Assembly (NCBI GenBank): GCA_963823665.1
Contig: CAWGMQ010000004.1
Span: 2,560,001-2,624,000, forward strand
Origin: an uncultured Planctomycetota bacterium
Lineage (GTDB): Bacteria; Planctomycetota; Planctomycetia; Isosphaerales; Isosphaeraceae
DNA: 64,000 bases
Direction: 5' to 3'
Numbering within the stretch: position 1 is the stretch's first letter; every line of letters starts with the position of its first letter. The notes under the pieces are model-generated. The model saw only the letters and a list, made by a program, of their open reading frames with translations. It searched no databases and had not been told where the DNA came from. Of the stretch, positions 1 to 64,000 are shown in pieces. The position numbers and the translations under genes are program-made.

Positions 1-156
1 GGCACCAATCGAGGCGCGCGCCGAGTCGCCGAGCTCGGCTGAACGGCGCTCGAGGCGGGCGACTTCGCCCCCGAATCCCATGGTGCGCAGTGCGAAGGAA
101 TAGCGGGAGCAGGTGTAAACCGCCGCGCCGATCAACGCGGCCAGCAGGAAGGTCAT
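1..156 (-). CDS. 5' part of a membrane protein, probably TadB-like pilus platform protein (runs off the window)
   Basis: ATG at 156 overlaps the CpaF stop (TGATG). The frame reads MTFLLAALIGAAVYTCSRYSFAL... and is open to the edge. tadB usually follows tadA. Confidence 0.45.
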   Translation of the reverse strand, partial: MTFLLAALIGAAVYTCSRYSFALRTMGFGGEVARLERRSAELGDSARASIGA

Positions 157-1957
157 CACGCAACTCCTTTGAAAAGATCCTGGGGAGTCAAGCCGCCGGC
201 ATTCTGGAGGCGCTGAAAATGACGAGAGACGAAGCCGGTCGGCCTGAGTCTCTGTTCGATGGGATCGAAACCGAACAGGGTCTTGATCGCGACCGAGCCG
301 GAGAGATCGAAGCCGCTGACCTCGCTGATCGAGGAGACGAGCCGTTTGCCCGACGCGGTGCGAGAGAGCTGCACGACGAGGTGGACCGCGGATTCGATCT
401 GATGGCGCACGGAGTGCGCGGGGATGTCGGCCCCGGCTTCCATGGCAAGGAATTCAAGGCGTGTGATGGCATCGCGGGGGGTGTTGGCGTGGATGGTGGT
501 CATTGAGCCTTCGTGGCCGGTGTTCATTGCCTTGAGCATGTCGAGCGCCTCGTCGCCGCGGCATTCGCCGACGACGATGCGATCGGGCCGCATGCGAAGG
601 GCGTTGCGCACGAGGTCGCGAATCGAGATCTTGCCTGCGCCTTCGGCGTTCGCCGACCGGGCCTCGAGCCGCACGACGTGTGTGGCGCCCAGGTGCAGTT
701 CGGCGGTATCCTCGATGGTGATCACGCGGTCCCCGGCGGGAATGGAATCGGACAAGGCGTTGATGAGGGTTGTCTTACCGGTTCCGGTGCCGCCGGAGAC
801 GATGCAGTTCAACCGGACGCGCACGGCGGCGGCCAGAAAACGGGCGGCGCCAGAAGGCATCGCGCCGCGGGCGACCAAGTCATCCAGGGTGAGGCGGATG
901 GCGGGAAACTTGCGGATGGTGACCGCGGCACCGCCGACGGCAACCGGCTCCAATGCAACGTGAGCACGCGAACCGTCGACCAAGCGCACGTCGACGAGCG
1001 GGCATGCGGGGTCAACGCGGCGATCGGCGCGTGAGACGATTCGGACGATTACGTTCGCGAGCGAGGCGTTCGTCGGAAATGACCGGCCGGTGAAGAACAG
1101 GCGTCCGTCGCGCTCGACGTAGATCGCGCGGGGAGGGACGACCATGACCTCAGAGAGGAGCGGCGAATTGAGCAGATCCTCGAGAGGACCGTCGCCGAAG
1201 ACCATGTCCTTGATGGCCTTGGCGATGAAGCGGGACGCGAGGTAGTCGACGTCGGGCGGGTCAAGGCGGCGGCCTGGCCACCACGAGTCGAACTGTGCGT
1301 GGAGGGTGGCGAGGCGATCGGCGGCATCATTGCCGGAGGAAAGATCGAGAGCGGCGTCGGTGATCTGGGAATAGAGGGCTTCGCGGGGGGGGACGGGTAC
1401 GGCCGGCCGGCGCCAGGCAGGCCCATGTGATTCGGTACCAAGCAGCCGATCCTCGGCGGCGCTTTTGACCGCACGGCCCGCGAGATGGCGGCGCAATTCG
1501 GGCAGTAGCCAGAGGGGCGATCGCCGGGCGGCGTGGAGCGCGCTCTCTTCGACAGCGGCGACATCCGCCGGGCGAGGGTTCTTGAAATCGACGTTACCAA
1601 GGGAGGCCACGGTTTCATGGTGAATGGGGCCGAGGGCGGAGTCGACGTCGGCGTCGAGATCGTGCGCAGGCTGACCGGAGGCGATGAGCTGAAACTGGTA
1701 CGGTTGTGCCCGCGCGGGACGATTTCACCGATCGAGATCGTGCGCCGTTCTGAGCGCTCGCCGTCCCAGATGGTGATCTGAAACGGCCCGGCGGATGACA
1801 GCGGCTCGAAGTCGATGGCGCGGGCGAGGACAAGCGGGTGCTGGACGCGAGCCTGGCAGCCGGGGCCTGAGCCGAGCGTGAACGGCCGGTCGAGGGGAAG
1901 GCCTTCGATGGCCAGGACGTCGCCGTGTGAAAGCGTGAGCAACAGGGTGAGGGTCAT
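156..1957 (-). CDS. cpaF: Tad/CpaF pilus ATPase with a probable N-terminal FHA-like domain (frameshift near 1715)
   Basis: ORF 156..1610 has GGTGTGKTT, TIEDTAEL, LRMRPDRIVVGECRG and GHEGSMTTIHAN, and its frame stays open to 1724. The start of ORF 1049..1957 (PFTLGSGPGCQARVQHPLV...ISIGEIV) looks FHA-like and is coupled to the cpaB stop. Confidence 0.85.
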
Positions 1958-2775
1958 CGATCGGGCTCCGGCTGCGGGCTGGGGTCATCCTCCGAGCGGT
2001 GTACGATCAGCGAGCGCAAGTGGGGGCCGCCGCTGTTGCGGGCGGTTGCCCGGCGCAAGAGCGCGAGGTTTTCATCGGAGGAGCTCGCCGGGACAGCAAC
2101 CATCACGTGATCGCCGTAGCCGTCGGGTGAGACGGCCGCGATGCGGAGCGGACCGACCCTCGCCACCGTGGCGGCAAGCTTATCCTCGCGCGAAGCCGGC
2201 TCGTGCCGCGCGATTTCAAATGTGACGCTCGAGCCGACTCGCAGCCACTTCATGTTGTGAGCCACCGAGTCGAGACTGACCACGACGCCGTCTTCGCCCG
2301 GGCGCAACGGATTGGTTTCGAATCGGATATCGGACCAAAGGACGAGCGCGCTTGCGGGAAGCGCGCGATCGAGCGTCTTGCCCACGAGATCGTCGGCATC
2401 GCGCCAAGCCACGACGGATTCGGTGGTGCGGTCGCTCACGTCGGCGAGCTCGAAGCGGCTCAAGTCGGCCCGGCTCAGCATGTAGCCCGCCGGGCGCGCC
2501 GAGGAGATACGAACGACGGAGACCGAGCGCGGAACGGCGCTTGTCATCCACTGCCACGAGGCGAAGCTCGCGGCGAAGGCAAGGCCGAGAGCCGGCCATA
2601 ATCCCGCGCGCTCGGGGCTCAAGGCCGTTTTGACCCGGGACGCAAGATTCACAGGCATCGATGCGTTTGCAGTTTTGATCATCGCACTCAAGTCTCCCAT
2701 TCTCTTACGTGAAGCAGGGTTTGTATTTTCGCGCGAGGTGAGCTTGCTGGCGGTGTCGTGCACGGAGAAGGGCAT
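1954..2775 (-). CDS. CpaB/RcpC-like SAF-domain Flp pilus assembly protein
   Basis: TM segment, then SAF-like VVRISSARPAGYMLSRADL...LVGKTLDRALPASALVLWSDI; Tad context. Confidence 0.7.
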   Translation of the reverse strand: MPFSVHDTASKLTSRENTNPASRKRMGDLSAMIKTANASMPVNLASRVKTALSPERAGLWPALGLAFAASFASWQWMTSAVPRSVSVVRISSARPAGYMLSRADLSRFELADVSDRTTESVVAWRDADDLVGKTLDRALPASALVLWSDIRFETNPLRPGEDGVVVSLDSVAHNMKWLRVGSSVTFEIARHEPASREDKLAATVARVGPLRIAAVSPDGYGDHVMVAVPASSSDENLALLRRATARNSGGPHLRSLIVHRSEDDPSPQPEPDR

Positions 2776-2788
2776 GCCGGCAGAGCGG

Positions 2789-3235
2789 CTAGGGCCCGCT
2801 GAAGACGTGACGGAGCACCGGCTCGATCAGCTCGCGCGACGGATGAAAAACGGGATGAGACTCAGATAAATGCAGGTCGCGGTCGTCCCAGACGCCGGCG
2901 CCGGGCACGGCATGGCGCGACTCGGCGAAACGTTGCGGGCCGGTGATCGGTGGCAGGCCCGGGACGGGGAGGCGCGCGGTCCTTCGAACGAGGTCGGCCG
3001 CCACGGAGAGGCGGCCGGGGTTAAGGGGCGATCTTGAGTGTTCTAGATCGCGGTCTTCCCACGCCTGGCGGTGCGCCTGCATGGCCGCGGCGATCGCAGC
3101 ATTGCCGGCGTAACCCACCGCGAAGGTGAGCGCGACGACCGAAAGCAGCAAGGGGATACCGATCAGGAGCTCGATCGCGGCGGCGCCTCGCCGGGATGAC
3201 GCTGATTGCAGCATGCAAGAGCGGGCCATCGTCAA
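2789..3235 (-). CDS. TadE-like pseudopilin
   Basis: RRG|AAAIELLIGIPLLL prepilin cleavage motif with E+5 and a hydrophobic helix. Confidence 0.75.
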   Translation of the reverse strand: MTMARSCMLQSASSRRGAAAIELLIGIPLLLSVVALTFAVGYAGNAAIAAAMQAHRQAWEDRDLEHSRSPLNPGRLSVAADLVRRTARLPVPGLPPITGPQRFAESRHAVPGAGVWDDRDLHLSESHPVFHPSRELIEPVLRHVFSGP

Positions 3236-4764
3236 TGACTCCAGTACTTAGCGTCAACGGGCAGCTTGCGGAAGAGTTCACGCACTTCTGGGGGAAGGTG
3301 TCCGGCGTGAAGGATCTCGGGCACACGCGAGGCCGGAACGATGGTCGCGTTCCAACCGGGGCGCATTGTGGGTGGGTCGAGGCCCAGGTCAGAGCCGAAC
3401 TCGGCGGTTGGCCCGGACCAGTTGAGCGTATCGAACCCGACGACGGGCTGGCGGCCGAAACCACCGGTTGAATGAGGGTTCGCGTTATAGACCATTGCCT
3501 GCGCGAGGGCGACGACCGGCCGCCGCGGGCCGAAGAGAGCCGGCGACGAATACCGCGGCGCGGGGCCGGAGGCGATGGCGATCAGGCCGAAAAGCATGTC
3601 GGCGCGCCGGGAGCCGACGGGAGTCGTCCAGAACTCCGATCCTTTCCAGCCGGGCGCCGACTCGCGAAGAACGTAGAGACCTTGTCCGGAGCGCAGGGAC
3701 TCGTCAGCGCGGGAGAGCAAGAGTGCGTTCGACCAACCCTTGTAGCGGCCGGCGGCGCCGGAGAGGGTGGCGCTTAACATGAGCATGGTGTGGACCGGCC
3801 GGCGCCACGAGTCGACCCAGGGATAGGCCGCACGGGTGTACTGCTTGGTACGGACAGGCCGGAGGTCAGCGTCGGGGATCAGATCGGCGCTGGGATTGGC
3901 GAACGTCCCGGGCGAGCCCGGGTAGGTTCCGGCGCTGCCGCGCTCGGGAAACTCGCGCACAACAGGCAGGCGCGGATGTTCGGGCACGATGGTGGCGACC
4001 CAGCCGTTTGCCGATGCGGTGTCGCGTGCGGCGGCGACGGCTGCCGGCCCCGCGGCATGGACAAGGCGTTCGGCGTGCAGGGCCACCACGGGCAAGAGCG
4101 CGCGATAGCCTTCGACGACGGTCGCATGTGCAACCGCAGCGGCTTCCCAGACGTCGAGCGCGTAGGATTCTTGCACGACCTTGTAAGCGATGCCGTATGC
4201 GATCGCGTACAATACCGGCGCGTAGGCGGAAAAGAAGACGCTGGCCGCCGCGGCCTTTCCCAGGGACATGTAGCCGTGCGCGACCAAGCCCCATTCGCGC
4301 AGGGCGACCCGGGCGTCATAGATGGTGGCGCCAGCGCGCACGGGCTCGGTGAGCTTGTTGGTCATGAACGACAGCTCGTAATTGAACGCTCCGGTGGTCC
4401 GGAGCGCGATCTCGAGTGAAGTCAGCAGCCAGGTGTCGACGCGCTCGCGGCGGGCGATATTGGGGCCGCCAACCGCATCGTGAAGCGCGATGAGCGCGGC
4501 GAGCTGCCCGCTCGCGTGGTTGTCGCCAACGATCCCGTTCAGAGCGCGTGTTTCTGTCTGGGCGGCGGCGATGGCCGCCGCATCGGCGGCGTTCTGCGCT
4601 TCAACCTTGGCACGGGACGAGCGGTGCACGTTGATTGCGGCGGCGAGCAGCGCAACGAGCACGATCACGACCATTCCATGAAGGGGCGCGATGGCGCCGG
4701 ATTCGTCACGGAGAAGCGTGCGTCTCGATCGGGCACACAACAGCATATTAGAATCGTGGAACAT
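3232..4764 (-). CDS. TadG-like pilus-associated protein
   Basis: RDESG|AIAPL...TM...AQNAADAAAIAAA, the TadG N-terminal signature. Likely start MFHDSN at 4764 inside ORF 3232..5187. Confidence 0.75.
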   Translation of the reverse strand: MFHDSNMLLCARSRRTLLRDESGAIAPLHGMVVIVLVALLAAAINVHRSSRAKVEAQNAADAAAIAAAQTETRALNGIVGDNHASGQLAALIALHDAVGGPNIARRERVDTWLLTSLEIALRTTGAFNYELSFMTNKLTEPVRAGATIYDARVALREWGLVAHGYMSLGKAAAASVFFSAYAPVLYAIAYGIAYKVVQESYALDVWEAAAVAHATVVEGYRALLPVVALHAERLVHAAGPAAVAAARDTASANGWVATIVPEHPRLPVVREFPERGSAGTYPGSPGTFANPSADLIPDADLRPVRTKQYTRAAYPWVDSWRRPVHTMLMLSATLSGAAGRYKGWSNALLLSRADESLRSGQGLYVLRESAPGWKGSEFWTTPVGSRRADMLFGLIAIASGPAPRYSSPALFGPRRPVVALAQAMVYNANPHSTGGFGRQPVVGFDTLNWSGPTAEFGSDLGLDPPTMRPGWNATIVPASRVPEILHAGHLPPEVRELFRKLPVDAKYWSH

Positions 4765-5422
4765 AATTGATTCCCAGGCCATGTTCGGGGAGGGCTGTCG
4801 GCACGGTTGCTTCGGCGTGGATTTCGTAGACCCACGGGTTGGGCGCCCAGGAGGCGCGGTGGCCGATTGCCCTACCCAGGAGTGCGATGCGGACGGGATA
4901 CCGGAAGGTGACGGCCGCATGGGTGCCGCGACCGGCGCGGTGGGTGGCGACGGAGGTGGCGGACCTTGCATAGTCGGTACGTGCGGCGATGTAGCGCGGC
5001 GGATATGGCCAGGCAGCCGCCAGGTCAGATGCGGACTGCTGGGCGGCAGCGCTCGAGGGACCGGCGTGATGCGCGGAGTCTGCGCTCGAGAACGGGACCA
5101 GAGCCAGCACGGCGGCGCGCTCGGCAGCCCGGTGGGCCAGGAGCGGCGTGGCGGCGTTCCAGGCGCCGGCGGAACGTGCAGCGGCAAAGGCCGCGTAGGA
5201 CGTGCCGCATTTCGCCAGAATCACCAGGCTCGACTCGATGAAAATGGCGATGAGAAGCATATAGAGAGGCAGCGCCATGGTGAATTCGATGGCGGCTGTG
5301 CCTTGCTCATCGTGGCGCAGCGCACGCCAGCGAGCCGTTCTGGCGAACAGGCCCCGCGCTTGCCGGACCACCCAGGCGCCCGAGCCGACCCAAGCTGCCA
5401 GCCAGAAGCTTACCGCAACCAT
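4748..5422 (-). CDS. TadE-like pseudopilin
   Basis: DEQG|TAAIEFTMALPLYMLL...AAFAAARSA. Confidence 0.8.
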   Translation of the reverse strand: MVAVSFWLAAWVGSGAWVVRQARGLFARTARWRALRHDEQGTAAIEFTMALPLYMLLIAIFIESSLVILAKCGTSYAAFAAARSAGAWNAATPLLAHRAAERAAVLALVPFSSADSAHHAGPSSAAAQQSASDLAAAWPYPPRYIAARTDYARSATSVATHRAGRGTHAAVTFRYPVRIALLGRAIGHRASWAPNPWVYEIHAEATVPTALPEHGLGINYVPRF

Positions 5423-5499
5423 GGTTTCCTCGCGGTGATGATGCAGCCGTTGGTTCCGACTGACGCCGAACGTACGCGGGCCGCGCCCGAAGACGGCTT

Positions 5500-5679
5500 T
5501 CAGAGAAGCGGGCTGGTCGTGGCCTCGATGATAAATCGCTCGACGACCGAAAGGGCTTTCAATGCCAGCGCGATCAAACCGGCGGCGAGCGGGAGGACTG
5601 CGCCGAGCAACATGACTTGTTCGAAGGCGACGGCACCGCGCCGCCGCGGCTTACCACTGGGCCGCATTCGATACTCCAT
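5500..5679 (-). CDS. Small Flp-like pilin 2
   Basis: C-terminal 59 aa of ORF 5500..6084: RRRG|AVAFEQVMLLGAVLPLAAGLIALAL. Confidence 0.6.
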   Translation of the reverse strand: MEYRMRPSGKPRRRGAVAFEQVMLLGAVLPLAAGLIALALKALSVVERFIIEATTSPLL

Positions 5680-6343
5680 CAACGAAGATCGACACGAGTG
5701 TTCCAAGCGCCAGGAAAGGCCCGAGCGGAATGGCGGTACGAGGCGCCGGCGCATCTGCGCTTGTGCTTCGGTCGAGTTGTGGCGCGGCGAGCGGGACGGT
5801 TCCTGGTTGGCGATACATTGAAACCGCGAGCCTGCCGTAGCGCAGTGCGAGCGTGAACACGCCGGCGGCGAGCAGGCTCCAGAGCAAGGCATTGACCCCG
5901 GCCCACGGGCCGAGCAGGCCGCCGATGGCGGTTGCCAGCTTGACGTCGCCGCCGCCGCATGCCTTGAGCTCGTACATGAGCACGAATGCAAAAAAGGCCA
6001 GCGCGGAGCCGAAAAGCCAGCCGGTGAAGCCGACCGCGCCGAGAGCATGACGCACTTCGGGGGGCGAAACGGCACACATGGCATTGGTAAGCGCGCCGAA
6101 GGCGACAGCCGGAAGCGTGACCTGATTGAGTATCACGAAGCGCCTGAGATCGCTTTCAGCCGAGATGCCCAGCACGCAAAGGAGGACGAAGCCCGTCGTG
6201 GTCGGCAGCGGCGCGGGCATTCCTGCCCACGCCGCCGCGGCGAACCAGCAGGGCGCTATCGCCAGCAACAAGACTGCCGCGGCCCAGCCGCCTGGCAGCC
6301 CGGACGCGTCTGTAGAAGCCGAGCGTTCGCCGTTATTCGACAT
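5651..6343 (-). CDS. Prepilin peptidase, A24 family (CpaA/TadV)
   Basis: SDLRRFVILN and GGGDVKL aspartate motifs, multiple TM segments, directly after the pilin. Confidence 0.85.
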   Translation of the reverse strand: MSNNGERSASTDASGLPGGWAAAVLLLAIAPCWFAAAAWAGMPAPLPTTTGFVLLCVLGISAESDLRRFVILNQVTLPAVAFGALTNAMCAVSPPEVRHALGAVGFTGWLFGSALAFFAFVLMYELKACGGGDVKLATAIGGLLGPWAGVNALLWSLLAAGVFTLALRYGRLAVSMYRQPGTVPLAAPQLDRSTSADAPAPRTAIPLGPFLALGTLVSIFVDGVSNAAQW

Positions 6344-6350
6344 GACAGCC

Positions 6351-6542
6351 TCAGTAAGGTTTCCAGTGGATCAGGACGTCGATTCCGTCGATGACGTACT
6401 TCTGGATCTTTGGAAAAGCGACCGTGACGGCGAACCCCATCACGGCCGCGGCGATGCCGAGCCATGCGATTTGCTCGAACGCCACGCCGCGCTCGTCGGC
6501 ATGCAGTCGTTTCAGCCAGGTCAAGAAATTGGTTGTGCGCAT
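6351..6542 (-). CDS. Flp-like major pilin
   Basis: 63 aa MRTTNFLTWLKRLHADERG|VAFEQIAWLGIAAAVMGFAV, with a GAGG RBS upstream. Confidence 0.7.
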   Translation of the reverse strand: MRTTNFLTWLKRLHADERGVAFEQIAWLGIAAAVMGFAVTVAFPKIQKYVIDGIDVLIHWKPY

Positions 6543-6782
6543 CGATTTTCCTCGATTCTTGCTCATGTTGAAGAAAGTGAATGAACCGGTCAGGAACGCG
6601 ACAGAGCCGAAGCCGTTCGCCCCGACAAGCTCCTGAACGTTGCGCGTGGTTTTTTGTTTCACCGCGGCGTCCGAGAGTGGGCAAATTGGCCGTGCGGGCT
6701 TGCAGGAACAGCGGGCGCGGCGCGAGCTGGAAAACGGACGAGCGTGCGCCGAACCCGCGATCGTCTTGCTCGAGCGCCTGGA

Positions 6783-9467
6783 TCAGTAGCCCCCGCGCTG
6801 CAAGTCGCCTGCGATCGACTTGCCGCCGGCGACGCGGACGGAGAGACAGGTGCAGGCAGCCAGGACGATGGCCGACCAAGCGAACACAGCGATGATGCCG
6901 GCGAGCGGCTGGCCCTGGCATGATGCAAAGACCTTGGCGGCGGCGGCCCCGGGGGCGGAGGGAGCGATCTGGCGTGCGACGAAGTTGTTACCGGCCCAGG
7001 CTGCGGCGCGAGCCAGCGCCAGGCCGAGGGCGCAGGCGGGAAGCACGAGAAGCGCAAGCTGGGCGAGGAAGAGGCGCCCGGCCGCGCGGGTGGGCATGCC
7101 GAGAACGCGCAACGAGGCAGTCTCGGCGGTCTTGGCGGCGGCGTGCAGGTAGGCCAGCATGCCGACGACGAACAGGAGCGCCATCACGAAGGCGCCCTCG
7201 AGCAGGATTCCGCCGCCGTCGACGATGAATCGCACGGCGCGGAACTGCTCGATCGCTTCGCGGTAGCGCACGTAGAAGCCGAGGTCAGGGCAGATCTGGC
7301 GCGCCACTCCCTCGGCCGGTAGCACGTCGCCCAGGTTGTGGAAGACCAATTCGGCTCGGGTGTATTCGCCTGGTGGCAGCGGCGGCAGGACGGGGGCCAG
7401 CGCCGAGCTGGGAACGGTCTGAAACGCGAGCAGCTCGCCATCGCCGGCGTGGATTTTCTTCATTTCGGTGACGAGATCGGCGAGCACGGCGCGTGCCATT
7501 GATTCAGTCATGAGGTGATCGGCTCGATTGGCGGGATCAAGCTTCAGAACGAGCTCCGAGCCGTCTTCAAATGTGCGCACGGGAGCGAACGGCGCGCTGG
7601 CGAGCCGGGGGATGCGGTTGTCTTTCAGCCACTCCGACGTCGCGCCGGGGATTGTGGCGCGGATTTCGGTGACAATGGGCACGTCGTCGGCCAAGGGGAT
7701 GCCGCCCTGCCCGCGCAAGACAAATCCCCAGCCGGTTTGCCATGAGGTAAGGCGCCTGAGGAAGCCGTCACTGGCCAGGAGCTTGTTCGGGTCGTCCTTC
7801 CAATCGCTGCGCAGGACGGAGTCAGGAAAGTCGACGACGACGGCCGGGACGCTAACAATTCCGCGCCAGCCTTTCATGCGAGGATCATCTTCCTGCACGG
7901 ATTCGGGGATGGGCACGCCGCCCAAGGATAGCTCGATCGAGGTTGGATACTTACCGTCCGGCTGGTCGGGGCCGATCCGCCAGTAGTACTTCCGCAGCCA
8001 GCGCAGGGGGACGAACAGCACCGGCTGGTCGACGGCGGCGGCAGGCTGGGGCGCCGGATTGGACGTGAGATAGATCATGCCGCGCGGCGCCTGCGCACGC
8101 TCACCGGGCGAAACGACGGCGAAGTGGGGATCACCGGGCTGGTACGAAACGAGCGTGGTTTTGCGGGTGCGGCCCGCGGCGTCGTGAAACTCGACGCTGG
8201 AACGTTCCATGATGAGGCTCAAGCTATCCAAGCCCGCGAGCTTGTGCTTGAGCTGATGGATTTCGTCCGGGGTGATCACTGGCCGCTCGCGGCCGGGGCG
8301 GCTGGCGAAGGCGTCGATACGATTGATCTGGGGATTGTGGGGCGGTGTTTTGCGATCGAGGTTGGCGCGTACGCCCTGAGCGAGGTCGCGAAGCGAAGCG
8401 AAGCATGCGACGGCAAGGGCGACGAGAGCGAGGACCGCCAAGCGGGCCGTGCGGCGTTCGGGCGCCATGTTCTCGCGGACGGCATAGCGGCAGATTGTGG
8501 CGAGCCTGGGGACAACGCGCCTGGGCAAGGCCCCGCCCGACGGGGGAGCCGGGGGCTCTTTTGCGAGCGGGATGGCGGTGCGGCCGTAGACGGAGAGCGC
8601 AGCGGCCAGATTGTCGGCGAGCGTGCGGACTTCGGCGCGCGAGCGCTCGCAGCCATTGACCGGGGGTAAGATCGGGCGCGGTGTGCCGTCGGGCCAGGGA
8701 TCGAGGCAGTTGGGGTCGTCGCGGTCCTGGAACGGAAATACCAGCGGTGCGGGGCCGTTGCCGCCCTGTGCGACGGTCAGCCAGAAGCGGTCGGCGACCG
8801 CCGCCGCGAGGTGAAGGTCATGGCAGGAGAAGATCACGAGCGCGCCCTGGCGTGCATAAGCGCGCGCCATTGCCAGGAGATCCGGGGCAGTGCGGGCATC
8901 GACCTGCGAGGTTGATTCGTCAAGAATGACGACGATGGGGCCGCCGTAGAGCGCACGCGCGAGCAACGCGCGCCCGACCTGGCCACCGCTCGAGACGCCG
9001 GGGTACTGATTGACGGCTTCTCGCAAGCCGACGCGCTCGAGGAGGAGGTCGACGCTGCCTGCGTCCCAGCCGCCGAGAGCCGTGCGGAGCGCGGCATTTT
9101 CGCGAAGCGTGAGGCTCGAGAGCAGCCCCGGAAGCTGCGGCCCGAAACCAATGTGGCGGTTGCGGAAGTCGCCGCAGAGCTTGGAGTCGCCGGCGAGTCC
9201 GTGCCCGCGCGCGCCGAATTCGTAAGGCTTGAGCTCATGCCCGTCGGGGACGAAGTAGCTGATCGTTCCATCGACGGGCGCGTGCATCGTGGCGAGCGTA
9301 TAAAGCAGCGTTGACTTACCGGTGGCATTGCCGCCGATCAACGCGATGATCTCTCCTGACCGACCGCTGATCGCGGGCACCTCCAGTCGAAAGCCCTGTG
9401 ACCCGAGGCCGACGATCAAGCCGTTGGTGGAAAGGACGGTTTCACCACACAATGGTTGCTTGCTCAT
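6783..9467 (-). CDS. MacB-like fused ABC ATPase / FtsX-type permease
   Basis: Walker A GGNATGKST, signature SSGGQ, Walker B VVILDES, H-loop SCHD. Then one TM, a large periplasmic region and three C-terminal TMs (ETASLRVLG). Confidence 0.8.
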   Translation of the reverse strand: MSKQPLCGETVLSTNGLIVGLGSQGFRLEVPAISGRSGEIIALIGGNATGKSTLLYTLATMHAPVDGTISYFVPDGHELKPYEFGARGHGLAGDSKLCGDFRNRHIGFGPQLPGLLSSLTLRENAALRTALGGWDAGSVDLLLERVGLREAVNQYPGVSSGGQVGRALLARALYGGPIVVILDESTSQVDARTAPDLLAMARAYARQGALVIFSCHDLHLAAAVADRFWLTVAQGGNGPAPLVFPFQDRDDPNCLDPWPDGTPRPILPPVNGCERSRAEVRTLADNLAAALSVYGRTAIPLAKEPPAPPSGGALPRRVVPRLATICRYAVRENMAPERRTARLAVLALVALAVACFASLRDLAQGVRANLDRKTPPHNPQINRIDAFASRPGRERPVITPDEIHQLKHKLAGLDSLSLIMERSSVEFHDAAGRTRKTTLVSYQPGDPHFAVVSPGERAQAPRGMIYLTSNPAPQPAAAVDQPVLFVPLRWLRKYYWRIGPDQPDGKYPTSIELSLGGVPIPESVQEDDPRMKGWRGIVSVPAVVVDFPDSVLRSDWKDDPNKLLASDGFLRRLTSWQTGWGFVLRGQGGIPLADDVPIVTEIRATIPGATSEWLKDNRIPRLASAPFAPVRTFEDGSELVLKLDPANRADHLMTESMARAVLADLVTEMKKIHAGDGELLAFQTVPSSALAPVLPPLPPGEYTRAELVFHNLGDVLPAEGVARQICPDLGFYVRYREAIEQFRAVRFIVDGGGILLEGAFVMALLFVVGMLAYLHAAAKTAETASLRVLGMPTRAAGRLFLAQLALLVLPACALGLALARAAAWAGNNFVARQIAPSAPGAAAAKVFASCQGQPLAGIIAVFAWSAIVLAACTCLSVRVAGGKSIAGDLQRGGY

Positions 9468-9634
9468 GTTGATTTCCTTTCATTCTGTTCAAGAAATGGG
9501 CCGGGAGCCCCTGCTCAGAAGCCCCCGGCGCCGTTATCGAGCTAGTACGGATCCACGATGGGATGAATTTCTCGAGTCCGCGGCGCTGCCGCGTGCGAGG
9601 GCACGTTGCGGCAGCAGCAGCGGAGGGTGAGAGG

Positions 9635-12262
9635 TCAGGGCAAGTCTTCGGGTTTGAGCGAGAGGTGCAGCTCGCTCGAGACCGGGTTGGCCACGACCGG
9701 GGTGCGCTCGAGGACGATCTTTTCCAGCCGGGCGGCGCGCTCCTCGAGCGTTTCGGCGAGGTTGTAGGTATCGGCGCGGGAGATCGTCCGCTTGACGCTG
9801 GACAAGCAGGCGAGGCGAATTGGCAGCTTGGAGAGTGCCGCTTCAATCTCGTCGATCGACGGGTCGTCGGGCAGATCCGTGATCGGATCGACCGAACGGG
9901 CACCGTCGGCCGCGGCGCGATCGGGCGTATCTCCGCCTGCGACCGTTTCAACGGTCGTTGCGAGCGGTTTCGGTCCCGCGGCCGGCGGGCGCTTTCGCTT
10001 CTCTCCCAGCACAGTTTTCAGGCACTGGATGATCAGCTTGTGGTAGGCCTCGGTGCCGGAATCGAGGTCGGCGGCGGCGGCGAGTGACTCCTTGAGCACG
10101 CCCCCCAGCTCGCGGCAAGTGAACGAGAGCCGCAAGACCTCGTTCTTGGTCAGAAGCACGCGCGGCAGCCAGCGCGGGCCGTGGTCGCCGGCGACGGTGG
10201 CCTGGGTGAACAGGAAGCTGAAGACGGTGTTGCCCATCCGCTTCTGCATTTCCTTGAGCACGTGCGGGGGGATGATTTCCTCGTAGCGATCGCGGCCGGC
10301 GCGGGTGTCGAAATCGAGCACGGGGGTGCCATCCTCGGTGCGGGTGTACAAGGAGGCGAACCCCGCGCGTTCCTTGGTGGCTCGTTCGCGGCGCTCTTCG
10401 ATGATCGTTTCGAGCTCGCCGGCGAGCTTGCGGGGGACCTCGCCGGCTGCGTCTCCGAACAAGTCCATGGTGGTCGAGATGCCGCGGGAGCCAGCGGAGA
10501 GGCCTGACATCTGCGAATCCCAGAGCGGGTCGGTGCGATCTCTAAAGCGTGCGAAAATCGTATTGAGCATGACGCGCGGAAACTGTCCACCGTCGTCCGT
10601 GCCCTCCAAGAGAGCCTTGACCGCCGCGGCGTCGAGCTCGGTGCATTTCTGCTGCGCGTAATCCGTGTCATTCTTGTAGTGCGGCCGAACGTCGGAGATC
10701 ACGATTCCGATCGTGGCCGCACCCGGGGTGTGGTAGGAATCACCGGTCTTGCGGAAGTACTTCTCGGTCATGTGCCGGATCGCCTCGTAGGCTTGCTCGG
10801 GTCCGTCACCGCCGCCGGAGCAGCGCGTGGCTGCTTCGGCCATGTAGGTGCGGAACCGGCTCAAGCCAAGCGAGGTCGAGATGTCGAAGAAACCGTCAGA
10901 ATCCTCGATCATCTTGTCGTGATCGGATCGGTCGCGGAACAGGATCACGCCGATCTTGAGTCGGATCTGATCGAGCTCGGACCGGGTGCGTTCGGATTCG
11001 GCGAGCTTGCCTGCGTATCGATCGACGGCATCAATGACGCGAGGGTAGATCGCATGCATGCTGCCGGTTGCGTCGATTGCGAAGACGAGCTCAATCGTTC
11101 TGGTTTGCAAGGTTGCCTTGAGGAGGCGGTCGCGATCGCGCCTGGCCTCTTCGTTGACCAAGTCCTCGACGACCACCGAGCCTCCGTCGTGCAGACGGGC
11201 GGGCACGGCGAGGTGGTAGGCCTCGAGCTTCTGGTCACCGACGACGATCGAGCGCGTGGCCAGGATGAGAAAGCCGATGGCGTTATCGGCGAGGGGAAGC
11301 GGCGCCTTGCCGTCCTTGAGTGTGGTTTCGCGGAAGATGGTGGCCACCGTTTTGCCTTCGGCATCGACCGGCTCGCCGCCAGCGGCGGCGGCAACTTGCG
11401 CAGACGAGCCGAACATCTCGATCGGTTTGCCGGCGGCCATGCGAGCGAGATAGGCTTCCCTGGCGTAGTTGGGGATGACGCTCATGCGAGTCGGCACGGG
11501 GGCGATCAACTCGATCGGCACGATGCCGGCGAGCTTGCGGCGGAAGTGGTCATTGCCCGGGTCGTACAGGACGAACTCGCTATCGTTCGAGAGCACGGCG
11601 AACGCGTTGTGGCCGCGAACGATGAATTTGACAATGTAATAAAAGCCGAATCGCGCGATCGGGTTGCCGTCGTCGGGCCCGGCGGCGGCGGCCTGCTTGT
11701 CGAACGACTCGAGTGGGACGGGCGTGTAGAAGGCAAAATAGCCGCGAGTGGGATCGGTGAGCGCCTTGAGAGGGATGTCGGCCTGGCGGTTTCCCTCCTT
11801 CACCGCGGGGAGCACTTTGTCAATCCAGGCGCGCTCGGGACTTCCCTTGGGCCAATGAGCATAGAAATACTTGCGACCGTGGTTGGCCGTCTCCGGCCGA
11901 GGGTTGTCTTGCACCCAGTCGGCCTCGACCCAGCCGAAGAGCTTGCGAAATTCGAGGGTCTTGTGGTCGAACTCGGCGACAAGAAGCCGATTCGGGACTT
12001 CGTTCCGGGCGAGGATCCACACCACCTTGCCGGCCTTGAGCGGAGGATCGGCACTGACAAGCCGGTCGGCGGCAGGACCGGCGTAAATCGGCAGGTTATC
12101 GGCGAGGATCAAGCCCAGCCAATACTTGCCCTTCACGTTGGGATGGGTCTTGACGGTGTAGGGAGGCTTCAGATCGCCGGGCGTCTCGATGTCCGAGTCG
12201 GCGACAGCGTGCGCCGAGCCGGCCAAGACAGCGATCGCGAGAGCGAAATTGCGAAGATTCAT
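9635..12262 (-). CDS. Secreted VWA-domain protein resembling the periplasmic C-terminal region of T6SS kinase PpkA
   Basis: Signal peptide; MIDAS-like IELVFAIDATGSM and GGGDGPEQ; C-terminal VLLTKNE...LSKLPIR...EDLP pattern. Confidence 0.7.
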   Translation of the reverse strand: MNLRNFALAIAVLAGSAHAVADSDIETPGDLKPPYTVKTHPNVKGKYWLGLILADNLPIYAGPAADRLVSADPPLKAGKVVWILARNEVPNRLLVAEFDHKTLEFRKLFGWVEADWVQDNPRPETANHGRKYFYAHWPKGSPERAWIDKVLPAVKEGNRQADIPLKALTDPTRGYFAFYTPVPLESFDKQAAAAGPDDGNPIARFGFYYIVKFIVRGHNAFAVLSNDSEFVLYDPGNDHFRRKLAGIVPIELIAPVPTRMSVIPNYAREAYLARMAAGKPIEMFGSSAQVAAAAGGEPVDAEGKTVATIFRETTLKDGKAPLPLADNAIGFLILATRSIVVGDQKLEAYHLAVPARLHDGGSVVVEDLVNEEARRDRDRLLKATLQTRTIELVFAIDATGSMHAIYPRVIDAVDRYAGKLAESERTRSELDQIRLKIGVILFRDRSDHDKMIEDSDGFFDISTSLGLSRFRTYMAEAATRCSGGGDGPEQAYEAIRHMTEKYFRKTGDSYHTPGAATIGIVISDVRPHYKNDTDYAQQKCTELDAAAVKALLEGTDDGGQFPRVMLNTIFARFRDRTDPLWDSQMSGLSAGSRGISTTMDLFGDAAGEVPRKLAGELETIIEERRERATKERAGFASLYTRTEDGTPVLDFDTRAGRDRYEEIIPPHVLKEMQKRMGNTVFSFLFTQATVAGDHGPRWLPRVLLTKNEVLRLSFTCRELGGVLKESLAAAADLDSGTEAYHKLIIQCLKTVLGEKRKRPPAAGPKPLATTVETVAGGDTPDRAAADGARSVDPITDLPDDPSIDEIEAALSKLPIRLACLSSVKRTISRADTYNLAETLEERAARLEKIVLERTPVVANPVSSELHLSLKPEDLP

Positions 12263-14395
12263 GGGAGCTCCTGTGCGTTAAGGGACCGGGAAACACGGGT
12301 TCGGGGAAGTACGCCAGCCGCCGAGAGCGGCTTCACGCCCGCGGACTGAAGCACCTGTTCGGCCTGGATGCGAGCGCCAGCGATGATGTCAACGTCGTCC
12401 GCGGTATCGAGACGGTGGGGTTTGACGTAGCGCCGAGCGAGCTCGGCGTCTTTGATGTAATGCGGCGGGCCCACGACAACCGTTCCCAGCTTAATCTCCG
12501 CCGGCAACTGCTTGAGCGTGACGTCGAGCCAATGTGAGTTGCGGGAGGGGTCGTCGGTGCGAGGGCCGTACGGAGTGACCACGATGACGACCAGGCGGTC
12601 GGCGAGGTCGCCGGCACCCGGCGTCCGGAAGATGTTGTGCAGTGTGGCCGCGAGACCGACCGGAGCGATGGCATCATCCTGCACACGTGCGAAGGGGATT
12701 TCGCCCTTCGCGTTGAGCAGCTCGGCGCGGCCGGTTGGAGGCCAATCGCCCGCGCCGGGGCTAACCCGAGTGAATGTGAGCAAATCGTAGTGCGTGCGCC
12801 GTGCGCCCTCGACGAGATTGCGAACGACGTCGGTCTGCGCCTGCCGGATTCGGTCTTCCGTCTCGGCGCTTTCGGCCGACACTCGCCCTGGATCGTTGAT
12901 GACGAGGATGAGTGGCGGCACGTCGTTCCCAAGCACATACGAGCGCGCCGTGGATTTTTTTGCATCCGGCTGGGTTTCCGCGGCCTGGGCATCGAGGCGC
13001 TCGGCGGCGGCCCGGGCGTCGAGGCGCGGAGAATCGACCGACGGAAAGAGGAGTGGGCGCCGGTGTGACGACCGGATCTCGAGGTCGCTTCCGGCCACCA
13101 TTTCCCAGGTAAATCCCTCGGGAAGGCGGAGCCGGTTCGTGTTCGGCTCGTAGGCGAGGATTACGGGCTCAGCGGAGCCGGGGGTCGTGAGCCTGAAAAT
13201 GCTGCCGGCGGGCAGCCCACCACGCGGAGGCACGAGGTCCCAGCCGACGACGGCAGGAGAGAGCTTGATGTTGCCGGACCAGAGCGCCTCGTTGTTGATA
13301 GGCCAGTCGATCGGGGCAAAAGCGGGGCCGAGCGAGATCCGCACCCTTTCGGGCGTGCGATCCCAGGCAACCGAGCCCGGCGCAGCGGAGAGCTTCGCAT
13401 TCTCAAACGAAGCCGTGGTGACTTGCACAAATGCACCCTTTTTACCTGCGTCGATAAGAACGGATGGATCGCGCGGCCATCTTTTCACGCCTTTCGGCAG
13501 CGTGAGGTCAACATGCAACGACGTTGCCGTGACCTTGGCGATGAGCTCGACGGGCTTCCCGGAGGCAACGTTGAGCGACTGACCACTCACGAGCGCCGGA
13601 CTTGCCTGGAAGAACCGCTCGAGGCTCTGGTCGAGCGCCGGCGTGAGCGAAAGACCGGCGGCGGGGTCTCGGGGGCTCTGCACGCGCGCTGGGCTCGAGG
13701 CTCTGGCCCAGGGCGGCAACCAGAATGGCGGCAAGGGAAATTGAGCGGCCCTTGGAGCTTGTGATGAGCTTGTGCGGGCCGGCCGTGGCGCTCACTTTCT
13801 GAACTTCCAGCGCACGTCCAAGCCCGGCGACTTCGGCCTTGACGTTGAGCATGATGGGCTCGAAACGGCCGCGTGGCAACTTGGGCACGATGCGCCGGTC
13901 AACGATCTCGAATGGCACCGCGTGGTATCCGGGAACGCGTAGCTGGTCTCCGGCGACCGAGGCGTACGGTGCCAGTGTGGGATCGACGCCGAGCTTCGCG
14001 AGGTCATCGGCAGACGGTAACTGGGGCGTGCGCTTCGGGAGCTGGATCAGGAGGCGAGCAGAAGCGTTCAGGTCGAGCACAAAGGTTTGAACGCCATCCG
14101 GCTGACGTATCGTGAAGGTGAGCCGGGGGTCTGCACCGGACAAATCCAACGCACGGACACGTACGAAGATCGCGCCGTTTGTTTTGTCGCAGAGGCAGTC
14201 GGACGGTTGAAGCTTCGTGGTGTAGGATCCCGACCACCACTTGGCGGTGTAGTCGGGCAGGTCGACTTGCGTTTCCTCGGTCGCGTTTTCGAGGCGGATC
14301 GTGATCCAGGGCCCGTTGGGCTCATCGGCCGCGGCGGCGAGCGGGGTCATGAGAAACAGGAGCGGGACCAGGATTCGGGAAGAATAGATGCGCAT
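12259..14395 (-). CDS. Secreted hypothetical protein (frameshift near 13740), possibly with a degenerate C-terminal VWA-like fold
   Basis: ORF 13508..14395 starts with a signal peptide and ORF 12259..13734 continues it. Both ends are coupled to neighbours (TGATG, ATGA). Confidence 0.55.
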
Positions 14396-16196
14396 CAGCG
14401 ATTCTCCAGGAAGAGGGCGAGGCGGAAAGACACATCAAGGGGACGGTCGAAGGGCGCGAGGGTGATTGGGCGTTCGTAAGTGCTCTTACGGCCGGAGAAT
14501 GCCGATCCGAGCGCCGATGCGAGGCGCGCATCGCGGTCGAACGGGCCAAACTCGAGGACGTTTCCGGCATCGGGCGGAGAGATCCGGTAGGGACCGGGTG
14601 CCGCGTGCGCGGGTAGAAGATGAGAAACGGGGGCCCCAGGCGCGCGAGTGCCGACCAGAAGATCGGCGAGGCGGCGGTCCCAGAGCATCCAGCGGGCGGG
14701 CCTGGCGATGCCATCATTGATCCAGGCTGCGTAGGCGACCGCCTCGACGTAGCTGATGCCGATGACGGGGAGGCAATGCGTCGACTTGCCCGGCAGGTCA
14801 TCGAGATCGACGGCGATGGGTATGCTGTCAAGGAGGGATGGCGGCGCCACGCCTACGTAGGACGCGAAGTGGGGCGGCGGGGCCGGGTCGTGCATGAAGG
14901 GGCCGTCGGCGACGATCGTGGCCCAACGTTCGGGGTCGCCGCCGGAGACGGGCACGGTTCCGCGCAACGGGTTAGCGTGATATCCCTGAAACGCACGCAC
15001 CTCGGCGGGAAGCGGACCGAACTCGCGCGCGGCCTGCGCGAGGAACGGACGGCCGCTCTTGAGGAACTGATTCATGTAAGGACCGATTTTCACGGGTGCC
15101 TGGTCGACGACCCAGCAACCGCCCGTGACGGGGATGATGGAGACGGCGGCCTGGTCGCGGATGCGGACGGCGGTTGCGAACGGGCCCTCGCCGCCGGTCG
15201 TCACGGGAACGACGTCGTCAACGTAGTGCCGGAGCGCTGCGGGCAGCCGGATCTCACCGATCCGGATCTCGGACTCGGCTTTGGGCCCGGGGATCGGGAC
15301 CTCGGGTTTGGGCGTTTCCAGCGCGTCACTTGCTACGGGCTGCGCCGGACGGGACCGCGCCCAGGCGATCGCGGCCGCTCCGGCCAGGAGGCTGCAACAG
15401 AGGCCTGCGGCCGCCACGATGACGAGGCGGCGGCTGAAGCGCGAGCCGCGTCTCCTGAGCTCATCGAGGATGAGCTCGGCGGAGGGACGAGCCTCCGGGT
15501 CGGGGTGGATCATTCTGGCGAGGAGCGAGTCGAAAGGCTCGAGCTGGGCGAAGAGCTCCGGCGGGATCGGAATGGGGCCATTCATGATCTGTCTGTCATA
15601 TGATAATTCGTCGACAAAAGTGCAGACCCGGCCGATGAAGCCGGGGCCGTGCGCCACGGCGAGGACCGAGACGCCGAGTGAGTAGATATCGATTGCGGTC
15701 GTGCGCAGGCCGTACAGGAGCTCAGCGCCTGAAAGGTGCGAGCTTCGCGGCGGGCCAGAGGGACGGCCTCACCGGGCCGCAGCCAGAAACCGTCGGTGAG
15801 GCGCGAGGGGGAGTGGCTGTCGGGCAGGAGCAAGGTGCTGGGGGTGATGTTGGCATGGATCATGTCGGCCTGGTGGGCGTAAGCCAGGGCGCGCGCGCCA
15901 GCCCGGCAGCGCAGCGATCACGACGCGAACGGGCACGCGTGGAATGTTTGCAGCGCAGCGGCCGCGAGAGTCGGCGTGAGCGATCTGGGTGAGGTCATTT
16001 TCGACGTGATAGATGGGCTCGATGTGATCACAGCCCTCGTGTAGCTTCATCTGGCGGAGAGCGCCGTGGCAGCGAACCGGCTCGGATGACTTGAAGTTCC
16101 GGCAGATACCGGTGAGGTTGTGCCGGCGCAGGCCCAGGGTTCAAATTCGGTTTCCGCAGTCGTCGCCACTGGAGGGGAGAAGTGCAACACGGACAT
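14395..16196 (-). CDS. Pseudokinase-TM-FGE/sulfatase-modifying-factor domain protein (frameshifted)
   Basis: Kinase remnants IHANITPSTLLL, RLTDG, DIYSLG, MIHPDPEARPSA; a TM; FGE-like LPVIGISYVEAVAYAAWIN, GNVLEF, SFRLA; AAGGAG RBS before ATG 16196. Confidence 0.65.
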
Positions 16197-16296
16197 TGCT
16201 TGCTCCTTTGCGGTCATGAAGAGAGCGTGCGCCGCGTGGCGCATGCGCGTGGAAGCGTGTGAATGTCATCCTGTACGTAAGGATGAGGGGCCGATT

Positions 16297-17478
16297 TCAC
16301 GCGAGGCCGAAGAGGCGGGCGCATTTGACGGGCTGCGTGCCGGGGCCGAGGATGGGGAGCTTGCCCGAGAACGAGCAGGAGTTTTCGGACATTTCGAGCC
16401 GCGGTCCGGTGTCGTCATACTGGGTCAAGAAGAGGGGTTTGACGCGAAAGCCGCGGGTGCGTGCCGGTGCGATCTCGGCGATCTCGGCGACGCGACGCCG
16501 GCCGTCGTGGTCGCGTGTGACCTGGACGATCATGTGGACGGCGGCGAGCTGGCGGCGCACGGCCGATTCGGGGATGGGCGGGTCCGCGGTGAGCGAGAGC
16601 GATTCGAGGCGAACGATGGCGGCGCGCGGGGACTCGGCGTGGATGGTGGTCATCACGCCGGCGTGCCCGGAGAGCATGGCCTGAGCGACGTCGAGGGCTT
16701 CGGAGCGGCGCACTTCGCCGACAATGATTCGATCGGGGCGCATGCGGAGGCTGGCCTGGAACAGGTCGCGGATGGAGATGGGGCTGGCACCCGCGCCTGC
16801 GGGCTGGGCCTCGAGCGCGACGACGTGCGGGTGGTTTTCCAGGAACAGCTCGGAGGTATCTTCGATCAAGATCACGCGCTGGGCCTTGGGAATGCAGCCG
16901 GCGAGCGCGTTGAGGACAGTGGATTTGCCGGCGCCGGTGGGACCGGAGACGACGATGTTGCGCCCCGCCAGGACGGCGATCTCGAGAAACTCGGCAGCGG
17001 CGTCGGTGATTGCACCAAGCCTCAACAGATCGTGAAGGCCGGCGGAGGCTCGCCGGTAAGGCCGGATATTCACGTGCGGTTCACTGGCGCATGGTGGTAT
17101 GATCACATGCACTCTAGAACGATCCTCGAGGCGCGCGTCGAGGATCGGCTGCTCGGGGCTGACGGTGCGCCCGACAGCCTCGGCGACGCAGTTGATCAGG
17201 GCATTGAGCTGCCAGAGGCCGCCCGGGAAGGTCCGGCCGGTGGGCTCGAGGATTCCACGGCGCTCGATCAGGACGTGGTCGGGCCCGTTGATCAAGATCT
17301 CGGAGACTTGCGGGTCGTTCACGAGGTCGAGGAGCGGGCCGAGCAGGCCTTCCTGGACACTTTGATGCACGGAATTGACCGTCACGGATCGGCTCCTATG
17401 GTTGAGGTCGCGCGCGGATCGGCCGTGCGGCGGGAATGGCGCGTGCGCATTCCCGGGCGCCGGCCCGATTGGAATCAA
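16297..17478 (-). CDS. cpaF: Second CpaF/TadA-family ATPase (true start probably near 17370-17385)
   Basis: SEILING, GPTGAGKST, LIEDTSEL, LRMRPDRIIVGEVR, GHAGVMTTIHAES. Confidence 0.85.
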   Translation of the reverse strand: MIPIGPAPGNAHAPFPPHGRSARDLNHRSRSVTVNSVHQSVQEGLLGPLLDLVNDPQVSEILINGPDHVLIERRGILEPTGRTFPGGLWQLNALINCVAEAVGRTVSPEQPILDARLEDRSRVHVIIPPCASEPHVNIRPYRRASAGLHDLLRLGAITDAAAEFLEIAVLAGRNIVVSGPTGAGKSTVLNALAGCIPKAQRVILIEDTSELFLENHPHVVALEAQPAGAGASPISIRDLFQASLRMRPDRIIVGEVRRSEALDVAQAMLSGHAGVMTTIHAESPRAAIVRLESLSLTADPPIPESAVRRQLAAVHMIVQVTRDHDGRRRVAEIAEIAPARTRGFRVKPLFLTQYDDTGPRLEMSENSCSFSGKLPILGPGTQPVKCARLFGLA

Positions 17479-17488
17479 CGGCCGCGAA

Positions 17489-18292
17489 TCAGTTGTTCTT
17501 GCTGTCGGCGAGGATGAGATTGGCGATCGCGCTGAGCTTCTTGCAGAGAGCCCGGCTGATGGCTTTTGCGTCGCTCGGCTCCAAGTTCAAGGCAGCAGCC
17601 GTGAGCCGGGTGTCGAAACGATGGAGGTACCACTGGGCGGCGAAACGCCGTTCGCCGATCGTCAGTGCATTTATGAGGACGTGAACCTCACACTTCAACG
17701 CGGCAAGTTTGGCGAAACACGCTTCGAGCCAGCGGGAGACGGTTGGTCGGCTGACGCAGAAATCGCGAGCGAGGTCGATGCCGCGTGCGCCATCGTACTG
17801 TGAACGGAGAAAGAGGGTGCGTTCCTTGCTGTCGAGACAGATGAGCAGCGTAGCCAAGCGCTCGCGGTCGTGCTCGAGCTCTTCGTCGTTGACGGCAAGG
17901 CGGCCGGGATCGAGATTCTCGGGGTCGCCAATCGCCTCCACCTCGACGCTCGCATCACACTCGATCCCGCGCTTTCGAAGGCGATCGTTGAGCACGTTCG
18001 TCAGGATGCGTTTCATCCAGGTGAGGACGGTGGCCCCATCTGGCCGCCAGAAATTGCCGCGCAGGCCGGCCTCGTAAACCCGCGCGACCGTCTCCTGCTG
18101 GAGATCTTCGGCATCGTCGAGCGCGTGGGAGATCCGGGCCGTTCCGGGGCGGGGCTTCAACCGCGCCAACTCAAACTCCGCGTGCTTGATCAAGTGCGGG
18201 CGGGTGAGGCGAACCAACTCGTCGATCGCGGGAATGTCACCCTGATAAAACCGCTTGAGCAGATTCGCGTGCCGCAGGTCGTCTTTCCTCAT
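17489..18292 (-). CDS. ECF-type sigma-70 factor with C-terminal extension
   Basis: GDIPAIDELV, DAEDLQQE, TWMKRILTNVLNDRLRK (region 2); DLARDFCVSRPTVSRWL (region 4 HTH). Confidence 0.75.
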   Translation of the reverse strand: MRKDDLRHANLLKRFYQGDIPAIDELVRLTRPHLIKHAEFELARLKPRPGTARISHALDDAEDLQQETVARVYEAGLRGNFWRPDGATVLTWMKRILTNVLNDRLRKRGIECDASVEVEAIGDPENLDPGRLAVNDEELEHDRERLATLLICLDSKERTLFLRSQYDGARGIDLARDFCVSRPTVSRWLEACFAKLAALKCEVHVLINALTIGERRFAAQWYLHRFDTRLTAAALNLEPSDAKAISRALCKKLSAIANLILADSKNN

Positions 18293-18350
18293 GGTTGCAT
18301 CGATCCTCGGTTGTCAGAACGATCCCTGGTGAGAACGCTGCGAGGGATTT

Positions 18351-18366
18351 AGCACGTTCGATGCCA
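18351..18366 (-). promoter_or_regulatory. sigma54 (-24/-12) promoter-like element upstream of the ECF sigma gene
   Basis: Minus strand TGGCATCGAACGTGCT = GG-N10-GC, about 60 bp before ATG 18292. Confidence 0.6.
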
Positions 18367-18458
18367 TGGTTCGGGAGACGGCTCGGCGACCCCTTAACCG
18401 GGCTGATCCGAGCGACTTATGGCGATTGGAGCTTTGTGCGCCACGTGTGGCGGTTGTC

Positions 18459-18490
18459 GGGATTGCCGGAATCATTCCGGATTTTCCGGG
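18459..18490. promoter_or_regulatory. Putative enhancer (UAS) for a sigma54 activator
   Basis: GGATTGCCGGAATCATTCCGGATTTTCCGG, 93-124 bp upstream of the -24 box; nearly the reverse complement of 24656-24696. Confidence 0.5.
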
Positions 18491-18738
18491 CCGATCGTCG
18501 GGCGTGGATTCCAAAACCGCGCCAGTCTGGGACACGGGCGGGAACAAGGCAGCGCACGCAGGCCGGTCGATCCCCGGCAAGCGGGCGAACAAGCGAAACG
18601 ACGCCGACGCCGGGAGCGCCGGCCGGCCTGGGCCGTTTGACCTTAAGTAAGCGCTCGGTAATTGCTAAAAGATGGCAATGTTAACCAAGGACCGGGGAGC
18701 TAATTATATTTAATTAATCATAATATTATCTTTATATA

Positions 18739-19593
18739 TTATGAGCGAGGCGGGGATGGCGCGTGGACCTTGGCGCCGGGCTCTGGGCGAGCGTGGTTGG
18801 CGGGCTTTCGCGCCTGCACCACGATGAAGCCGCGGCTTTTGTCGTAGTGGGCTTCCCGGTCGAAGTCGTGTGCCAGCATGGCCGACCAGAGCCGATCGGT
18901 CCGGACCCAGACAGGCCCGTACTTGTAGCGGGAGACGTCGAGGATGAGCAACCGATCGCGGTCGGCGCGGGCGTCTTCGTGGTAGGCCGCCACGGGGGAA
19001 ATATGGCCGGCGCCCTCCTGTCGAATGACCCGTCGCGCGAAGTTGACGATCAGGTAGCCGTCGTCGCTTGCGAGGGTTTTGCGAGCCGTGTCCTTGAACC
19101 GGTCGATCGAGCATTCTTCGGCGTATCCGAGCTGGACATCGATCGGGTAGGTCTTGAGTGCGCCTGCGAGCTGATCGAGGCGCATTCCCTGTTGCTTGAC
19201 GAGCTCGGGCGTCGCGACGCGGGAGACCTCGGCACTGAAAAAGTTGCGCTGGGTAAAGAGGGTGTAGGAGCGTGCGTCTTTTGCGAAATGCACCGGCCGC
19301 TCGATCGGCAGTGCGTTCAGGACCATGGTGCAGGTGGCCGGTCCGCAGTAGGTGAGCGTATCTTGAGTGGTGAAGTACTGGCAGAGGGGAATGAAGCTTG
19401 CCTGGTACTGGCTGTGTGCGAGGAGATCGCGGCCGGCGGGTGAGTTGAGCGCGATCAAGGATGGGTCGAGCACCAGCGAGCCGGGCGGATCGGCTGCGTG
19501 CGCCGTAGGTGAGATGCTGAGGCCGAGCGCGGCGAGCAGCCGGAGAATTGCCGGCAGGCTCGTCTGGAGGACGTGGGTGCTGGATGTGATCAT
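18739..19593 (-). CDS. Phytochelatin synthase-family (papain-like) protein with signal peptide
   Basis: QDTLTYCGPATCTMVLNAL (Gln/Cys), GHISPVAAY (His), ILDVSRYKY (Asp). Confidence 0.9.
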   Translation of the reverse strand: MITSSTHVLQTSLPAILRLLAALGLSISPTAHAADPPGSLVLDPSLIALNSPAGRDLLAHSQYQASFIPLCQYFTTQDTLTYCGPATCTMVLNALPIERPVHFAKDARSYTLFTQRNFFSAEVSRVATPELVKQQGMRLDQLAGALKTYPIDVQLGYAEECSIDRFKDTARKTLASDDGYLIVNFARRVIRQEGAGHISPVAAYHEDARADRDRLLILDVSRYKYGPVWVRTDRLWSAMLAHDFDREAHYDKSRGFIVVQARKPANHARPEPGAKVHAPSPPRS

Positions 19594-19609
19594 TGGTGCT
19601 CCTTGCGTG

Positions 19610-21761
19610 TCAGCGGGTTGATGGAGGATTCTTGGGAGACTCTGTGTTGGCGACGGCGGCGGTGGTGGAAGCGGCCGGCGCGGGCCAGGTCCATTCGATG
19701 CTGTAGACGGTGGGCCGCTTGTCCGCGGGAGGACACGGGATTTCCCAGACGAACCAGCCTTTGGGAGTGGAGGGGCTGGGCACGACGCGGCCGGAGGTCG
19801 GTTTGACGCCGACGCGGATGCTCTTCCAGTGGTGTGGCTCTTCCTCGACCCGCAACCAGTAGGAGACGTTGTGATATCCGCGGGGAGGCAGATGGATGGC
19901 GAGATTGGATTTCGCGGTGGCGGGGTGGACTCGGGAACCCCACCAATCGTTTAGCTTACCGCGCGCGGATTGATCCTGGGCGGCGTTGAAGTAGACCGCG
20001 TGCGCGGCGACCTCGAACTCTTCGCCGTGGTTGCCCAGTTTCGAGACATCGACCAGAATGAAGCCGGTGAACGTGGAGTTCTTGACCGCCTTGCTCTGGT
20101 ACATGCTTTTGGCGCAGCGGACGAATTCGCGGTCGGGCCGGGGGATGTAAGGCACGACGCCGCAGCCGGAGGTATTGACCTCGATTGCGACCTTGTTGAC
20201 GACCCAGCCGGGCTTCTTGCGCAGGCGCAAGACCCTGGTGAAATAGGCCGGCTCGATGGGAGCCGCGTTGATCGCGACGTCGATCTTGGTGGGGTTTGAG
20301 CCGGGGTTCACCGGCACGGGCCGCCAATCGACGCTGTCGAAGAGCTTGCTATCCTCGAGGATTTCTACGCCGGGGAGAAACGCCTCTTCGGGCGGTGAAT
20401 CAACCCAGCGGCACCAAGGAGCGCACCCGGAGCCAGATTCGCGGGTGCCGAAGCGCGCGCTGAAGAGCGCCGGGGTGGTCAGGTACTCGCTCGCGAGCCG
20501 AGCGAGGGCAGAGCGATCGTGATGGCGCATGGCCAAGGTGTAGCCGTCCTTGGCGTGGTACCAGCGGCTGGCTCCCAGCGAGAGTACTCCGCCCAAGCTG
20601 AGTGTGGCGGCCTTCGCGAGGAAGCGCCGGCGTTCCCGGACGCGTGACTGGTCGAAGTGCCGCGAAACGTCGGCGCGGCAGGTGAGCCCGAGGCGGATGA
20701 CCTTGCGTGCGATTCGACGAACTTCACCGGCGACGGGAATGAGGACCATGCCTTCAGGCGGCGCGGCCATCGACTCGGATTCGCCCGCACCGACGAGGAC
20801 GATGCGGACACCATCTTGGGCGAGTGCCTCGAGCTTGGGCGCGAGCAAGCCGACGGGACCGGCGACTTCGGGTTTGGCGGGGCTTTCCCAGTCGACGGTC
20901 GCGGTGACCACGACCCAGGGAAAGAGCGCGCGTGAGGCGGCGCGGCCGGCCAGGTGCTGAGCGAGCCAGACGGCCATCGCACCGCTGCCCCCCACTGCGC
21001 GCCTGAGCCGAGGAAGCCGCAATTGTGCTCGAGCGTGAAGTAAGAGGAATCGCCCACGCGCGAGCGGACCTGTTCCATGGCCTTGCGGAAGCTATCGCCG
21101 AAAGGCGCGGGGTCGCTCGACCAGCAGCGGTTGTTCTGGCGGAGCAGCTCCAGCTCGACGAGCAGACCGGGGCGTAGGGAATCGGGAAGCGAGCCGCAGT
21201 GATCCCATGCGAAGACAACCCGCGCGTGGGCGCGGAACGCGCGGTGCCGGATTGATGCGGCGCGTTCCAATGCAACCGCGGCCAGACGGCGTGTGGCCCA
21301 ATTCATGCGTGAATAACCCTGAAGCTCGCGAGCGCCGGCGAGCGCTAGCTGAGCGAGCGAGTGTTCGCCTTTGCGGATCGCGCTCAAGGAGTCTCCCTTG
21401 CAGGTGGCGGCGAGCGTGCCCGAGTGCTCGTTCCAGAACGCGGCCACTTCCGGTGCGCCGCACAGCGCGGGGCTGCCCAGGACCAGAAGTCCTGGAGCCG
21501 CCGCGGATCGCGCCGGGACTCGAGCCCGACGACGAGCCGGCCGAGGAGCAGGCCCAGCACCGGGTCGAATTCGGAATCCCCGTGCCGCAGCGCGGTGTCG
21601 ACCAGCCCGCCCTCGCGCATGACCCAATCGAGGATCGGCTCATGCCGCACGATCTGAAGCCAGGCCAGATGCGACGCCAGGGCGTCATGGCTAATGGACT
21701 GCTCGAGGATCGGAAAGAACGAGCCACGATGAAGCGCATCAACCTGCTCGGTCCAGTTCAT
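19610..21761 (-). CDS. Hypothetical single-TM protein (split over ORFs 21384..21761, 20479..21627, 19610..21022)
   Basis: Overlapping same-strand ORFs; ATG 21761 overlaps a stop codon (ATGA); RRRFLAKAATLSLGGVLSLGA TM. Confidence 0.45.
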
Positions 21762-21869
21762 GATCTGCCTCTTCGGTCGAACGATTCACAAGGACCGGGA
21801 GCTCGCCACGCCGCTGCGCTTCCGACCTCGATCGGCGCGTCCGATATCGGAAGGTTGAGAGAGTCGGGT

Positions 21870-22610
21870 TCACGTATGGGCATCCGTGGCTGCCGAGGGC
21901 TGCGCGACCAGCGTGAGAGCCAACTTGGTGACCAGGCTGCCGGATGGGACGGCAAGGTCGCTTGAGCGCACGACGGCATAACCGTACTCGTTGAAAGGCT
22001 GTAGCAAGGGGACGGGCCTGCCACCCAACTCGATGACGAAGTTACACGGCGAAACCGCACCGTAGAGACGAACGGTCGCCAGGCCGTCGGTCGGATGAGG
22101 GAACACGCGGAGCCGCCTGCCGTCAGCCGACTGCAAGACGGTTTCGGATGGCCCACTGCACGAGGCGCGGGCGTCACCGACGGGCACTTCGGCCGGAGCA
22201 GCGTGTTCGTTCCCGGGCCGGGAAATTGGGTCTTTCGCGGCGATGGCGAGCACGGGGACGAACGTGACTCGCTCGGCAGCGGCCCAGGGGGTTGTACAAC
22301 GGGGGCGGCTCAATGCGCGTACCGCGCCGCGGTTGTGGCGGCTGGTGACTGCCGGCCTTGCTGGGAGCCGGACATGCTCGGACGCGTTGAGTCGCGGCAC
22401 GAGCTGGTCGTCAGGGATGCTGGCGACTCGCTCGACTGCCCTGCCCTGTGACTGGCAGCGTGCACACGTCTCCACGTGGCGTAATTCGGAATCGGTCAAG
22501 GATCCGTTCCTGGCCTCGAACCAGCGCGACAATGGTACGCAGGCGCTCGAATCAACGATTGGCGCTGGGTTTGTACCGTCCGATGACTCGCCGTCACAAT
22601 TGTTCTCCAT
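21870..22610 (-). CDS. Zinc-finger (ZAS) anti-sigma factor-like protein
   Basis: C...SLTDSELRHVETCARCQ = HxxxCxxC near the N-terminus; ECF sigma nearby. A frameshifted end may extend it to 21758. Confidence 0.6.
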   Translation of the reverse strand: MENNCDGESSDGTNPAPIVDSSACVPLSRWFEARNGSLTDSELRHVETCARCQSQGRAVERVASIPDDQLVPRLNASEHVRLPARPAVTSRHNRGAVRALSRPRCTTPWAAAERVTFVPVLAIAAKDPISRPGNEHAAPAEVPVGDARASCSGPSETVLQSADGRRLRVFPHPTDGLATVRLYGAVSPCNFVIELGGRPVPLLQPFNEYGYAVVRSSDLAVPSGSLVTKLALTLVAQPSAATDAHT

Positions 22611-22892
22611 GGTTACCTCTTCGCCCGACCGAAGGGAGGACGGGCGCAAGATTTAGGCGAGACGGCCGCACGCCGGCGGCAACCGGGCCGATCCCGGGAT
22701 GACATCTGCGCCGAACCCTTCAGCAATCCTTTACGAGAGGGGGTTCTGGGAATTTCGCGGTGCCGGTCGTGGGACGATCTGCCGAGCACGGTCATCCGCC
22801 GGGAAGATGGGGGCGGGTGACGATCGCGGCGGCGACGGCCGAGAGGTGTTGCCTGGGACGATTGGGTGCGGAGCGGGTAAGTTTGGGCCGTA

Positions 22893-24470
22893 TCAGCTCG
22901 AGAGTCGGCGGGCAGATTGTTTGAATTGCCGATAGGCGGCTGCGAGGACGCGGACGTCGAGCGGCTTGGCGAGGAGGCCGTCCATGCCGGCGCGGAGCAC
23001 TCGCTCGTGGTTCTCGGGGGTTGCCGCGCTGGTCAGGCAGAAGATGGGAACACGGCGGCTCGAGCGGCTCTTGGCGCGCATCGCGGCGGCCGTGGCGCAG
23101 CCATCCTTGCGGGGCATTTCCAGATCCATGAGGACGAAGTCGAACTCATTCCTGGCCCAGGCCTTGAGGGCGGCCTTGTAGCCATCAACGGAGGTGACGA
23201 GGACTTTGTGACGCGCGAGGATTGCGGCGGTGTCGGCGCGCACGGCCGGATCGTCGTCGACGACCATGGCGCGGCGCTGGGACGGCTGCGTTCCAGGTAG
23301 GTGCGCCAGGGTGCTGCGCGGCGGCCGTGTTTCGCTGGCCCATTTCACCGCGCCGATCGCGGCGATGACGTGCACGGCGATGGCGATGATGGCCCCGGTG
23401 CGCGACTCTGGCTCGGGCGCGAGCAGGACGAGCGTTCCGAGGGTACCCTCGCCATCTTTGATCGCCGCCGCCTGAAGCGCGTAGTGGTTGTCACCGAAGC
23501 GGAGGACTTGCTCGTCGCCACCGGGAGCGGGACTGATGACGTGCTTTGCGGCCTGTTCGGCGCCCCATTGGATGAGCGGGTCGCGCGCATCGGCGTCGGG
23601 GCGGCCCGACGAGCGGGCCGGGGTTCCGGCCGCGTCGCCGCCCGTCACGCCGTTTGGCGAAGGTGACGTGGCAATGGGTTTTCCACTGCGGTCGGTGAAA
23701 ATGAGGATCGTATCGGAGCCGACGGTGCATTCGGCGAGTCGCGACGCGATATTCCCGAGGCCGAGACCGGCGACCAGCACGGCACCGGCGGATCGATCGT
23801 TGGTGGGGACAATCCGACAGGCGTCGGCGCGATTGCCGGAGAGGCTGAGCGGCCCCTTACCGGGGTGGACTTCACCCCATCGAGGTGGGTCAGTTCCATA
23901 CGACCCATCGAGCCAAGGCTGGGCCCAGTCATCGCCGACGGCCGGTTCCATGAGCAGATCGGGGGCAGGCCCGGACGTCTTCGGGGTGATTTTGCCTGTT
24001 TTCGGTAGTTGAACGGTCAGTCGATCGGAGGGGTATTTGCGCCAGTAAGTCCAGAGGCTGCCATCGCCCCGGCGTTCGGCGAGCGCGAGGGCGCCGCCAC
24101 GTGCCGAGAAGCCAATGAAGACGAGGTCTGGATGTTCCTCGAGCCGCACGGCGAACCGCGGGGCCATGCTCTGGACGTGATCCCGGAACCAATCGTCGGT
24201 TGTTTCCTCGAGCCAATCGAACTCGTTCCGAAGAGCGCCGGTGGCGGCCTCCGCACGGTTGGTCAATCGCGCCAGGGCGCGGCGGAACTGGGCCTGGCGC
24301 ACGTATTTTCGGAGGGGGTCAAATTCAACCGCCAACTGGCAGATCGCGAGGGTGGTCAGAAAGAAGATGGCCATGCAAACCGCGACGAGCACGGCTGCCC
24401 AGAGCGACCGACGGAAGTCGCGAGCGGAGTGCCGTGATTCGTTGAGCGCGGGTTGACGGCTCATGGTCAT
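22893..24470 (-). CDS. Membrane sensor (Cache-like) fused directly to a receiver domain
   Basis: TM, periplasmic region, TM, then REC: MVVDDD, LMDLEMPRKDG, CLTS, LLAKP. No HisKA/HATPase motifs. Confidence 0.7.
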   Translation of the reverse strand: MTMSRQPALNESRHSARDFRRSLWAAVLVAVCMAIFFLTTLAICQLAVEFDPLRKYVRQAQFRRALARLTNRAEAATGALRNEFDWLEETTDDWFRDHVQSMAPRFAVRLEEHPDLVFIGFSARGGALALAERRGDGSLWTYWRKYPSDRLTVQLPKTGKITPKTSGPAPDLLMEPAVGDDWAQPWLDGSYGTDPPRWGEVHPGKGPLSLSGNRADACRIVPTNDRSAGAVLVAGLGLGNIASRLAECTVGSDTILIFTDRSGKPIATSPSPNGVTGGDAAGTPARSSGRPDADARDPLIQWGAEQAAKHVISPAPGGDEQVLRFGDNHYALQAAAIKDGEGTLGTLVLLAPEPESRTGAIIAIAVHVIAAIGAVKWASETRPPRSTLAHLPGTQPSQRRAMVVDDDPAVRADTAAILARHKVLVTSVDGYKAALKAWARNEFDFVLMDLEMPRKDGCATAAAMRAKSRSSRRVPIFCLTSAATPENHERVLRAGMDGLLAKPLDVRVLAAAYRQFKQSARRLSS

Positions 24471-24551
24471 GCCTCGGTTCAACTTGCGGCCCATCTCGGA
24501 GCGTCGAGGCTCGCCGGCGCCGACTGAGGTGGAGATTCGTCGGAGCAATCT

Positions 24552-24567
24552 AGCTAGAGGCGTGCCA
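24552..24567 (-). promoter_or_regulatory. sigma54 promoter-like element upstream of the sensor-REC gene
   Basis: Minus strand TGGCACGCCTCTAGCT = GG-N10-GC. Confidence 0.6.
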
Positions 24568-24655
24568 TTTGGAGTGTAACCGTGAAAGCCGCTCTGCAAC
24601 ACCTTGCCAGACTGATGCTTGGGTTCGACACTGAGGATTCGGCCGTGGGGTCGAG

Positions 24656-24696
24656 GCAATCCGGCAATCCGGAAGGATTCCGGAATTCCGGAAATG
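24656..24696. promoter_or_regulatory. Putative enhancer (UAS), clustered CCGG/TTCCGGAA palindromes
   Basis: GCAATCCGGCAATCCGGAAGGATTCCGGAATTCCGGAAATG, 89-129 bp upstream of the -24 box. Confidence 0.5.
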
Positions 24697-24834
24697 CGGC
24701 GTGCGGCTCGTAGATGTGATAGGCGGGTTTTTGCTAGAATCGGGCATCGACTTGAGATACCGCCAGGATTCCCTCCTCGCAACGGGCCGCGAAGGTGTGG
24801 TCGGGCCATGGGACTGCGTCGACCCTTACTACCC

Positions 24835-27800
24835 ATGCCGGCCGCGTTGCGCCGAGGAGCGCAGAACGCGTTTGATGCATTACCGTTGCGGTTGACGGTG
24901 ACGTTGCCGTTGCTGGCGGTGATTGGGTTGGCGGTGGCGGGAACCGCGGCGTGGTCGTTTCACGAGGGGCGGCTGACGGCGGAAGGATCGGCGTCGGGTT
25001 GGCGTGACGAGATTAGCTGGGGCGTGAGCCGAACGGTCGCGCTGCATCTGGGATCGTTGCGGGACATCACAGAGATGAACCTGGGGGGTCCGCGGGGAAC
25101 GACGACGATCCCGGCGAAACTGAGCGCGAAGGAGATCGGGGAATGGGAGCAGCGATTCCTCACGCAGCTCAAGGCGTTCCACGACGTTTCGTTCATCGGC
25201 CTGGGTACGGCAGGAGGCGATTTTATCGCGGCGGAGCGGCTAGAATCGGGCAGTCGGATTCGCATCGTGGTTCGCAGCGCGGAGACGCGTGGGGACGCGC
25301 GATCGTTCACTCCGCTGGACGGATTGCCGCGGGACGACGGGCACGGTGAGGCTTTGCAGCGGGGGCAAGCATACGACGCGACGAAGCGGAACTGGTACGC
25401 GAAGGCGGTGCGGGTCGACGGCGCTCCGACGTGGAGCAACGCCTTTGCGCCGGTGACCGGCGCGACGAACGCGGTGAGTGTGAGCGTGGCGGTTCTCGAC
25501 GCGAAGACCCGGGCGGTGCTGGGCGTGCTGACAGCGGGGACGAGCCTGGAGCAGCTTGGCCGCGTGCTGGAACCGGACCGGCCGATCGCCGAGGACGCCG
25601 CGCGGGCGCGGACGGTGGGCATTCTGCTTGATGGAGACGGCCAACCCGTTTGCACTGGGGATGCAACGGTGACCTCGACGCGGAGAGGCGTGGGCGAGCT
25701 TGTGCTTGCGCGGGGCGGAGGCGGAATGGATCAAGCTTCCAGAAGGAGCGCGGGCGAAGCGGGTCAGTGACCGGTCAGGCAATGCGTATTTTGTGGTGGC
25801 ACGACCGCTGGCGGACGCGGAGAGCCCTGAGCCGGGGACTGGGCCGAAACTGCCGGCGGGCTGGTCGCTCTTGATGCTGATTCCGCGAACGGAGGTGCCG
25901 TGGCTGGCCGAAGCGAGCAAGACGGCGCTGGTCGCGCTCCTCTTTTTATCGATCGCAGCCTGGACGGGGCTGGCGCTGGCGGAGGCTTTGATTCGACCGC
26001 TTGGCGAGCTGCGGGACAGAGCGGAGGCATTTGCGGAGCGGCTGGGTACGGCGTCGGTGTCGTCGACGGCACGAGGCGAGCTGCGGCAGCTTACCGAGAC
26101 AGTTGGATCGATGATCCGGAAGCTTGGCGAGCACGAGAGATCACTCTGGGCAGAGGCTCAAGCGGCAGACCGAGCGATTTGAGCTTCAATTTCGCCAGAC
26201 GGATCTTGCATTCATTGAATGGGATGACGGTTTTCGCGTTGTCCGCTGGAACGACGGGGCGAAGAAGATCTTCGGCTATTCGGAGGCAGAGGCCAAGAAC
26301 AGACCGGCGTGGGAGCTGATTCTGAGCGAGAACGCCGCGGCGGCCATAGAGCGCTTCCGGTCGATTCTCGGTGGCGAGATCGTTCCCTCGAACACGGAGA
26401 TCAACCACGACAAGCACGGGGTTCAGGTGCACTGCCGCTGGCAAAATGCGGTTCGGAAGAACAGTGACGGGCGCGTCATCGGCGTGGCCTCGGTCATTCG
26501 GGACGAGACGCGGGAGGCGAGGAGTCGCGTGGAGCTGGAGCGATTCGCTTCGTATGTGATCCACGATTGCGTTACTCCCGCCAGGGGGCTCAAGCGCGCT
26601 GGAGGAGGTCAGGAACGAAAAATACACGCAAGAGGAGCGCAGCAAGCTCCTGGAAGTCGCGGCGGAGCACTCGAAGTACCTGCACCGGAACATCGAGAAC
26701 CTCTGGGAGTCCTGCAGCTTCGGGCGGAGAACTTCGCGATCAAATCCGAGCGTTTTTCGCTGAAGTCGTGCGTCACATATGTGATTCGGAGTGCGCGACG
26801 AAAGCTGAAGCGGCGCGGCAAAACTGCCACGGTCAAGCTCGCGAAGGTAAAGCTGCCGGGAACGATTCCTGACGATCTTGTGGGGGACGAGAACAATTTG
26901 AAGCGGGTGCTGATGAATCTGCTGACGAACTCGGTCAAGTTCACCGATTCGGGGGAGATCGCGCTGGAGATTCGCGGGGGCACCCGGAATGGTCGGGCGA
27001 TCGTGGAGTTTGTGGTGAGGGACAGCGGCATCGGCATTCCGGCAGACCAGATTCCGAATGTGACGGTGGCGTTTTATCAGGTCAAGCAAGCAGACGTCGC
27101 GACTGAGGCAGGTGCGCCGCGGCGGAGGGAAGGGTGCGGACTGGGTTTGGCGATCGCGTCGGAAAGCGTTAGCGCGATGGGGGGCAAGCTGAGGATCGAA
27201 AGCAAGGTGGGGGAAGGGACGCGAGTTCGCTTCGCGCTCCGATTGGAACTGGCGCGGCGCCTGGCGACGGAGTTCCCGACACGGCGGGTGCGAGGCCGAC
27301 GGCAGAGGCCGGCGCTGGTGGCGTGGCGAGCGGCCAAGCGCGTACGGACCGGGAGTGGTGCGTTCTGCTCGTTGACGACGACAAGACACACCATAAGCTG
27401 TTCGACCTCGTTTGCAGGAGGCACGAGATCCGTACGCTGCACGCTTACAACAGCAAGGGCGCGAAACGGATGTTTGCGAAACATCACGGCGAGCTGGATG
27501 CGGTTCTTCTGGACATCCTTATGCCTGACGCGACGGGCTACGCCACTGCCGCCATGCTGCGCCGGATCGAGGCGCGATGGGCGGAGCCGCCATCCCGACA
27601 AATTCCGATCATTGCGTGCTCGGGCCTGCCCCGTAAAGAAATCTGGGAACGCTGCCGGAAATCGGGGATGAACGACTTGATCGGCAAGGGACTGGGTGCA
27701 AGCGACTTCGAGTGCGTGGTCGCGTGGTGTCGCGGCCAGGGACCGAAGGGCGCGGGCGCGACCGGATCGGCCGTTCCCGATCGCGAGGTGGCGCCGCCGC

Positions 27801-28168
27801 GGATCGGCTCAGTGCTCGAGCCCGTGAGCCTGCGGGACATGTTGCGAAGCCCGGAATGGGCGGTGAGTGTGGGAGTGGTGCTCGAGGAATTGCGCACGAT
27901 CGAGAGGGAGCTCAGCGACCGTGGATTCGAGCGGCTTGCGGATTCGGCGAGGTCGCTTCTGCTTCACAAGGTTTCGAACAAGCTCGTGGTGCTGCGGGCG
28001 GGGCGAGCCCTCGAGCTTGCGCAATCGCTGTATGCCAGGGCGGCAAGGAAGCCCGCGCAGTTTCCGTCGAGCGAGGAACGGGCGAGCCTCTTACACGAGG
28101 CGGCGATCGTGCGCGATCGCTGGCTGGAGCAAGCCGGGCGCGCGCTGCGCGCTGGCGCGAGAGGTTGA
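24835..28168 (+). CDS. Hybrid sensor histidine kinase (Cache-HAMP-PAS-HisKA-HATPase-REC), split by several frameshifts
   Basis: YDATKRNWY (Cache), IRPLGEL...ELRQLTE (HAMP), WNDGAKKIFGYS (PAS), IHD..P H-box, NLLTNSVKFT/DSGIGI/GLGLAI, VLLVDDD/LDILMP. Confidence 0.8.
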
Positions 28169-28285
28169 GCGCAGCCAAGACGGGCAAAACGGAACGGGAT
28201 GTCCACACCACAACGAGTGTCTGGCGCACGAGGTTGAGGCGGCTCGCGGGCGGTTGCTCGGCGGTCTGGAAGTGGAGACGAAGCG

Positions 28286-29710
28286 ATGAGAGTGCTTGTC
28301 GTCGACGACGAGAAGGAGATTGCCCGCCAGATCCGCGCGGGGCTCGAGAGCGACGGGTATCCGGATGTGGACGTCGCGCATGACATCGCGAGCGCACGGA
28401 AGCTCTTACAGAGCGATCAGCACGAACCATACGGGGCGATTGTGGTCGACTGGGTGCTTCCGGCGCGGCTCGATGACAAGCCCGACGAATCGGGTGGGCC
28501 CGGGTTCGTCGCCGAGCTGCGCGGCGCCGGGGAACGCAAGCCGCGCCCGTACGTGATCATGATTTCGGCACTTCCGCAAAACGCACCGGAGGCGATCGCG
28601 GCTGGCGCGGACGTGTTTTTGCCGAAGCCTGTCATATCGTTTTTGCTGGTTGCGTGCCTGATGCAGGCCGCGCGGCGGCAGGAAGCGGAGGTGGATCAGA
28701 CACGGGAATTGATCGAGGTGCTGGCCGCCGACAAGGCTGGCAATGCGTTCGTGGCGACCGGGCTTGAGGAAGTGATACGGGTCGTGAACCAGGTTGCCCG
28801 GCTTATGAGCAGCGTATTGATCACCGGCGAGACGGGAACCGGGAAAGAGTTAATCGCGTATGCACTTCACAAGCTAAGCCCGCGAGCGAAAATGCCATAC
28901 GTGGCGGCGAACTGCGCAGGGCTCTCCGAAACGCTGGCCGATAGCCAGTTGTTCGGACACAAGAAGGGAGCCTTCACCGGCGCGCACGCCGATCACCGGG
29001 GCTATTTCGAGAGTGCGCAGGGGGGCACGATTCTGCTTGACGAGGTCGGCGACTTGCCACTTTCGGTGCAATCGAAGCTGTTGAGGGCTTTGCAGGAGCG
29101 TACGATTCGGCCGCTGGGCGCGGAGCGAGATATTAACCTGAACGTGCGTGTGATCTCGGCGACCAAGCAGCCGCTCGATCGCTTGGTCGCGGACGGCCGA
29201 TTCCGGGACGACTTGTTCTATCGGCTCAATGTCGTTCGCATCGAGATGCCGACGCTTCGTCAGCGGCCGGGTGCGATCGCCGAAATGGCCCGGACGTTCT
29301 ACGCTCATTTCCGCGCGGAGCTCGGGGCTGAGGAGCGACTGGCGGACGAGTTGCCCCCGGCGCTCATTTCGCTGCTGGAGTCTCGCGAGTGGAAGGGGAA
29401 CGCGCGCGGGCTTTCGAATGCGATCGAGAGCGCGGTCGCCAGGGCGAGCGGTACCAACCTTACACCGGCGGAGTTCGTCGAGAGTGCACCGGTGCGATCG
29501 CCCGAGGAGTCGATTGAGTTCTACGCCAAATGTCTGCCCGCGTTCCCCTGCAACTTCGCGCACGAGCGCGACAACTTTATTGACGCGCTTATCCGCCAGG
29601 CGCTGTGCGCTGGTGGCAATCAATCGCAGGCGTCCAAGTTATTGAACATGAACGACTCGACGCTGAACGACAGGGTCCAGAAAATGAGGGAGCGCGGAAT
29701 CTCGCTTTGA
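28286..29710 (+). CDS. NtrC-family sigma54-dependent response regulator
   Basis: REC (VLVVDDE, DWVLP, LPKP), GETGTGKE, GAFTGA, LLDEVGD, FRDDLFYRLNV, Fis-type HTH. Confidence 0.95.
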   Translation: MRVLVVDDEKEIARQIRAGLESDGYPDVDVAHDIASARKLLQSDQHEPYGAIVVDWVLPARLDDKPDESGGPGFVAELRGAGERKPRPYVIMISALPQNAPEAIAAGADVFLPKPVISFLLVACLMQAARRQEAEVDQTRELIEVLAADKAGNAFVATGLEEVIRVVNQVARLMSSVLITGETGTGKELIAYALHKLSPRAKMPYVAANCAGLSETLADSQLFGHKKGAFTGAHADHRGYFESAQGGTILLDEVGDLPLSVQSKLLRALQERTIRPLGAERDINLNVRVISATKQPLDRLVADGRFRDDLFYRLNVVRIEMPTLRQRPGAIAEMARTFYAHFRAELGAEERLADELPPALISLLESREWKGNARGLSNAIESAVARASGTNLTPAEFVESAPVRSPEESIEFYAKCLPAFPCNFAHERDNFIDALIRQALCAGGNQSQASKLLNMNDSTLNDRVQKMRERGISL

Positions 29711-29917
29711 AACTCGGTTGTGCTCATCGGCGGCGGGTGCGCGGGGGAGGCGAGTGCCGCCGTAAACGTACCAGTCTCCTTCGCACCACCCGTAGTTCGT
29801 CACACCGGCTCGCCAGGCGCTGCAGGACCTGGTTTTGATGGGAATTCACTAGGCACGATTTTCCCAGGCCGTGAAGGCATCGCTAACACGCTCGAACTGC
29901 GCAACCTGCTGCGCAGC

Positions 29918-30369
29918 TTATGAGGCGACGCCCGCTTGATCGAGCAAGGTGGCGAGGCGGTCAAGCTCCTCGCGGGTCTGGTAGTCGATGATGATCTGGC
30001 CGCGATCGGAATTTCTTGCGCGGATCAAGACCGTGGTGCCCAGGTAGCGATGGAATCGCTGCTCTAGATCGAGGAAATGGGGGGCGCGGGCCACGATTTC
30101 GTGAGCGGGGTCTTTTCTGACCCGGGTGCGCGAGGGGGTGGGGATTCCGGTGGTGACCAAGGCCTCGGTCTGACGGACCGAGAGGTGTTCTTCGATGATT
30201 CGCTTGCAGGCCTCGGACTGGCTCTCGGCGTCGGGGAGGCCCAGGAGCGCGCGGGCGTGTCCCTGGGTGATTTCATTGCGGCGGACCGCTTCGAGGACGT
30301 CTTGCGGCAAGTCGAGGAACCGGATCAGGTTCGAGAGCGTGGATCGATCGACGCCCAAGCAGCCGGCGA
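29918..30369 (-). pseudogene. parB: Diverged duplicate of the 3' half of parB
   Basis: Aligns with 45797-46226 with mostly synonymous differences; homology starts inside the HTH (AG.LGVDRST). Confidence 0.9.
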
Positions 30370-30509
30370 TTAACCTAGAGCCTTTTCGGTGCATCAGACT
30401 AAACAGATAAATTTATATCAATTCGACTAGTTTTGGCCAGCTTTTGCGTCTCAAGCTCAGTGATGGGACGGCAATTGCCCCCCCAATCGGCTCTTACGTT
30501 AACGCCTAT

Positions 30510-30567
30510 GGGGGTTCCCCCCTCGAGGATTTTAAGTCCTCAGCGTCTGCCTTTCCGCCACGCCGGC
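30510..30567 (-). pseudogene. 5' part of tRNA-Leu(UAA), lacking the T-arm and 3' acceptor strand
   Basis: GCCGGCG-TG-GCGGAAAGGCAGACGC-T-GAGGA-CTTAAAA-TCCTC plus variable arm, then unrelated sequence. Confidence 0.85.
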
Positions 30568-30824
30568 ACGATTCGGACCCACCGCAAGTCGAGAATCGGA
30601 CCGCCGCTCACCGCACGGATCAGCCGCCAATCAAACTCGGCGAACAGCATCCGGGGCATGGGACAGCCTGAAAGGCCGCCGCCACCGGCGATCAAATTGA
30701 CTGGTGTACCGGCGAGCCGATTGGGCGTATATTGGCTTCCAGGAGGATTCGCGCCGCAGGTCGCCCTCATCATCATGACCGGCGGCCGGTCCCGAGCGCC
30801 GTTGACTTGAATCAGGGAGCCTTG

Positions 30825-31520
30825 ATGATGTCCGTTACCGAGACCCTGAAGCCACCGCCAACGCACCTGCTCGACGGCGTTCCGCCCGACAAGCGCGTCG
30901 TCATCATCGACGTCACCTGGGACGACTATGAAAGCCTGGTCGAGCAAATCGGTGAGAGCAGAAACTGCCGCGTCGCCTTTGACGGTAAGGACATCGAGAT
31001 GATGACTCTGGGGCCGTTCCACGAACGGCAGAAGTCGCTTCTTGACTGGTTCATCATGATCGTCGCCAGCGAACTGAAGATCGAGCGCCAGCCGATGGGC
31101 TCAACGACCTGGAAGCGGAAGAAGCTCAAGCGTGCGATCGAGTCCGACGTCTGTTACTACTTCGATCCCGCCAAGCTGGCCGCAGCCGCAACCGCGGCAC
31201 ACTCGGATGACGTCGACCTTTATCCGAACCCCGACCTCGCCGCCGAGGTTGATATCTCAACGCCCAGGATCGATCGGCCGGGAATCTACGCCGCGCTGCA
31301 AGTGCCGGAATTCTGGCGCATACGCAATAAGGCAGTGTCGATTGAACAGCTCGGTCCCGATGGGACGTATCACGCAGTTCCGCGCAGCCGTTTCTTACCC
31401 GTGCGGCCCGAGGATGTCACCCGGTGGGTGTTCAGCGAGGATTCGAGCAGCCTGGTCGCGTGGGAAGAACGCCTGCGCCAATGGGTACGGGACGAGGTCG
31501 TTCCCAAGGCGGGCGCGTAG
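30825..31520 (+). CDS. Uma2-family (PD-(D/E)XK) putative endonuclease
   Basis: VTWDDYESL, ESDVCYY, PDLAAEVDIS, YAALQVPEFW. Confidence 0.85.
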   Translation: MMSVTETLKPPPTHLLDGVPPDKRVVIIDVTWDDYESLVEQIGESRNCRVAFDGKDIEMMTLGPFHERQKSLLDWFIMIVASELKIERQPMGSTTWKRKKLKRAIESDVCYYFDPAKLAAAATAAHSDDVDLYPNPDLAAEVDISTPRIDRPGIYAALQVPEFWRIRNKAVSIEQLGPDGTYHAVPRSRFLPVRPEDVTRWVFSEDSSSLVAWEERLRQWVRDEVVPKAGA

Positions 31521-31619
31521 GGCTTACCGCCTGGAGCTCTCTCTGGGTCGGCAGCGTGCTCGAATGTCTACAGGCTCTATCAGCGGCACCGAACCAGAAA
31601 GGACTGGCCACGAGCGAAG

Positions 31620-31686
31620 TACCGGCGGTGGGGATCGAACCCACACGGTGTTACCCCCAGAGGATTTTAAGTCCTCGTTGTCTGCC
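31620..31686 (-). repeat. tRNA-Leu(UAA) 3' fragment C (attR-like)
   Basis: GAGGACTTAAAATCCTCTGGGGGTAACACCGTGTGGGTTCGATCCCCACCGCCGGTA. Confidence 0.85.
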
Positions 31687-31803
31687 ACACATCTGGCATT
31701 GGCGATACGATGGAGTAGCGTTGGAATTCATCGCTGGAAAAATAGTTACGCCTTCGTCCGTCCAAAGTCACATTGAAGCCGCGTTGGGCTCGCGTGGCCA
31801 ACG

Positions 31804-31835
31804 TTGTTGCCAAATTGTTGCCAAATTGTTGCCAA
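31804..31835 (+). repeat. Three tandem TTGTTGCCAAA repeats (integrase arm-type sites)
   Basis: Same repeat occurs twice at 35505-35526, at the same distance (184/185 bp) from the tRNA fragment 3' end. Confidence 0.7.
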
Positions 31836-32273
31836 CCCGACCTCCTGACAACCCCTCGGTCGTGGCACCTGCCACGCGATGCGGGCGACGACGCAGGAAG
31901 GTAGCTATGGAGTCCGCCGAACTTCAAACCGGGCAACATCATCGTGGGCAAGTTGGGCGAGACGTTGGCGGTCGACTGATGACTGGCCAAGCCGCTGGGG
32001 CGAATCATCACTGTCCGGGGCGAACGAGGTCGGCATTGACGCGGCTTCTCGAGCTGCAGGGCGCGCGCAGGTCATACCGATGGGATCCGTGGCACAAGGC
32101 GTTACAGTCTATGTTTGCAGGGCTGTGACCCGTATACTTTAGGGGTCGAATCGGCAGGGCCTTGATCAACTCCGGCTGTGGTCTCTGGGCCTCGGCGACT
32201 GGCTGTGGGTGAACACGGTCCCCGCGAAGGAACGAGCTGATCCGGCCCTGCGATCGCCCCGATTTCCAGGGCA

Positions 32274-32301
32274 ATGTCACGATCGCGCTGGAAACGGACA
32301 T
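32274..32301. promoter_or_regulatory. ATGTC-N18-GACAT inverted repeat upstream of kinase-WD40 gene 2
   Basis: Conserved, with the same spacer length, at 44241-44268 upstream of kinase-WD40 gene 1. Confidence 0.55.
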
Positions 32302-32398
32302 CTCCCTGGAACGAGACCGTGAGCATCCGTGTCCGGGCCGGCCACGTGGACGGGCGGCTCTGGGGCAAGCGGCCGACGCGACTTGGTCCAAGGAGCCA

Positions 32399-34522
32399 AT
32401 GACGATGAGCGAAGGACCCAGCCACAATGTCGCTGGCCTGGACATCGACTTGGCCCGTCAGATCGACGTCATATGCCGGCGGTTCGAGGCCGACTGGCGG
32501 GACGGGCGGCAACCGCGGCTTGAGGACTATCTGGACGACGTGCCTAAAGACGTTCGCCCCTTGCTCCGGGCCGAGCTGGCGGCCCTGGAGCGCGAGCTGG
32601 GCCAGTTGGCGGAGCCCATCCCGGGCCCGAGGGCCGGACCGACCACCCATCCCGAGCCCCCGGCCGCATCACCAGCCATCGCCGACGCGCCAACCGTAGC
32701 TCCCGAGGCTGTGGGTACTTCGCCCCTCCCCGGTGTCGCGACGGCCGCCATTCACGAGGACGCCACCTTACCGCCGCGCCGTGACGGCGCGGTCGACCCG
32801 GCCGGATCCCCCCACGACCTGCCCACCGCTGTCGGGCCCGACCAGACCGCGGCCACGGCATCCAGTCCGTCCGAACCCACCCACATCCGCTATTTCGGCG
32901 ACTATGAGATCATCCGCGAGCTGGCCCGCGGCGGCATGGGCGTCGTGTTCGAGGCCCGGCAGATGAGCCTCAACCGCAAGGTTGCGCTCAAGATGATCCT
33001 CGCCGGCCAGCTTGCTCATGAGACTGACGTCAAGCGCTTCTACACCGAGGCCGAAGCGGCGGCCAATCTCGATCACCCGGGGATCGTCCCGATCTTTGAG
33101 GTCGGCCAGCACGACGATCAACACTACTTCTCGATGGGCTTCGTCGAGGGCCAGAGCCTGGCTCAGCGGTTGACCGAGGGGCCGCTGCCGCCCCGCGAGG
33201 CGGCTGCGCTGATGGCCGCCGTGGCCGAAGCGATCGACTATGCCCATCAGTGCGGCGTGATTCACCGCGACCTCAAGCCGGGCAACATCCTGCTGGACCA
33301 GAAAGGCAACCCGCGGGTCACCGACTTTGGGCTGGCGAAGAAGATTGAGCGGGACAGTGGTCTGACCGGCTCGGGCCAGATCATGGGCACGCCCAGCTAC
33401 ATGCCGCCGGAGCAGGCCGAGGGCCAGCGGGGAGCCGTCGGGCCAGCGGCCGATGTGTATGCCCTGGGAGCGACGCTGTACGCTCTGATCACAGGCCGGC
33501 CGCCCTTCCAGGCGGCCACCGCGATGGACACCGTGCTCCAGGTCTTGAGCGACGAACCCGTCCCACCGCGGCGGCTGAATGGGTCGATTCCGGGCGACCT
33601 GGAGACGATCTGTCTGAAATGCCTGGAGAAGGAACCGGGCCGACGCTACGCCAGCGCCGCGGCCCTGGCAGCCGACCTGCGCCGCTTCCTGGCCGGGGAG
33701 CCGATCGCGGCACGGCCGATTACGCGGCTGGAGCGCGTGGCCAAGTGGGCGAGGCGGAAGCCGACGCTGGCCGCCGCTTATACGCTCGCGCTGCTGGCAG
33801 TGCTGCTGGGCGGGCTCGGGGGTACGGCCGTGTGGCAGTGGCGGGAGGCTGAGTGGCAGCGGGAGAGATTCGAGCGGTTCGACTATGGGCGGACCATCCA
33901 GGTGGCCCACCAGGAGTGGCGGGAGAACAACGTCCCCGCCACCCTGGCCTTGCTCGAGAGCACCCGTGCCGACCTTCGTGGCTGGGAGTGGCGATACGTC
34001 CATCGACTCTGCCATTCGGAACTGGTCACCCTCAAGGGGCACACCGGTCCCGTCAGTTCGGCGTCGTTCAGCCCGGACGGCTCGCGGGTCGTGACCGCGA
34101 GTGGTGACCAGACGGCGAAGGTGTGGGACGCGCAGAGTGGTGCCGAGGTCCTCACACTCAAGGGGCACATCGGCTATGTCAGTTCGGCGTCGTTCAGCCC
34201 GGACGGCTCGCGGATCGTGACCGGGAGTTACGACAACACGGCAAAGGTGTGGGACGCGAAAAGTGGTGCCCAGGTCCTCACCTTCAAGGGGCACACCGGT
34301 CTCGTCTGGTCGGCGTCGTTCAGCCCCGACGGGTCGCGGATCGTGACCGGCGGGGACAGCACGGCGAAGGTGTGGGACCCGAAAAGTGGTGCCGAGGTCC
34401 TCACTCTCAAGGGGCATACCGGTTACGTCTTTTCGGCGTCGTTCAGCCCGGACGGCTCGAGGATCGTGACCGGGGGTCTCGACGGGACGGCGAAGGTCTG
34501 GGATGCGGGGCCAGTGGAGTAA
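32399..34522 (+). CDS. Ser/Thr protein kinase with TM and 4 WD40 repeats
   Basis: RGGMGVV, VALK, HRDLKPGN, DFG, YMPPE; repeats LKGHxGxVxSASFSPDGSRIVT. Confidence 0.95.
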   Translation: MTMSEGPSHNVAGLDIDLARQIDVICRRFEADWRDGRQPRLEDYLDDVPKDVRPLLRAELAALERELGQLAEPIPGPRAGPTTHPEPPAASPAIADAPTVAPEAVGTSPLPGVATAAIHEDATLPPRRDGAVDPAGSPHDLPTAVGPDQTAATASSPSEPTHIRYFGDYEIIRELARGGMGVVFEARQMSLNRKVALKMILAGQLAHETDVKRFYTEAEAAANLDHPGIVPIFEVGQHDDQHYFSMGFVEGQSLAQRLTEGPLPPREAAALMAAVAEAIDYAHQCGVIHRDLKPGNILLDQKGNPRVTDFGLAKKIERDSGLTGSGQIMGTPSYMPPEQAEGQRGAVGPAADVYALGATLYALITGRPPFQAATAMDTVLQVLSDEPVPPRRLNGSIPGDLETICLKCLEKEPGRRYASAAALAADLRRFLAGEPIAARPITRLERVAKWARRKPTLAAAYTLALLAVLLGGLGGTAVWQWREAEWQRERFERFDYGRTIQVAHQEWRENNVPATLALLESTRADLRGWEWRYVHRLCHSELVTLKGHTGPVSSASFSPDGSRVVTASGDQTAKVWDAQSGAEVLTLKGHIGYVSSASFSPDGSRIVTGSYDNTAKVWDAKSGAQVLTFKGHTGLVWSASFSPDGSRIVTGGDSTAKVWDPKSGAEVLTLKGHTGYVFSASFSPDGSRIVTGGLDGTAKVWDAGPVE

Positions 34523-34531
34523 ACGCTGCCG

Positions 34532-35131
34532 GTGAGGCAAGGCGAGACGAAGATCGACCGGCAGAGCCAGAGTGCCATTAGTACCCGGCCCTTAAGGAAT
34601 TTGGGCTTTGAGGACGGGCTCAAGGGCTGGGAAACCGACGTCTACGCTGCTCGCCCGACGATCGACTTCGACCCGAGCGTTCTCAGGAAGGGCCGGCACT
34701 CGCTTCGCGTACCGGCTAGCCAGCTCGCACACACCGCATTCGGTCAGGAGGTCATGCTCAAGCCGGGGTATTCCTACCGTCTCGCTAGCTGGGCCCGGAC
34801 GCGGGGACTCCAGCCCCACGGCTCGCCAGTCTACGGGACGTTTCAGATTCAACACACGAAAGGGCATCACCTCTACCGTGCGCGACGAGCGCACTCCCTG
34901 ACCGCCAACGGGACCAATCACGGAGGAGACACCGAGTGGACCGAAGTTACGATCACGCTCAAGGAGCCCGCCACCGGATGGGCGCGCATCGTCACGTTCT
35001 TCATCGGTTTTTGCAAAGGCACCGGCACCGCCCGCTTCGATGATCTGAAACGGGCTCCTGCGCCAAGGCGGCATGGGGATGGTCTCGGGTTCCGGGGACA
35101 CCATAGGGGTTTCCGCGGACACCATTCGTAA
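34532..35131 (+). CDS. Carbohydrate-binding (CBM4/9-like) domain fragment
   Basis: RNLGFEDGLKGW...LKPGYSYRLASWART...WTEVTI...ARFDDL; no clear start or signal peptide. Confidence 0.5.
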   Translation: MRQGETKIDRQSQSAISTRPLRNLGFEDGLKGWETDVYAARPTIDFDPSVLRKGRHSLRVPASQLAHTAFGQEVMLKPGYSYRLASWARTRGLQPHGSPVYGTFQIQHTKGHHLYRARRAHSLTANGTNHGGDTEWTEVTITLKEPATGWARIVTFFIGFCKGTGTARFDDLKRAPAPRRHGDGLGFRGHHRGFRGHHS

Positions 35132-35217
35132 CTCGATCGGGACAACGGATTGGTTCCGGGGCACCGTACGTAACTCGATCGGGAAATCGGATTCCCGGGG
35201 GGCACCATACGTAATTC
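35090..35217 (+). repeat. Four degenerate tandem copies of TTCCGGGG(A)CACCATACGTAA
   Basis: Copies start at about 35090, 35111, 35154 and 35192. Confidence 0.75.
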
Positions 35218-35319
35218 CACTCAAAGTCAACGAAATGGCCAATGCCACCCCAATGCGACATCGGGCGTGCTACCAAGTCCGTTCAGCAAGTACCCCTCCA
35301 ATATTCGTCGTAAGTCCAG

Positions 35320-35386
35320 TACCGGCGGTGGGAATCGAACCCACACGGGGTTACCCCCAGAGGATTTTAAGTCCTCAGCGACTGCC
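35320..35386 (-). repeat. tRNA-Leu(UAA) 3' fragment B (attP-like junction, arm repeats on both sides)
   Basis: GGCAGTCGCTGAGGACTTAAAATCCTCTGGGGGTAACCCCGTGTGGGTTCGATTCCCACCGCCGGTA; CCAATGCNAC x2 at 35239/35250; TTGTTGCCAAA x2 at 35505. Confidence 0.85.
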
Positions 35387-35807
35387 ACGTGTGTGACGTT
35401 GGCGACACGTTGGAGTGACGCCGAAATCGCTTGTGCGATCAGGTTTTGCGTCAAGTGGCCATCCGGCGTGATGTCCGCAACACGTTGGCCTGACATGGCC
35501 AATGTTGTTGCCAAATTGTTGCCAAATCAGATCGCTACATATCCTTTTAACGCGCGGATTGGCTACAGACAAAATGCTTCCGCGTCGGACCGAAGCGCGC
35601 AGCGAGTAAAGCTGACTCGTGGGACCGAATCGGTCTAACGCCGATCCATTTATGCGCGCTTATCCAAACTCAGTAATCCGGCGAGAGGTAGGCCGGGGTC
35701 CGTGTCGCGCCCGCGTGCTCGCGGGCGTCGCCTGGCCGGGTCGGCGGCCCGCAGGACCGACACCCTTGCCAGAGCCCAGCGTTGGCAGCCCCAACCGAGT
35801 CGGATGA

Positions 35808-38800
35808 CTACGCTGTCTCGTCCCGTTGAATCCCGGTACGTGCGAACTCGGACCTGGTCAATTTGGGCGCACGGATGGTCCTGGACTGGAAGTCGGGATC
35901 GCCGCTGTAGACAATCGTCAGCGGCTTGTTCAGCACCCGGTTCGGATTGAATCTCAACGCGGCCTCGCCGCCACTCAACTCCGCGGTCCCGAGCGTCTTC
36001 ACCTGGGTCTTCTTGCCGTGCTTCCTGACCAGCTCGAACGCCACCTGGCCGCTCGGCACGCTCCCGCCGGGGGCCATAGGCTTGATCTCAGCGGTCAGCT
36101 CGATCCCCTTCAGCTTCTTCTTCCCGTTCACGATCGGGTGCGCCACCAGCACGATCGCCGTGGTCGCCTGGCTGACCGTCTCGGTGGTCGTGCTCGACGA
36201 CGTGTCCGCGAAGTCCGCCGCGCCATTGTACCTGGCGGTGATCGCATGCGAACCCGGGGCCAGGCTGGTGACGCTCAGCATGGCCTGGCCGGAACCGTTG
36301 AGCGCGACGGTGACCAGCGCAGTAGCCCCGTCGAAGAACGTGACCGTCCCGCCGGGTGTCCCGGCAGACGAGACTCACCGTCGCGACGAAGCTAACGGCC
36401 TGCTCGTACACGGGTGAGCTGCTCGAAGATTCCAGCTTGATCATCCCGGCGGCCGGCGCGATCACGAAGGAGCGAGGCTGCGACTGAGCTGGGGTGTAAT
36501 CAGCGCTGCCGGGGAACAGAGCCACGGCGGTGTACATCCCGGCGGCGGAAGGCGCCGTCGAGCCCAGGACCGTGCCCGAGGTGCTCGTTCCGGCGTAATA
36601 CGTCAGGGTCGGCGTGACACCTTCCAGGCTCCCGGCCGCCGTGCCGCTGGCGCCGGTCACCGTCGCCCGGGCCGCGATCGGCGAGCGGGTGTAGGCCCCG
36701 CCTGGAGCGCTGATGCTCAAGGTAGGCGCTGCCTGCGTGATGCTCAGGGAACTGCCGGCGAACTGGATGGTGTAATTGCTGTTGGCCGTCAGAGTTCCCG
36801 GGGTGATCGCATAGGGACTGCCTGAGACCGTCTCGCCGGCCGCCCGCGCGAGATGTCCAGTGAGGATCGTCGTCGCCGTGTCGTCGATCGTCACGCCGTC
36901 AACCGTCGTGTTGATGAAGCCGGTCGCCGTGTAGCCGAGCGCTGGGTCGGCGGTACCGTACACCTTGGTTTGAGGATTGGCGGTAACCGCCAAGGCGGCG
37001 GGTGTGATGGTCAAGGTAGCGCCAGTGAACCCGATCGTGTAGTTGCTGTCGGCCGCGAGCGTCCCCTGGCTGATCGCGTAGCCGCCGGCGTGTTCGCCGG
37101 CCTGGGTGCCCGCGTCCGCACGGGCGAGCGCACCGGTCAGGACCGTCGCGGCGGTGTCAGAGAACTCGAAGCCGCTGACGGTGTATGCCAGCGCCGGGTC
37201 GGCGGTGCCGTAGACCTTGGTCTGGGGGCCGGCCGTAATGGTGAGGGTCGCTGGCGTGATCGTCAGGCTGCTCGACTTGCCGCCCACGGTGAAAGTCCCG
37301 TCGCTGGCGTAAGCATAGGTGACTTCGTAGGGCGAGCCGGTGGCGCTCAGGCGGTCGGCATTGAAGGTGGTGGAGAAGGCGCCACCGGATCCGACGGTGG
37401 CCGACTGCTCCACGCCGCCCAAGGTCACGGCGACGGTCTCGCCCACCGGGGCTTGCGAGCCGCTGGCGAGCGCACCGGAAACGGTCACGCTGGGGGCGCC
37501 GTACGTGATGCTCCGATTGCTGATTCCGGAGAAGGTCAGAAGGATGAGTGGGGAACCCTGGGTCTGGAAGGCGCCGATGTCGGGGAGTGAGTCGAGGGGA
37601 AGGCCGCGCTGGTCGGTCGTCAGGCCGGCGACGGCCGTGCCGGCACCAATGGCGTGGCTGCCGGAGAGCAGGCCCATGGTCTGGGTCGGCCCGCCGTTTT
37701 CGGCCAACGGTCCGAGGTCGAGGTCGTCGAGGCTGGTCAGGGCGATGTTGCCGTCGGTGCCCCCGGCGATCCCCCCCGAGCCGCCGATGCCGATCAGGTC
37801 ATACGTGCCGGTCACTTTGCCGGCGACGTCGGCGGCGCCCTGGCCGCCGGTGTTGCCGGCGACGATCGTATCGGTCAGGGTCGTGGAGGAGTACGCCTCG
37901 CCATACAAGCCGCCGCCGGCGTTGGCCGAGTTGCCGCTGATCGTGCAGGCGGTCAGGGTCGCCGTACCGCCAGCGTGCCCGTAATAACCGATGTAGCCGT
38001 TGTTGTTAAGCCCGCCGCCGCCGGCGGCGGTGTTGCCGCTGATCGTGCAGCCGGTGAGCGCGATGGCCCCCGTGATGCCGTTGTACACCCCGCCACCGAG
38101 GACGGCGGCCTCGTTGCCGCTGAACGTGCAGTCGTCGAGCGTGGCCGTGCCGCCGTTGCAGATCCCTCCCCCATTGGCGGCCACGTCGGCGCGGGGCGGG
38201 CGCTCGCTGATCGACATCGTCGCCGCGTTAAACATTCCCGCATTGGTGGCGGTGTTGCCGCTCACCGTGCAATCGCTGAGCGTCATCGTCGCGCCGTAAG
38301 CATTGTACACCCCACCACCGTAGTTGGCGGCGGAGTCGTCGCTGAGCGTGCAGCCATCAAGCGTGGCCGTGCCGGCGTTGAACACGCCACCCCCAGACAT
38401 GGCGCTGTCACCGCTGATCGTACAGCCGGTGAGCGTGACGGTGCCGGCGTTGTACAGCCCGCCGCCGTAGTAGGACGCCGAGCCATTCACGAGCGTGAGG
38501 CCCGAGATCGTCGCCGTGACACCCGTGTCCACCGCCAGGTCGGTGAAGGCGCGCGCGCCCCGGATCGTCAGCGACCCGGCGCCGGGCCCGTCGATCGACT
38601 CCGGGCCGACCGTCTCCGAGAGCGTCAAGGTTGACCCCAGCGTGATCGTCTGCGGCGTCGAGAAGATCGAAGGATCGAACTGGATCGTGATCCCGCCGGT
38701 GCTCGTATCGGCGTCGGCGTCGGCGAGGTAAATGACGTAGGGGAGCGTGCCCGAGGTCCCCGCGCCGGCCAGCCCGCCGCCGGCCGAGTCGACGGTGTAG

Positions 38801-40332
38801 GTTGTAACCGGGCTCGAGGCCAGGTTGGTCAGGTTGAACGTGGCCGATGGGCTTGGCCCGACCGTCGCGTTGACGGTGTACGAGCCGGCGATCGAGTTGT
38901 CGGCGGCGAGGACCGAGGCCGAGTCGTCAGCACCAATGGCCGCCGCGTTGGTGCTCACGCGCGCCGAGGCGCCCGAGGACGGGGCGGCGAAGTCCACGAC
39001 GCCGCCGGCGACCGGCTCCACAGGGTTATCGGCCGTGACCACGACGGCCAGCGGGTCGGCAAACGCGATCCCGTCGGTGGTTTGTTGCGGGGTGCTGCCG
39101 TCGGCCGGCGTGATCGTGAAGCCCTGACTCTGAAAGGCGCCGATATCGGGGGCCGAGTCGAGCGGCTCGCCGCGCTCGTCGGAAGCAACGCCGGCGACAG
39201 CGGTCCCGGCGCCCAGCGCGGGGCTGCCGGGGAGCACGGCGATCGTCTGGGTGGCGCCGCCGTAATCGCCCAGGGGAGCGAGGCCCACGAAGGTGGGGCC
39301 GTTCACGAAGATGTTGCCGTCACTGCCGCCGGCTAGCCCCGCCGCCCCACCGGAGCCGATCAGGTTGTTGGTGCCGGTCACGGTGCCCGAAACTTCGCTG
39401 GGGGAGACGCCGTTGCTGAGGGTGTTACCGACGACGATCGTATCGATCAGCGTCGTCGGTTTGCCCGGCTCGCCAGAGAGGCCGCCGCCGCCGTCACCGG
39501 TCGTGTTGCCGCTGATCGTGCAGGCGGTCAGCGTCGCCGTACCGCTGGTGTAGATCCCGCCTCCGTTGCTGTCGCATTTGTTGCCGCTGACAGTGCAGTC
39601 GGTCATCATCAGCGTCGCTTGCTGGCTGTTATACACCCCGCCGCCGTTGTAGCCCGAATTGCCGACGAGAGTGCACCCATCGAGCGTGGCCGTACCCGCA
39701 TTGCATACGCCGCCGCCAGAGCTGGAGGTGTTGCCGCTGATCGTGCAGCCGGTGAGGGTGACCGTGCCGGAGTTGTCCAGCCCGCCGCCGCCCCCCACGA
39801 TCGTCCCGCCGGAGATCGACCCGCCGGAGGACATCCCGCCGGAGATCGTCATGCCGGAGATCGTCGCCGCGACGCCGGCGGCCACGTCCAGGTCAGTGAC
39901 GGCGCCCCCGCCGCTGAGCGTCAACAGGCCGGCGCCGGGACCGGCGATCGACTCCGGGCCGGCCGTCTCCGACAGCGTCAGCGTCGCGCCCAGGGTGATC
40001 GTCCGCCGCGACGTGAAGACCGAAGGGGCGAATTCGATCTCGCTGCCGCCGGTGTTGGTATTGACGTTGGCCTGCGCGACGACGTACGGGAGTGTGCCCG
40101 ACGTGCCCGAGCCCGAAGCGCCGCTGCCCGTGGAATCAACCGTGAAGATCGTTGGCGAGAGCAGTACTCGCGGTTCCAGCGACTCGAGCGCGGGCTGACG
40201 CGTCGCCGCCCGTCGTCTCGGCCCGGCCGCTGCCCCCGCGGCCCGTTGGATGAAGATCGCCTTCGCGTTGTTTCCGGGTCGGTCCACGATCCACCTCAAT
40301 TTCTTGGGTTCAACTCGGCCCCCGCCCATCAA
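35808..40332 (-). CDS. Large surface/adhesin-like protein (beta-helix GGG repeats, choice-of-anchor-Q-like, MBG and Ig-like domains; frameshift near 36370)
   Basis: LESLEPRVLLS; repeated GGG(V/L/I)xNxGT..LxxCTISGN; two GG.TQT..L.GS.A.GAG...D.RG..PDIGAFQ blocks; KVYGTADPAL x2; ORF 35808..36281 supplies the C-terminus. Confidence 0.85.
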
Positions 40333-43300
40333 TGCCCCGTTTCAACGGCCTGAATACACCAGGCGAGGTAGGTCGCCTCTCCGGGGTCCTTGCTCTGTTC
40401 CAGGGCGATCTCGAATTCCCGCCGGGCCTCGCCATACCGATTCAGGTTCCAGTAGCAGCGGGCGAGTGTCAGCGGGGGCGACCGCGACACCTCGTTCGCG
40501 GGCGCGGCCAAGGAGCTCGACCGCCCAGTGATCGATCCCGCGGAAGGCGTACCATTCTCCGAGAGTTGCCAGAGCGGCAGGGTCGCCGGCGGCCTCCTTG
40601 CAGCCTGGCCTGCGCTGCGGCCACCCGAGGCTCGAAGGCTCGCTGGGCGACGCCGCGGGTGAAGTCCCAGAGCTTGAGCGTCTTGTCCCCGCTCCCCGAG
40701 AGTACGGTTCGGCCGTCCGGGGCGATGGCGACGCTGCTCACGCCACCGGAGTGCCCGGTGAAGGTGCGCAGCTCTTTTCCGCTGGCCAGGTCCCAGAGCT
40801 TCAGCGTCTTGTCTGCACTCCCCGAGAGCGCAGTTCGGCCGTCCGGGGCAATGGCGACGCTCGTCACGCTACTCGGAGTGCCCGGTGAAGGTGCGCAGCT
40901 CTTTTCCGCTGGCCAGGTCCCAGAGCTTCAGCGTACTGTCGCTACACCCCGAGAGCGCTGTTCGGCCGTCCGGGGCAATGGCGACGCTGCTCATCCGTCA
41001 TCAGAGCGCCCGGTGAACGTGCGCAGCTCTTTTCCGCTGGCCAGGTCCCAGAGCTTCAGCGTCTTGTCATGACTCCTCGAGAGCGCAGTTCGGCCGTCCG
41101 GGGCGATGGCGACGCTGTACACACTACCGGAGTGCCCGGTGAAGTTGCGCAGCTCTTTTCCGCTCGTCAGGTCCCAGAGCTTCAGCGTGTTGTCCGCACC
41201 CCCAGAGAGCACGGTTCGGCCGTCCGGGGCGATGGCGACGCTGCTCACGCCACTCGAGTGCCCGGTGAAGGTGCGCAGCTCTTTTCCGCTGGCCAGGTCC
41301 CAGAGCTTCAGCTCATTGTCACGACTCCTCGAGAGCGCGGTACGGCCGTCCGGGGCGATGGCGACGCTGATCACGTAACCAGAGTGCCCGGTGAAGGTGC
41401 GCAGCTCTTTTCCACTGGCCAGGTCCCAGAGCTTCAGCGTCTTGTCATAGCTCCCCGAGAGCGCAGTTCGGCCGTCCGGGGCAATGGCGACGCTGAACAC
41501 ACTACCGGAGTGCCCGGTGAACGTGCGCGGTTCCTGTCCGCTGGCCAGGTCCCAGAGCTTCAGTGTCTCGTCAAAGCTCCCCGAGAGTGCAGTTCGGCCG
41601 TCCGGGGCAATGGCGACGCTGGTCACCCGATCGGAGTGCCCGTTGAAGAAGCGCGCAGCTCTTTTCCGCTGGCCAGGTCCCAGAGCTTCAGCCGCCCGTC
41701 TGCACTCCCCGAGAGCGCAGTTCGGCCGTCCGGGGCAAAGGCGATGCTCCAACACGATCTCCGAGTGCCCGGTGAAGGTGCGCAGCTCTTTTCCGCTGGC
41801 CAGGTCCCAGAGCTTTAGCGTCCTGTCCCTACCCGACGAGAGCGCGGTTCGGCCGTCCGGGGCAATCGCGACTCTGCTCACACCATCGTGCCCGGTGAAG
41901 GTGCGCAGCTCTTTTCCGCTGGCCAGGTCCCACAGCTTCAGCGTCATCCCGCCTGCCGAGAGCGCGGTTCGGCCGTCCGGGGCAATGGCGACGCTGATCA
42001 CCGGACCGGAGTGCCCGGTGAAGGTGCGCAGCTCTTTTCCGCTCGCCAGGTCCCAGAGCTTCAGCGTCTTGTCAAAACTCCCCGAGAGCGCGGTTCGGCC
42101 GTCCGGGGCAATGGCGACGCTCATCACGTCCTCGGAGTGCCCGGAGAAGGTGCGCAGCTCTTTTCCGCTGGCCAGGTCCCAGAGCTTCAGCGTCTTGTCA
42201 TGACTCCCCGACCCCGAGAGCGCGGTTCGGCCGTCCGGGGCGATGGCGACGCACCACACGTAACCATTGTGCCTGGTGAAGGTGCGCAGGACCTCTCCGC
42301 TCGCCAGGTCCCACAGCTTCATCGTCATGTCCTGGCTCCCCGAAAGCGCGGTTCGGCCGTCGGGGCAAATGGCGACGCAGTCCACCGCACCCTCGTGCCC
42401 GGTGAAACTAAGCAATGGAAAGACCATTTGTTGGTACGAGCTCCAAAGACCGAGCTCGGCAGCGGTCAGGGGCACTTTCAACTCAGCGAGTTTATCGTAC
42501 GCTTCCGTGTAGAGCGGATGTGCCTCGACCGGCCGGCCGGCGAGGCTGAGCGCATCGGCCTGCGAAATGAGACCCTCGGCCAATCTCAGTTCGGCCCTCC
42601 TTGCGTTCTCATCCGCTTTGCTCGCGTTCTCATCTGCTCTCTTTGCGTTCTCAACCGCCAAATCCTTCTGCGTGTCCGCGAGCTTCTTTTGCGCCAGGGT
42701 CTCGATCTCCGCCTGCACCGCGTGGCGCCATTGCCAGAGCACGCCGCCGAGCCCGGCCGCCGTCACCACGGCGACCAGTGCCAGAAGTGCGGCGATGGCC
42801 GGTCTTCGACGTGCCCACTTGACCACTCGCTCGACCCTCGCCACCGGTCGCGCCACAATTGGCGCGCCCGCCAGGTACCGGCGCAGGTCGTCGGCCAGCG
42901 CGGCCGCCGTCGGATAGCGCTTCCCCGAGTCCTTCTCCAGACACTTGAGGCAGATCGTCTCCAGATCGCTTGGAATCGACGCATTGAGCCGCCGCGGTGG
43001 CACCGGCACTTCGTTGATGACCTGGATCAACGTGTCCATCGGCGTGGCCGCCTGAAACGGCGGCCGGCCGGTCAGCAGGGCATAGAGCGTCGCCCCCAGG
43101 GCATACACATCGGCCGCCGGCCCGATGTCGCCACGGCTCCCACCTGCCTGCTCCGGCGGCATGTAGCTGGGCGTCCCCAAGATTTGACCCGAGCCGGTCA
43201 GCCCACTATCGCTCCGTACCATCTTGGCCAGGCCGAAATCCGTGACGCGGGGATTGCTGTTCTGATCGAGCAGGATATTCCCCGGCTTGAGGTCGCGGTG

Positions 43301-44150
43301 GATCACGCCTCGACGGTGGGCATACTCGATGGCGTCGGCGACCTTTGCCAGGAGCGCAGCCGCTTCGCGCGGCGGCAGCGGGCCCGACGCCAGCCGCTGC
43401 GCCAGACTTTGCCCCTCGACGAACCCCATCGACGAGTAGTGCTGGCCTTCGTGCTGGCCGACCTCGAAAATCGGCACAATTCCCGGATGGTCGAGGTTGG
43501 CCGCCGCCTCGGCCTCGGTATAGAATCGCTTGACATCGGTGTCGCCGGCGAGTTGACCGGCCAGGATCATCTTGAGCGCAACCGGCCGATTGAGGCTCAT
43601 CTGCCTCGCTTGGAATACGACACCCATGCCCCCGCGCGCGATCTCCCGAACGATCTCATAGTCGCCGAAGTATCGGATGCGATTGGGTTCAGAGGCGGTT
43701 GGTGCGGCCAACGTATCTTGTCGGTACACCCCGGAGGTGGGCTGATCGTAAGGAGGCCCAGGCTGGTCGAGGGGCGATATTGTGGAAGTCTCGTGAACCG
43801 ACGACGACGGCGCCGCGCCCAGGATTGCGGTCGTTGAGGGTGGTCGAGGGGCGCTGGTCGGTGCCTGGGCGATCGTGGAGGGATTGTGTACCGTCCCGGG
43901 CTGGGCATCCGCCAGAGCAGCAACGTCTGGGCATACAAGCGTCTTCTCCGACTGGCGCAGCTCGCGCTCCAGGGCCTCCAATTCGGCGCAGAGGGGGTCG
44001 GCCCTCGTGTGAGAAGTCGACCAGATAGTCCTCGATGTGTGGTCGGCTCCCCTCTCGCCAGTTGGCCTCGAATCGCCGGCAGACCTGATCAATGCGCCGA
44101 GCCATTTCGGTGTCCTGGCCGTCGAGGTTGTGGCTGGGCCGGTCGCTCAT
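40329..44150 (-). CDS. Ser/Thr kinase with TM, about 14 near-identical WD40 repeats and a TPR-like tail (frameshifted)
   Basis: N-terminus MSDRPSHN matches gene 2; HRDLKPGN/DFG; about 126-bp repeats LKLWDLASGKELRTFTGH. Confidence 0.9.
40660..42405 (-). repeat. Tandem array of about 14 WD40-coding units of about 126 bp
   Basis: gtccca(g/c)agctt recurs near 40668, 40794, 40921, 41049, 41175, 41301, 41427, 41553, 41681, 41809, 41931, 42054, 42180 and 42312. Confidence 0.9.
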
Positions 44151-44240
44151 CTCGATTGGTCCTTGGTTCGAGGTCCATCGACTGTTCCCCGCCTGAACCG
44201 GCCCGCCCCGACCAAACGAGAGAGAATCACTTCGAGGAAG

Positions 44241-44268
44241 ATGTCCGTTTCTCGCGCGGGTGTGACAT
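44241..44268. promoter_or_regulatory. ATGTC-N18-GACAT inverted repeat upstream of kinase-WD40 gene 1
   Basis: Matches 32274-32301. Confidence 0.55.
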
Positions 44269-44590
44269 CGGATTCGTGATTGGCGCCGCAGAGCGAGTCA
44301 CGAGCGAGAGCCCGGTAACTGGAAGGGGTGATTCGCGGATCGTCTTCGGCCGCCAATCTTGTGATTCCCGGAACGAAACCGTCAAGGCTCTGGTTACAAG
44401 GGGCCATCACAACCTTCGCCCTCGTTCCGGTCCCACGGATTCGTAGAGTCGAGATGTGGCGAGGTGGTTTAGATCTGCATAGCTGGGGCTGCCTCTTCTC
44501 AGGAAAGCTCCCAATGCGACCCCAATGCAACACCGAAGGTGTTACCAAAGTCCTCTGTGAAATGCGTGCCGTCCTTTGCCTTAACCTTAC

Positions 44591-44664
44591 TACCGGCGGT
44601 GGGAATCGAACCCGCACGGGGTTGCCCTCAGAGGATTTTAAGTCCTCAGCCTCTGCCATTCCGC
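44591..44664 (-). pseudogene. tRNA-Leu(UAA) fragment A, lacking only the first 9 nt or so (attL-like)
   Basis: GCGGAATGGCAGAGGCTGAGGACTTAAAATCCTCTGAGGGCAACCCCGTGCGGGTTCGATTCCCACCGCCGGTA; CCAATGCNAC x2 at 44511/44522. Confidence 0.85.
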
Positions 44665-44665
44665 G

Positions 44666-44690
44666 TGGATCAGCTCGGCCTGTTCGAGCG
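44666..44690 (+). repeat. 25-bp exact direct repeat of parB 46574-46598
   Basis: TGGATCAGCTCGGCCTGTTCGAGCG at both positions. Confidence 0.9.
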
Positions 44691-45000
44691 GAACAGCCAG
44701 ACACTCGTGAGTCCCGCGATAATGAACCGGAAGTAGCGGCGACGCATGGCGAGATCTTTACCGTGTTGGGTGCGAAAAGTCCACGGACCATCTGGTTCCT
44801 GTTAGCCGATCTTTCCTGGATCCCTGAACCAGAGAAGTCAGGGAGTCTTGGGCTTGGTAGCCTCCGTCCTCCAGTTCCAAAAAAACCGCGACGCAGGCTG
44901 CTGGGCAACCGGAAGGTTCAGCCTGCCGCGCGAGCTGGTCCGGAACATCGCTGATTCGAGCGGTTGCCCCAACGGTGATTTTGATGGGCGGCGAGAGGCG

Positions 45001-45648
45001 TTACTCCAGATCGTCCAACGAACCGAACAACTTTCGTAGTTGGAGCCGGAAGCCCGCCAGGACATCGCCCCCCGTCAGCGTTTGCTTCTCGGTAAGGACG
45101 ACGGGTTTGGCGGTGGAGGTGTAGACCGCGACTGTCCGAGTACGTGGGTCGATGAGCCAGACCAGGCGGCAACCGGAAGCGAAGTACTCACGCACTTTGC
45201 GCACCATCTCCCTGGGCGTATTGCCCTCGCTCAGCACTTCAATCGCAAGATCGGGAGCGAGTGGAAGAATTGGATCGAGGAAGCGGCGATGGTGCGCCAG
45301 TCGAGCGCGGGAAATGAACGACAGGTCGGGAATCCGCACAAGGCCGGGCGACAAAAGGAGCATTCCCCCTTCGCCGGCGAGAGTGCCCAGTTTCCGGGGC
45401 TTGATAAAATCTCTCAAGAGACCCGCCAACTCCATCGCTAGCATGGACTCCCAATAACCCATGACCTTCTCCACCAGAACACCGTCGACGAGTTCGAAGA
45501 GCCGGCGCTCGCGGTCATGGATCTTGATGACATCGTCCTCGGTGGCTGTTCCCGGCGCGGGACGAAAGCGAATCCGTTTGGGTGATATCCCGCCCAGTTG
45601 CTGCAAAACATCAGCAAGCGTCAGTTCTTGCGCGACCACGGTGCTCAT
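45001..45648 (-). CDS. Uma2-family putative endonuclease
   Basis: ELVDGVLVEK, RIPDLSF, APDLAIEVLS, LVWLIDP. Confidence 0.9.
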   Translation of the reverse strand: MSTVVAQELTLADVLQQLGGISPKRIRFRPAPGTATEDDVIKIHDRERRLFELVDGVLVEKVMGYWESMLAMELAGLLRDFIKPRKLGTLAGEGGMLLLSPGLVRIPDLSFISRARLAHHRRFLDPILPLAPDLAIEVLSEGNTPREMVRKVREYFASGCRLVWLIDPRTRTVAVYTSTAKPVVLTEKQTLTGGDVLAGFRLQLRKLFGSLDDLE

Positions 45649-45765
45649 GGTAATCCTCCGGCAGCCTGGTTCCTATGGTTGCGAAAGCTCGGTGCCGTGG
45701 CAACTTGAATTTGCAGAGACCGTCTCAGGATGGCTCAGCGGGAGCTTTGCCCGCCCGGGGCGGAT

Positions 45766-46671
45766 TCAGACGGGCTCGGACGAGACGCGCACTTGTTCGA
45801 GCAGGGAGGCGAGGCGGTCGAGCTCCTCGCGGGTCTGGTAGTCGATGATGATCTGGCCGCGATCGGAGTTCCTGGCCCTGATCAAGACGCTGGTGCCCAG
45901 GTAGCGATGGAAGCGCTGTTCCAGGTCGAGAAAATGGGGAGACCGAACCACGATCTCGTGACCGGGGTCTTTTCTGACCCGGGTGCGCGAGGGGGTCGGG
46001 ATTCCGGTGGTGACGAGGGCCTCGGTCTGACGGACCGAGAGGTGCTCGTCGATGATTCGCGTGCAGGCGGCGGACTGGCTTTCGGCATCGGGCAGGCCCA
46101 GGAGTGCGCGGGCGTGGCCCTGGGTGATTTCGTTGCGGCGAACGGCTTCGAGCACATCTTGCGGGAGGTCGAGGAGGCGGATCAGGTTGGAGACGGTGGA
46201 TCGATCGACGCCGAGCCGGCCGGCGAGCTCTTCCTGAGTGCCGCCGTAGCGCGACAAGTATTCGCTGAAGGCGCTGGCCTTGTCGACGGCATTCAAATCC
46301 TCGCGCTGAAGGTTTTCAACCATCGCCAGCTCGAAGACCCGTTGATCATCGAGCACGAGCACGCGGGCGGGAACTTCGTGGAGCTGTGCTTCGATGCTGG
46401 CGCGGAGCCGTCGTTCACCGGCGATCAACTGGTAGCGCAACCCCGCCGGGCGGACCAGGACGGGTTGAAGCATTCCGTGCTGGCGGAGGGAGTCGGCCAG
46501 ACTGGCGATCTCGCTCGAGCTGAAATGCCGGCGCGGCTGAAAGGGATTGGGGTCGATCTGGTCGACGGCGATATGGATCAGCTCGGCCTGTTCGAGCGAG
46601 CCGGGCTCGAAGCCCCCTTCTTCGCGGCCCAAGAGCGCTTCGAGTCCGCGTCCGAGACGTCGCTTATTCAC
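45766..46671 (-). CDS. parB: Chromosome partition protein ParB
   Basis: LGRGLEAL, NPFQPR, IAGERRLRA, ENLQREDL, HTH; GTG start overlapping the parA stop. Confidence 0.95.
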   Translation of the reverse strand: MNKRRLGRGLEALLGREEGGFEPGSLEQAELIHIAVDQIDPNPFQPRRHFSSSEIASLADSLRQHGMLQPVLVRPAGLRYQLIAGERRLRASIEAQLHEVPARVLVLDDQRVFELAMVENLQREDLNAVDKASAFSEYLSRYGGTQEELAGRLGVDRSTVSNLIRLLDLPQDVLEAVRRNEITQGHARALLGLPDAESQSAACTRIIDEHLSVRQTEALVTTGIPTPSRTRVRKDPGHEIVVRSPHFLDLEQRFHRYLGTSVLIRARNSDRGQIIIDYQTREELDRLASLLEQVRVSSEPV

Positions 46672-47410
46672 GGTCGATGACCTCCATGACGAGTTCCGTA
46701 TAGGCCCGAGAGCCTCGTGCTCTGGGAGCATATTCCAACACACTCAAACCGTGGCTGGGAGCTTCACTGATCGATACGTCGCGGGGAATGATCGATTCGA
46801 AGACGGTCTCGGCGAAATAGCCGCGCACTTCGTCGGCGACCTCGTTGGCGAGCTCGAGCGAGGGGTCGAACATCGTGAGCACGATTCCGCCGATCTCGAG
46901 GCGGTTGTTGTCGCGCGCCTTGGTCTGGCGGGCCAGCTCAATGATCTGCGAAAGGCCTTCCATGGCGAAGTACTCACACTGAATGGGAATGAAGATCGCA
47001 GCGGAGGTCCCCAGGGCGGCGCGGGTCAACTGGCCGAGCGAGGGCGGGCAATCGACAAATACATAATCGAAGCGGCCGAGCTCGGCAGTCAACTGCTGGC
47101 GTAGGGCCCCTGCCCGTTGCCGGTTCGAGGCTGAGAGCGCATCGGCATCAGCCAGGCTCTGCGAGCCCGGCAATACAGAAAGGCCCGCCTGCGAGGTGGC
47201 CACGATCGACTCAGCCAGCGGTTGCCCGGCAAGCAAGGGATGCCGCGCAGCGGGCTCGACTCCCAGGCCGCTGGTCGCATTACACTGGGGATCAACGTCG
47301 ACGACAAGGGCGGTTCGGCCCGCTTTGGCCAACCCGGCGGCGAGGTTGATGGCCGTCGTCGTTTTTCCCACGCCTCCCTTTTGATTGGCCACGCTGATGA
47401 TCTTCGCCAT
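46664..47410 (-). CDS. parA: Chromosome partition ATPase ParA
   Basis: NQKGGVGKTTT, DVDPQCN, DCPPSLG, EAPSHG. Confidence 0.95.
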   Translation of the reverse strand: MAKIISVANQKGGVGKTTTAINLAAGLAKAGRTALVVDVDPQCNATSGLGVEPAARHPLLAGQPLAESIVATSQAGLSVLPGSQSLADADALSASNRQRAGALRQQLTAELGRFDYVFVDCPPSLGQLTRAALGTSAAIFIPIQCEYFAMEGLSQIIELARQTKARDNNRLEIGGIVLTMFDPSLELANEVADEVRGYFAETVFESIIPRDVSISEAPSHGLSVLEYAPRARGSRAYTELVMEVIDRE

Positions 47411-47425
47411 TGCGATCGTTTCGCC

Positions 47426-48745
47426 TCAGAACTTTCCGTAAGTGATCGGATAGTCGGGTGTTGCGTCCAGAGCCTTTAATCGCTCGGGAAGCGCCGCGAG
47501 CTGTTGCCGGCAGTGGTTGCGGATGCTTTCGAGGGAAGGCAGTGCATTGACTTGCCGGCCTGCTTGAAGGATCGGCAGCAGGAGCGGCTCACCTTCGGCC
47601 GACTCCCCTGCCCTGACAACGTGGTCGCCGCAAAACCGGTCTGAGCGGTCGCGGCGCCTGAAGACCTGCTTGGCCATGGGGTATGTCGTCTTGCCCGGGC
47701 TGCGCTTGGTCTTGCCCTGGCCGTCGAGCTCGACGAGCTTGTATACCAAGGAGAGGGCCGGCGAGTCGCGGCAGGTTATCAGCTCGGTGCCGACTCCGAA
47801 GCCGTCGATCGGCGCGCCCGAGCGGAGCAGCTCGGCGATGCGGTATTCGTCGAGATCGCTGGAGGCCACAATCTTCACGTTGGTGCGACCGTGCTGGTCG
47901 AGGATTGCGCGGGCTTCCTTGGCGAGTGTGCCGAGATCGCCGCTGTCGAGTCGGATGGCTTGAACGGGCGGCTCGATCGAGGCGGCAAGGCGCACTCCTT
48001 CGGCCGTGTCGTAGGTGTCGACCAGGAGCGTGGTGTTTCCGGGGAAGATCCGGGCGAACGTGGCGAACGCTTCGGCCTCGGTCGGGAAGGATTGGATCCA
48101 CGAGTGGGCCATGGTCCCGACGGCCGGCACGCCTAAACGGCGCGCGGCCTCGACGTGACTGGTCCCGTCGAAGCCGGCGATCATGGCTGAGCGGGCGGCG
48201 AGCAGACCGGCGAGCGGTCCGTGACCGCGCCTTGCTCCGAATTCGAATAGTGATCTTCCGGCCGCCGCCGCGACGACGCGGGCGGCCTTGGAAGCCACCA
48301 GGGTGGGATAGGCGATCGAGGCCAGCAAGTGGGTTTCGACCCACTGAGCCTGCGGAAGCGGGGCAACGACGCGAATCAAGGGCTCGCCCGGGAAGACGAC
48401 TGTTCCCTCGGGAACTGCGTAGACGTCGCCCTCGAATCGCGTGGAGGCCACTTGATCCATGACCTCCGAGGCGACTCCGCGAAATGCGGGCCAACGGCGG
48501 ATCTCGGCAAACTGCTCGGGGTCAAACGCCAGAGCAAGCAGGTCGCGAACGGCCTGTTCGAGGCCAGCGAAGACAAGGAATGCCCTGCCCTGCGGCATCT
48601 TGCGGATGAACAACTCGAACGTCGCCTGCTGTCCGGCTTTGCCCGCGGCGTGATAGCCGGCCATCATCGTGATCTGGTAAAGATCCGTGAGGGCACCCAA
48701 TGCGTCCGGATCGGGCCAGAGAGAGATCGGCGGCTTTGCACTCAT
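47426..48745 (-). CDS. pncB: Nicotinate phosphoribosyltransferase
   Basis: LTDLYQITM, EFGARRGHG, GTMAHSWIQ, LVDTYD, IRLDSGD, FGVGT. Confidence 0.95.
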   Translation of the reverse strand: MSAKPPISLWPDPDALGALTDLYQITMMAGYHAAGKAGQQATFELFIRKMPQGRAFLVFAGLEQAVRDLLALAFDPEQFAEIRRWPAFRGVASEVMDQVASTRFEGDVYAVPEGTVVFPGEPLIRVVAPLPQAQWVETHLLASIAYPTLVASKAARVVAAAAGRSLFEFGARRGHGPLAGLLAARSAMIAGFDGTSHVEAARRLGVPAVGTMAHSWIQSFPTEAEAFATFARIFPGNTTLLVDTYDTAEGVRLAASIEPPVQAIRLDSGDLGTLAKEARAILDQHGRTNVKIVASSDLDEYRIAELLRSGAPIDGFGVGTELITCRDSPALSLVYKLVELDGQGKTKRSPGKTTYPMAKQVFRRRDRSDRFCGDHVVRAGESAEGEPLLLPILQAGRQVNALPSLESIRNHCRQQLAALPERLKALDATPDYPITYGKF

Positions 48746-50522
48746 GGGAGCTCCCCTGCCCGTTTCGGGCGCATTAATCGCAGCTCGACTTCGACGCCGG
48801 CTTTCCAGTTGGTTGCCACTCCCGGATCGATGTCCAGCAATACGGGCAAGCTCAACGGAGTGGGAATCGCGCGCACCAGGACCCAATTGGCCGCGGATCG
48901 ATTCCGCTCAACCGAGCGGTCCTCATCTTGCCGGATGATTGCGGTGTCGAACAGCGCCCAGGTTGCGGCGTCGCCGGGCCTCAGCAAGGCGCTCAGGCTG
49001 GCCTGCGTTTCGATCGGGACGGTGGCCGACTGGCCCAGATAGAACGTTACTGGCGGGCGGGCGAGGACACGCAGATTCTTGACGGTCGGGGGCAGATCGT
49101 GCGCGATCGAGGCGGAGGCTGTTTTCAGCGAGTCGGTCGGCTCGAGCACGCCGGGCAGCATCGCGTTTTGCGGGGGGACGCCTGGTTGCGCTTCGCAGCG
49201 CGGGTGGTAAGAGACCAGAAAATGGAACGAGAACGCCACGGAAATCACGAGCGTGAAGGCAAAGAAGAGCCAACGCGGCCGAGTGACCAGCGGGTGGCTC
49301 GGCTCGAAGGACGCGCTGGTCGCGGCCTCGATCGCTTCATGCACCGCGCCGATCAGGCCCGCAAGAAAGACACACTCGAACGCCTGCAAAGGCAGCCAGA
49401 GTCGCGCGTAGGGATGATAGAACGGTGTCAGGAGCGCGAGGATTAGCCAGGCGGAGTAGACCAAGATCACAGGTTTGGACAGGACGGTTTTCGTGGCGCA
49501 GGAGGAGGAGCGGCAGCCAGAAGAGAGGGACCCACCAGGCGAGGTCGGGCGTGACGCGGAGGGCGGCCACGGCCAGAGTGATCAGGAAGATGATCTCCGA
49601 CCGGTGTCCCTTCTCGGCGCTCTTGAAGCCAATCAGCAAGATCGCAGCCGCGGCGGCGAGAGCGGCGGCGAGGATCCAGAACGCTCCGCCGGAGAGCATC
49701 CGTGCCTGGGCGAGCTGGACGGCGAGGTTACCGGGCCAGGATGCGAAGCCGCCCAGGTAGCCGCGCTGGTGGGCCAGTAACGCGCCGTAACCGCCGTGTG
49801 ACTGGACGAAGGCGAACCAGGGCCAGTAGACGAGCGCTGCAACACATGCCGCGAGAATGCCCCAACCCCAGGTGGCCGCGGTGAGCGCGGTGCGCCACTC
49901 GCGCTGGATGCAGTGCCAGCCAGACGGCGGCGGAGAGCACGACGGCCGCGCCTGCAAGCCAGCCGTTGTATTTGAAAAGCTGGGCCGCACCGACGGCCAG
50001 GCCCAGGAGCCCTGCCCTGAGTGCGCATGGTTTTTCCAGGAAACGCTGGGCGTGGATCAGCGCCAGCACCCAGACGAGCAGGAACGACGTGTCGGTGAGG
50101 GCCATGCGCGAAAACGCGACGTGGGCGCCCGAGAACGCGAGGAAGGCTGCTGCGAGCCCCCCCGCTCCGCTGCCGAAGGTGCGATAGGCCAGCCACGCCA
50201 CGGCTGGAATTGTCAGGGTGCCGGCGACGATCGAGACGAGAATCGCCGACAGGTCGCTTGCACCCAAAACGAAGTATGCGACTCCGATCAGGAACGGGAA
50301 ACCTGGCGGCGCGTAGGCGATCAGCGTGGGGTCGAGGTCGAGGATTCCGTGGCGAGAGAAGATCCAGAGGCCGGAGGCTGCGTAGATACCTTCGTCGAAG
50401 TGCGAGAGGCCGAGGCGGCCGATGGACCAGAGGCGCAATAGCCCACCGATCACGGTGAAGGCGATCACAACGAGGATCTCCCGCGTGCGGCTTGAGCCCG
50501 TTCGCGGCGGGGTTGGCTTCAT
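48742..50522 (-). CDS. GT39/ArnT-like multi-TM glycosyltransferase (split into three ORFs)
   Basis: HFDEGIY, PPGFPFL, SRMALTD, LFKYNG; many TMs. Confidence 0.75.
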
Positions 50523-50599
50523 GGGGCCTGATTCTAATTCCCGATGACTGGGCGAGCAAATGAGTGAGACGGCGGGAGTCAGAGCGCGGCGCCGGGTTG

Positions 50600-50615
50600 T
50601 GTTTCACGTGAAACG
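50600..50615. promoter_or_regulatory. parS site
   Basis: TGTTTCACGTGAAACG, 15/16 match to TGTTTCACGTGAAACA. Confidence 0.85.
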
Positions 50616-50742
50616 GCGGAAAACCACGCTCGCTGGCGGGAGTCGGTGCCGGTCGGCCAGTAGGTTTGTTATTATTCGAACCGCGGCATGCGGGCGGCCG
50701 ACCAGTCGGCCGTGCGGATATTTATCGCTGCCGGATGTGGAC

Positions 50743-50765
50743 GGCACACGGAGTGTGCCTGCTAC
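50743..50765 (-). repeat. GTAG-type REP-like palindrome
   Basis: Minus strand GTAGCAGGCACACTCCGTGTGCC (GTAG foot plus hairpin), intergenic. Confidence 0.6.
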
Positions 50766-50834
50766 GGCCCGCCATGCCGGTGCTGGGCGGACCGAGACAC
50801 GTGCCGGCGGTACGGAGAGCTTGGTGGAGAAGCG

Positions 50835-51840
50835 ATGGAAGTCAGAGTCTTCACGGATTCGCGGATGCTTGAGCACTCCGTCCCGGCGCATCACCCGGAG
50901 CGGCCGGAGCGGCTGCGAGCGGTTCTGCGGCACCTCGAGCGCACGGGTTATCTCGCGGCGGGTCAGGAGTGCCGAGTGCGGGCGGCGGGTGATGAAGAGC
51001 TGGAGCGGGTGCACGCGGCCCATTACGTGCGCCGAGGTTGCCCTGGCGGAATCAGCCGGACGTGGGATGCTCGACCCGGATACGTGGGTTTCGGCGGGCT
51101 CGGATCTTGCGGCGAGGCTGGCGGCCGGGGCCGGGATCGAGGCGGTCTCGTTCGTGCTGGAAGCGCCCGAGCGGCGGGCGCTGTGCGTGGTTCGACCGCC
51201 CGGTCATCACGCGCTGCCGGACGGCGGGCATGGGCTTTTGCATTTATGCGAACATCGCCGTGACGGCCGCGGACGCGCTCGCTCGATTTCGAGCTCAACC
51301 GCGTGCTGATCGTCGATTTTGACGTCCATCACGGCAATGGAACGCAGGAGATCTTCTACGCATCAGACCGGGTCGGGTTTCTTTCGATCCATCGTTATCC
51401 GTTTTATCCCGGGCACCGGTGCGCGGGACGAGACCGGGAGCGGGCGCGGGCTGGGCCGCATCATGAACATCCCCTTGCCGTACGGCACGGCGCGAAGCGA
51501 GTACCAGGCGGCGTTTCGCTCGGGTCTCGAAAAGCTGGCCGACCGCGTCCGACCGGAGCTGGTGCTGATCAGTGCGGGCTTCGACGCCCACGCGGAAGAC
51601 CCGGTGGGAGACCTCGGCCTGGAAGTCGAGGACTTCGAGACCCTGACGCGGGAGATCGTCGCGGTGGCCGAAACGCACGCGCAGGGCCGAATCGTGAGCC
51701 TGCTCGAAGGGGGCTACAACGTTCCGATCCTGGCCGGAGCGGTGGCGGCCCATCTGGGTGCGCTGGGCGAGCCGGATCAGCACCGGGCCGAGCGGCTTGC
51801 GATGACCCCGACGGGATTTGAACCCGTGTTGCATGCGTGA
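50835..51840 (+). CDS. Histone deacetylase-family protein (frameshifted; exact end uncertain)
   Basis: [45 protein letters not shown]. Confidence 0.9.
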
Positions 51841-51877
51841 AAGGCATGTGTCCTAGACCGGGCTAGACGACGGGGCC
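51803..51877 (-). tRNA. tRNA-Glu(UUC)
   Basis: GGCCCCGTCGTCTAGC...CATGC-CTTTCAC-GCATG...GGTTCAAATCC-CGTCGGGGTCA cloverleaf. Confidence 0.95.
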
Positions 51878-52080
51878 GTCACGGAGACGGCTAGAATGTA
51901 ATCCGGCACGCTCGGGCGGGGTCAAGGCAGCCAGCGTTTGCGAGGCAATCGGCCGAGGCGCGGCAAGCCCGGCGCTGAGGCCGCTGGCGAGAGAATCTTA
52001 CCACCTGATTGCATCCGATGGCCGGAGTCGTTAGGTTAGCGGGCTATTCGTGTGCAGGCACTCTGTGTGAGCAACGCGCC

Positions 52081-52640
52081 ATGGTGAAGATCTTGATTTT
52101 GACCGGAGACGCGGGGGAAGCCCAGGAGATTTACTACGCGAAGTTCCGGCTGGAGGAAGAGGGCTGGCAGGTATCGATCGTGGCGCCTGAGAAGCGGGTG
52201 TTTCTCTCGGTGGTCCACGATTTCGAGCCGGGATTCGACACATACACGGAGAAACCTGGCTACCGCGTGCACGCCGACCTGGGCCTGGACGATGTGGCGC
52301 CGGAGGCATTCGACGGTCTGGTGCTACCCGGCGGCCGAGCGCCCGAGTACCTGCGAAACCGGCCGAAGGCGGTGGCGATCGTGCGCCACTTCCTCGAAGC
52401 GCGGAAACCGATCGCGGCCAACTGTCATGGGCCGCTGCTTGCTGCTGGCCGCGGGCGGAGCACGAGCGGCATGACGATGACGTGTTATCCCGATCTCGAG
52501 CTCGATTTGCGCGGCGGCGGGAGTGCGAGTTCGTCAATCGTGACGTCGTGGTTGACGGACCGCTTGTGACGGTGCGAGGGTGGCCGGACAACGGTCCCTG
52601 GATGAGGGAATTCGTTCGGCTGATGAAAGGCGTGGGGTAG
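52081..52640 (+). CDS. DJ-1/PfpI family protein (frameshifted near the C-terminus)
   Basis: MVKILILTGD..E, LPGGRAPEYL, ANCHG. Confidence 0.85.
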
Positions 52641-52764
52641 GACGAGTGCGAGATGCGAAGCGGCTGGCGGCAGCCAGAGTGGAGGGAATAAAGCAACGGC
52701 CCGAAGCATCGCGCGATGGGAGTGAGCGACTGCCGGTTGGTGGCGAACTCAATGGTCAGATGAG

Positions 52765-52974
52765 TCAGGCTTCGGGTCGAACTCTGTTGGCATCCGGATC
52801 GAGAGCACGGGCCTGATTCTGAATGGCCTCGTAGACTTCACGACGATGGACGGTGACATGCTTGGGCGCCTCGATACCGAGACGAACCTTGTCTCCACGA
52901 ATCTCGATCACGGTCACCGTGATGTTGTCGTTGATGATGATGCTCTCGTTCTTTTTGCGGGAGAGAACCAGCAT
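52765..52974 (-). CDS. csrA: Carbon storage regulator CsrA
   Basis: [16 protein letters not shown]...[16 protein letters not shown]. Confidence 0.95.
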
Positions 52975-53224
52975 AAAATTTCCTCTCTGGTGCTCATCGC
53001 GTTCGGCGCGGACCGTTTCGTTCTCTGAGCGGAAGTAGGTCCCGGCTAAGGTCAAGGCGCACCCCGCCTTCAGTCTCGGGCTGCGCGCACTTCCTTTATT
53101 GAACTGTACATGCTGAAGCCAGTGGGTCAAGGGGAGGGGGGAATTTTCATCGGCGGCGGTAAGCTCGAAAGCGAAGGAATTCAAGGAAATGGGGCAGATG
53201 ACCCGGCGGGGGAACGGCCGGTCG

Positions 53225-53939
53225 TCAATCTTCGTGAGACGAGCTGTAGCGGCGATAGAGATGTCCGAGGCCCAGGTCGTAGATTTCTTCTTCGATGGCT
53301 TCGGTGCTGGTAGGGTGGATGGTTTCTCGCAGCTCCAGGACAAGCAGGTCGATAAACTTGGCGCGAGCGCGCTGGAGGTTCTTGCGGAAGGCCTCCGGGG
53401 TGACCTGGGTGTGGGTGACTTCACCGAGCTTGGCGGCGATCTCTTCGATCGAGGCTTTGGGGAAATCTCGCCGCAGTTGCAAGACCGTGGCGTAGCGATT
53501 CTTGGGGGTCTGAGCCTGATAGGTTTCGAGGCGTGACCAGACGCGGGTGATGACGGCCTCGCGCCAGACGCGGTCGAAGTCTTCGTCGGTCTGGCTGGGA
53601 TCCATCAAGTCTCCAGGGGGCAGGGGCTGGAGCTTGCGCGTGCGGAAGTGATCGATGATCAGGCGGTGCAGGACCGTGCGGAGATAATCGCGGAACCGCC
53701 CCTTGCTCTTGTCAGCCCCGGCGAGCTTGCCGGCGAGCAGCTTGGTCCAGAATTCCTGGAGGACCTCGTCGGCGAGGTGTCTTGTCCCGGACCTTCGAGA
53801 TGGATGTAGCGAGTGACGGCGTCGTGGTACTGGCCGACCAAGCTCTTCCATCGCCGCCTGAGCCTTGGGCCCGGTGCGTGTGGGCGCTGCTGATGGTCGT
53901 CCAGCTCGTCGGGATTTCGGTCAGACGCTCTTCAGTCAT
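53225..53939 (-). CDS. Planctomycete-type ECF sigma factor (frameshifted N-terminus)
   Basis: [36 protein letters not shown]. Confidence 0.8.
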
Positions 53940-54010
53940 CACAATGATCCGACGAAGCGAGGCGCAGCCGAGGCGAAAACAGCGACTCGCCATCAAAACG
54001 GCGAGGGAAT

Positions 54011-54026
54011 TGTTCCACGTGGAACG
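54011..54026. promoter_or_regulatory. parS site
   Basis: TGTTCCACGTGGAACG. Confidence 0.85.
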
Positions 54027-54176
54027 CGCCGCACGACGCGCCCTCGCTGCTTTTTTTTCAATCAATCACTGTTTTTACCAGAATTCGCCGCGGTTGTCAT
54101 CTCCCGAACAGGACCGAGGGAAGAACCGGGAATCTTCGCGTGATCGACGCCGAGATCGGGAGATCCGCTACAAGAG

Positions 54177-54250
54177 TACGCCCGGCAGGACTCGAACCTG
54201 CGACCGACGGTTTAGAAAACCGTTGCTCTATCCACCTGAGCTACGGGCGC
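54177..54250 (-). tRNA. tRNA-Arg(UCU)
   Basis: GCGCCCGTAGCTCAGGTGGATAGAGC...ACGGT-TTTCTAA-ACCGT...GGTTCGAGTCC. Confidence 0.95.
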
Positions 54251-54317
54251 CCAACGGGCCGGTGCAGCTCGGCCTTCCGACTGACGGGCGGAAACGCACT
54301 GGTGCCGCTTCGCGAGC

Positions 54318-54391
54318 TGCGCCCGGCAGGATTCGAACCTGCGACCTGCGGTTTAGGAAACCGCCGCTCTATCCACCTGAGCTACGAGCGC
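54318..54391 (-). tRNA. tRNA-Arg(CCU)
   Basis: GCGCTCGTAGCTCAGG...GCGGT-TTCCTAA-ACCGC...GGTTCGAATCC. Confidence 0.95.
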
Positions 54392-54527
54392 GAAGTCTTC
54401 CTTATCCTGATCTTCAGGCATGAAATAGGTTCGTGTCAATCGCGTGGAGCGGAGTGTGTCGGGGTGGAGATAGGATGCGTGCGTGGGGGTGAGGGTGGGG
54501 CCGGATGCGGAATGGGGGACCAGGAAT

Positions 54528-54567
54528 AAGATTAAGATCAAGATTAAGATTAAGATCAGGATCAGGA
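54528..54567 (+). repeat. Hexamer tandem repeat A(A/G)GAT(T/C), about 6.5 copies
   Basis: aagatt aagatc aagatt aagatt aagatc aggatc agga. Confidence 0.85.
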
Positions 54568-54601
54568 GTGAGACTACGAGGAAGGACGCGGAGTTCGGGA
54601 T

Positions 54602-55384
54602 ATGGGTTGGGGAAATGGGGTTGCGGTGGTGACGGGAGGGGGGAGGGGGATTGGGAGAGGGATCGTCTTTTCCCTTGCGGAGCTGGGCTTTGCGGTGGTG
54701 GTGAACTACCGTTCGGATCGTGAGGCAGCGGAAGCGACTTGTCGGGACGCGGAGAAACGGGGCTCGCCGCGGGCGGATGCTGTGCGTGCCGATGTCGCGG
54801 ACCTGGCTGAAGGCCGCCAGCTTGTGGACACGGTGGTGGAGCGACACGGACGGGTGGACCTGTGGGTGAATAACGCCGGAGTTGCGCCGGAGCGGCGAGA
54901 CGATCTGCTCGAAACGACGCCCGAAAGCTGGGATCGGGTGGTGGGCACCAATTTGAGAGGGCCGTTCTTCGCCACCCAGGCGGTGGCAAATGTGATGATT
55001 CGCCAGTTGGCCGCGGGGACGGTTGAACAGCCTCAGATTGTTTTCATCAGCTCGATTTCGAGCACGTTTGCCAGCGTGAATCGCGCGGAATATTGCGTGG
55101 CCAAGGCGGGCTTGAGCATGACGGCCCAGCTCTTTGCAGCGCGGCTGGCGGGCCAGGGAATCCGGGTGTACGAGATCAGGCCGGGGCTGATCGAGACGGA
55201 GATGACCCGGCCCGTGCATGACCTTTATTCCGCCAGGATTGCCCAAGGGCTAACGCCGATTCGACGGTGGGGGACACCCGAAGACGTGGGCCGGGCAGTC
55301 GCTGCGATTGCGGGCGGTGCGTTCCCTTACTCCACAGGAGCGACGCTGGACGTCGACGGGGGGTTGAGCCTGCGGATCTTTTGA
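54602..55384 (+). CDS. SDR oxidoreductase (3-ketoacyl-ACP reductase-like)
   Basis: TGGGRGIG, NNAG, YCVAK. Confidence 0.95.
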   Translation: MGWGNGVAVVTGGGRGIGRGIVFSLAELGFAVVVNYRSDREAAEATCRDAEKRGSPRADAVRADVADLAEGRQLVDTVVERHGRVDLWVNNAGVAPERRDDLLETTPESWDRVVGTNLRGPFFATQAVANVMIRQLAAGTVEQPQIVFISSISSTFASVNRAEYCVAKAGLSMTAQLFAARLAGQGIRVYEIRPGLIETEMTRPVHDLYSARIAQGLTPIRRWGTPEDVGRAVAAIAGGAFPYSTGATLDVDGGLSLRIF

Positions 55385-55688
55385 CCGTAGCGCGGCGGTC
55401 TGCGTCCGCCTCCGCCTCTGCGTGGCGCTGGTGATGCCGCCGCGATGGACGACGGGATGAGCGGGCGTTTTCAAATATCGCCGCGGCTTTTGAGTCGGCC
55501 TGTCCTAAGTTGTTTTTGCGAGAGTAGAATAGGGGCGGGAGCCGGTATCGTGCGCACGGCGCACGCGGATGGGTGATATTCGCAGCCTGACCGGTCCGGC
55601 CGCCATATCCGTAGCGCGATAGACCGAACCGCCGGCGGGAGCGATCCGAAGAGCGACCGACCGGCGCGTCTGATAAGGTCAGGATGCG

Positions 55689-58600
55689 ATGGACAGGTCG
55701 ACTTCCTCGACTGAGTCGATGCGACCGGCGCAGCCCGAGCAACGGATCGGGAGCTACCGAGTGCTCGGCCCGATCGGCGCCGGCGGAATGAGCTCGGTCT
55801 TCCGCGCCGTGCACGTGGAGTCGAACCACGAGGTCGCGCTCAAGGTTCTGACGCGGACGCTGGCCAAGAATTCGACGTTGCTCCAGCGATTCTTGCGCGA
55901 GGCCCGCAGCGCGGAGACGCTCGAGCATCCGAATATCGTGGCGATTTACGATCGAGGGGTCGACTCGGGACGGCACTACCTGGTGCTCGAGTATCTGGCA
56001 GGCGGCGATTTTCACGACTACGTCATGCAGCGTGGGCCGCTGAGCCTGGCCGAAGCCGTCACGGTGGTGAAGAGCACCGCGGATGGGCTCAACTATGCGG
56101 CCAACCGGGGCTTGATCCATCGAGACGTGAAGCCGTCGAACATCCTGCGGACGCCCGAGGGGAAGATCAAGATCATCGACCTGGGGCTCGCGCTGCAACA
56201 GGAATTCGAGGACGAGCGAGTCACACGGGACGGCACGACCGTGGGCACGGTCGATTACATGGCGCCGGAGCAGGCCAGGGACAGCCGTGCGACGAGCATC
56301 CAGAGCGACATGTATTCGCTGGGCTGCACGTTCTATTACCTGCTGACGGGGGTTCCTCCGTTTCCAGGCGGGGACATCACCGACAAGCTCACGAGGCACG
56401 CCAAGAACCCGCCGCCCGATGTTCGCGACCTGAGGCCGGACCTTCCGGGGGAGCTGAGCGCGCTCCTCCTGAAAATGATGGCCAAGCGGCCCGAGGAGCG
56501 ATTCGCTTCGTACGACGAGTTGATCAGCGCGATCGATTGGATCCCACTGGCCGGCGCTGACCGGCCGCCGACGATTACGCTCGCACCGGTTTACGAAACC
56601 GACGGAGCAGTGCCACAAGGCTACGACCTGGACGCGACGAGGATCCACAAGCACGCCGAACCGCACAGCAATGGCTCGGCGGATGAGTCATTTCCTCTGG
56701 CTTCCATGGCGGAGCTGGCGGCGGAAGACATTCCAAGAGCGGCTCGCGAGCAGTCATTTGCCGGAAGCGGCCTGCGGGACCGATCTGTCATCGAGCGGCA
56801 CGGGTCGCACACAGAAGATGTCGCAGAATCGGATGCAGTCGAGCTTTCCGAACGAGTGACGACTGCACCGGCCGGGCGAAAGATCCCGGTCATGGCTTTC
56901 GTCATTCCGGGTGCCGTCCTGTGCCTGGCGTTCGTCATCCTGGGCATCGGCCTGGCGCAATTCATGGGCTCGCAAGGCGGTGCGGAAGCCGATGCGGTGG
57001 GCGGCGAGGGGATGATCGCGGGGGCGTCGCCTGATCGCGCGGCCGGCGGCTCGGGTAGGGGCATTGCACCGGAGCGGCCCGTGGATGAACGCGAGCGAAG
57101 CCGAATGCCGCCGCGCCTCGCGCGACCCGCGGCGCCTAGCTTCGTGAAATGGGTCGAGCCGCCCGACCTCGATCTTCGCGCGACCGCGCCAGAGCAGGGG
57201 CAACTGCCCGGGGCTGTTGTTGCCAAGTACTTGCCGGATTGGGCGAAAGTGCCTACTCCCGAACGAGTTAACGGGCCGTTGGTGACGGTGCGGCGGATCG
57301 CGACCTCGAGCGAGGCGACGGTCGTTTCCAGCCTGCACCGGGCGCTTGACGGCCATAGCGGCGGAACGGTCGAGCTGGCCGAAGAGGGCCCGCACGCGGC
57401 CGACGATCTCCGCTTCAGCGGTGAGGCACGAATGATCCGAGCACGGAAGGGGCTACGCGCTATCTTGCGGATCGATCGATCCACGGGGGACGGGGCCCGA
57501 AAACAGCCGGCCATCTTCGTGTTGAACCGGAAGAGCCTGATTCTCGACGGGATCGACTTGATCGTCGACGCGCGGGACCTGTCGCGCAGCCAGACGGCCA
57601 TTTTCCTGTGCTCGGGCGGGAACCTGACGCTCCGGAACTGCACGATCACGATCCTCAACCACGCGGAGGGGACGCCGGTTTCCTTGATCCGGACAGAGCC
57701 GGATGCAGCACGTACTCCCAGTCTCATCCGGCTGGAAGGCTGCATGGTGCGCGGCGGTTTCACGGAAGGCTTCCGGCTGAGCGGGGGACCGTGCGACCTG
57801 GTGGTGCGTGATTCGATGGTTGCCGCTCGAGGTGGGCCGCTCGTTCGGTTTGACGGTGCCGACGTGGCGCCGGAGTGCCGGATTTTCGTGGTTCAGAGCC
57901 TGGTGGCGGGCCCCGGGCCGATCGTTGAGTTGACATCGACAAATGCCTCGGGCTCGGGCAAGCCGCTCCTCATCCGCGTCTGGGGCTCGGCGCTGGGGCG
58001 GCTGCGTGGCGTGGGCGTGGCGAGCGTGGTCGCCGCGCAAGAATCGGAGCAGCGGGCCGCGAAGCTGATCGACTGGTCCGGAGACGCGAACCTGTTCGCG
58101 GGGTGGAAGGGGTTTCTCGCGTGCGGACCGGATCGGGACGTGACCGTCGGCGACCTTTCGGAGGTCCGTTCCACGTGGAACGGCACCGATCCGACGAGCC
58201 GTGAGATCCTGGCACCGTGGGGGTACCTCAGGGACCTGGCACGTGCACGGGCGGCCGAGTTTTCCGACTTCCTACCGAGCCATGCCGGCATTCTGGATCA
58301 CGTTGCGCGGCCGCGTGCCGGACTCCATGAAAAAGCCATCGGGTGCTACGACGATCCGATCGTGCCCGAGCCTGCGGAATGGACGTTTCGCGCCCTCAAC
58401 GTGCCGATGATGATGAACAAGCCGAACAATCAGGGACTCCTGCCGGCACACATGACCGACGTGCGGAGGATTGGAACGGCATCCGCGCCGGCCTCGACGG
58501 CCGCGCTCGAGCTGACGTTCAGCACAGGGACCGCGCAATGGGGAGGCGATCTGGGCGCATTCCTGCGAGACAACCTACTGCCTTCGTTCCATTTTGTCCG

Positions 58601-59710
58601 GGTGCGCGTGATCGGGACAGGGCGGCACGTTTTTACGCCTCTCAAGCTGCCGCGGGGGATCCGGCTGGAGATCCGCGTTGAAGCGACAATGCCAGGCGCT
58701 GCGCCTCGTGGTCGCCGCCCGAAGGGGCGACGGACACCGCGCTCATCGAGCTGGAAGGGGGTGCGCTTGTCATCTCGAATCTGATCCTGCGGCACACGAA
58801 AACCGCCAGGCTCAAGCACTTGATTCATGTCGAGGACGGGCACCTGGTTCTCACGAACTGTCAGTTCACGGCTGCGGGCACGTCTGGGGACTCGGCCGGG
58901 GATCTGATTGCCTTCCGCGCGGCCTCGAGCCAGCCGCGGCCGGTGTACGCTCAAGAACCGCTGTTCTCGCTCTCGACTGAACGGGCAGTTTGCCGGCTGA
59001 CGGGCTGTGTTCTGATCACCGGTGGCCGGGCGGTGGAAGCCGAGCTGGGCACTGGGCTCTTGGCACTCTCGCAATGCGCGGTGGCGGCCGGCGGGACGGC
59101 GATCGAACTGAAGCCGGCGAATGTCGCGCGGTGCCGGTTCGATGCCGATCTGGTACTCGACCGGTGCACGCTGGCGGCGGAGAGGACGATCGTGCGTGCC
59201 TTCGACTGGGCGGGACTGCCGCCCGGTCCGGATCGGCCGTGGCTGATCACCTCGCGACACTGTGCCTTTCTGAGCACGGCTAGCCGGGGGACGCACGAGA
59301 CGGTGCTGTTGCAATGCGACGGCGATGCGGCGGCTGACGGCAGCGTTTTCTGGCAGGCGGATGACGACGCGGCCGAGGTTGATTGGTTCATGAGCGCTTC
59401 CGCGGTTCCGCTGCCGGCCCAACGGGCGCGGGACGTGCAGCAGCAATGGGTGCAGTTCTGGGGGCCGAATCACATGGGAAAGGTCACCGGGCCGCGGGCC
59501 GCGGGGAACAGGCCGAGCGTGCGATTCCAGCGTCGGCGGGCGGGGCAGGACCTCGAGCCGGCCGACCTGATTCTGGACCCGACGTATCATCCGGACCGGG
59601 CGGAGATGTCGGTGGGGGCCGATCTCTCGCGGGCCGGGACGATTCCAATGGCGGCACCCGGCCCGCCGATCCAGGCGCCGGGCGTGCAGAAGTCGACTGT
59701 GCCGTTTTGA
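55689..59710 (+). CDS. Ser/Thr kinase with TM and large C-terminal beta-helix-like region (frameshift near 58700)
   Basis: GAGGMSSV, VALK, HRDVKPSN, DLG, YMAPE; ORF 58820..59710 continues it. Confidence 0.85.
58167..58182. promoter_or_regulatory. parS site inside the kinase CDS
   Basis: CGTTCCACGTGGAACG, a perfect palindrome (18 bp with flanks). Confidence 0.75.
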
Positions 59711-59717
59711 GATCGGC

Positions 59718-60227
59718 CTATTTCTTGCGGTTGCCGCCTTGCTGCTGTTGCTGGAAGGATTTCGTGCGGCGGCGGACGTCGAGCTCGATCGGGCCGAACG
59801 TGTCTTCGTGCCGCCGGATTGTTGTCTCGAGCGCGACGAGCAAACGCTTGGCGGTGTAGTAGTTCACGACGGTTCGCTGGCCGATCTTCACGGGCTCGGC
59901 TCCGGGCGCGAATGGCTGGGGGTTCAAGCCAAAGTCGAGGATCACTTCTTCAGGCGTGGCGGTCACACGACAGAAATTCGAGTAGCCAGGCTGCACGCCG
60001 GCGAGGTTGACGGCGACCTCGGATTTCGCGGCGTCGGTGATGTTTTCCTGGTCGGGGTGAACTAGCACACCTTTTCGTAGTGAGTTGTTTGTTTCGGGTT
60101 TTGTCTCGGGCTGGTCGGGATCTTGCGACTGCACGACAGGCGCGGGTCGCTCGGTGGCCGCGAGTGATGCTCCCAGGGCCAGCAGTCCGGTTGTCGTGAC
60201 CGAAAACAATATGCGAATCGGGAACAT
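59718..60227 (-). CDS. DUF3467-like protein with signal-peptide-like N-terminus
   Basis: YSNFCRVTATPEEVILDFG...AKRL...HEDTFG; GGAG RBS before MFPIR. Confidence 0.75.
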   Translation of the reverse strand: MFPIRILFSVTTTGLLALGASLAATERPAPVVQSQDPDQPETKPETNNSLRKGVLVHPDQENITDAAKSEVAVNLAGVQPGYSNFCRVTATPEEVILDFGLNPQPFAPGAEPVKIGQRTVVNYYTAKRLLVALETTIRRHEDTFGPIELDVRRRTKSFQQQQQGGNRKK

Positions 60228-60496
60228 GGGATCTCCTCGCCGTGTTGTCTTTTCGGGGGGTGAGCCGGGTCTTTGACGTACTGAAACATCAGAGCAGGGG
60301 ACCCAGTTGGGGGCAAGAGGGTGCGGTGGGGGGTTGATCAGGTCGGCGTCGTGGGAAGACGCGGAGCGTCTGGGAGAGCATTCCGACGCAGAGCGTCGGA
60401 ACGAGAAGGGGGCAGGGCTGTGGATTCGAAACGAACCAATTGGATGCGGCGTGGGTCGGGATTCCAGCGTGACGACGGACTCAGGGGTGAGCATTC

Positions 60497-60991
60497 ATGG
60501 GACGCACTCATGACAAGCTGATGCTCGGAGCAGCCCAAAGGGGGAACGTCGGTCGCATGCAGCGGTTGCTCGCGGACGGAGCGGATGTGAATGCTCGAGG
60601 GAAGTATGGATACACGCCGCTGGTTAACGCGGCGGCCGGGGGTCATGTGGATGCGGTGCGGCTACTTCTGGACGTTGGTGCGCCACCTTCGCGCGCTACC
60701 GATGATGGCGGTACTGCCCTTTACTGGGCATCGAGCCGGGGGCATGCTGATGTCGTCCGGCTTTTGCTCGATCGCGGGGCTGAGGTTGACGCCGTTCGGG
60801 ATTGTGGTTGGACGCCGCTGACTGCCGCGATTTATTGCGGGCATGAAGCGGTCGCGCTGATTCTGCTCGAGGCTGGCGCGCGAGGGGATCATGAGTCGCG
60901 TGGCAAGAGTATGTACGAGTGGGCGGTGAGGCACGGGCGGGCGCGAGTTGCGCAGGTACTTCGGCGGCGGGGTCAGCACCACGCAGACTAA
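60497..60991 (+). CDS. Ankyrin repeat protein
   Basis: GYTPLVNAA, GGTALYWAS, GWTPLTAAI. Confidence 0.9.
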   Translation: MGRTHDKLMLGAAQRGNVGRMQRLLADGADVNARGKYGYTPLVNAAAGGHVDAVRLLLDVGAPPSRATDDGGTALYWASSRGHADVVRLLLDRGAEVDAVRDCGWTPLTAAIYCGHEAVALILLEAGARGDHESRGKSMYEWAVRHGRARVAQVLRRRGQHHAD

Positions 60992-60994
60992 AGA

Positions 60995-61225
60995 TTAACC
61001 GTCCAACAAGCGGTCTCGCATCGGATGGTTTTGGATTGCTGACTTGTCAGACGCGGAATGCTCCTTGACGGCGCGTGAATGCCAGACTGTGTCTGCGAGC
61101 GCCGCCGCGACCAAGATCATCGACGCGATCAGGAGCGCGCTCGCTGCGAGCAACGTGTAGGCTGCCTGGATGTCAATTCGCTTGATCCTGTTGATGATCA
61201 GTGATGGAGTCCGAGATGTTATCAT
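60995..61225 (-). CDS. Small hypothetical membrane protein
   Basis: 76-aa ORF with one hydrophobic helix. Confidence 0.35.
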   Translation of the reverse strand: MITSRTPSLIINRIKRIDIQAAYTLLAASALLIASMILVAAALADTVWHSRAVKEHSASDKSAIQNHPMRDRLLDG

Positions 61226-61243
61226 TCACGGTCGCTCCGGATT

Positions 61244-61266
61244 GTCAGGCTGAAAGCCTGACCTAC
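61244..61266 (-). repeat. GTAG-type REP-like palindrome
   Basis: Minus strand GTAGGTCAGGCTTTCAGCCTGAC. Confidence 0.65.
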
Positions 61267-61944
61267 TTAAACGCGGTCGTTGCCGGGGCGGTTCTCAGCA
61301 CGAACGGGGCTTGGGCAGGGTGAACGACTGACCGCCATCCCTCGGCAATGATCATATCGTATGCTGCGCATCTGGAGCGCTGACTCGTCTGCCGGCATTG
61401 CGCCGACGCCCGCGCACATACCGGGCGCGGCCAAGCTGGTGATCGGCCGCGCGCTGGCGCGATTCTGGTCGAGGGTGGTAGCCAGGGCTGCGCGCATTGC
61501 CAGGTAGGCGTTGATCGTGCCCCTCGTGTCGCCGGGTACGCGCATCGTTGGTGCGACGATCAGGAAAGGGAACCGGGCGGAGGGCATCTCGATGAGTGTT
61601 GCCGTGCCGACGGGCAGCTCGCCATAGAACCGTTCGGCGATCCGGTCGAGCACCGCTCGCTGCGCTCGACCCAAGTAGAAACGGTCGATTGCCTGATCGA
61701 TCCCGCCGTCCATGAAACCGAAGCTGTTGGCGGGGCTGACGAGGGCGTCGCAGTCAAGGTCCAGCAAGTCGCCGATCGCGACCTCGACTCCATCCACTCC
61801 GTCAAAGCGATCGGCAAGAGACCGGGCGACGGCTGGGTTTCGGTCACAGAGGGAAATTCGCAAGGTGGCCGCCGGAGCACGGCCGAATTGTTTCAGAACC
61901 TTCAGTCGCATCCGGCGAGCCCTTCTGAGTATCGAGTGGAGCAT
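61267..61944 (-). CDS. Macro domain (ADP-ribose binding/hydrolase) protein; both ends uncertain
   Basis: GDLLD..CDALVSPANSFGFMDGGID, PTMRVP, PGMCAGVG. Confidence 0.85.
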   Translation of the reverse strand: MLHSILRRARRMRLKVLKQFGRAPAATLRISLCDRNPAVARSLADRFDGVDGVEVAIGDLLDLDCDALVSPANSFGFMDGGIDQAIDRFYLGRAQRAVLDRIAERFYGELPVGTATLIEMPSARFPFLIVAPTMRVPGDTRGTINAYLAMRAALATTLDQNRASARPITSLAAPGMCAGVGAMPADESALQMRSIRYDHCRGMAVSRSPCPSPVRAENRPGNDRV

Positions 61945-62072
61945 AACGCACTGATCCTTCACGATCGAGCCGCGTTGCAACGCCCCAACGGCGCAGAACG
62001 TTCTAGTCGTTTGCGACGAGGTTGGCAACCGCGGCTTCGGGATGTTGCGCGAGTTGCGAGATTGCTGATTGG

Positions 62073-62333
62073 CTAGGGGATTCCGAGCAGTTGCTTGAGG
62101 GAAGTGGCGGCGGCCCGGACATCGCGGGTCTCACTGGTGATCGAGAGCTGGCTCTGGAGCTGGTCGAGTTCCCGGGCAGTGACGGTGCCGAGCCTGGAAA
62201 GGAGAGGCTCGTAACCGGCTTGCAGGGCATAGCTGGTGTGCAAGCCGGTGGTGCCGAACGGGTTGGTGGGGAGCGTGCGCAGGCAGCGGTGGAATTCGAT
62301 CTCCAGGCGGAAAAGGGATTCCAGCGGGGACAT
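62073..62333 (-). CDS. Hypothetical protein
   Basis: 86-aa ORF with GGAG upstream and balanced composition. Confidence 0.45.
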   Translation of the reverse strand: MSPLESLFRLEIEFHRCLRTLPTNPFGTTGLHTSYALQAGYEPLLSRLGTVTARELDQLQSQLSITSETRDVRAAATSLKQLLGIP

Positions 62334-62605
62334 GAGGGCGGGCTCCGGAGGAGCGGGGCGCTTCTGAACTTTTGTATAGAATACATCTGAATACGTAGCG
62401 AGTCAAGCGCGGTGGTTGGACGCGTGACGGGGAGAACCGGCTTGGTCCGACGATGCGAAGCATCGGGGGAGAGTGTTTTCCGCGCTGATTTCATGGGAGT
62501 GCGGAGCTTGGAATAGGGGCGGTACCCGCGCGGCAGTTCGATGGCGGTGATCAGGAAGAACGGATATAGTCGCGGCAGGTCGTCTACTTGCACGGAGGCG
62601 GGTGT

Positions 62606-63379
62606 ATGTCGCGAGCATGGATGATCAGCGGGCGATCGAAGGGGATCAGCACGTTCCTTGGGCTGGCGCTCGCCGTCGGCCTGGCGCTCTGGCTTGCGGG
62701 GCGGCTTCCGGACTGCAAAGACGCTGCGCGGCCATTGATCGCTGCTCTCGAAGAGTCTCACCGAATCAACGGACACTATCCGGAGACGCTCAAGACGCTG
62801 GTACACGCGAAGCTACTGCGGAGTTTGCCGCGCCCGACCTGGAACCTAGGCGTCCAGCACATGGATGACTTCGAATACTCGGTCGAGCCCGACCTGGATT
62901 ATTATTGCCTCGAATTCGCAGAGGCTCCGATCTTCGGCGGAATTGGTCCCCCTCACTGGGATGGGGTCTATTACGTTTCGTTCCGAGAGAACTGGAGTCG
63001 TTCCGAGTACGACCAGCATTTGCTCCCTGTCGAGCGGGCGGGTGAGCGCTTCCGGCAGTCGCGGTCGTCAACAGATCTTCAGCTCCTCGTCAAGAAATTG
63101 CAGAATTCGCGCTCGCGAGAAAGCTCAATCTTCTGGGAGGACATCGCGGCGGCGTTTGGCCCGGAGTTGCCGTGCTCGATTGAGGGGCAACCTGGGTTCA
63201 TGGTGGAAGCTGGGGACGATGAAGCGGCTGCGATCTTCTTTGCTACCAGACGGGCGAACACATTATCAGGCGATAAGAGTATCGTTGTAAAGATATTCGA
63301 GCGGTTCAAGGACGGCGCGGGCGTGAAATGGCGGGAGGTCTTCCGTGATGAAAATGATTGGTGGGGGAAGGGTGGGTGA
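62606..63379 (+). CDS. Hypothetical exported/membrane-anchored protein
   Basis: GGAGG RBS, N-terminal TM, LIAALEE.H..NG.YPETL..L. Confidence 0.6.
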   Translation: MSRAWMISGRSKGISTFLGLALAVGLALWLAGRLPDCKDAARPLIAALEESHRINGHYPETLKTLVHAKLLRSLPRPTWNLGVQHMDDFEYSVEPDLDYYCLEFAEAPIFGGIGPPHWDGVYYVSFRENWSRSEYDQHLLPVERAGERFRQSRSSTDLQLLVKKLQNSRSRESSIFWEDIAAAFGPELPCSIEGQPGFMVEAGDDEAAAIFFATRRANTLSGDKSIVVKIFERFKDGAGVKWREVFRDENDWWGKGG

Positions 63380-63568
63380 TCTGCGACTACACGTTGGTGT
63401 CCGTGAAGCGTTTGCTTGATGCGTGCGGCGGTCTTCGGGTCGGCGTCAGTCATCTGCTTGGTAGACGCCGGATCGGGAACCGTGAAGATGTCTGCCGGTT
63501 TGACGCTGTCGGAATGATCGGCTTCGGCGAGGAGGACGGTGGAAGGCGAAGCAGCTTTTGGCCTTCGA

Positions 63569-64000
63569 TCAGTCGGTGTAGTATTTATTCTCGTTGGGGA
63601 ACTCTTCGCCCGCGAGAATCTTGTCCTTTTGCGCCAGGAATTGATCCAGCGGCGGACGTTGCGTGAGTCCGATGGTGCGCTGGCAAGCGTGGGCGAGGGT
63701 GAGCAGGGTGGTCTCGTCGTAAACGCGGCCAATCATCATTTGCGGTTTTGGCAACAGGAAACCGTCCTTGGCTTCGAACCTCTTGGGGAACACGATCATG
63801 GGATGCCCCGTCATATTGCCGTACCACTCCCATCCTTCATCAGGATCGCTGCCCGAAATCCGTTCGTTACAAAGAAAGACATCGACGGCCTGCATCATTT
63901 TGTCAAAGCGCTGCATGACGATGGCCCGCAGTCGATTCAGCCTGAGATAGTCGACAGCCGTCAGAAAATGGCCAAGCAAAAAGTACGGAGGCCAACCTTT
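63569..64000 (-). CDS. C-terminal part of an amidase-signature family protein (enters from the right edge)
   Basis: AVDYLRLNRLR...VDVFL, NMTGHP, MIGRVYDETTLL.LA. Confidence 0.75.
   Translation of the reverse strand, partial: KGWPPYFLLGHFLTAVDYLRLNRLRAIVMQRFDKMMQAVDVFLCNERISGSDPDEGWEWYGNMTGHPMIVFPKRFEAKDGFLLPKPQMMIGRVYDETTLLTLAHACQRTIGLTQRPPLDQFLAQKDKILAGEEFPNENKYYTD

Follow-up and report, generated by a model that had tools for sequence, protein, structure and literature searches.

Layout of the locus

A co-oriented run of genes occupies positions 18292 to 156 on the minus strand of the window, as we call the whole 64,000-nucleotide stretch analysed here, from an uncultured planctomycete of the Isosphaeraceae. 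The original prediction had described a Tad pilus cluster containing parts reminiscent of a type VI secretion system (T6SS) trigger, and the run is present with the listed genes in the order first given. The host is a soil bacterium. The genes, from the first of the run onwards and continuing beyond the left edge of the window, are as follows:

17489..18292, minus strand: ECF-type sigma factor, the first gene of the run (TIGR02937, E 5e-13, above cut-off)
16297..17478, minus strand: CpaF2, a short second Tad motor ATPase (PF00437, E 6e-42)
14395..16199, minus strand: pseudokinase-TM-FGE fusion, about 600 aa by read-through of three breaks
12259..14395, minus strand: protein X, secreted, 711 aa after read-through of the break at 13683
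9635..12262, minus strand: secreted vWA protein of 875 aa, built of three parts and carrying a MIDAS-like DxTGS motif
6783..9467, minus strand: ABC ATPase fused to an FtsX/MacB-type permease, TagT+TagS-like (PF00005, E 5e-17; PF02687, E 0.003)
6351..6542, minus strand: Flp-type major pilin, 63 aa, with a G|xxFE prepilin motif and hydrophobic helix; position as in relatives, no library match
5651..6343, minus strand: TadV/CpaA prepilin peptidase (PF01478, E 3e-14)
5500..5667, minus strand: second small pilin, with a prepilin motif and TM helix; position as in genome G506
4748..5422, minus strand: TadE-like minor pilin, 224 aa, frame intact, G|xxxxEF motif in the translation
3232..4764, minus strand: TadG-like minor pilin, the marker of this Tad subtype (PF13400, E 1e-7)
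2789..3229, minus strand: TadE-like minor pilin (PF07811, E 0.089; motif and TM helix)
1954..2775, minus strand: CpaB/RcpC-like protein, so named from its place in the run; a local HMM containing its sequence finds the same-position gene in relatives
156..1957, minus strand: main motor CpaF, about 601 aa, with an N-terminal domain at the FHA place (PF00437, E 5e-56; one break near 1720)
1..159, minus strand: start of tadB, the remainder lying left of the window
L004 18445-19308 (L004 = G000:C4:2540001-2560000): tadC, left of the window, beyond tadB
L004 17764-18399: FHA-TM gene, beyond tadC and followed by unrelated genes

Inspection of the DNA left of the window for tadB and tadC, as originally proposed, thus revealed about 3 kb of Tad genes. 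A T6SS core just beyond the window was considered and rejected, as these Tad genes give way to unrelated ones and neither TssC (PF05943) nor VgrG (PF04717) was found in the 91.9% complete genome, in which the controls matched. The first parts list is supported, the labels FGE, CpaF-FHA and cpaB being its weak points. The partial translational coupling that had been proposed holds for pseudokinase/X, X/vWA and cpaB/cpaF, which overlap by 1-4 nt (1 and 4 nt in the first two cases), but not for vWA-ABC and ABC-flp, which lie 167 and 240 nt apart. GC content is similar in the Tad genes and in the trio formed by X, vWA and ABC-FtsX, and no terminal repeats were found around the trio.

The assembly interrupts three genes: cpaF has a break near 1720, the gene of protein X one at 13683 and the pseudokinase gene three. 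At positions 13683, 15724 and 16123 an indel appears in short-read contigs (one low-depth contig each), and frameshifts also affect unrelated genes of the window; together these observations point to long-read error, and three of the frameshifts are probably assembly errors. For the breaks near 1720 and 15905 the short-read contigs gave no indel support, and this is one of several points that would suit a decaying or passively rearranged locus, in which the trio arrived by chance and the degenerating domains (pseudokinase, FGE and FHA) no longer have a role in control. Those three domains are indeed far more diverged than in relatives, a search of 5.8 billion proteins returned no homologue of the pseudokinase-FGE protein besides itself, the one other genome of the genus (84% complete) yielded no hit for vWA or TadG, and a second, canonical Tad cluster lies on contig C8 of the same genome. 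We nevertheless consider decay unlikely, given the three breaks that match short-read indels and the frameshifts outside the locus, the motifs kept by both motors, the ABC ATPase and the MIDAS of the vWA protein, and a GC3 of 0.78-0.83 in the long intact genes.

The Tad backbone and its relatives

As its backbone the locus has a Tad (type IVc) pilus operon with two motors, of a kind conserved in planctomycetes. The recognised parts of this operon are the CpaF/TadA ATPase, TadB, TadC, Flp, TadV and TadE/G. For CpaB/RcpC the position fits, and neither the gene at 1954-2775 nor its G506 orthologue has a Pfam or NCBIfam match; a secretin (CpaC/RcpA) and TadZ were not recognised in the cluster, and three secretins are encoded elsewhere in the genome. 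A two-motor Tad operon is found in 21/400 other genomes of the class, where the recurring order is cpaF2-flp-tadV-pilin-tadE-tadG-tadE-cpaB-FHA/cpaF-tadB-tadC-FHA/TM. A sigma-like gene, alike by position, also precedes cpaF2 in G444 and G450. TadG has five homologues at 48-71% identity. The window CpaF2, whose Walker A, Asp, Walker B and His boxes are intact, is sister to 14 cpaF2 sequences of the relatives in a tree (support 99, long branch); since both motors of the window branch off early and on long branches, the 21 Tad loci that could be read are distant cousins. The cpaF2-tadV distance is 0.2-1.7 kb in 11 co-linear loci versus 9.95 kb in the window, where the trio is inserted between the pseudokinase and flp.

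Among described Tad machines, the Kil system of Myxococcus xanthus (PMC8460266) and the class III FHA-CpaF proteins (PMC12019362) come closest, sharing an FHA-fused motor, further FHA proteins and a suspected signalling input. The Kil cluster differs in its secretin and in having just one ATPase; the locus in the window has two motors and a pseudokinase-FGE protein, the three secretins of the genome lie elsewhere, and its genes do not indicate a role in killing.

A dead kinase and non-canonical FHA domains

The original prediction saw in these genes a T6SS-like trigger, and the parts do recall the TagQ/R/S/T-PpkA-Fha1-PppA pathway of the H1-T6SS of Pseudomonas aeruginosa (PMC13713981; PMC3224232), which likewise brings together an FGE fold, a MacB/FtsX-type ABC pair, a periplasmic vWA region, a kinase fold and an FHA domain in one locus. 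In contrast to that pathway, the window kinase is dead and fused to FGE rather than to vWA, the vWA protein is free, ABC ATPase and permease are fused, the FHA domain is without the phosphothreonine-binding Ser, neither a TagQ-like lipoprotein nor PppA was recognised in the locus, and no T6SS core was found in the genome.

The kinase domain of the window protein, which has one predicted TM helix, lacks the Gly loop and the VAIK Lys, and its HRD motif has become HAN. Read through its breaks, the protein reaches 28.9 bits on an HMM of Tad-associated pseudokinases versus 21.2 on active kinases. The kinase-TM-FGE gene and the FHA genes accompany this Tad type in relatives: an orthologous pseudokinase adjoins 12/21 of the Tad loci, with a C-terminal FGE domain fused in half of them (6/12). 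Catalytic residues are lost in all 12 orthologues as well, the HRD Asp being missing in 11 and the twelfth having neither the catalytic-loop Asn nor the DFG Asp. The FGE domain is well recognised in orthologues (PF03781, E 4e-12, 5e-12 and 5e-5) and weak in the window (Pfam E 0.06), where 28/30 ESM Atlas matches are FGE, at 0.95, and a single-sequence fold reached pLDDT 32.

Phosphothreonine binding by FHA domains depends on an Arg and Ser motif. The Ser is missing in 16/16 CpaF-FHA domains of the relatives, the Arg is retained in eight of them, none of their 12 FHA-TM domains has both residues, and the pair is therefore found in 0/28 FHA domains; the two FHA pieces of the window have neither. 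The proposal of an FHA domain on the motor ATPase is borne out in relatives, in which 12/16 CpaF N-terminal domains match Pfam FHA (PF00498); in the window itself the piece around 1715..1957 scores within shuffled controls (hhalign probability 2%). The domain of the neighbouring FHA-TM protein reaches 20.2 bits versus 2.5 for the best shuffle.

Contact sensing in Tad machines, Kil among them, is usually put down to a phosphothreonine cascade with FHA domains as readers. With a kinase devoid of catalytic residues, in the window and in 12/12 orthologues, and FHA domains devoid of the phosphothreonine Ser, the PpkA-to-Fha1 type of trigger that had been envisaged finds no support here. Classical threonine phosphorylation as in the H1-T6SS could still gate the pilus if an active kinase worked in trans and the FHA domains read phosphothreonine. 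Kinases that look intact lie near several Tad loci (G539, G762, G753 and G710), three more with intact HRD motifs lie inside the window, and half of the CpaF-FHA domains keep the Arg; phosphorylation in trans is thus conceivable. The loss of the pocket Ser from 16/16 CpaF-FHA domains, the lack of a recognisable phosphatase gene in the locus and the fact that the sole kinase conserved with the operon is dead make this explanation quite improbable.

Judging from these residues, scaffolding of the EssB/YukC type fits better. In type VIIb secretion, a bitopic pseudokinase (EssB/YukC) works with a secretion ATPase (EssC/YukB) carrying an FHA domain that does not bind phosphothreonine, and the YukC pseudokinase is reported to bind the YukB FHA domain, probably in a phosphorylation-independent way (PMC9600267). 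Machine and ATPase class differ from those of the window, and the extracytoplasmic domain here is FGE or PEGA-FGE; the likeness would be a functional analogy only. FHA-CpaF itself has already been published (PMC12019362, PMC8460266); what is new here is the dead-kinase reading. Among the matches listed for Tad with pseudokinase or Tad with Planctomycetes, in a literature search that lay largely outside subscription papers and wholly outside supplements, nothing joined both subjects, and a review of bacterial pseudokinases mentions none of Tad, pilus, FGE or CpaF.

The X, vWA and ABC-FtsX trio

Protein X has an N-terminus that looks like a signal peptide by eye and a conserved C-terminal domain, and its gene lies directly upstream of the vWA gene throughout its clade. 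Its read-through is a single frame that matches, by HMM, protein X of loci L026, L028 and L032 (E 6e-12). The vWA domain of the next protein (residues ~388-660) has no Pfam match and is shown by an AF2 model (pLDDT 76; fold match Z 17.0, rmsd 2.9 over 203 residues); the top Atlas match is TssR_VWA/VWA at 0.98. Foldseek and VIA-align of the model returned generic vWA folds alone, and barely probed its other parts. In the fused ABC-FtsX protein, four TM helices (1+3) are predicted around a large periplasmic loop; the ATPase part matches MacB (NF007826, E 3e-17), the whole is 26-27% identical to the fusions of L026, L028 and L032, and the match to the TagT/TagS type of ABC ATPase and FtsX/MacB permease is one of class.

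Taken at this level, the trio appears to be a distant relative of TagT/TagS combined with the periplasmic portion of PpkA or TssR. An architecture of three parts with the vWA domain in the middle is likewise seen in periplasmic TssR, from the T6SSiii membrane complex of Bacteroidota (PMC10781749), and relatives of the window protein match TssR_VWA (E 7e-6 and 3e-5) and TssR_M (E 4e-8), as do its Atlas neighbours; the window protein, in contrast, has no lipoprotein cysteine (no Cys in its signal region), no T6SS and no TssR match of its own. Its family is also that found beside ABC, FtsX and FGE genes in srfABC loci, the family HMM matching srf-linked vWA proteins at E 1e-13 and 8e-12. A gene of such neighbourhoods has been named ppkA (PMC3608642), and we infer that the window protein is PpkA-periplasmic-like.

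The srfABC-linked vWA-ABC-FtsX-SUMF1 cassettes, as on plasmids pENTE01 of Enterobacter sp. 638 and pGS1191_1 of Gluconobacter albidus (PMC3608642; bioRxiv 10.64898/2026.09.18.752743), resemble the window in that a homologous vWA gene directly precedes ABC and FtsX, that genes for FGE and for a membrane pseudokinase (SrfA) lie close by, and that a T6SS is missing. The window differs in that its partner machine is a Tad pilus, it has the extra protein X, its vWA protein is about 230 aa longer, and no srfB or srfC was matched in 44 kb around the locus; a genome-wide scan with PF07520 was blank, and the positive control was silent too. The GTPase/Hsp70-like neighbours of vWA genes in planctomycetes were tried as SrfB/SrfC and rejected, HMMs from two annotated SrfB/SrfC pairs giving no match.

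No close vWA relatives were found, and only distant ones appeared, in 120 genomes of the order, 400 of the class, 400 of the phylum and 252 of family f106. Pattern scans with alignment A3 yielded no relatives, and a motif scan gave seven metagenome loci, five of them true (on three contigs), and one false genome match. Across 24 loci the vWA-ABC-FtsX unit stands free of T6SS in at least four types of context, the vWA gene being followed by the ABC gene in 22/24: elsewhere this type of module stands alone or after GTPase/Hsp70-like or srfABC genes. In the nearest readable clade, X-vWA-ABC/FtsX is intact and has no Tad genes upstream in 3/3 contigs, two of which end in or just past the ABC gene.

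Do the trio and the pilus belong together?

No other Tad locus carries the trio (0/21) and no other vWA locus carries Tad genes (0/24), counts that omit the contigs of the nearest vWA homologues (P0002, P0003, P0005, P0004/P0006) and of the nearest TadG homologues (P0037-P0041), two sets alike in number and identity tiers, which weighs against a composite locus. Zero overlap between 9 vWA and 21 Tad genomes would arise by chance alone with P 0.61. The idea of one conserved module is therefore not upheld among the loci counted: the original prediction had held that it would fall if the module never co-occurred with Tad genes in other genomes, and this is what was seen, the nearest relatives' contigs excepted.

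A different reading makes the trio a conserved partner of this Tad sub-branch, with X, vWA and ABC-FtsX sensing envelope damage or contact, the vWA protein cross-linking the FGE domains of the pseudokinase (a TagR-PpkA pair of swapped topology) and the clustered pseudokinase recruiting the FHA motor. The overlaps of 1 and 4 nt that couple pseudokinase, X and vWA would agree with this, as would the even GC content of the two modules. vWA, ABC, FtsX and FGE genes are adjacent on three plasmids and in G772 and G074; as an FGE gene is missing from the window trio, the pseudokinase could supply this part. In P. aeruginosa, an FGE loop of TagR, required for duelling, has been modelled as binding the periplasmic domain of PpkA (PMC13713981). 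Against such a partnership stand the counts of 0/21 and 0/24, the absence of an adjacent FGE gene from the nearest readable trios and, as a weak proxy, the sizes of the contigs with close vWA homologues (45112, 22088, 10209, 7409) and close TadG homologues (12044, 20054, 5366, 2115, 2066), which have none in common. We regard it as possible but doubtful.

A probable composite locus

The reading that we favour, at a probability of roughly 0.55 and from gene content, residue losses and the separate distribution of the two modules, is a composite locus: a two-motor Tad backbone, a pseudokinase scaffold with non-canonical FHA domains, and a separately gained trio. The pseudokinase would span the membrane as a scaffold: on the periplasmic side its FGE-fold domain would dimerise or engage a partner there, and in the cytoplasm its dead-kinase domain would dock, with no phosphorylation, onto the FHA domain carried by the motor CpaF and onto that of the FHA-TM protein, in analogy to YukC/EssB on the FHA domains of YukB/EssC. 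Docking would place and license pilus assembly, and the pilus may thus be switched by protein contacts, not phosphorylation. This lineage would then have gained the three-gene envelope module between pseudokinase and flp. We infer all of these protein contacts, as well as any link in function from the trio to the pilus; wiring of the trio to the pilus is plausible.

We speculate, tentatively and at low odds, on a bolder version: that in a planctomycete sub-branch the damage sensor of the T6SS was refitted to serve a pilus, minus phosphorylation. X, the free PpkA/TssR-like vWA protein and the fused TagT-TagS ABC would detect damage or contact, the vWA protein would cross-link the FGE ends of the dead kinase, and the clustered pseudokinase would recruit the FHA motor and the second motor, raising a Tad pilus where contact occurs.

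The pieces are not in themselves novel, since T6SS-free tagQRST-ppkA cassettes (PMC3608642) are in print, as is FHA-CpaF. New here is the conjunction of the two halves, by which an FGE domain comes to lie next to a PpkA-like vWA partner in reversed topology. The conjunction is seen in one genome, which makes the following a lead, not a result: were the bolder version true, vWA-ABC-FtsX would be a portable envelope sensor serving T6SS, SrfABC, GTPase/Hsp70-like systems and Tad pili, and if wired to the pilus here, a general plug-in sensor with a new read-out. For its part, a planctomycete clade that keeps, next to its two-motor Tad operon, a dead kinase together with FHA domains devoid of the phosphate pocket points to scaffolding in which phosphorylation plays no part, as in type VIIb secretion.

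Gene order, assembly breaks and genome setting

The stretch had been read as a Tad pilus cluster wired to a T6SS-style TagRST/PpkA/FHA trigger module, and the genes named in that original prediction do all lie on the minus strand, from 18292 to 156, in the order ECF, cpaF2, kinase fusion, secreted protein, vWA protein, ABC-FtsX fusion, flp, tadV, pilin, tadE, tadG, tadE, cpaB and cpaF. The genes on which the argument turns are:

16297..17478, minus strand, cpaF2, the second motor
14395..16199, minus strand, kinase-TM-FGE fusion, the pseudokinase
12259..14395, minus strand, secreted protein X
9635..12262, minus strand, vWA protein
6783..9467, minus strand, ABC-FtsX fusion
156..1957, minus strand, cpaF, the main motor

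Library matches back the ECF factor, both CpaF ATPases, TadV, TadG and the ABC-FtsX fusion, and the Walker A, Asp, Walker B and His boxes are intact in both motors. The window corresponds to G000:C4:2560001-2624000 of a genome of 16.46 Mb in 12 contigs (91.9% complete), and inspection of the DNA to its left shows the run continuing through tadB, tadC and an FHA-TM gene, where it ends. Neither a secretin nor TadZ was found within the cluster; three secretins lie elsewhere in the genome. Of the T6SS core, TssC and VgrG were not found in the genome by searches whose controls worked.

The genes for CpaF, X and the kinase are each split in the assembly. Short-read contigs from soil runs, matching the stretch in exact pieces, carry indels at 13683, 15724 and 16123, each in one low-depth contig, and X becomes a single frame of 711 aa once the indel at 13683 is applied; for the breaks near 1720 and 15905 these contigs hold no matching indel. 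It is distinctly improbable, in our view, that the locus is decaying. Because no short-read contig spans the whole locus, the order of the modules rests on the long-read assembly.

Upstream of the ECF gene, on the same strand, lie three genes (18739-19593, 19610-21091 and 21870-22649), one for a secreted protein of the phytochelatin-synthase family and two without annotation, the last of the three intervals resembling, by eye, a zinc-finger anti-sigma factor. A partial second parB (29918-30394) lies near a tRNA-Leu (31619-31703), about 15 kb from an intact parA-parB pair (45766-47410), and the interval between them contains a pair of kinase-WD40 genes and encodes a large surface protein rich in repeats, an arrangement that suggests an island. 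The opposite strand encodes, some 13 kb to the left of the cluster, a long RHS/YD-repeat protein whose C-terminal end is variable (G000:C4:2540002-2544776; 2-4776 of the stretch L004).

The Tad backbone in relatives

Among 400 other genomes of the class, a TadG profile gave matches in 21, and all 21 neighbourhoods were read, several on short contigs (3-23 kb). The backbone is conserved: cpaF2, flp, tadV, pilin, tadE, tadG, tadE, cpaB, FHA-cpaF, tadB, tadC and FHA-TM recur in this order, whole or as two blocks, with the second motor in 14 of the 21 loci. The gap from cpaF2 to tadV is 0.2-1.7 kb in 11 co-linear loci, as against 9.95 kb in the window. A tree quickly built from 34 ATPase domains places the window cpaF2 as sister of the other cpaF2 (support 99) and the main motor outside a group of the relatives' FHA motors and the canonical motor from contig C8 of the same genome (support 89); both branches are long, so the window locus is a deep offshoot of the two-motor Tad type. 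FHA-fused CpaF is termed class III in PMC12019362. In the Kil system KilF carries an FHA fusion, and there is a single ATPase (PMC8460266), against two motors in the window locus.

The canonical Tad cluster on C8 (6020-17640 of the stretch L006) comprises two flp, tadV, cpaB, a TadZ/CpaE-like receiver protein, cpaF, tadB, tadC and tadE/G; genes for a kinase and for an FGE-domain protein lie about 3-9 kb upstream.

A pseudokinase and non-canonical FHA domains

A distinct kinase-fold clade with a WxRWH motif adjoins 12 of the 21 Tad loci. The HRD Asp is missing in 11 of its 12 members, and in the remaining one the loop Asn and the DFG Asp are lost. Half of the members (six of 12) have an FGE domain at the C-terminal end, in many cases preceded by PEGA repeats. 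With its breaks read through, the window kinase is about 600 aa long and scores 28.9 bits against this clade versus 21.2 against active neighbours; it has neither Gly loop nor VAIK Lys, and HAN replaces HRD. These residues predict a dead kinase, in the window as in its orthologues. The FGE domain of the window protein scores poorly in Pfam (E 0.06) but has backing from the Atlas (0.95, with FGE in 28 of 30 matches).

The canonical phosphothreonine-binding motif of FHA domains includes Arg and Ser. Judged by their sequences, the FHA domains of the relatives are real but non-canonical: 12 of 16 motor domains match PF00498 and the FHA-TM profile retrieves GarA/OdhI, yet the pocket Ser is missing from all 16 motor domains, and Arg and Ser occur together in none of 12 FHA-TM domains. 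In the window, the FHA-TM protein scores 20.2 bits versus 2.5 for shuffles, and the motor N-terminus does not score above shuffles as an FHA domain. The observation of the genes stands and its interpretation is partly supported; the phosphorylation trigger fails, with catalytic residues lost from the kinase and the pocket Ser absent from the relatives' motors. Phosphorylation in trans seems very improbable to us.

The most likely reading, at a probability of roughly 0.55, is that the locus is composite: the pseudokinase would act as a transmembrane scaffold that docks FHA domains without phosphorylation, and X, the vWA protein and the ABC-FtsX fusion would be a lineage-specific insertion. There is a precedent for such a scaffold in YukC: its pseudokinase domain was co-purified with the FHA region of YukB, a region that is likewise devoid of the phosphate-binding residues (PMC9600267). 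Of the new points, the conserved pseudokinase together with the non-canonical FHA domains is firmer than the conjunction of Tad with the TagST/PpkA-like trio; among the literature matches listed, none paired Tad with a pseudokinase or with Planctomycetes.

In three genomes the Tad operon is followed by a protein that has no TM and bears two kinase-like domains in tandem (G710, L113 9191-11305; G762, L116 6256-8358; G576, L136 10052-12121), the first domain in G710 belonging to the pseudokinase clade. In three others the pseudokinase ends not in FGE but in a TPR-like or unrecognised extracytoplasmic part (G765, L111 11753-15373; G568, L121 9114-11957; G757, L117 12991-15813), so its sensor end is swapped among lineages.

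The vWA protein and its partners

For the vWA protein there are eight homologues of nearly full length (25-44% identity). A vWA domain (Z 17.0, rmsd 2.9 over 203 residues) lies at the centre of its model, which has a pLDDT of 76. Its Atlas neighbours bear TssR_VWA and VWA, and relatives match TssR_VWA and TssR_M; TssR likewise has a central vWA among its three domains (PMC10781749). On each of two plasmids the family profile also matches an annotated vWA gene that stands between srfC and ABC, FtsX and SUMF1 genes (E 1e-13 and 8e-12). The protein may be termed PpkA-like by indirect inference.

A further 24 vWA loci were read, with 7-60 kb each, from 18 genomes, 3 metagenome contigs and 3 plasmids. 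In 22 of them the vWA gene is followed by an ABC gene; of the other two, one has its contig stop at the vWA gene and one is a partial match. Three loci consist of X-vWA-ABC/FtsX alone, seven follow GTPase/Hsp70-like genes, and others lie beside FGE genes (G772, G074 and the 3 plasmids) or are unlinked. CpaF, TadB/C and TadG were found at 0 of the 24, and X, the vWA gene and the ABC-FtsX fusion at 0 of the 21 other Tad loci; both counts cover loci other than those of the modules' nearest relatives, which are metagenome proteins. One genome, G190, has a weak vWA match (E 7e-5) 11 kb from its Tad locus. The 9 vWA genomes and 21 Tad genomes of the same draw do not overlap, but zero overlap by itself has a chance probability of 0.61. 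The three X-vWA-ABC/FtsX contigs fall in the window's 13-row clade (support 100), and none has the pseudokinase or cpaF2 upstream, two of them stopping in or just past the ABC gene. The trio is a module separate from the Tad backbone, and its conjunction with Tad is seen in one genome.

That the trio is nevertheless wired into the pilus we consider unlikely. In its favour, the pseudokinase, X and vWA genes overlap by 1 and 4 nt, and the FGE loop of TagR has been modelled to bind the periplasmic domain of PpkA in P. aeruginosa (PMC13713981); at the window locus the FGE domain is carried by the membrane kinase fold, and the vWA protein is a free one. The source contigs of the nearest vWA and TadG homologues do not coincide in size, weak evidence against linkage, and these homologues are alike in number and identity tiers, weak evidence for it.

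On contig JADMIO011200151.1 (L028 9233-17664), three tandem vWA paralogues of one clade stand between a single X gene and a single ABC-FtsX fusion, which suggests exchangeable specificity subunits of one ABC machine. Elsewhere a caspase-like/S41 protease fusion immediately follows the ABC-FtsX fusion (L026 1681-4293), and an S41 gene lies near the Azospirillum cassette (L079 28365-30035).

In G330, G452, G511, G633, G708, G803 and G840, a conserved operon of about ten genes precedes vWA-ABC-FtsX (for example L051 3351-13468, L052 3137-16877 and L059 522-15765); its products include a dynamin-like GTPase and an Hsp70-like protein, joined in G330 and G511 by a Calx-beta protein. Its layout resembles srfABC, but SrfB/SrfC HMMs gave no match and that assignment was rejected. 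In published work srfABC is bordered by ABC, vWA and SUMF1 genes, and SrfA is a membrane pseudokinase (bioRxiv 10.64898/2026.09.18.752743). In G074 (L060 100-3849, L035 2062-19998), GAP1-N2 and double-GTPase genes are followed by two vWA genes, an ABC-FtsX fusion and two FGE genes.
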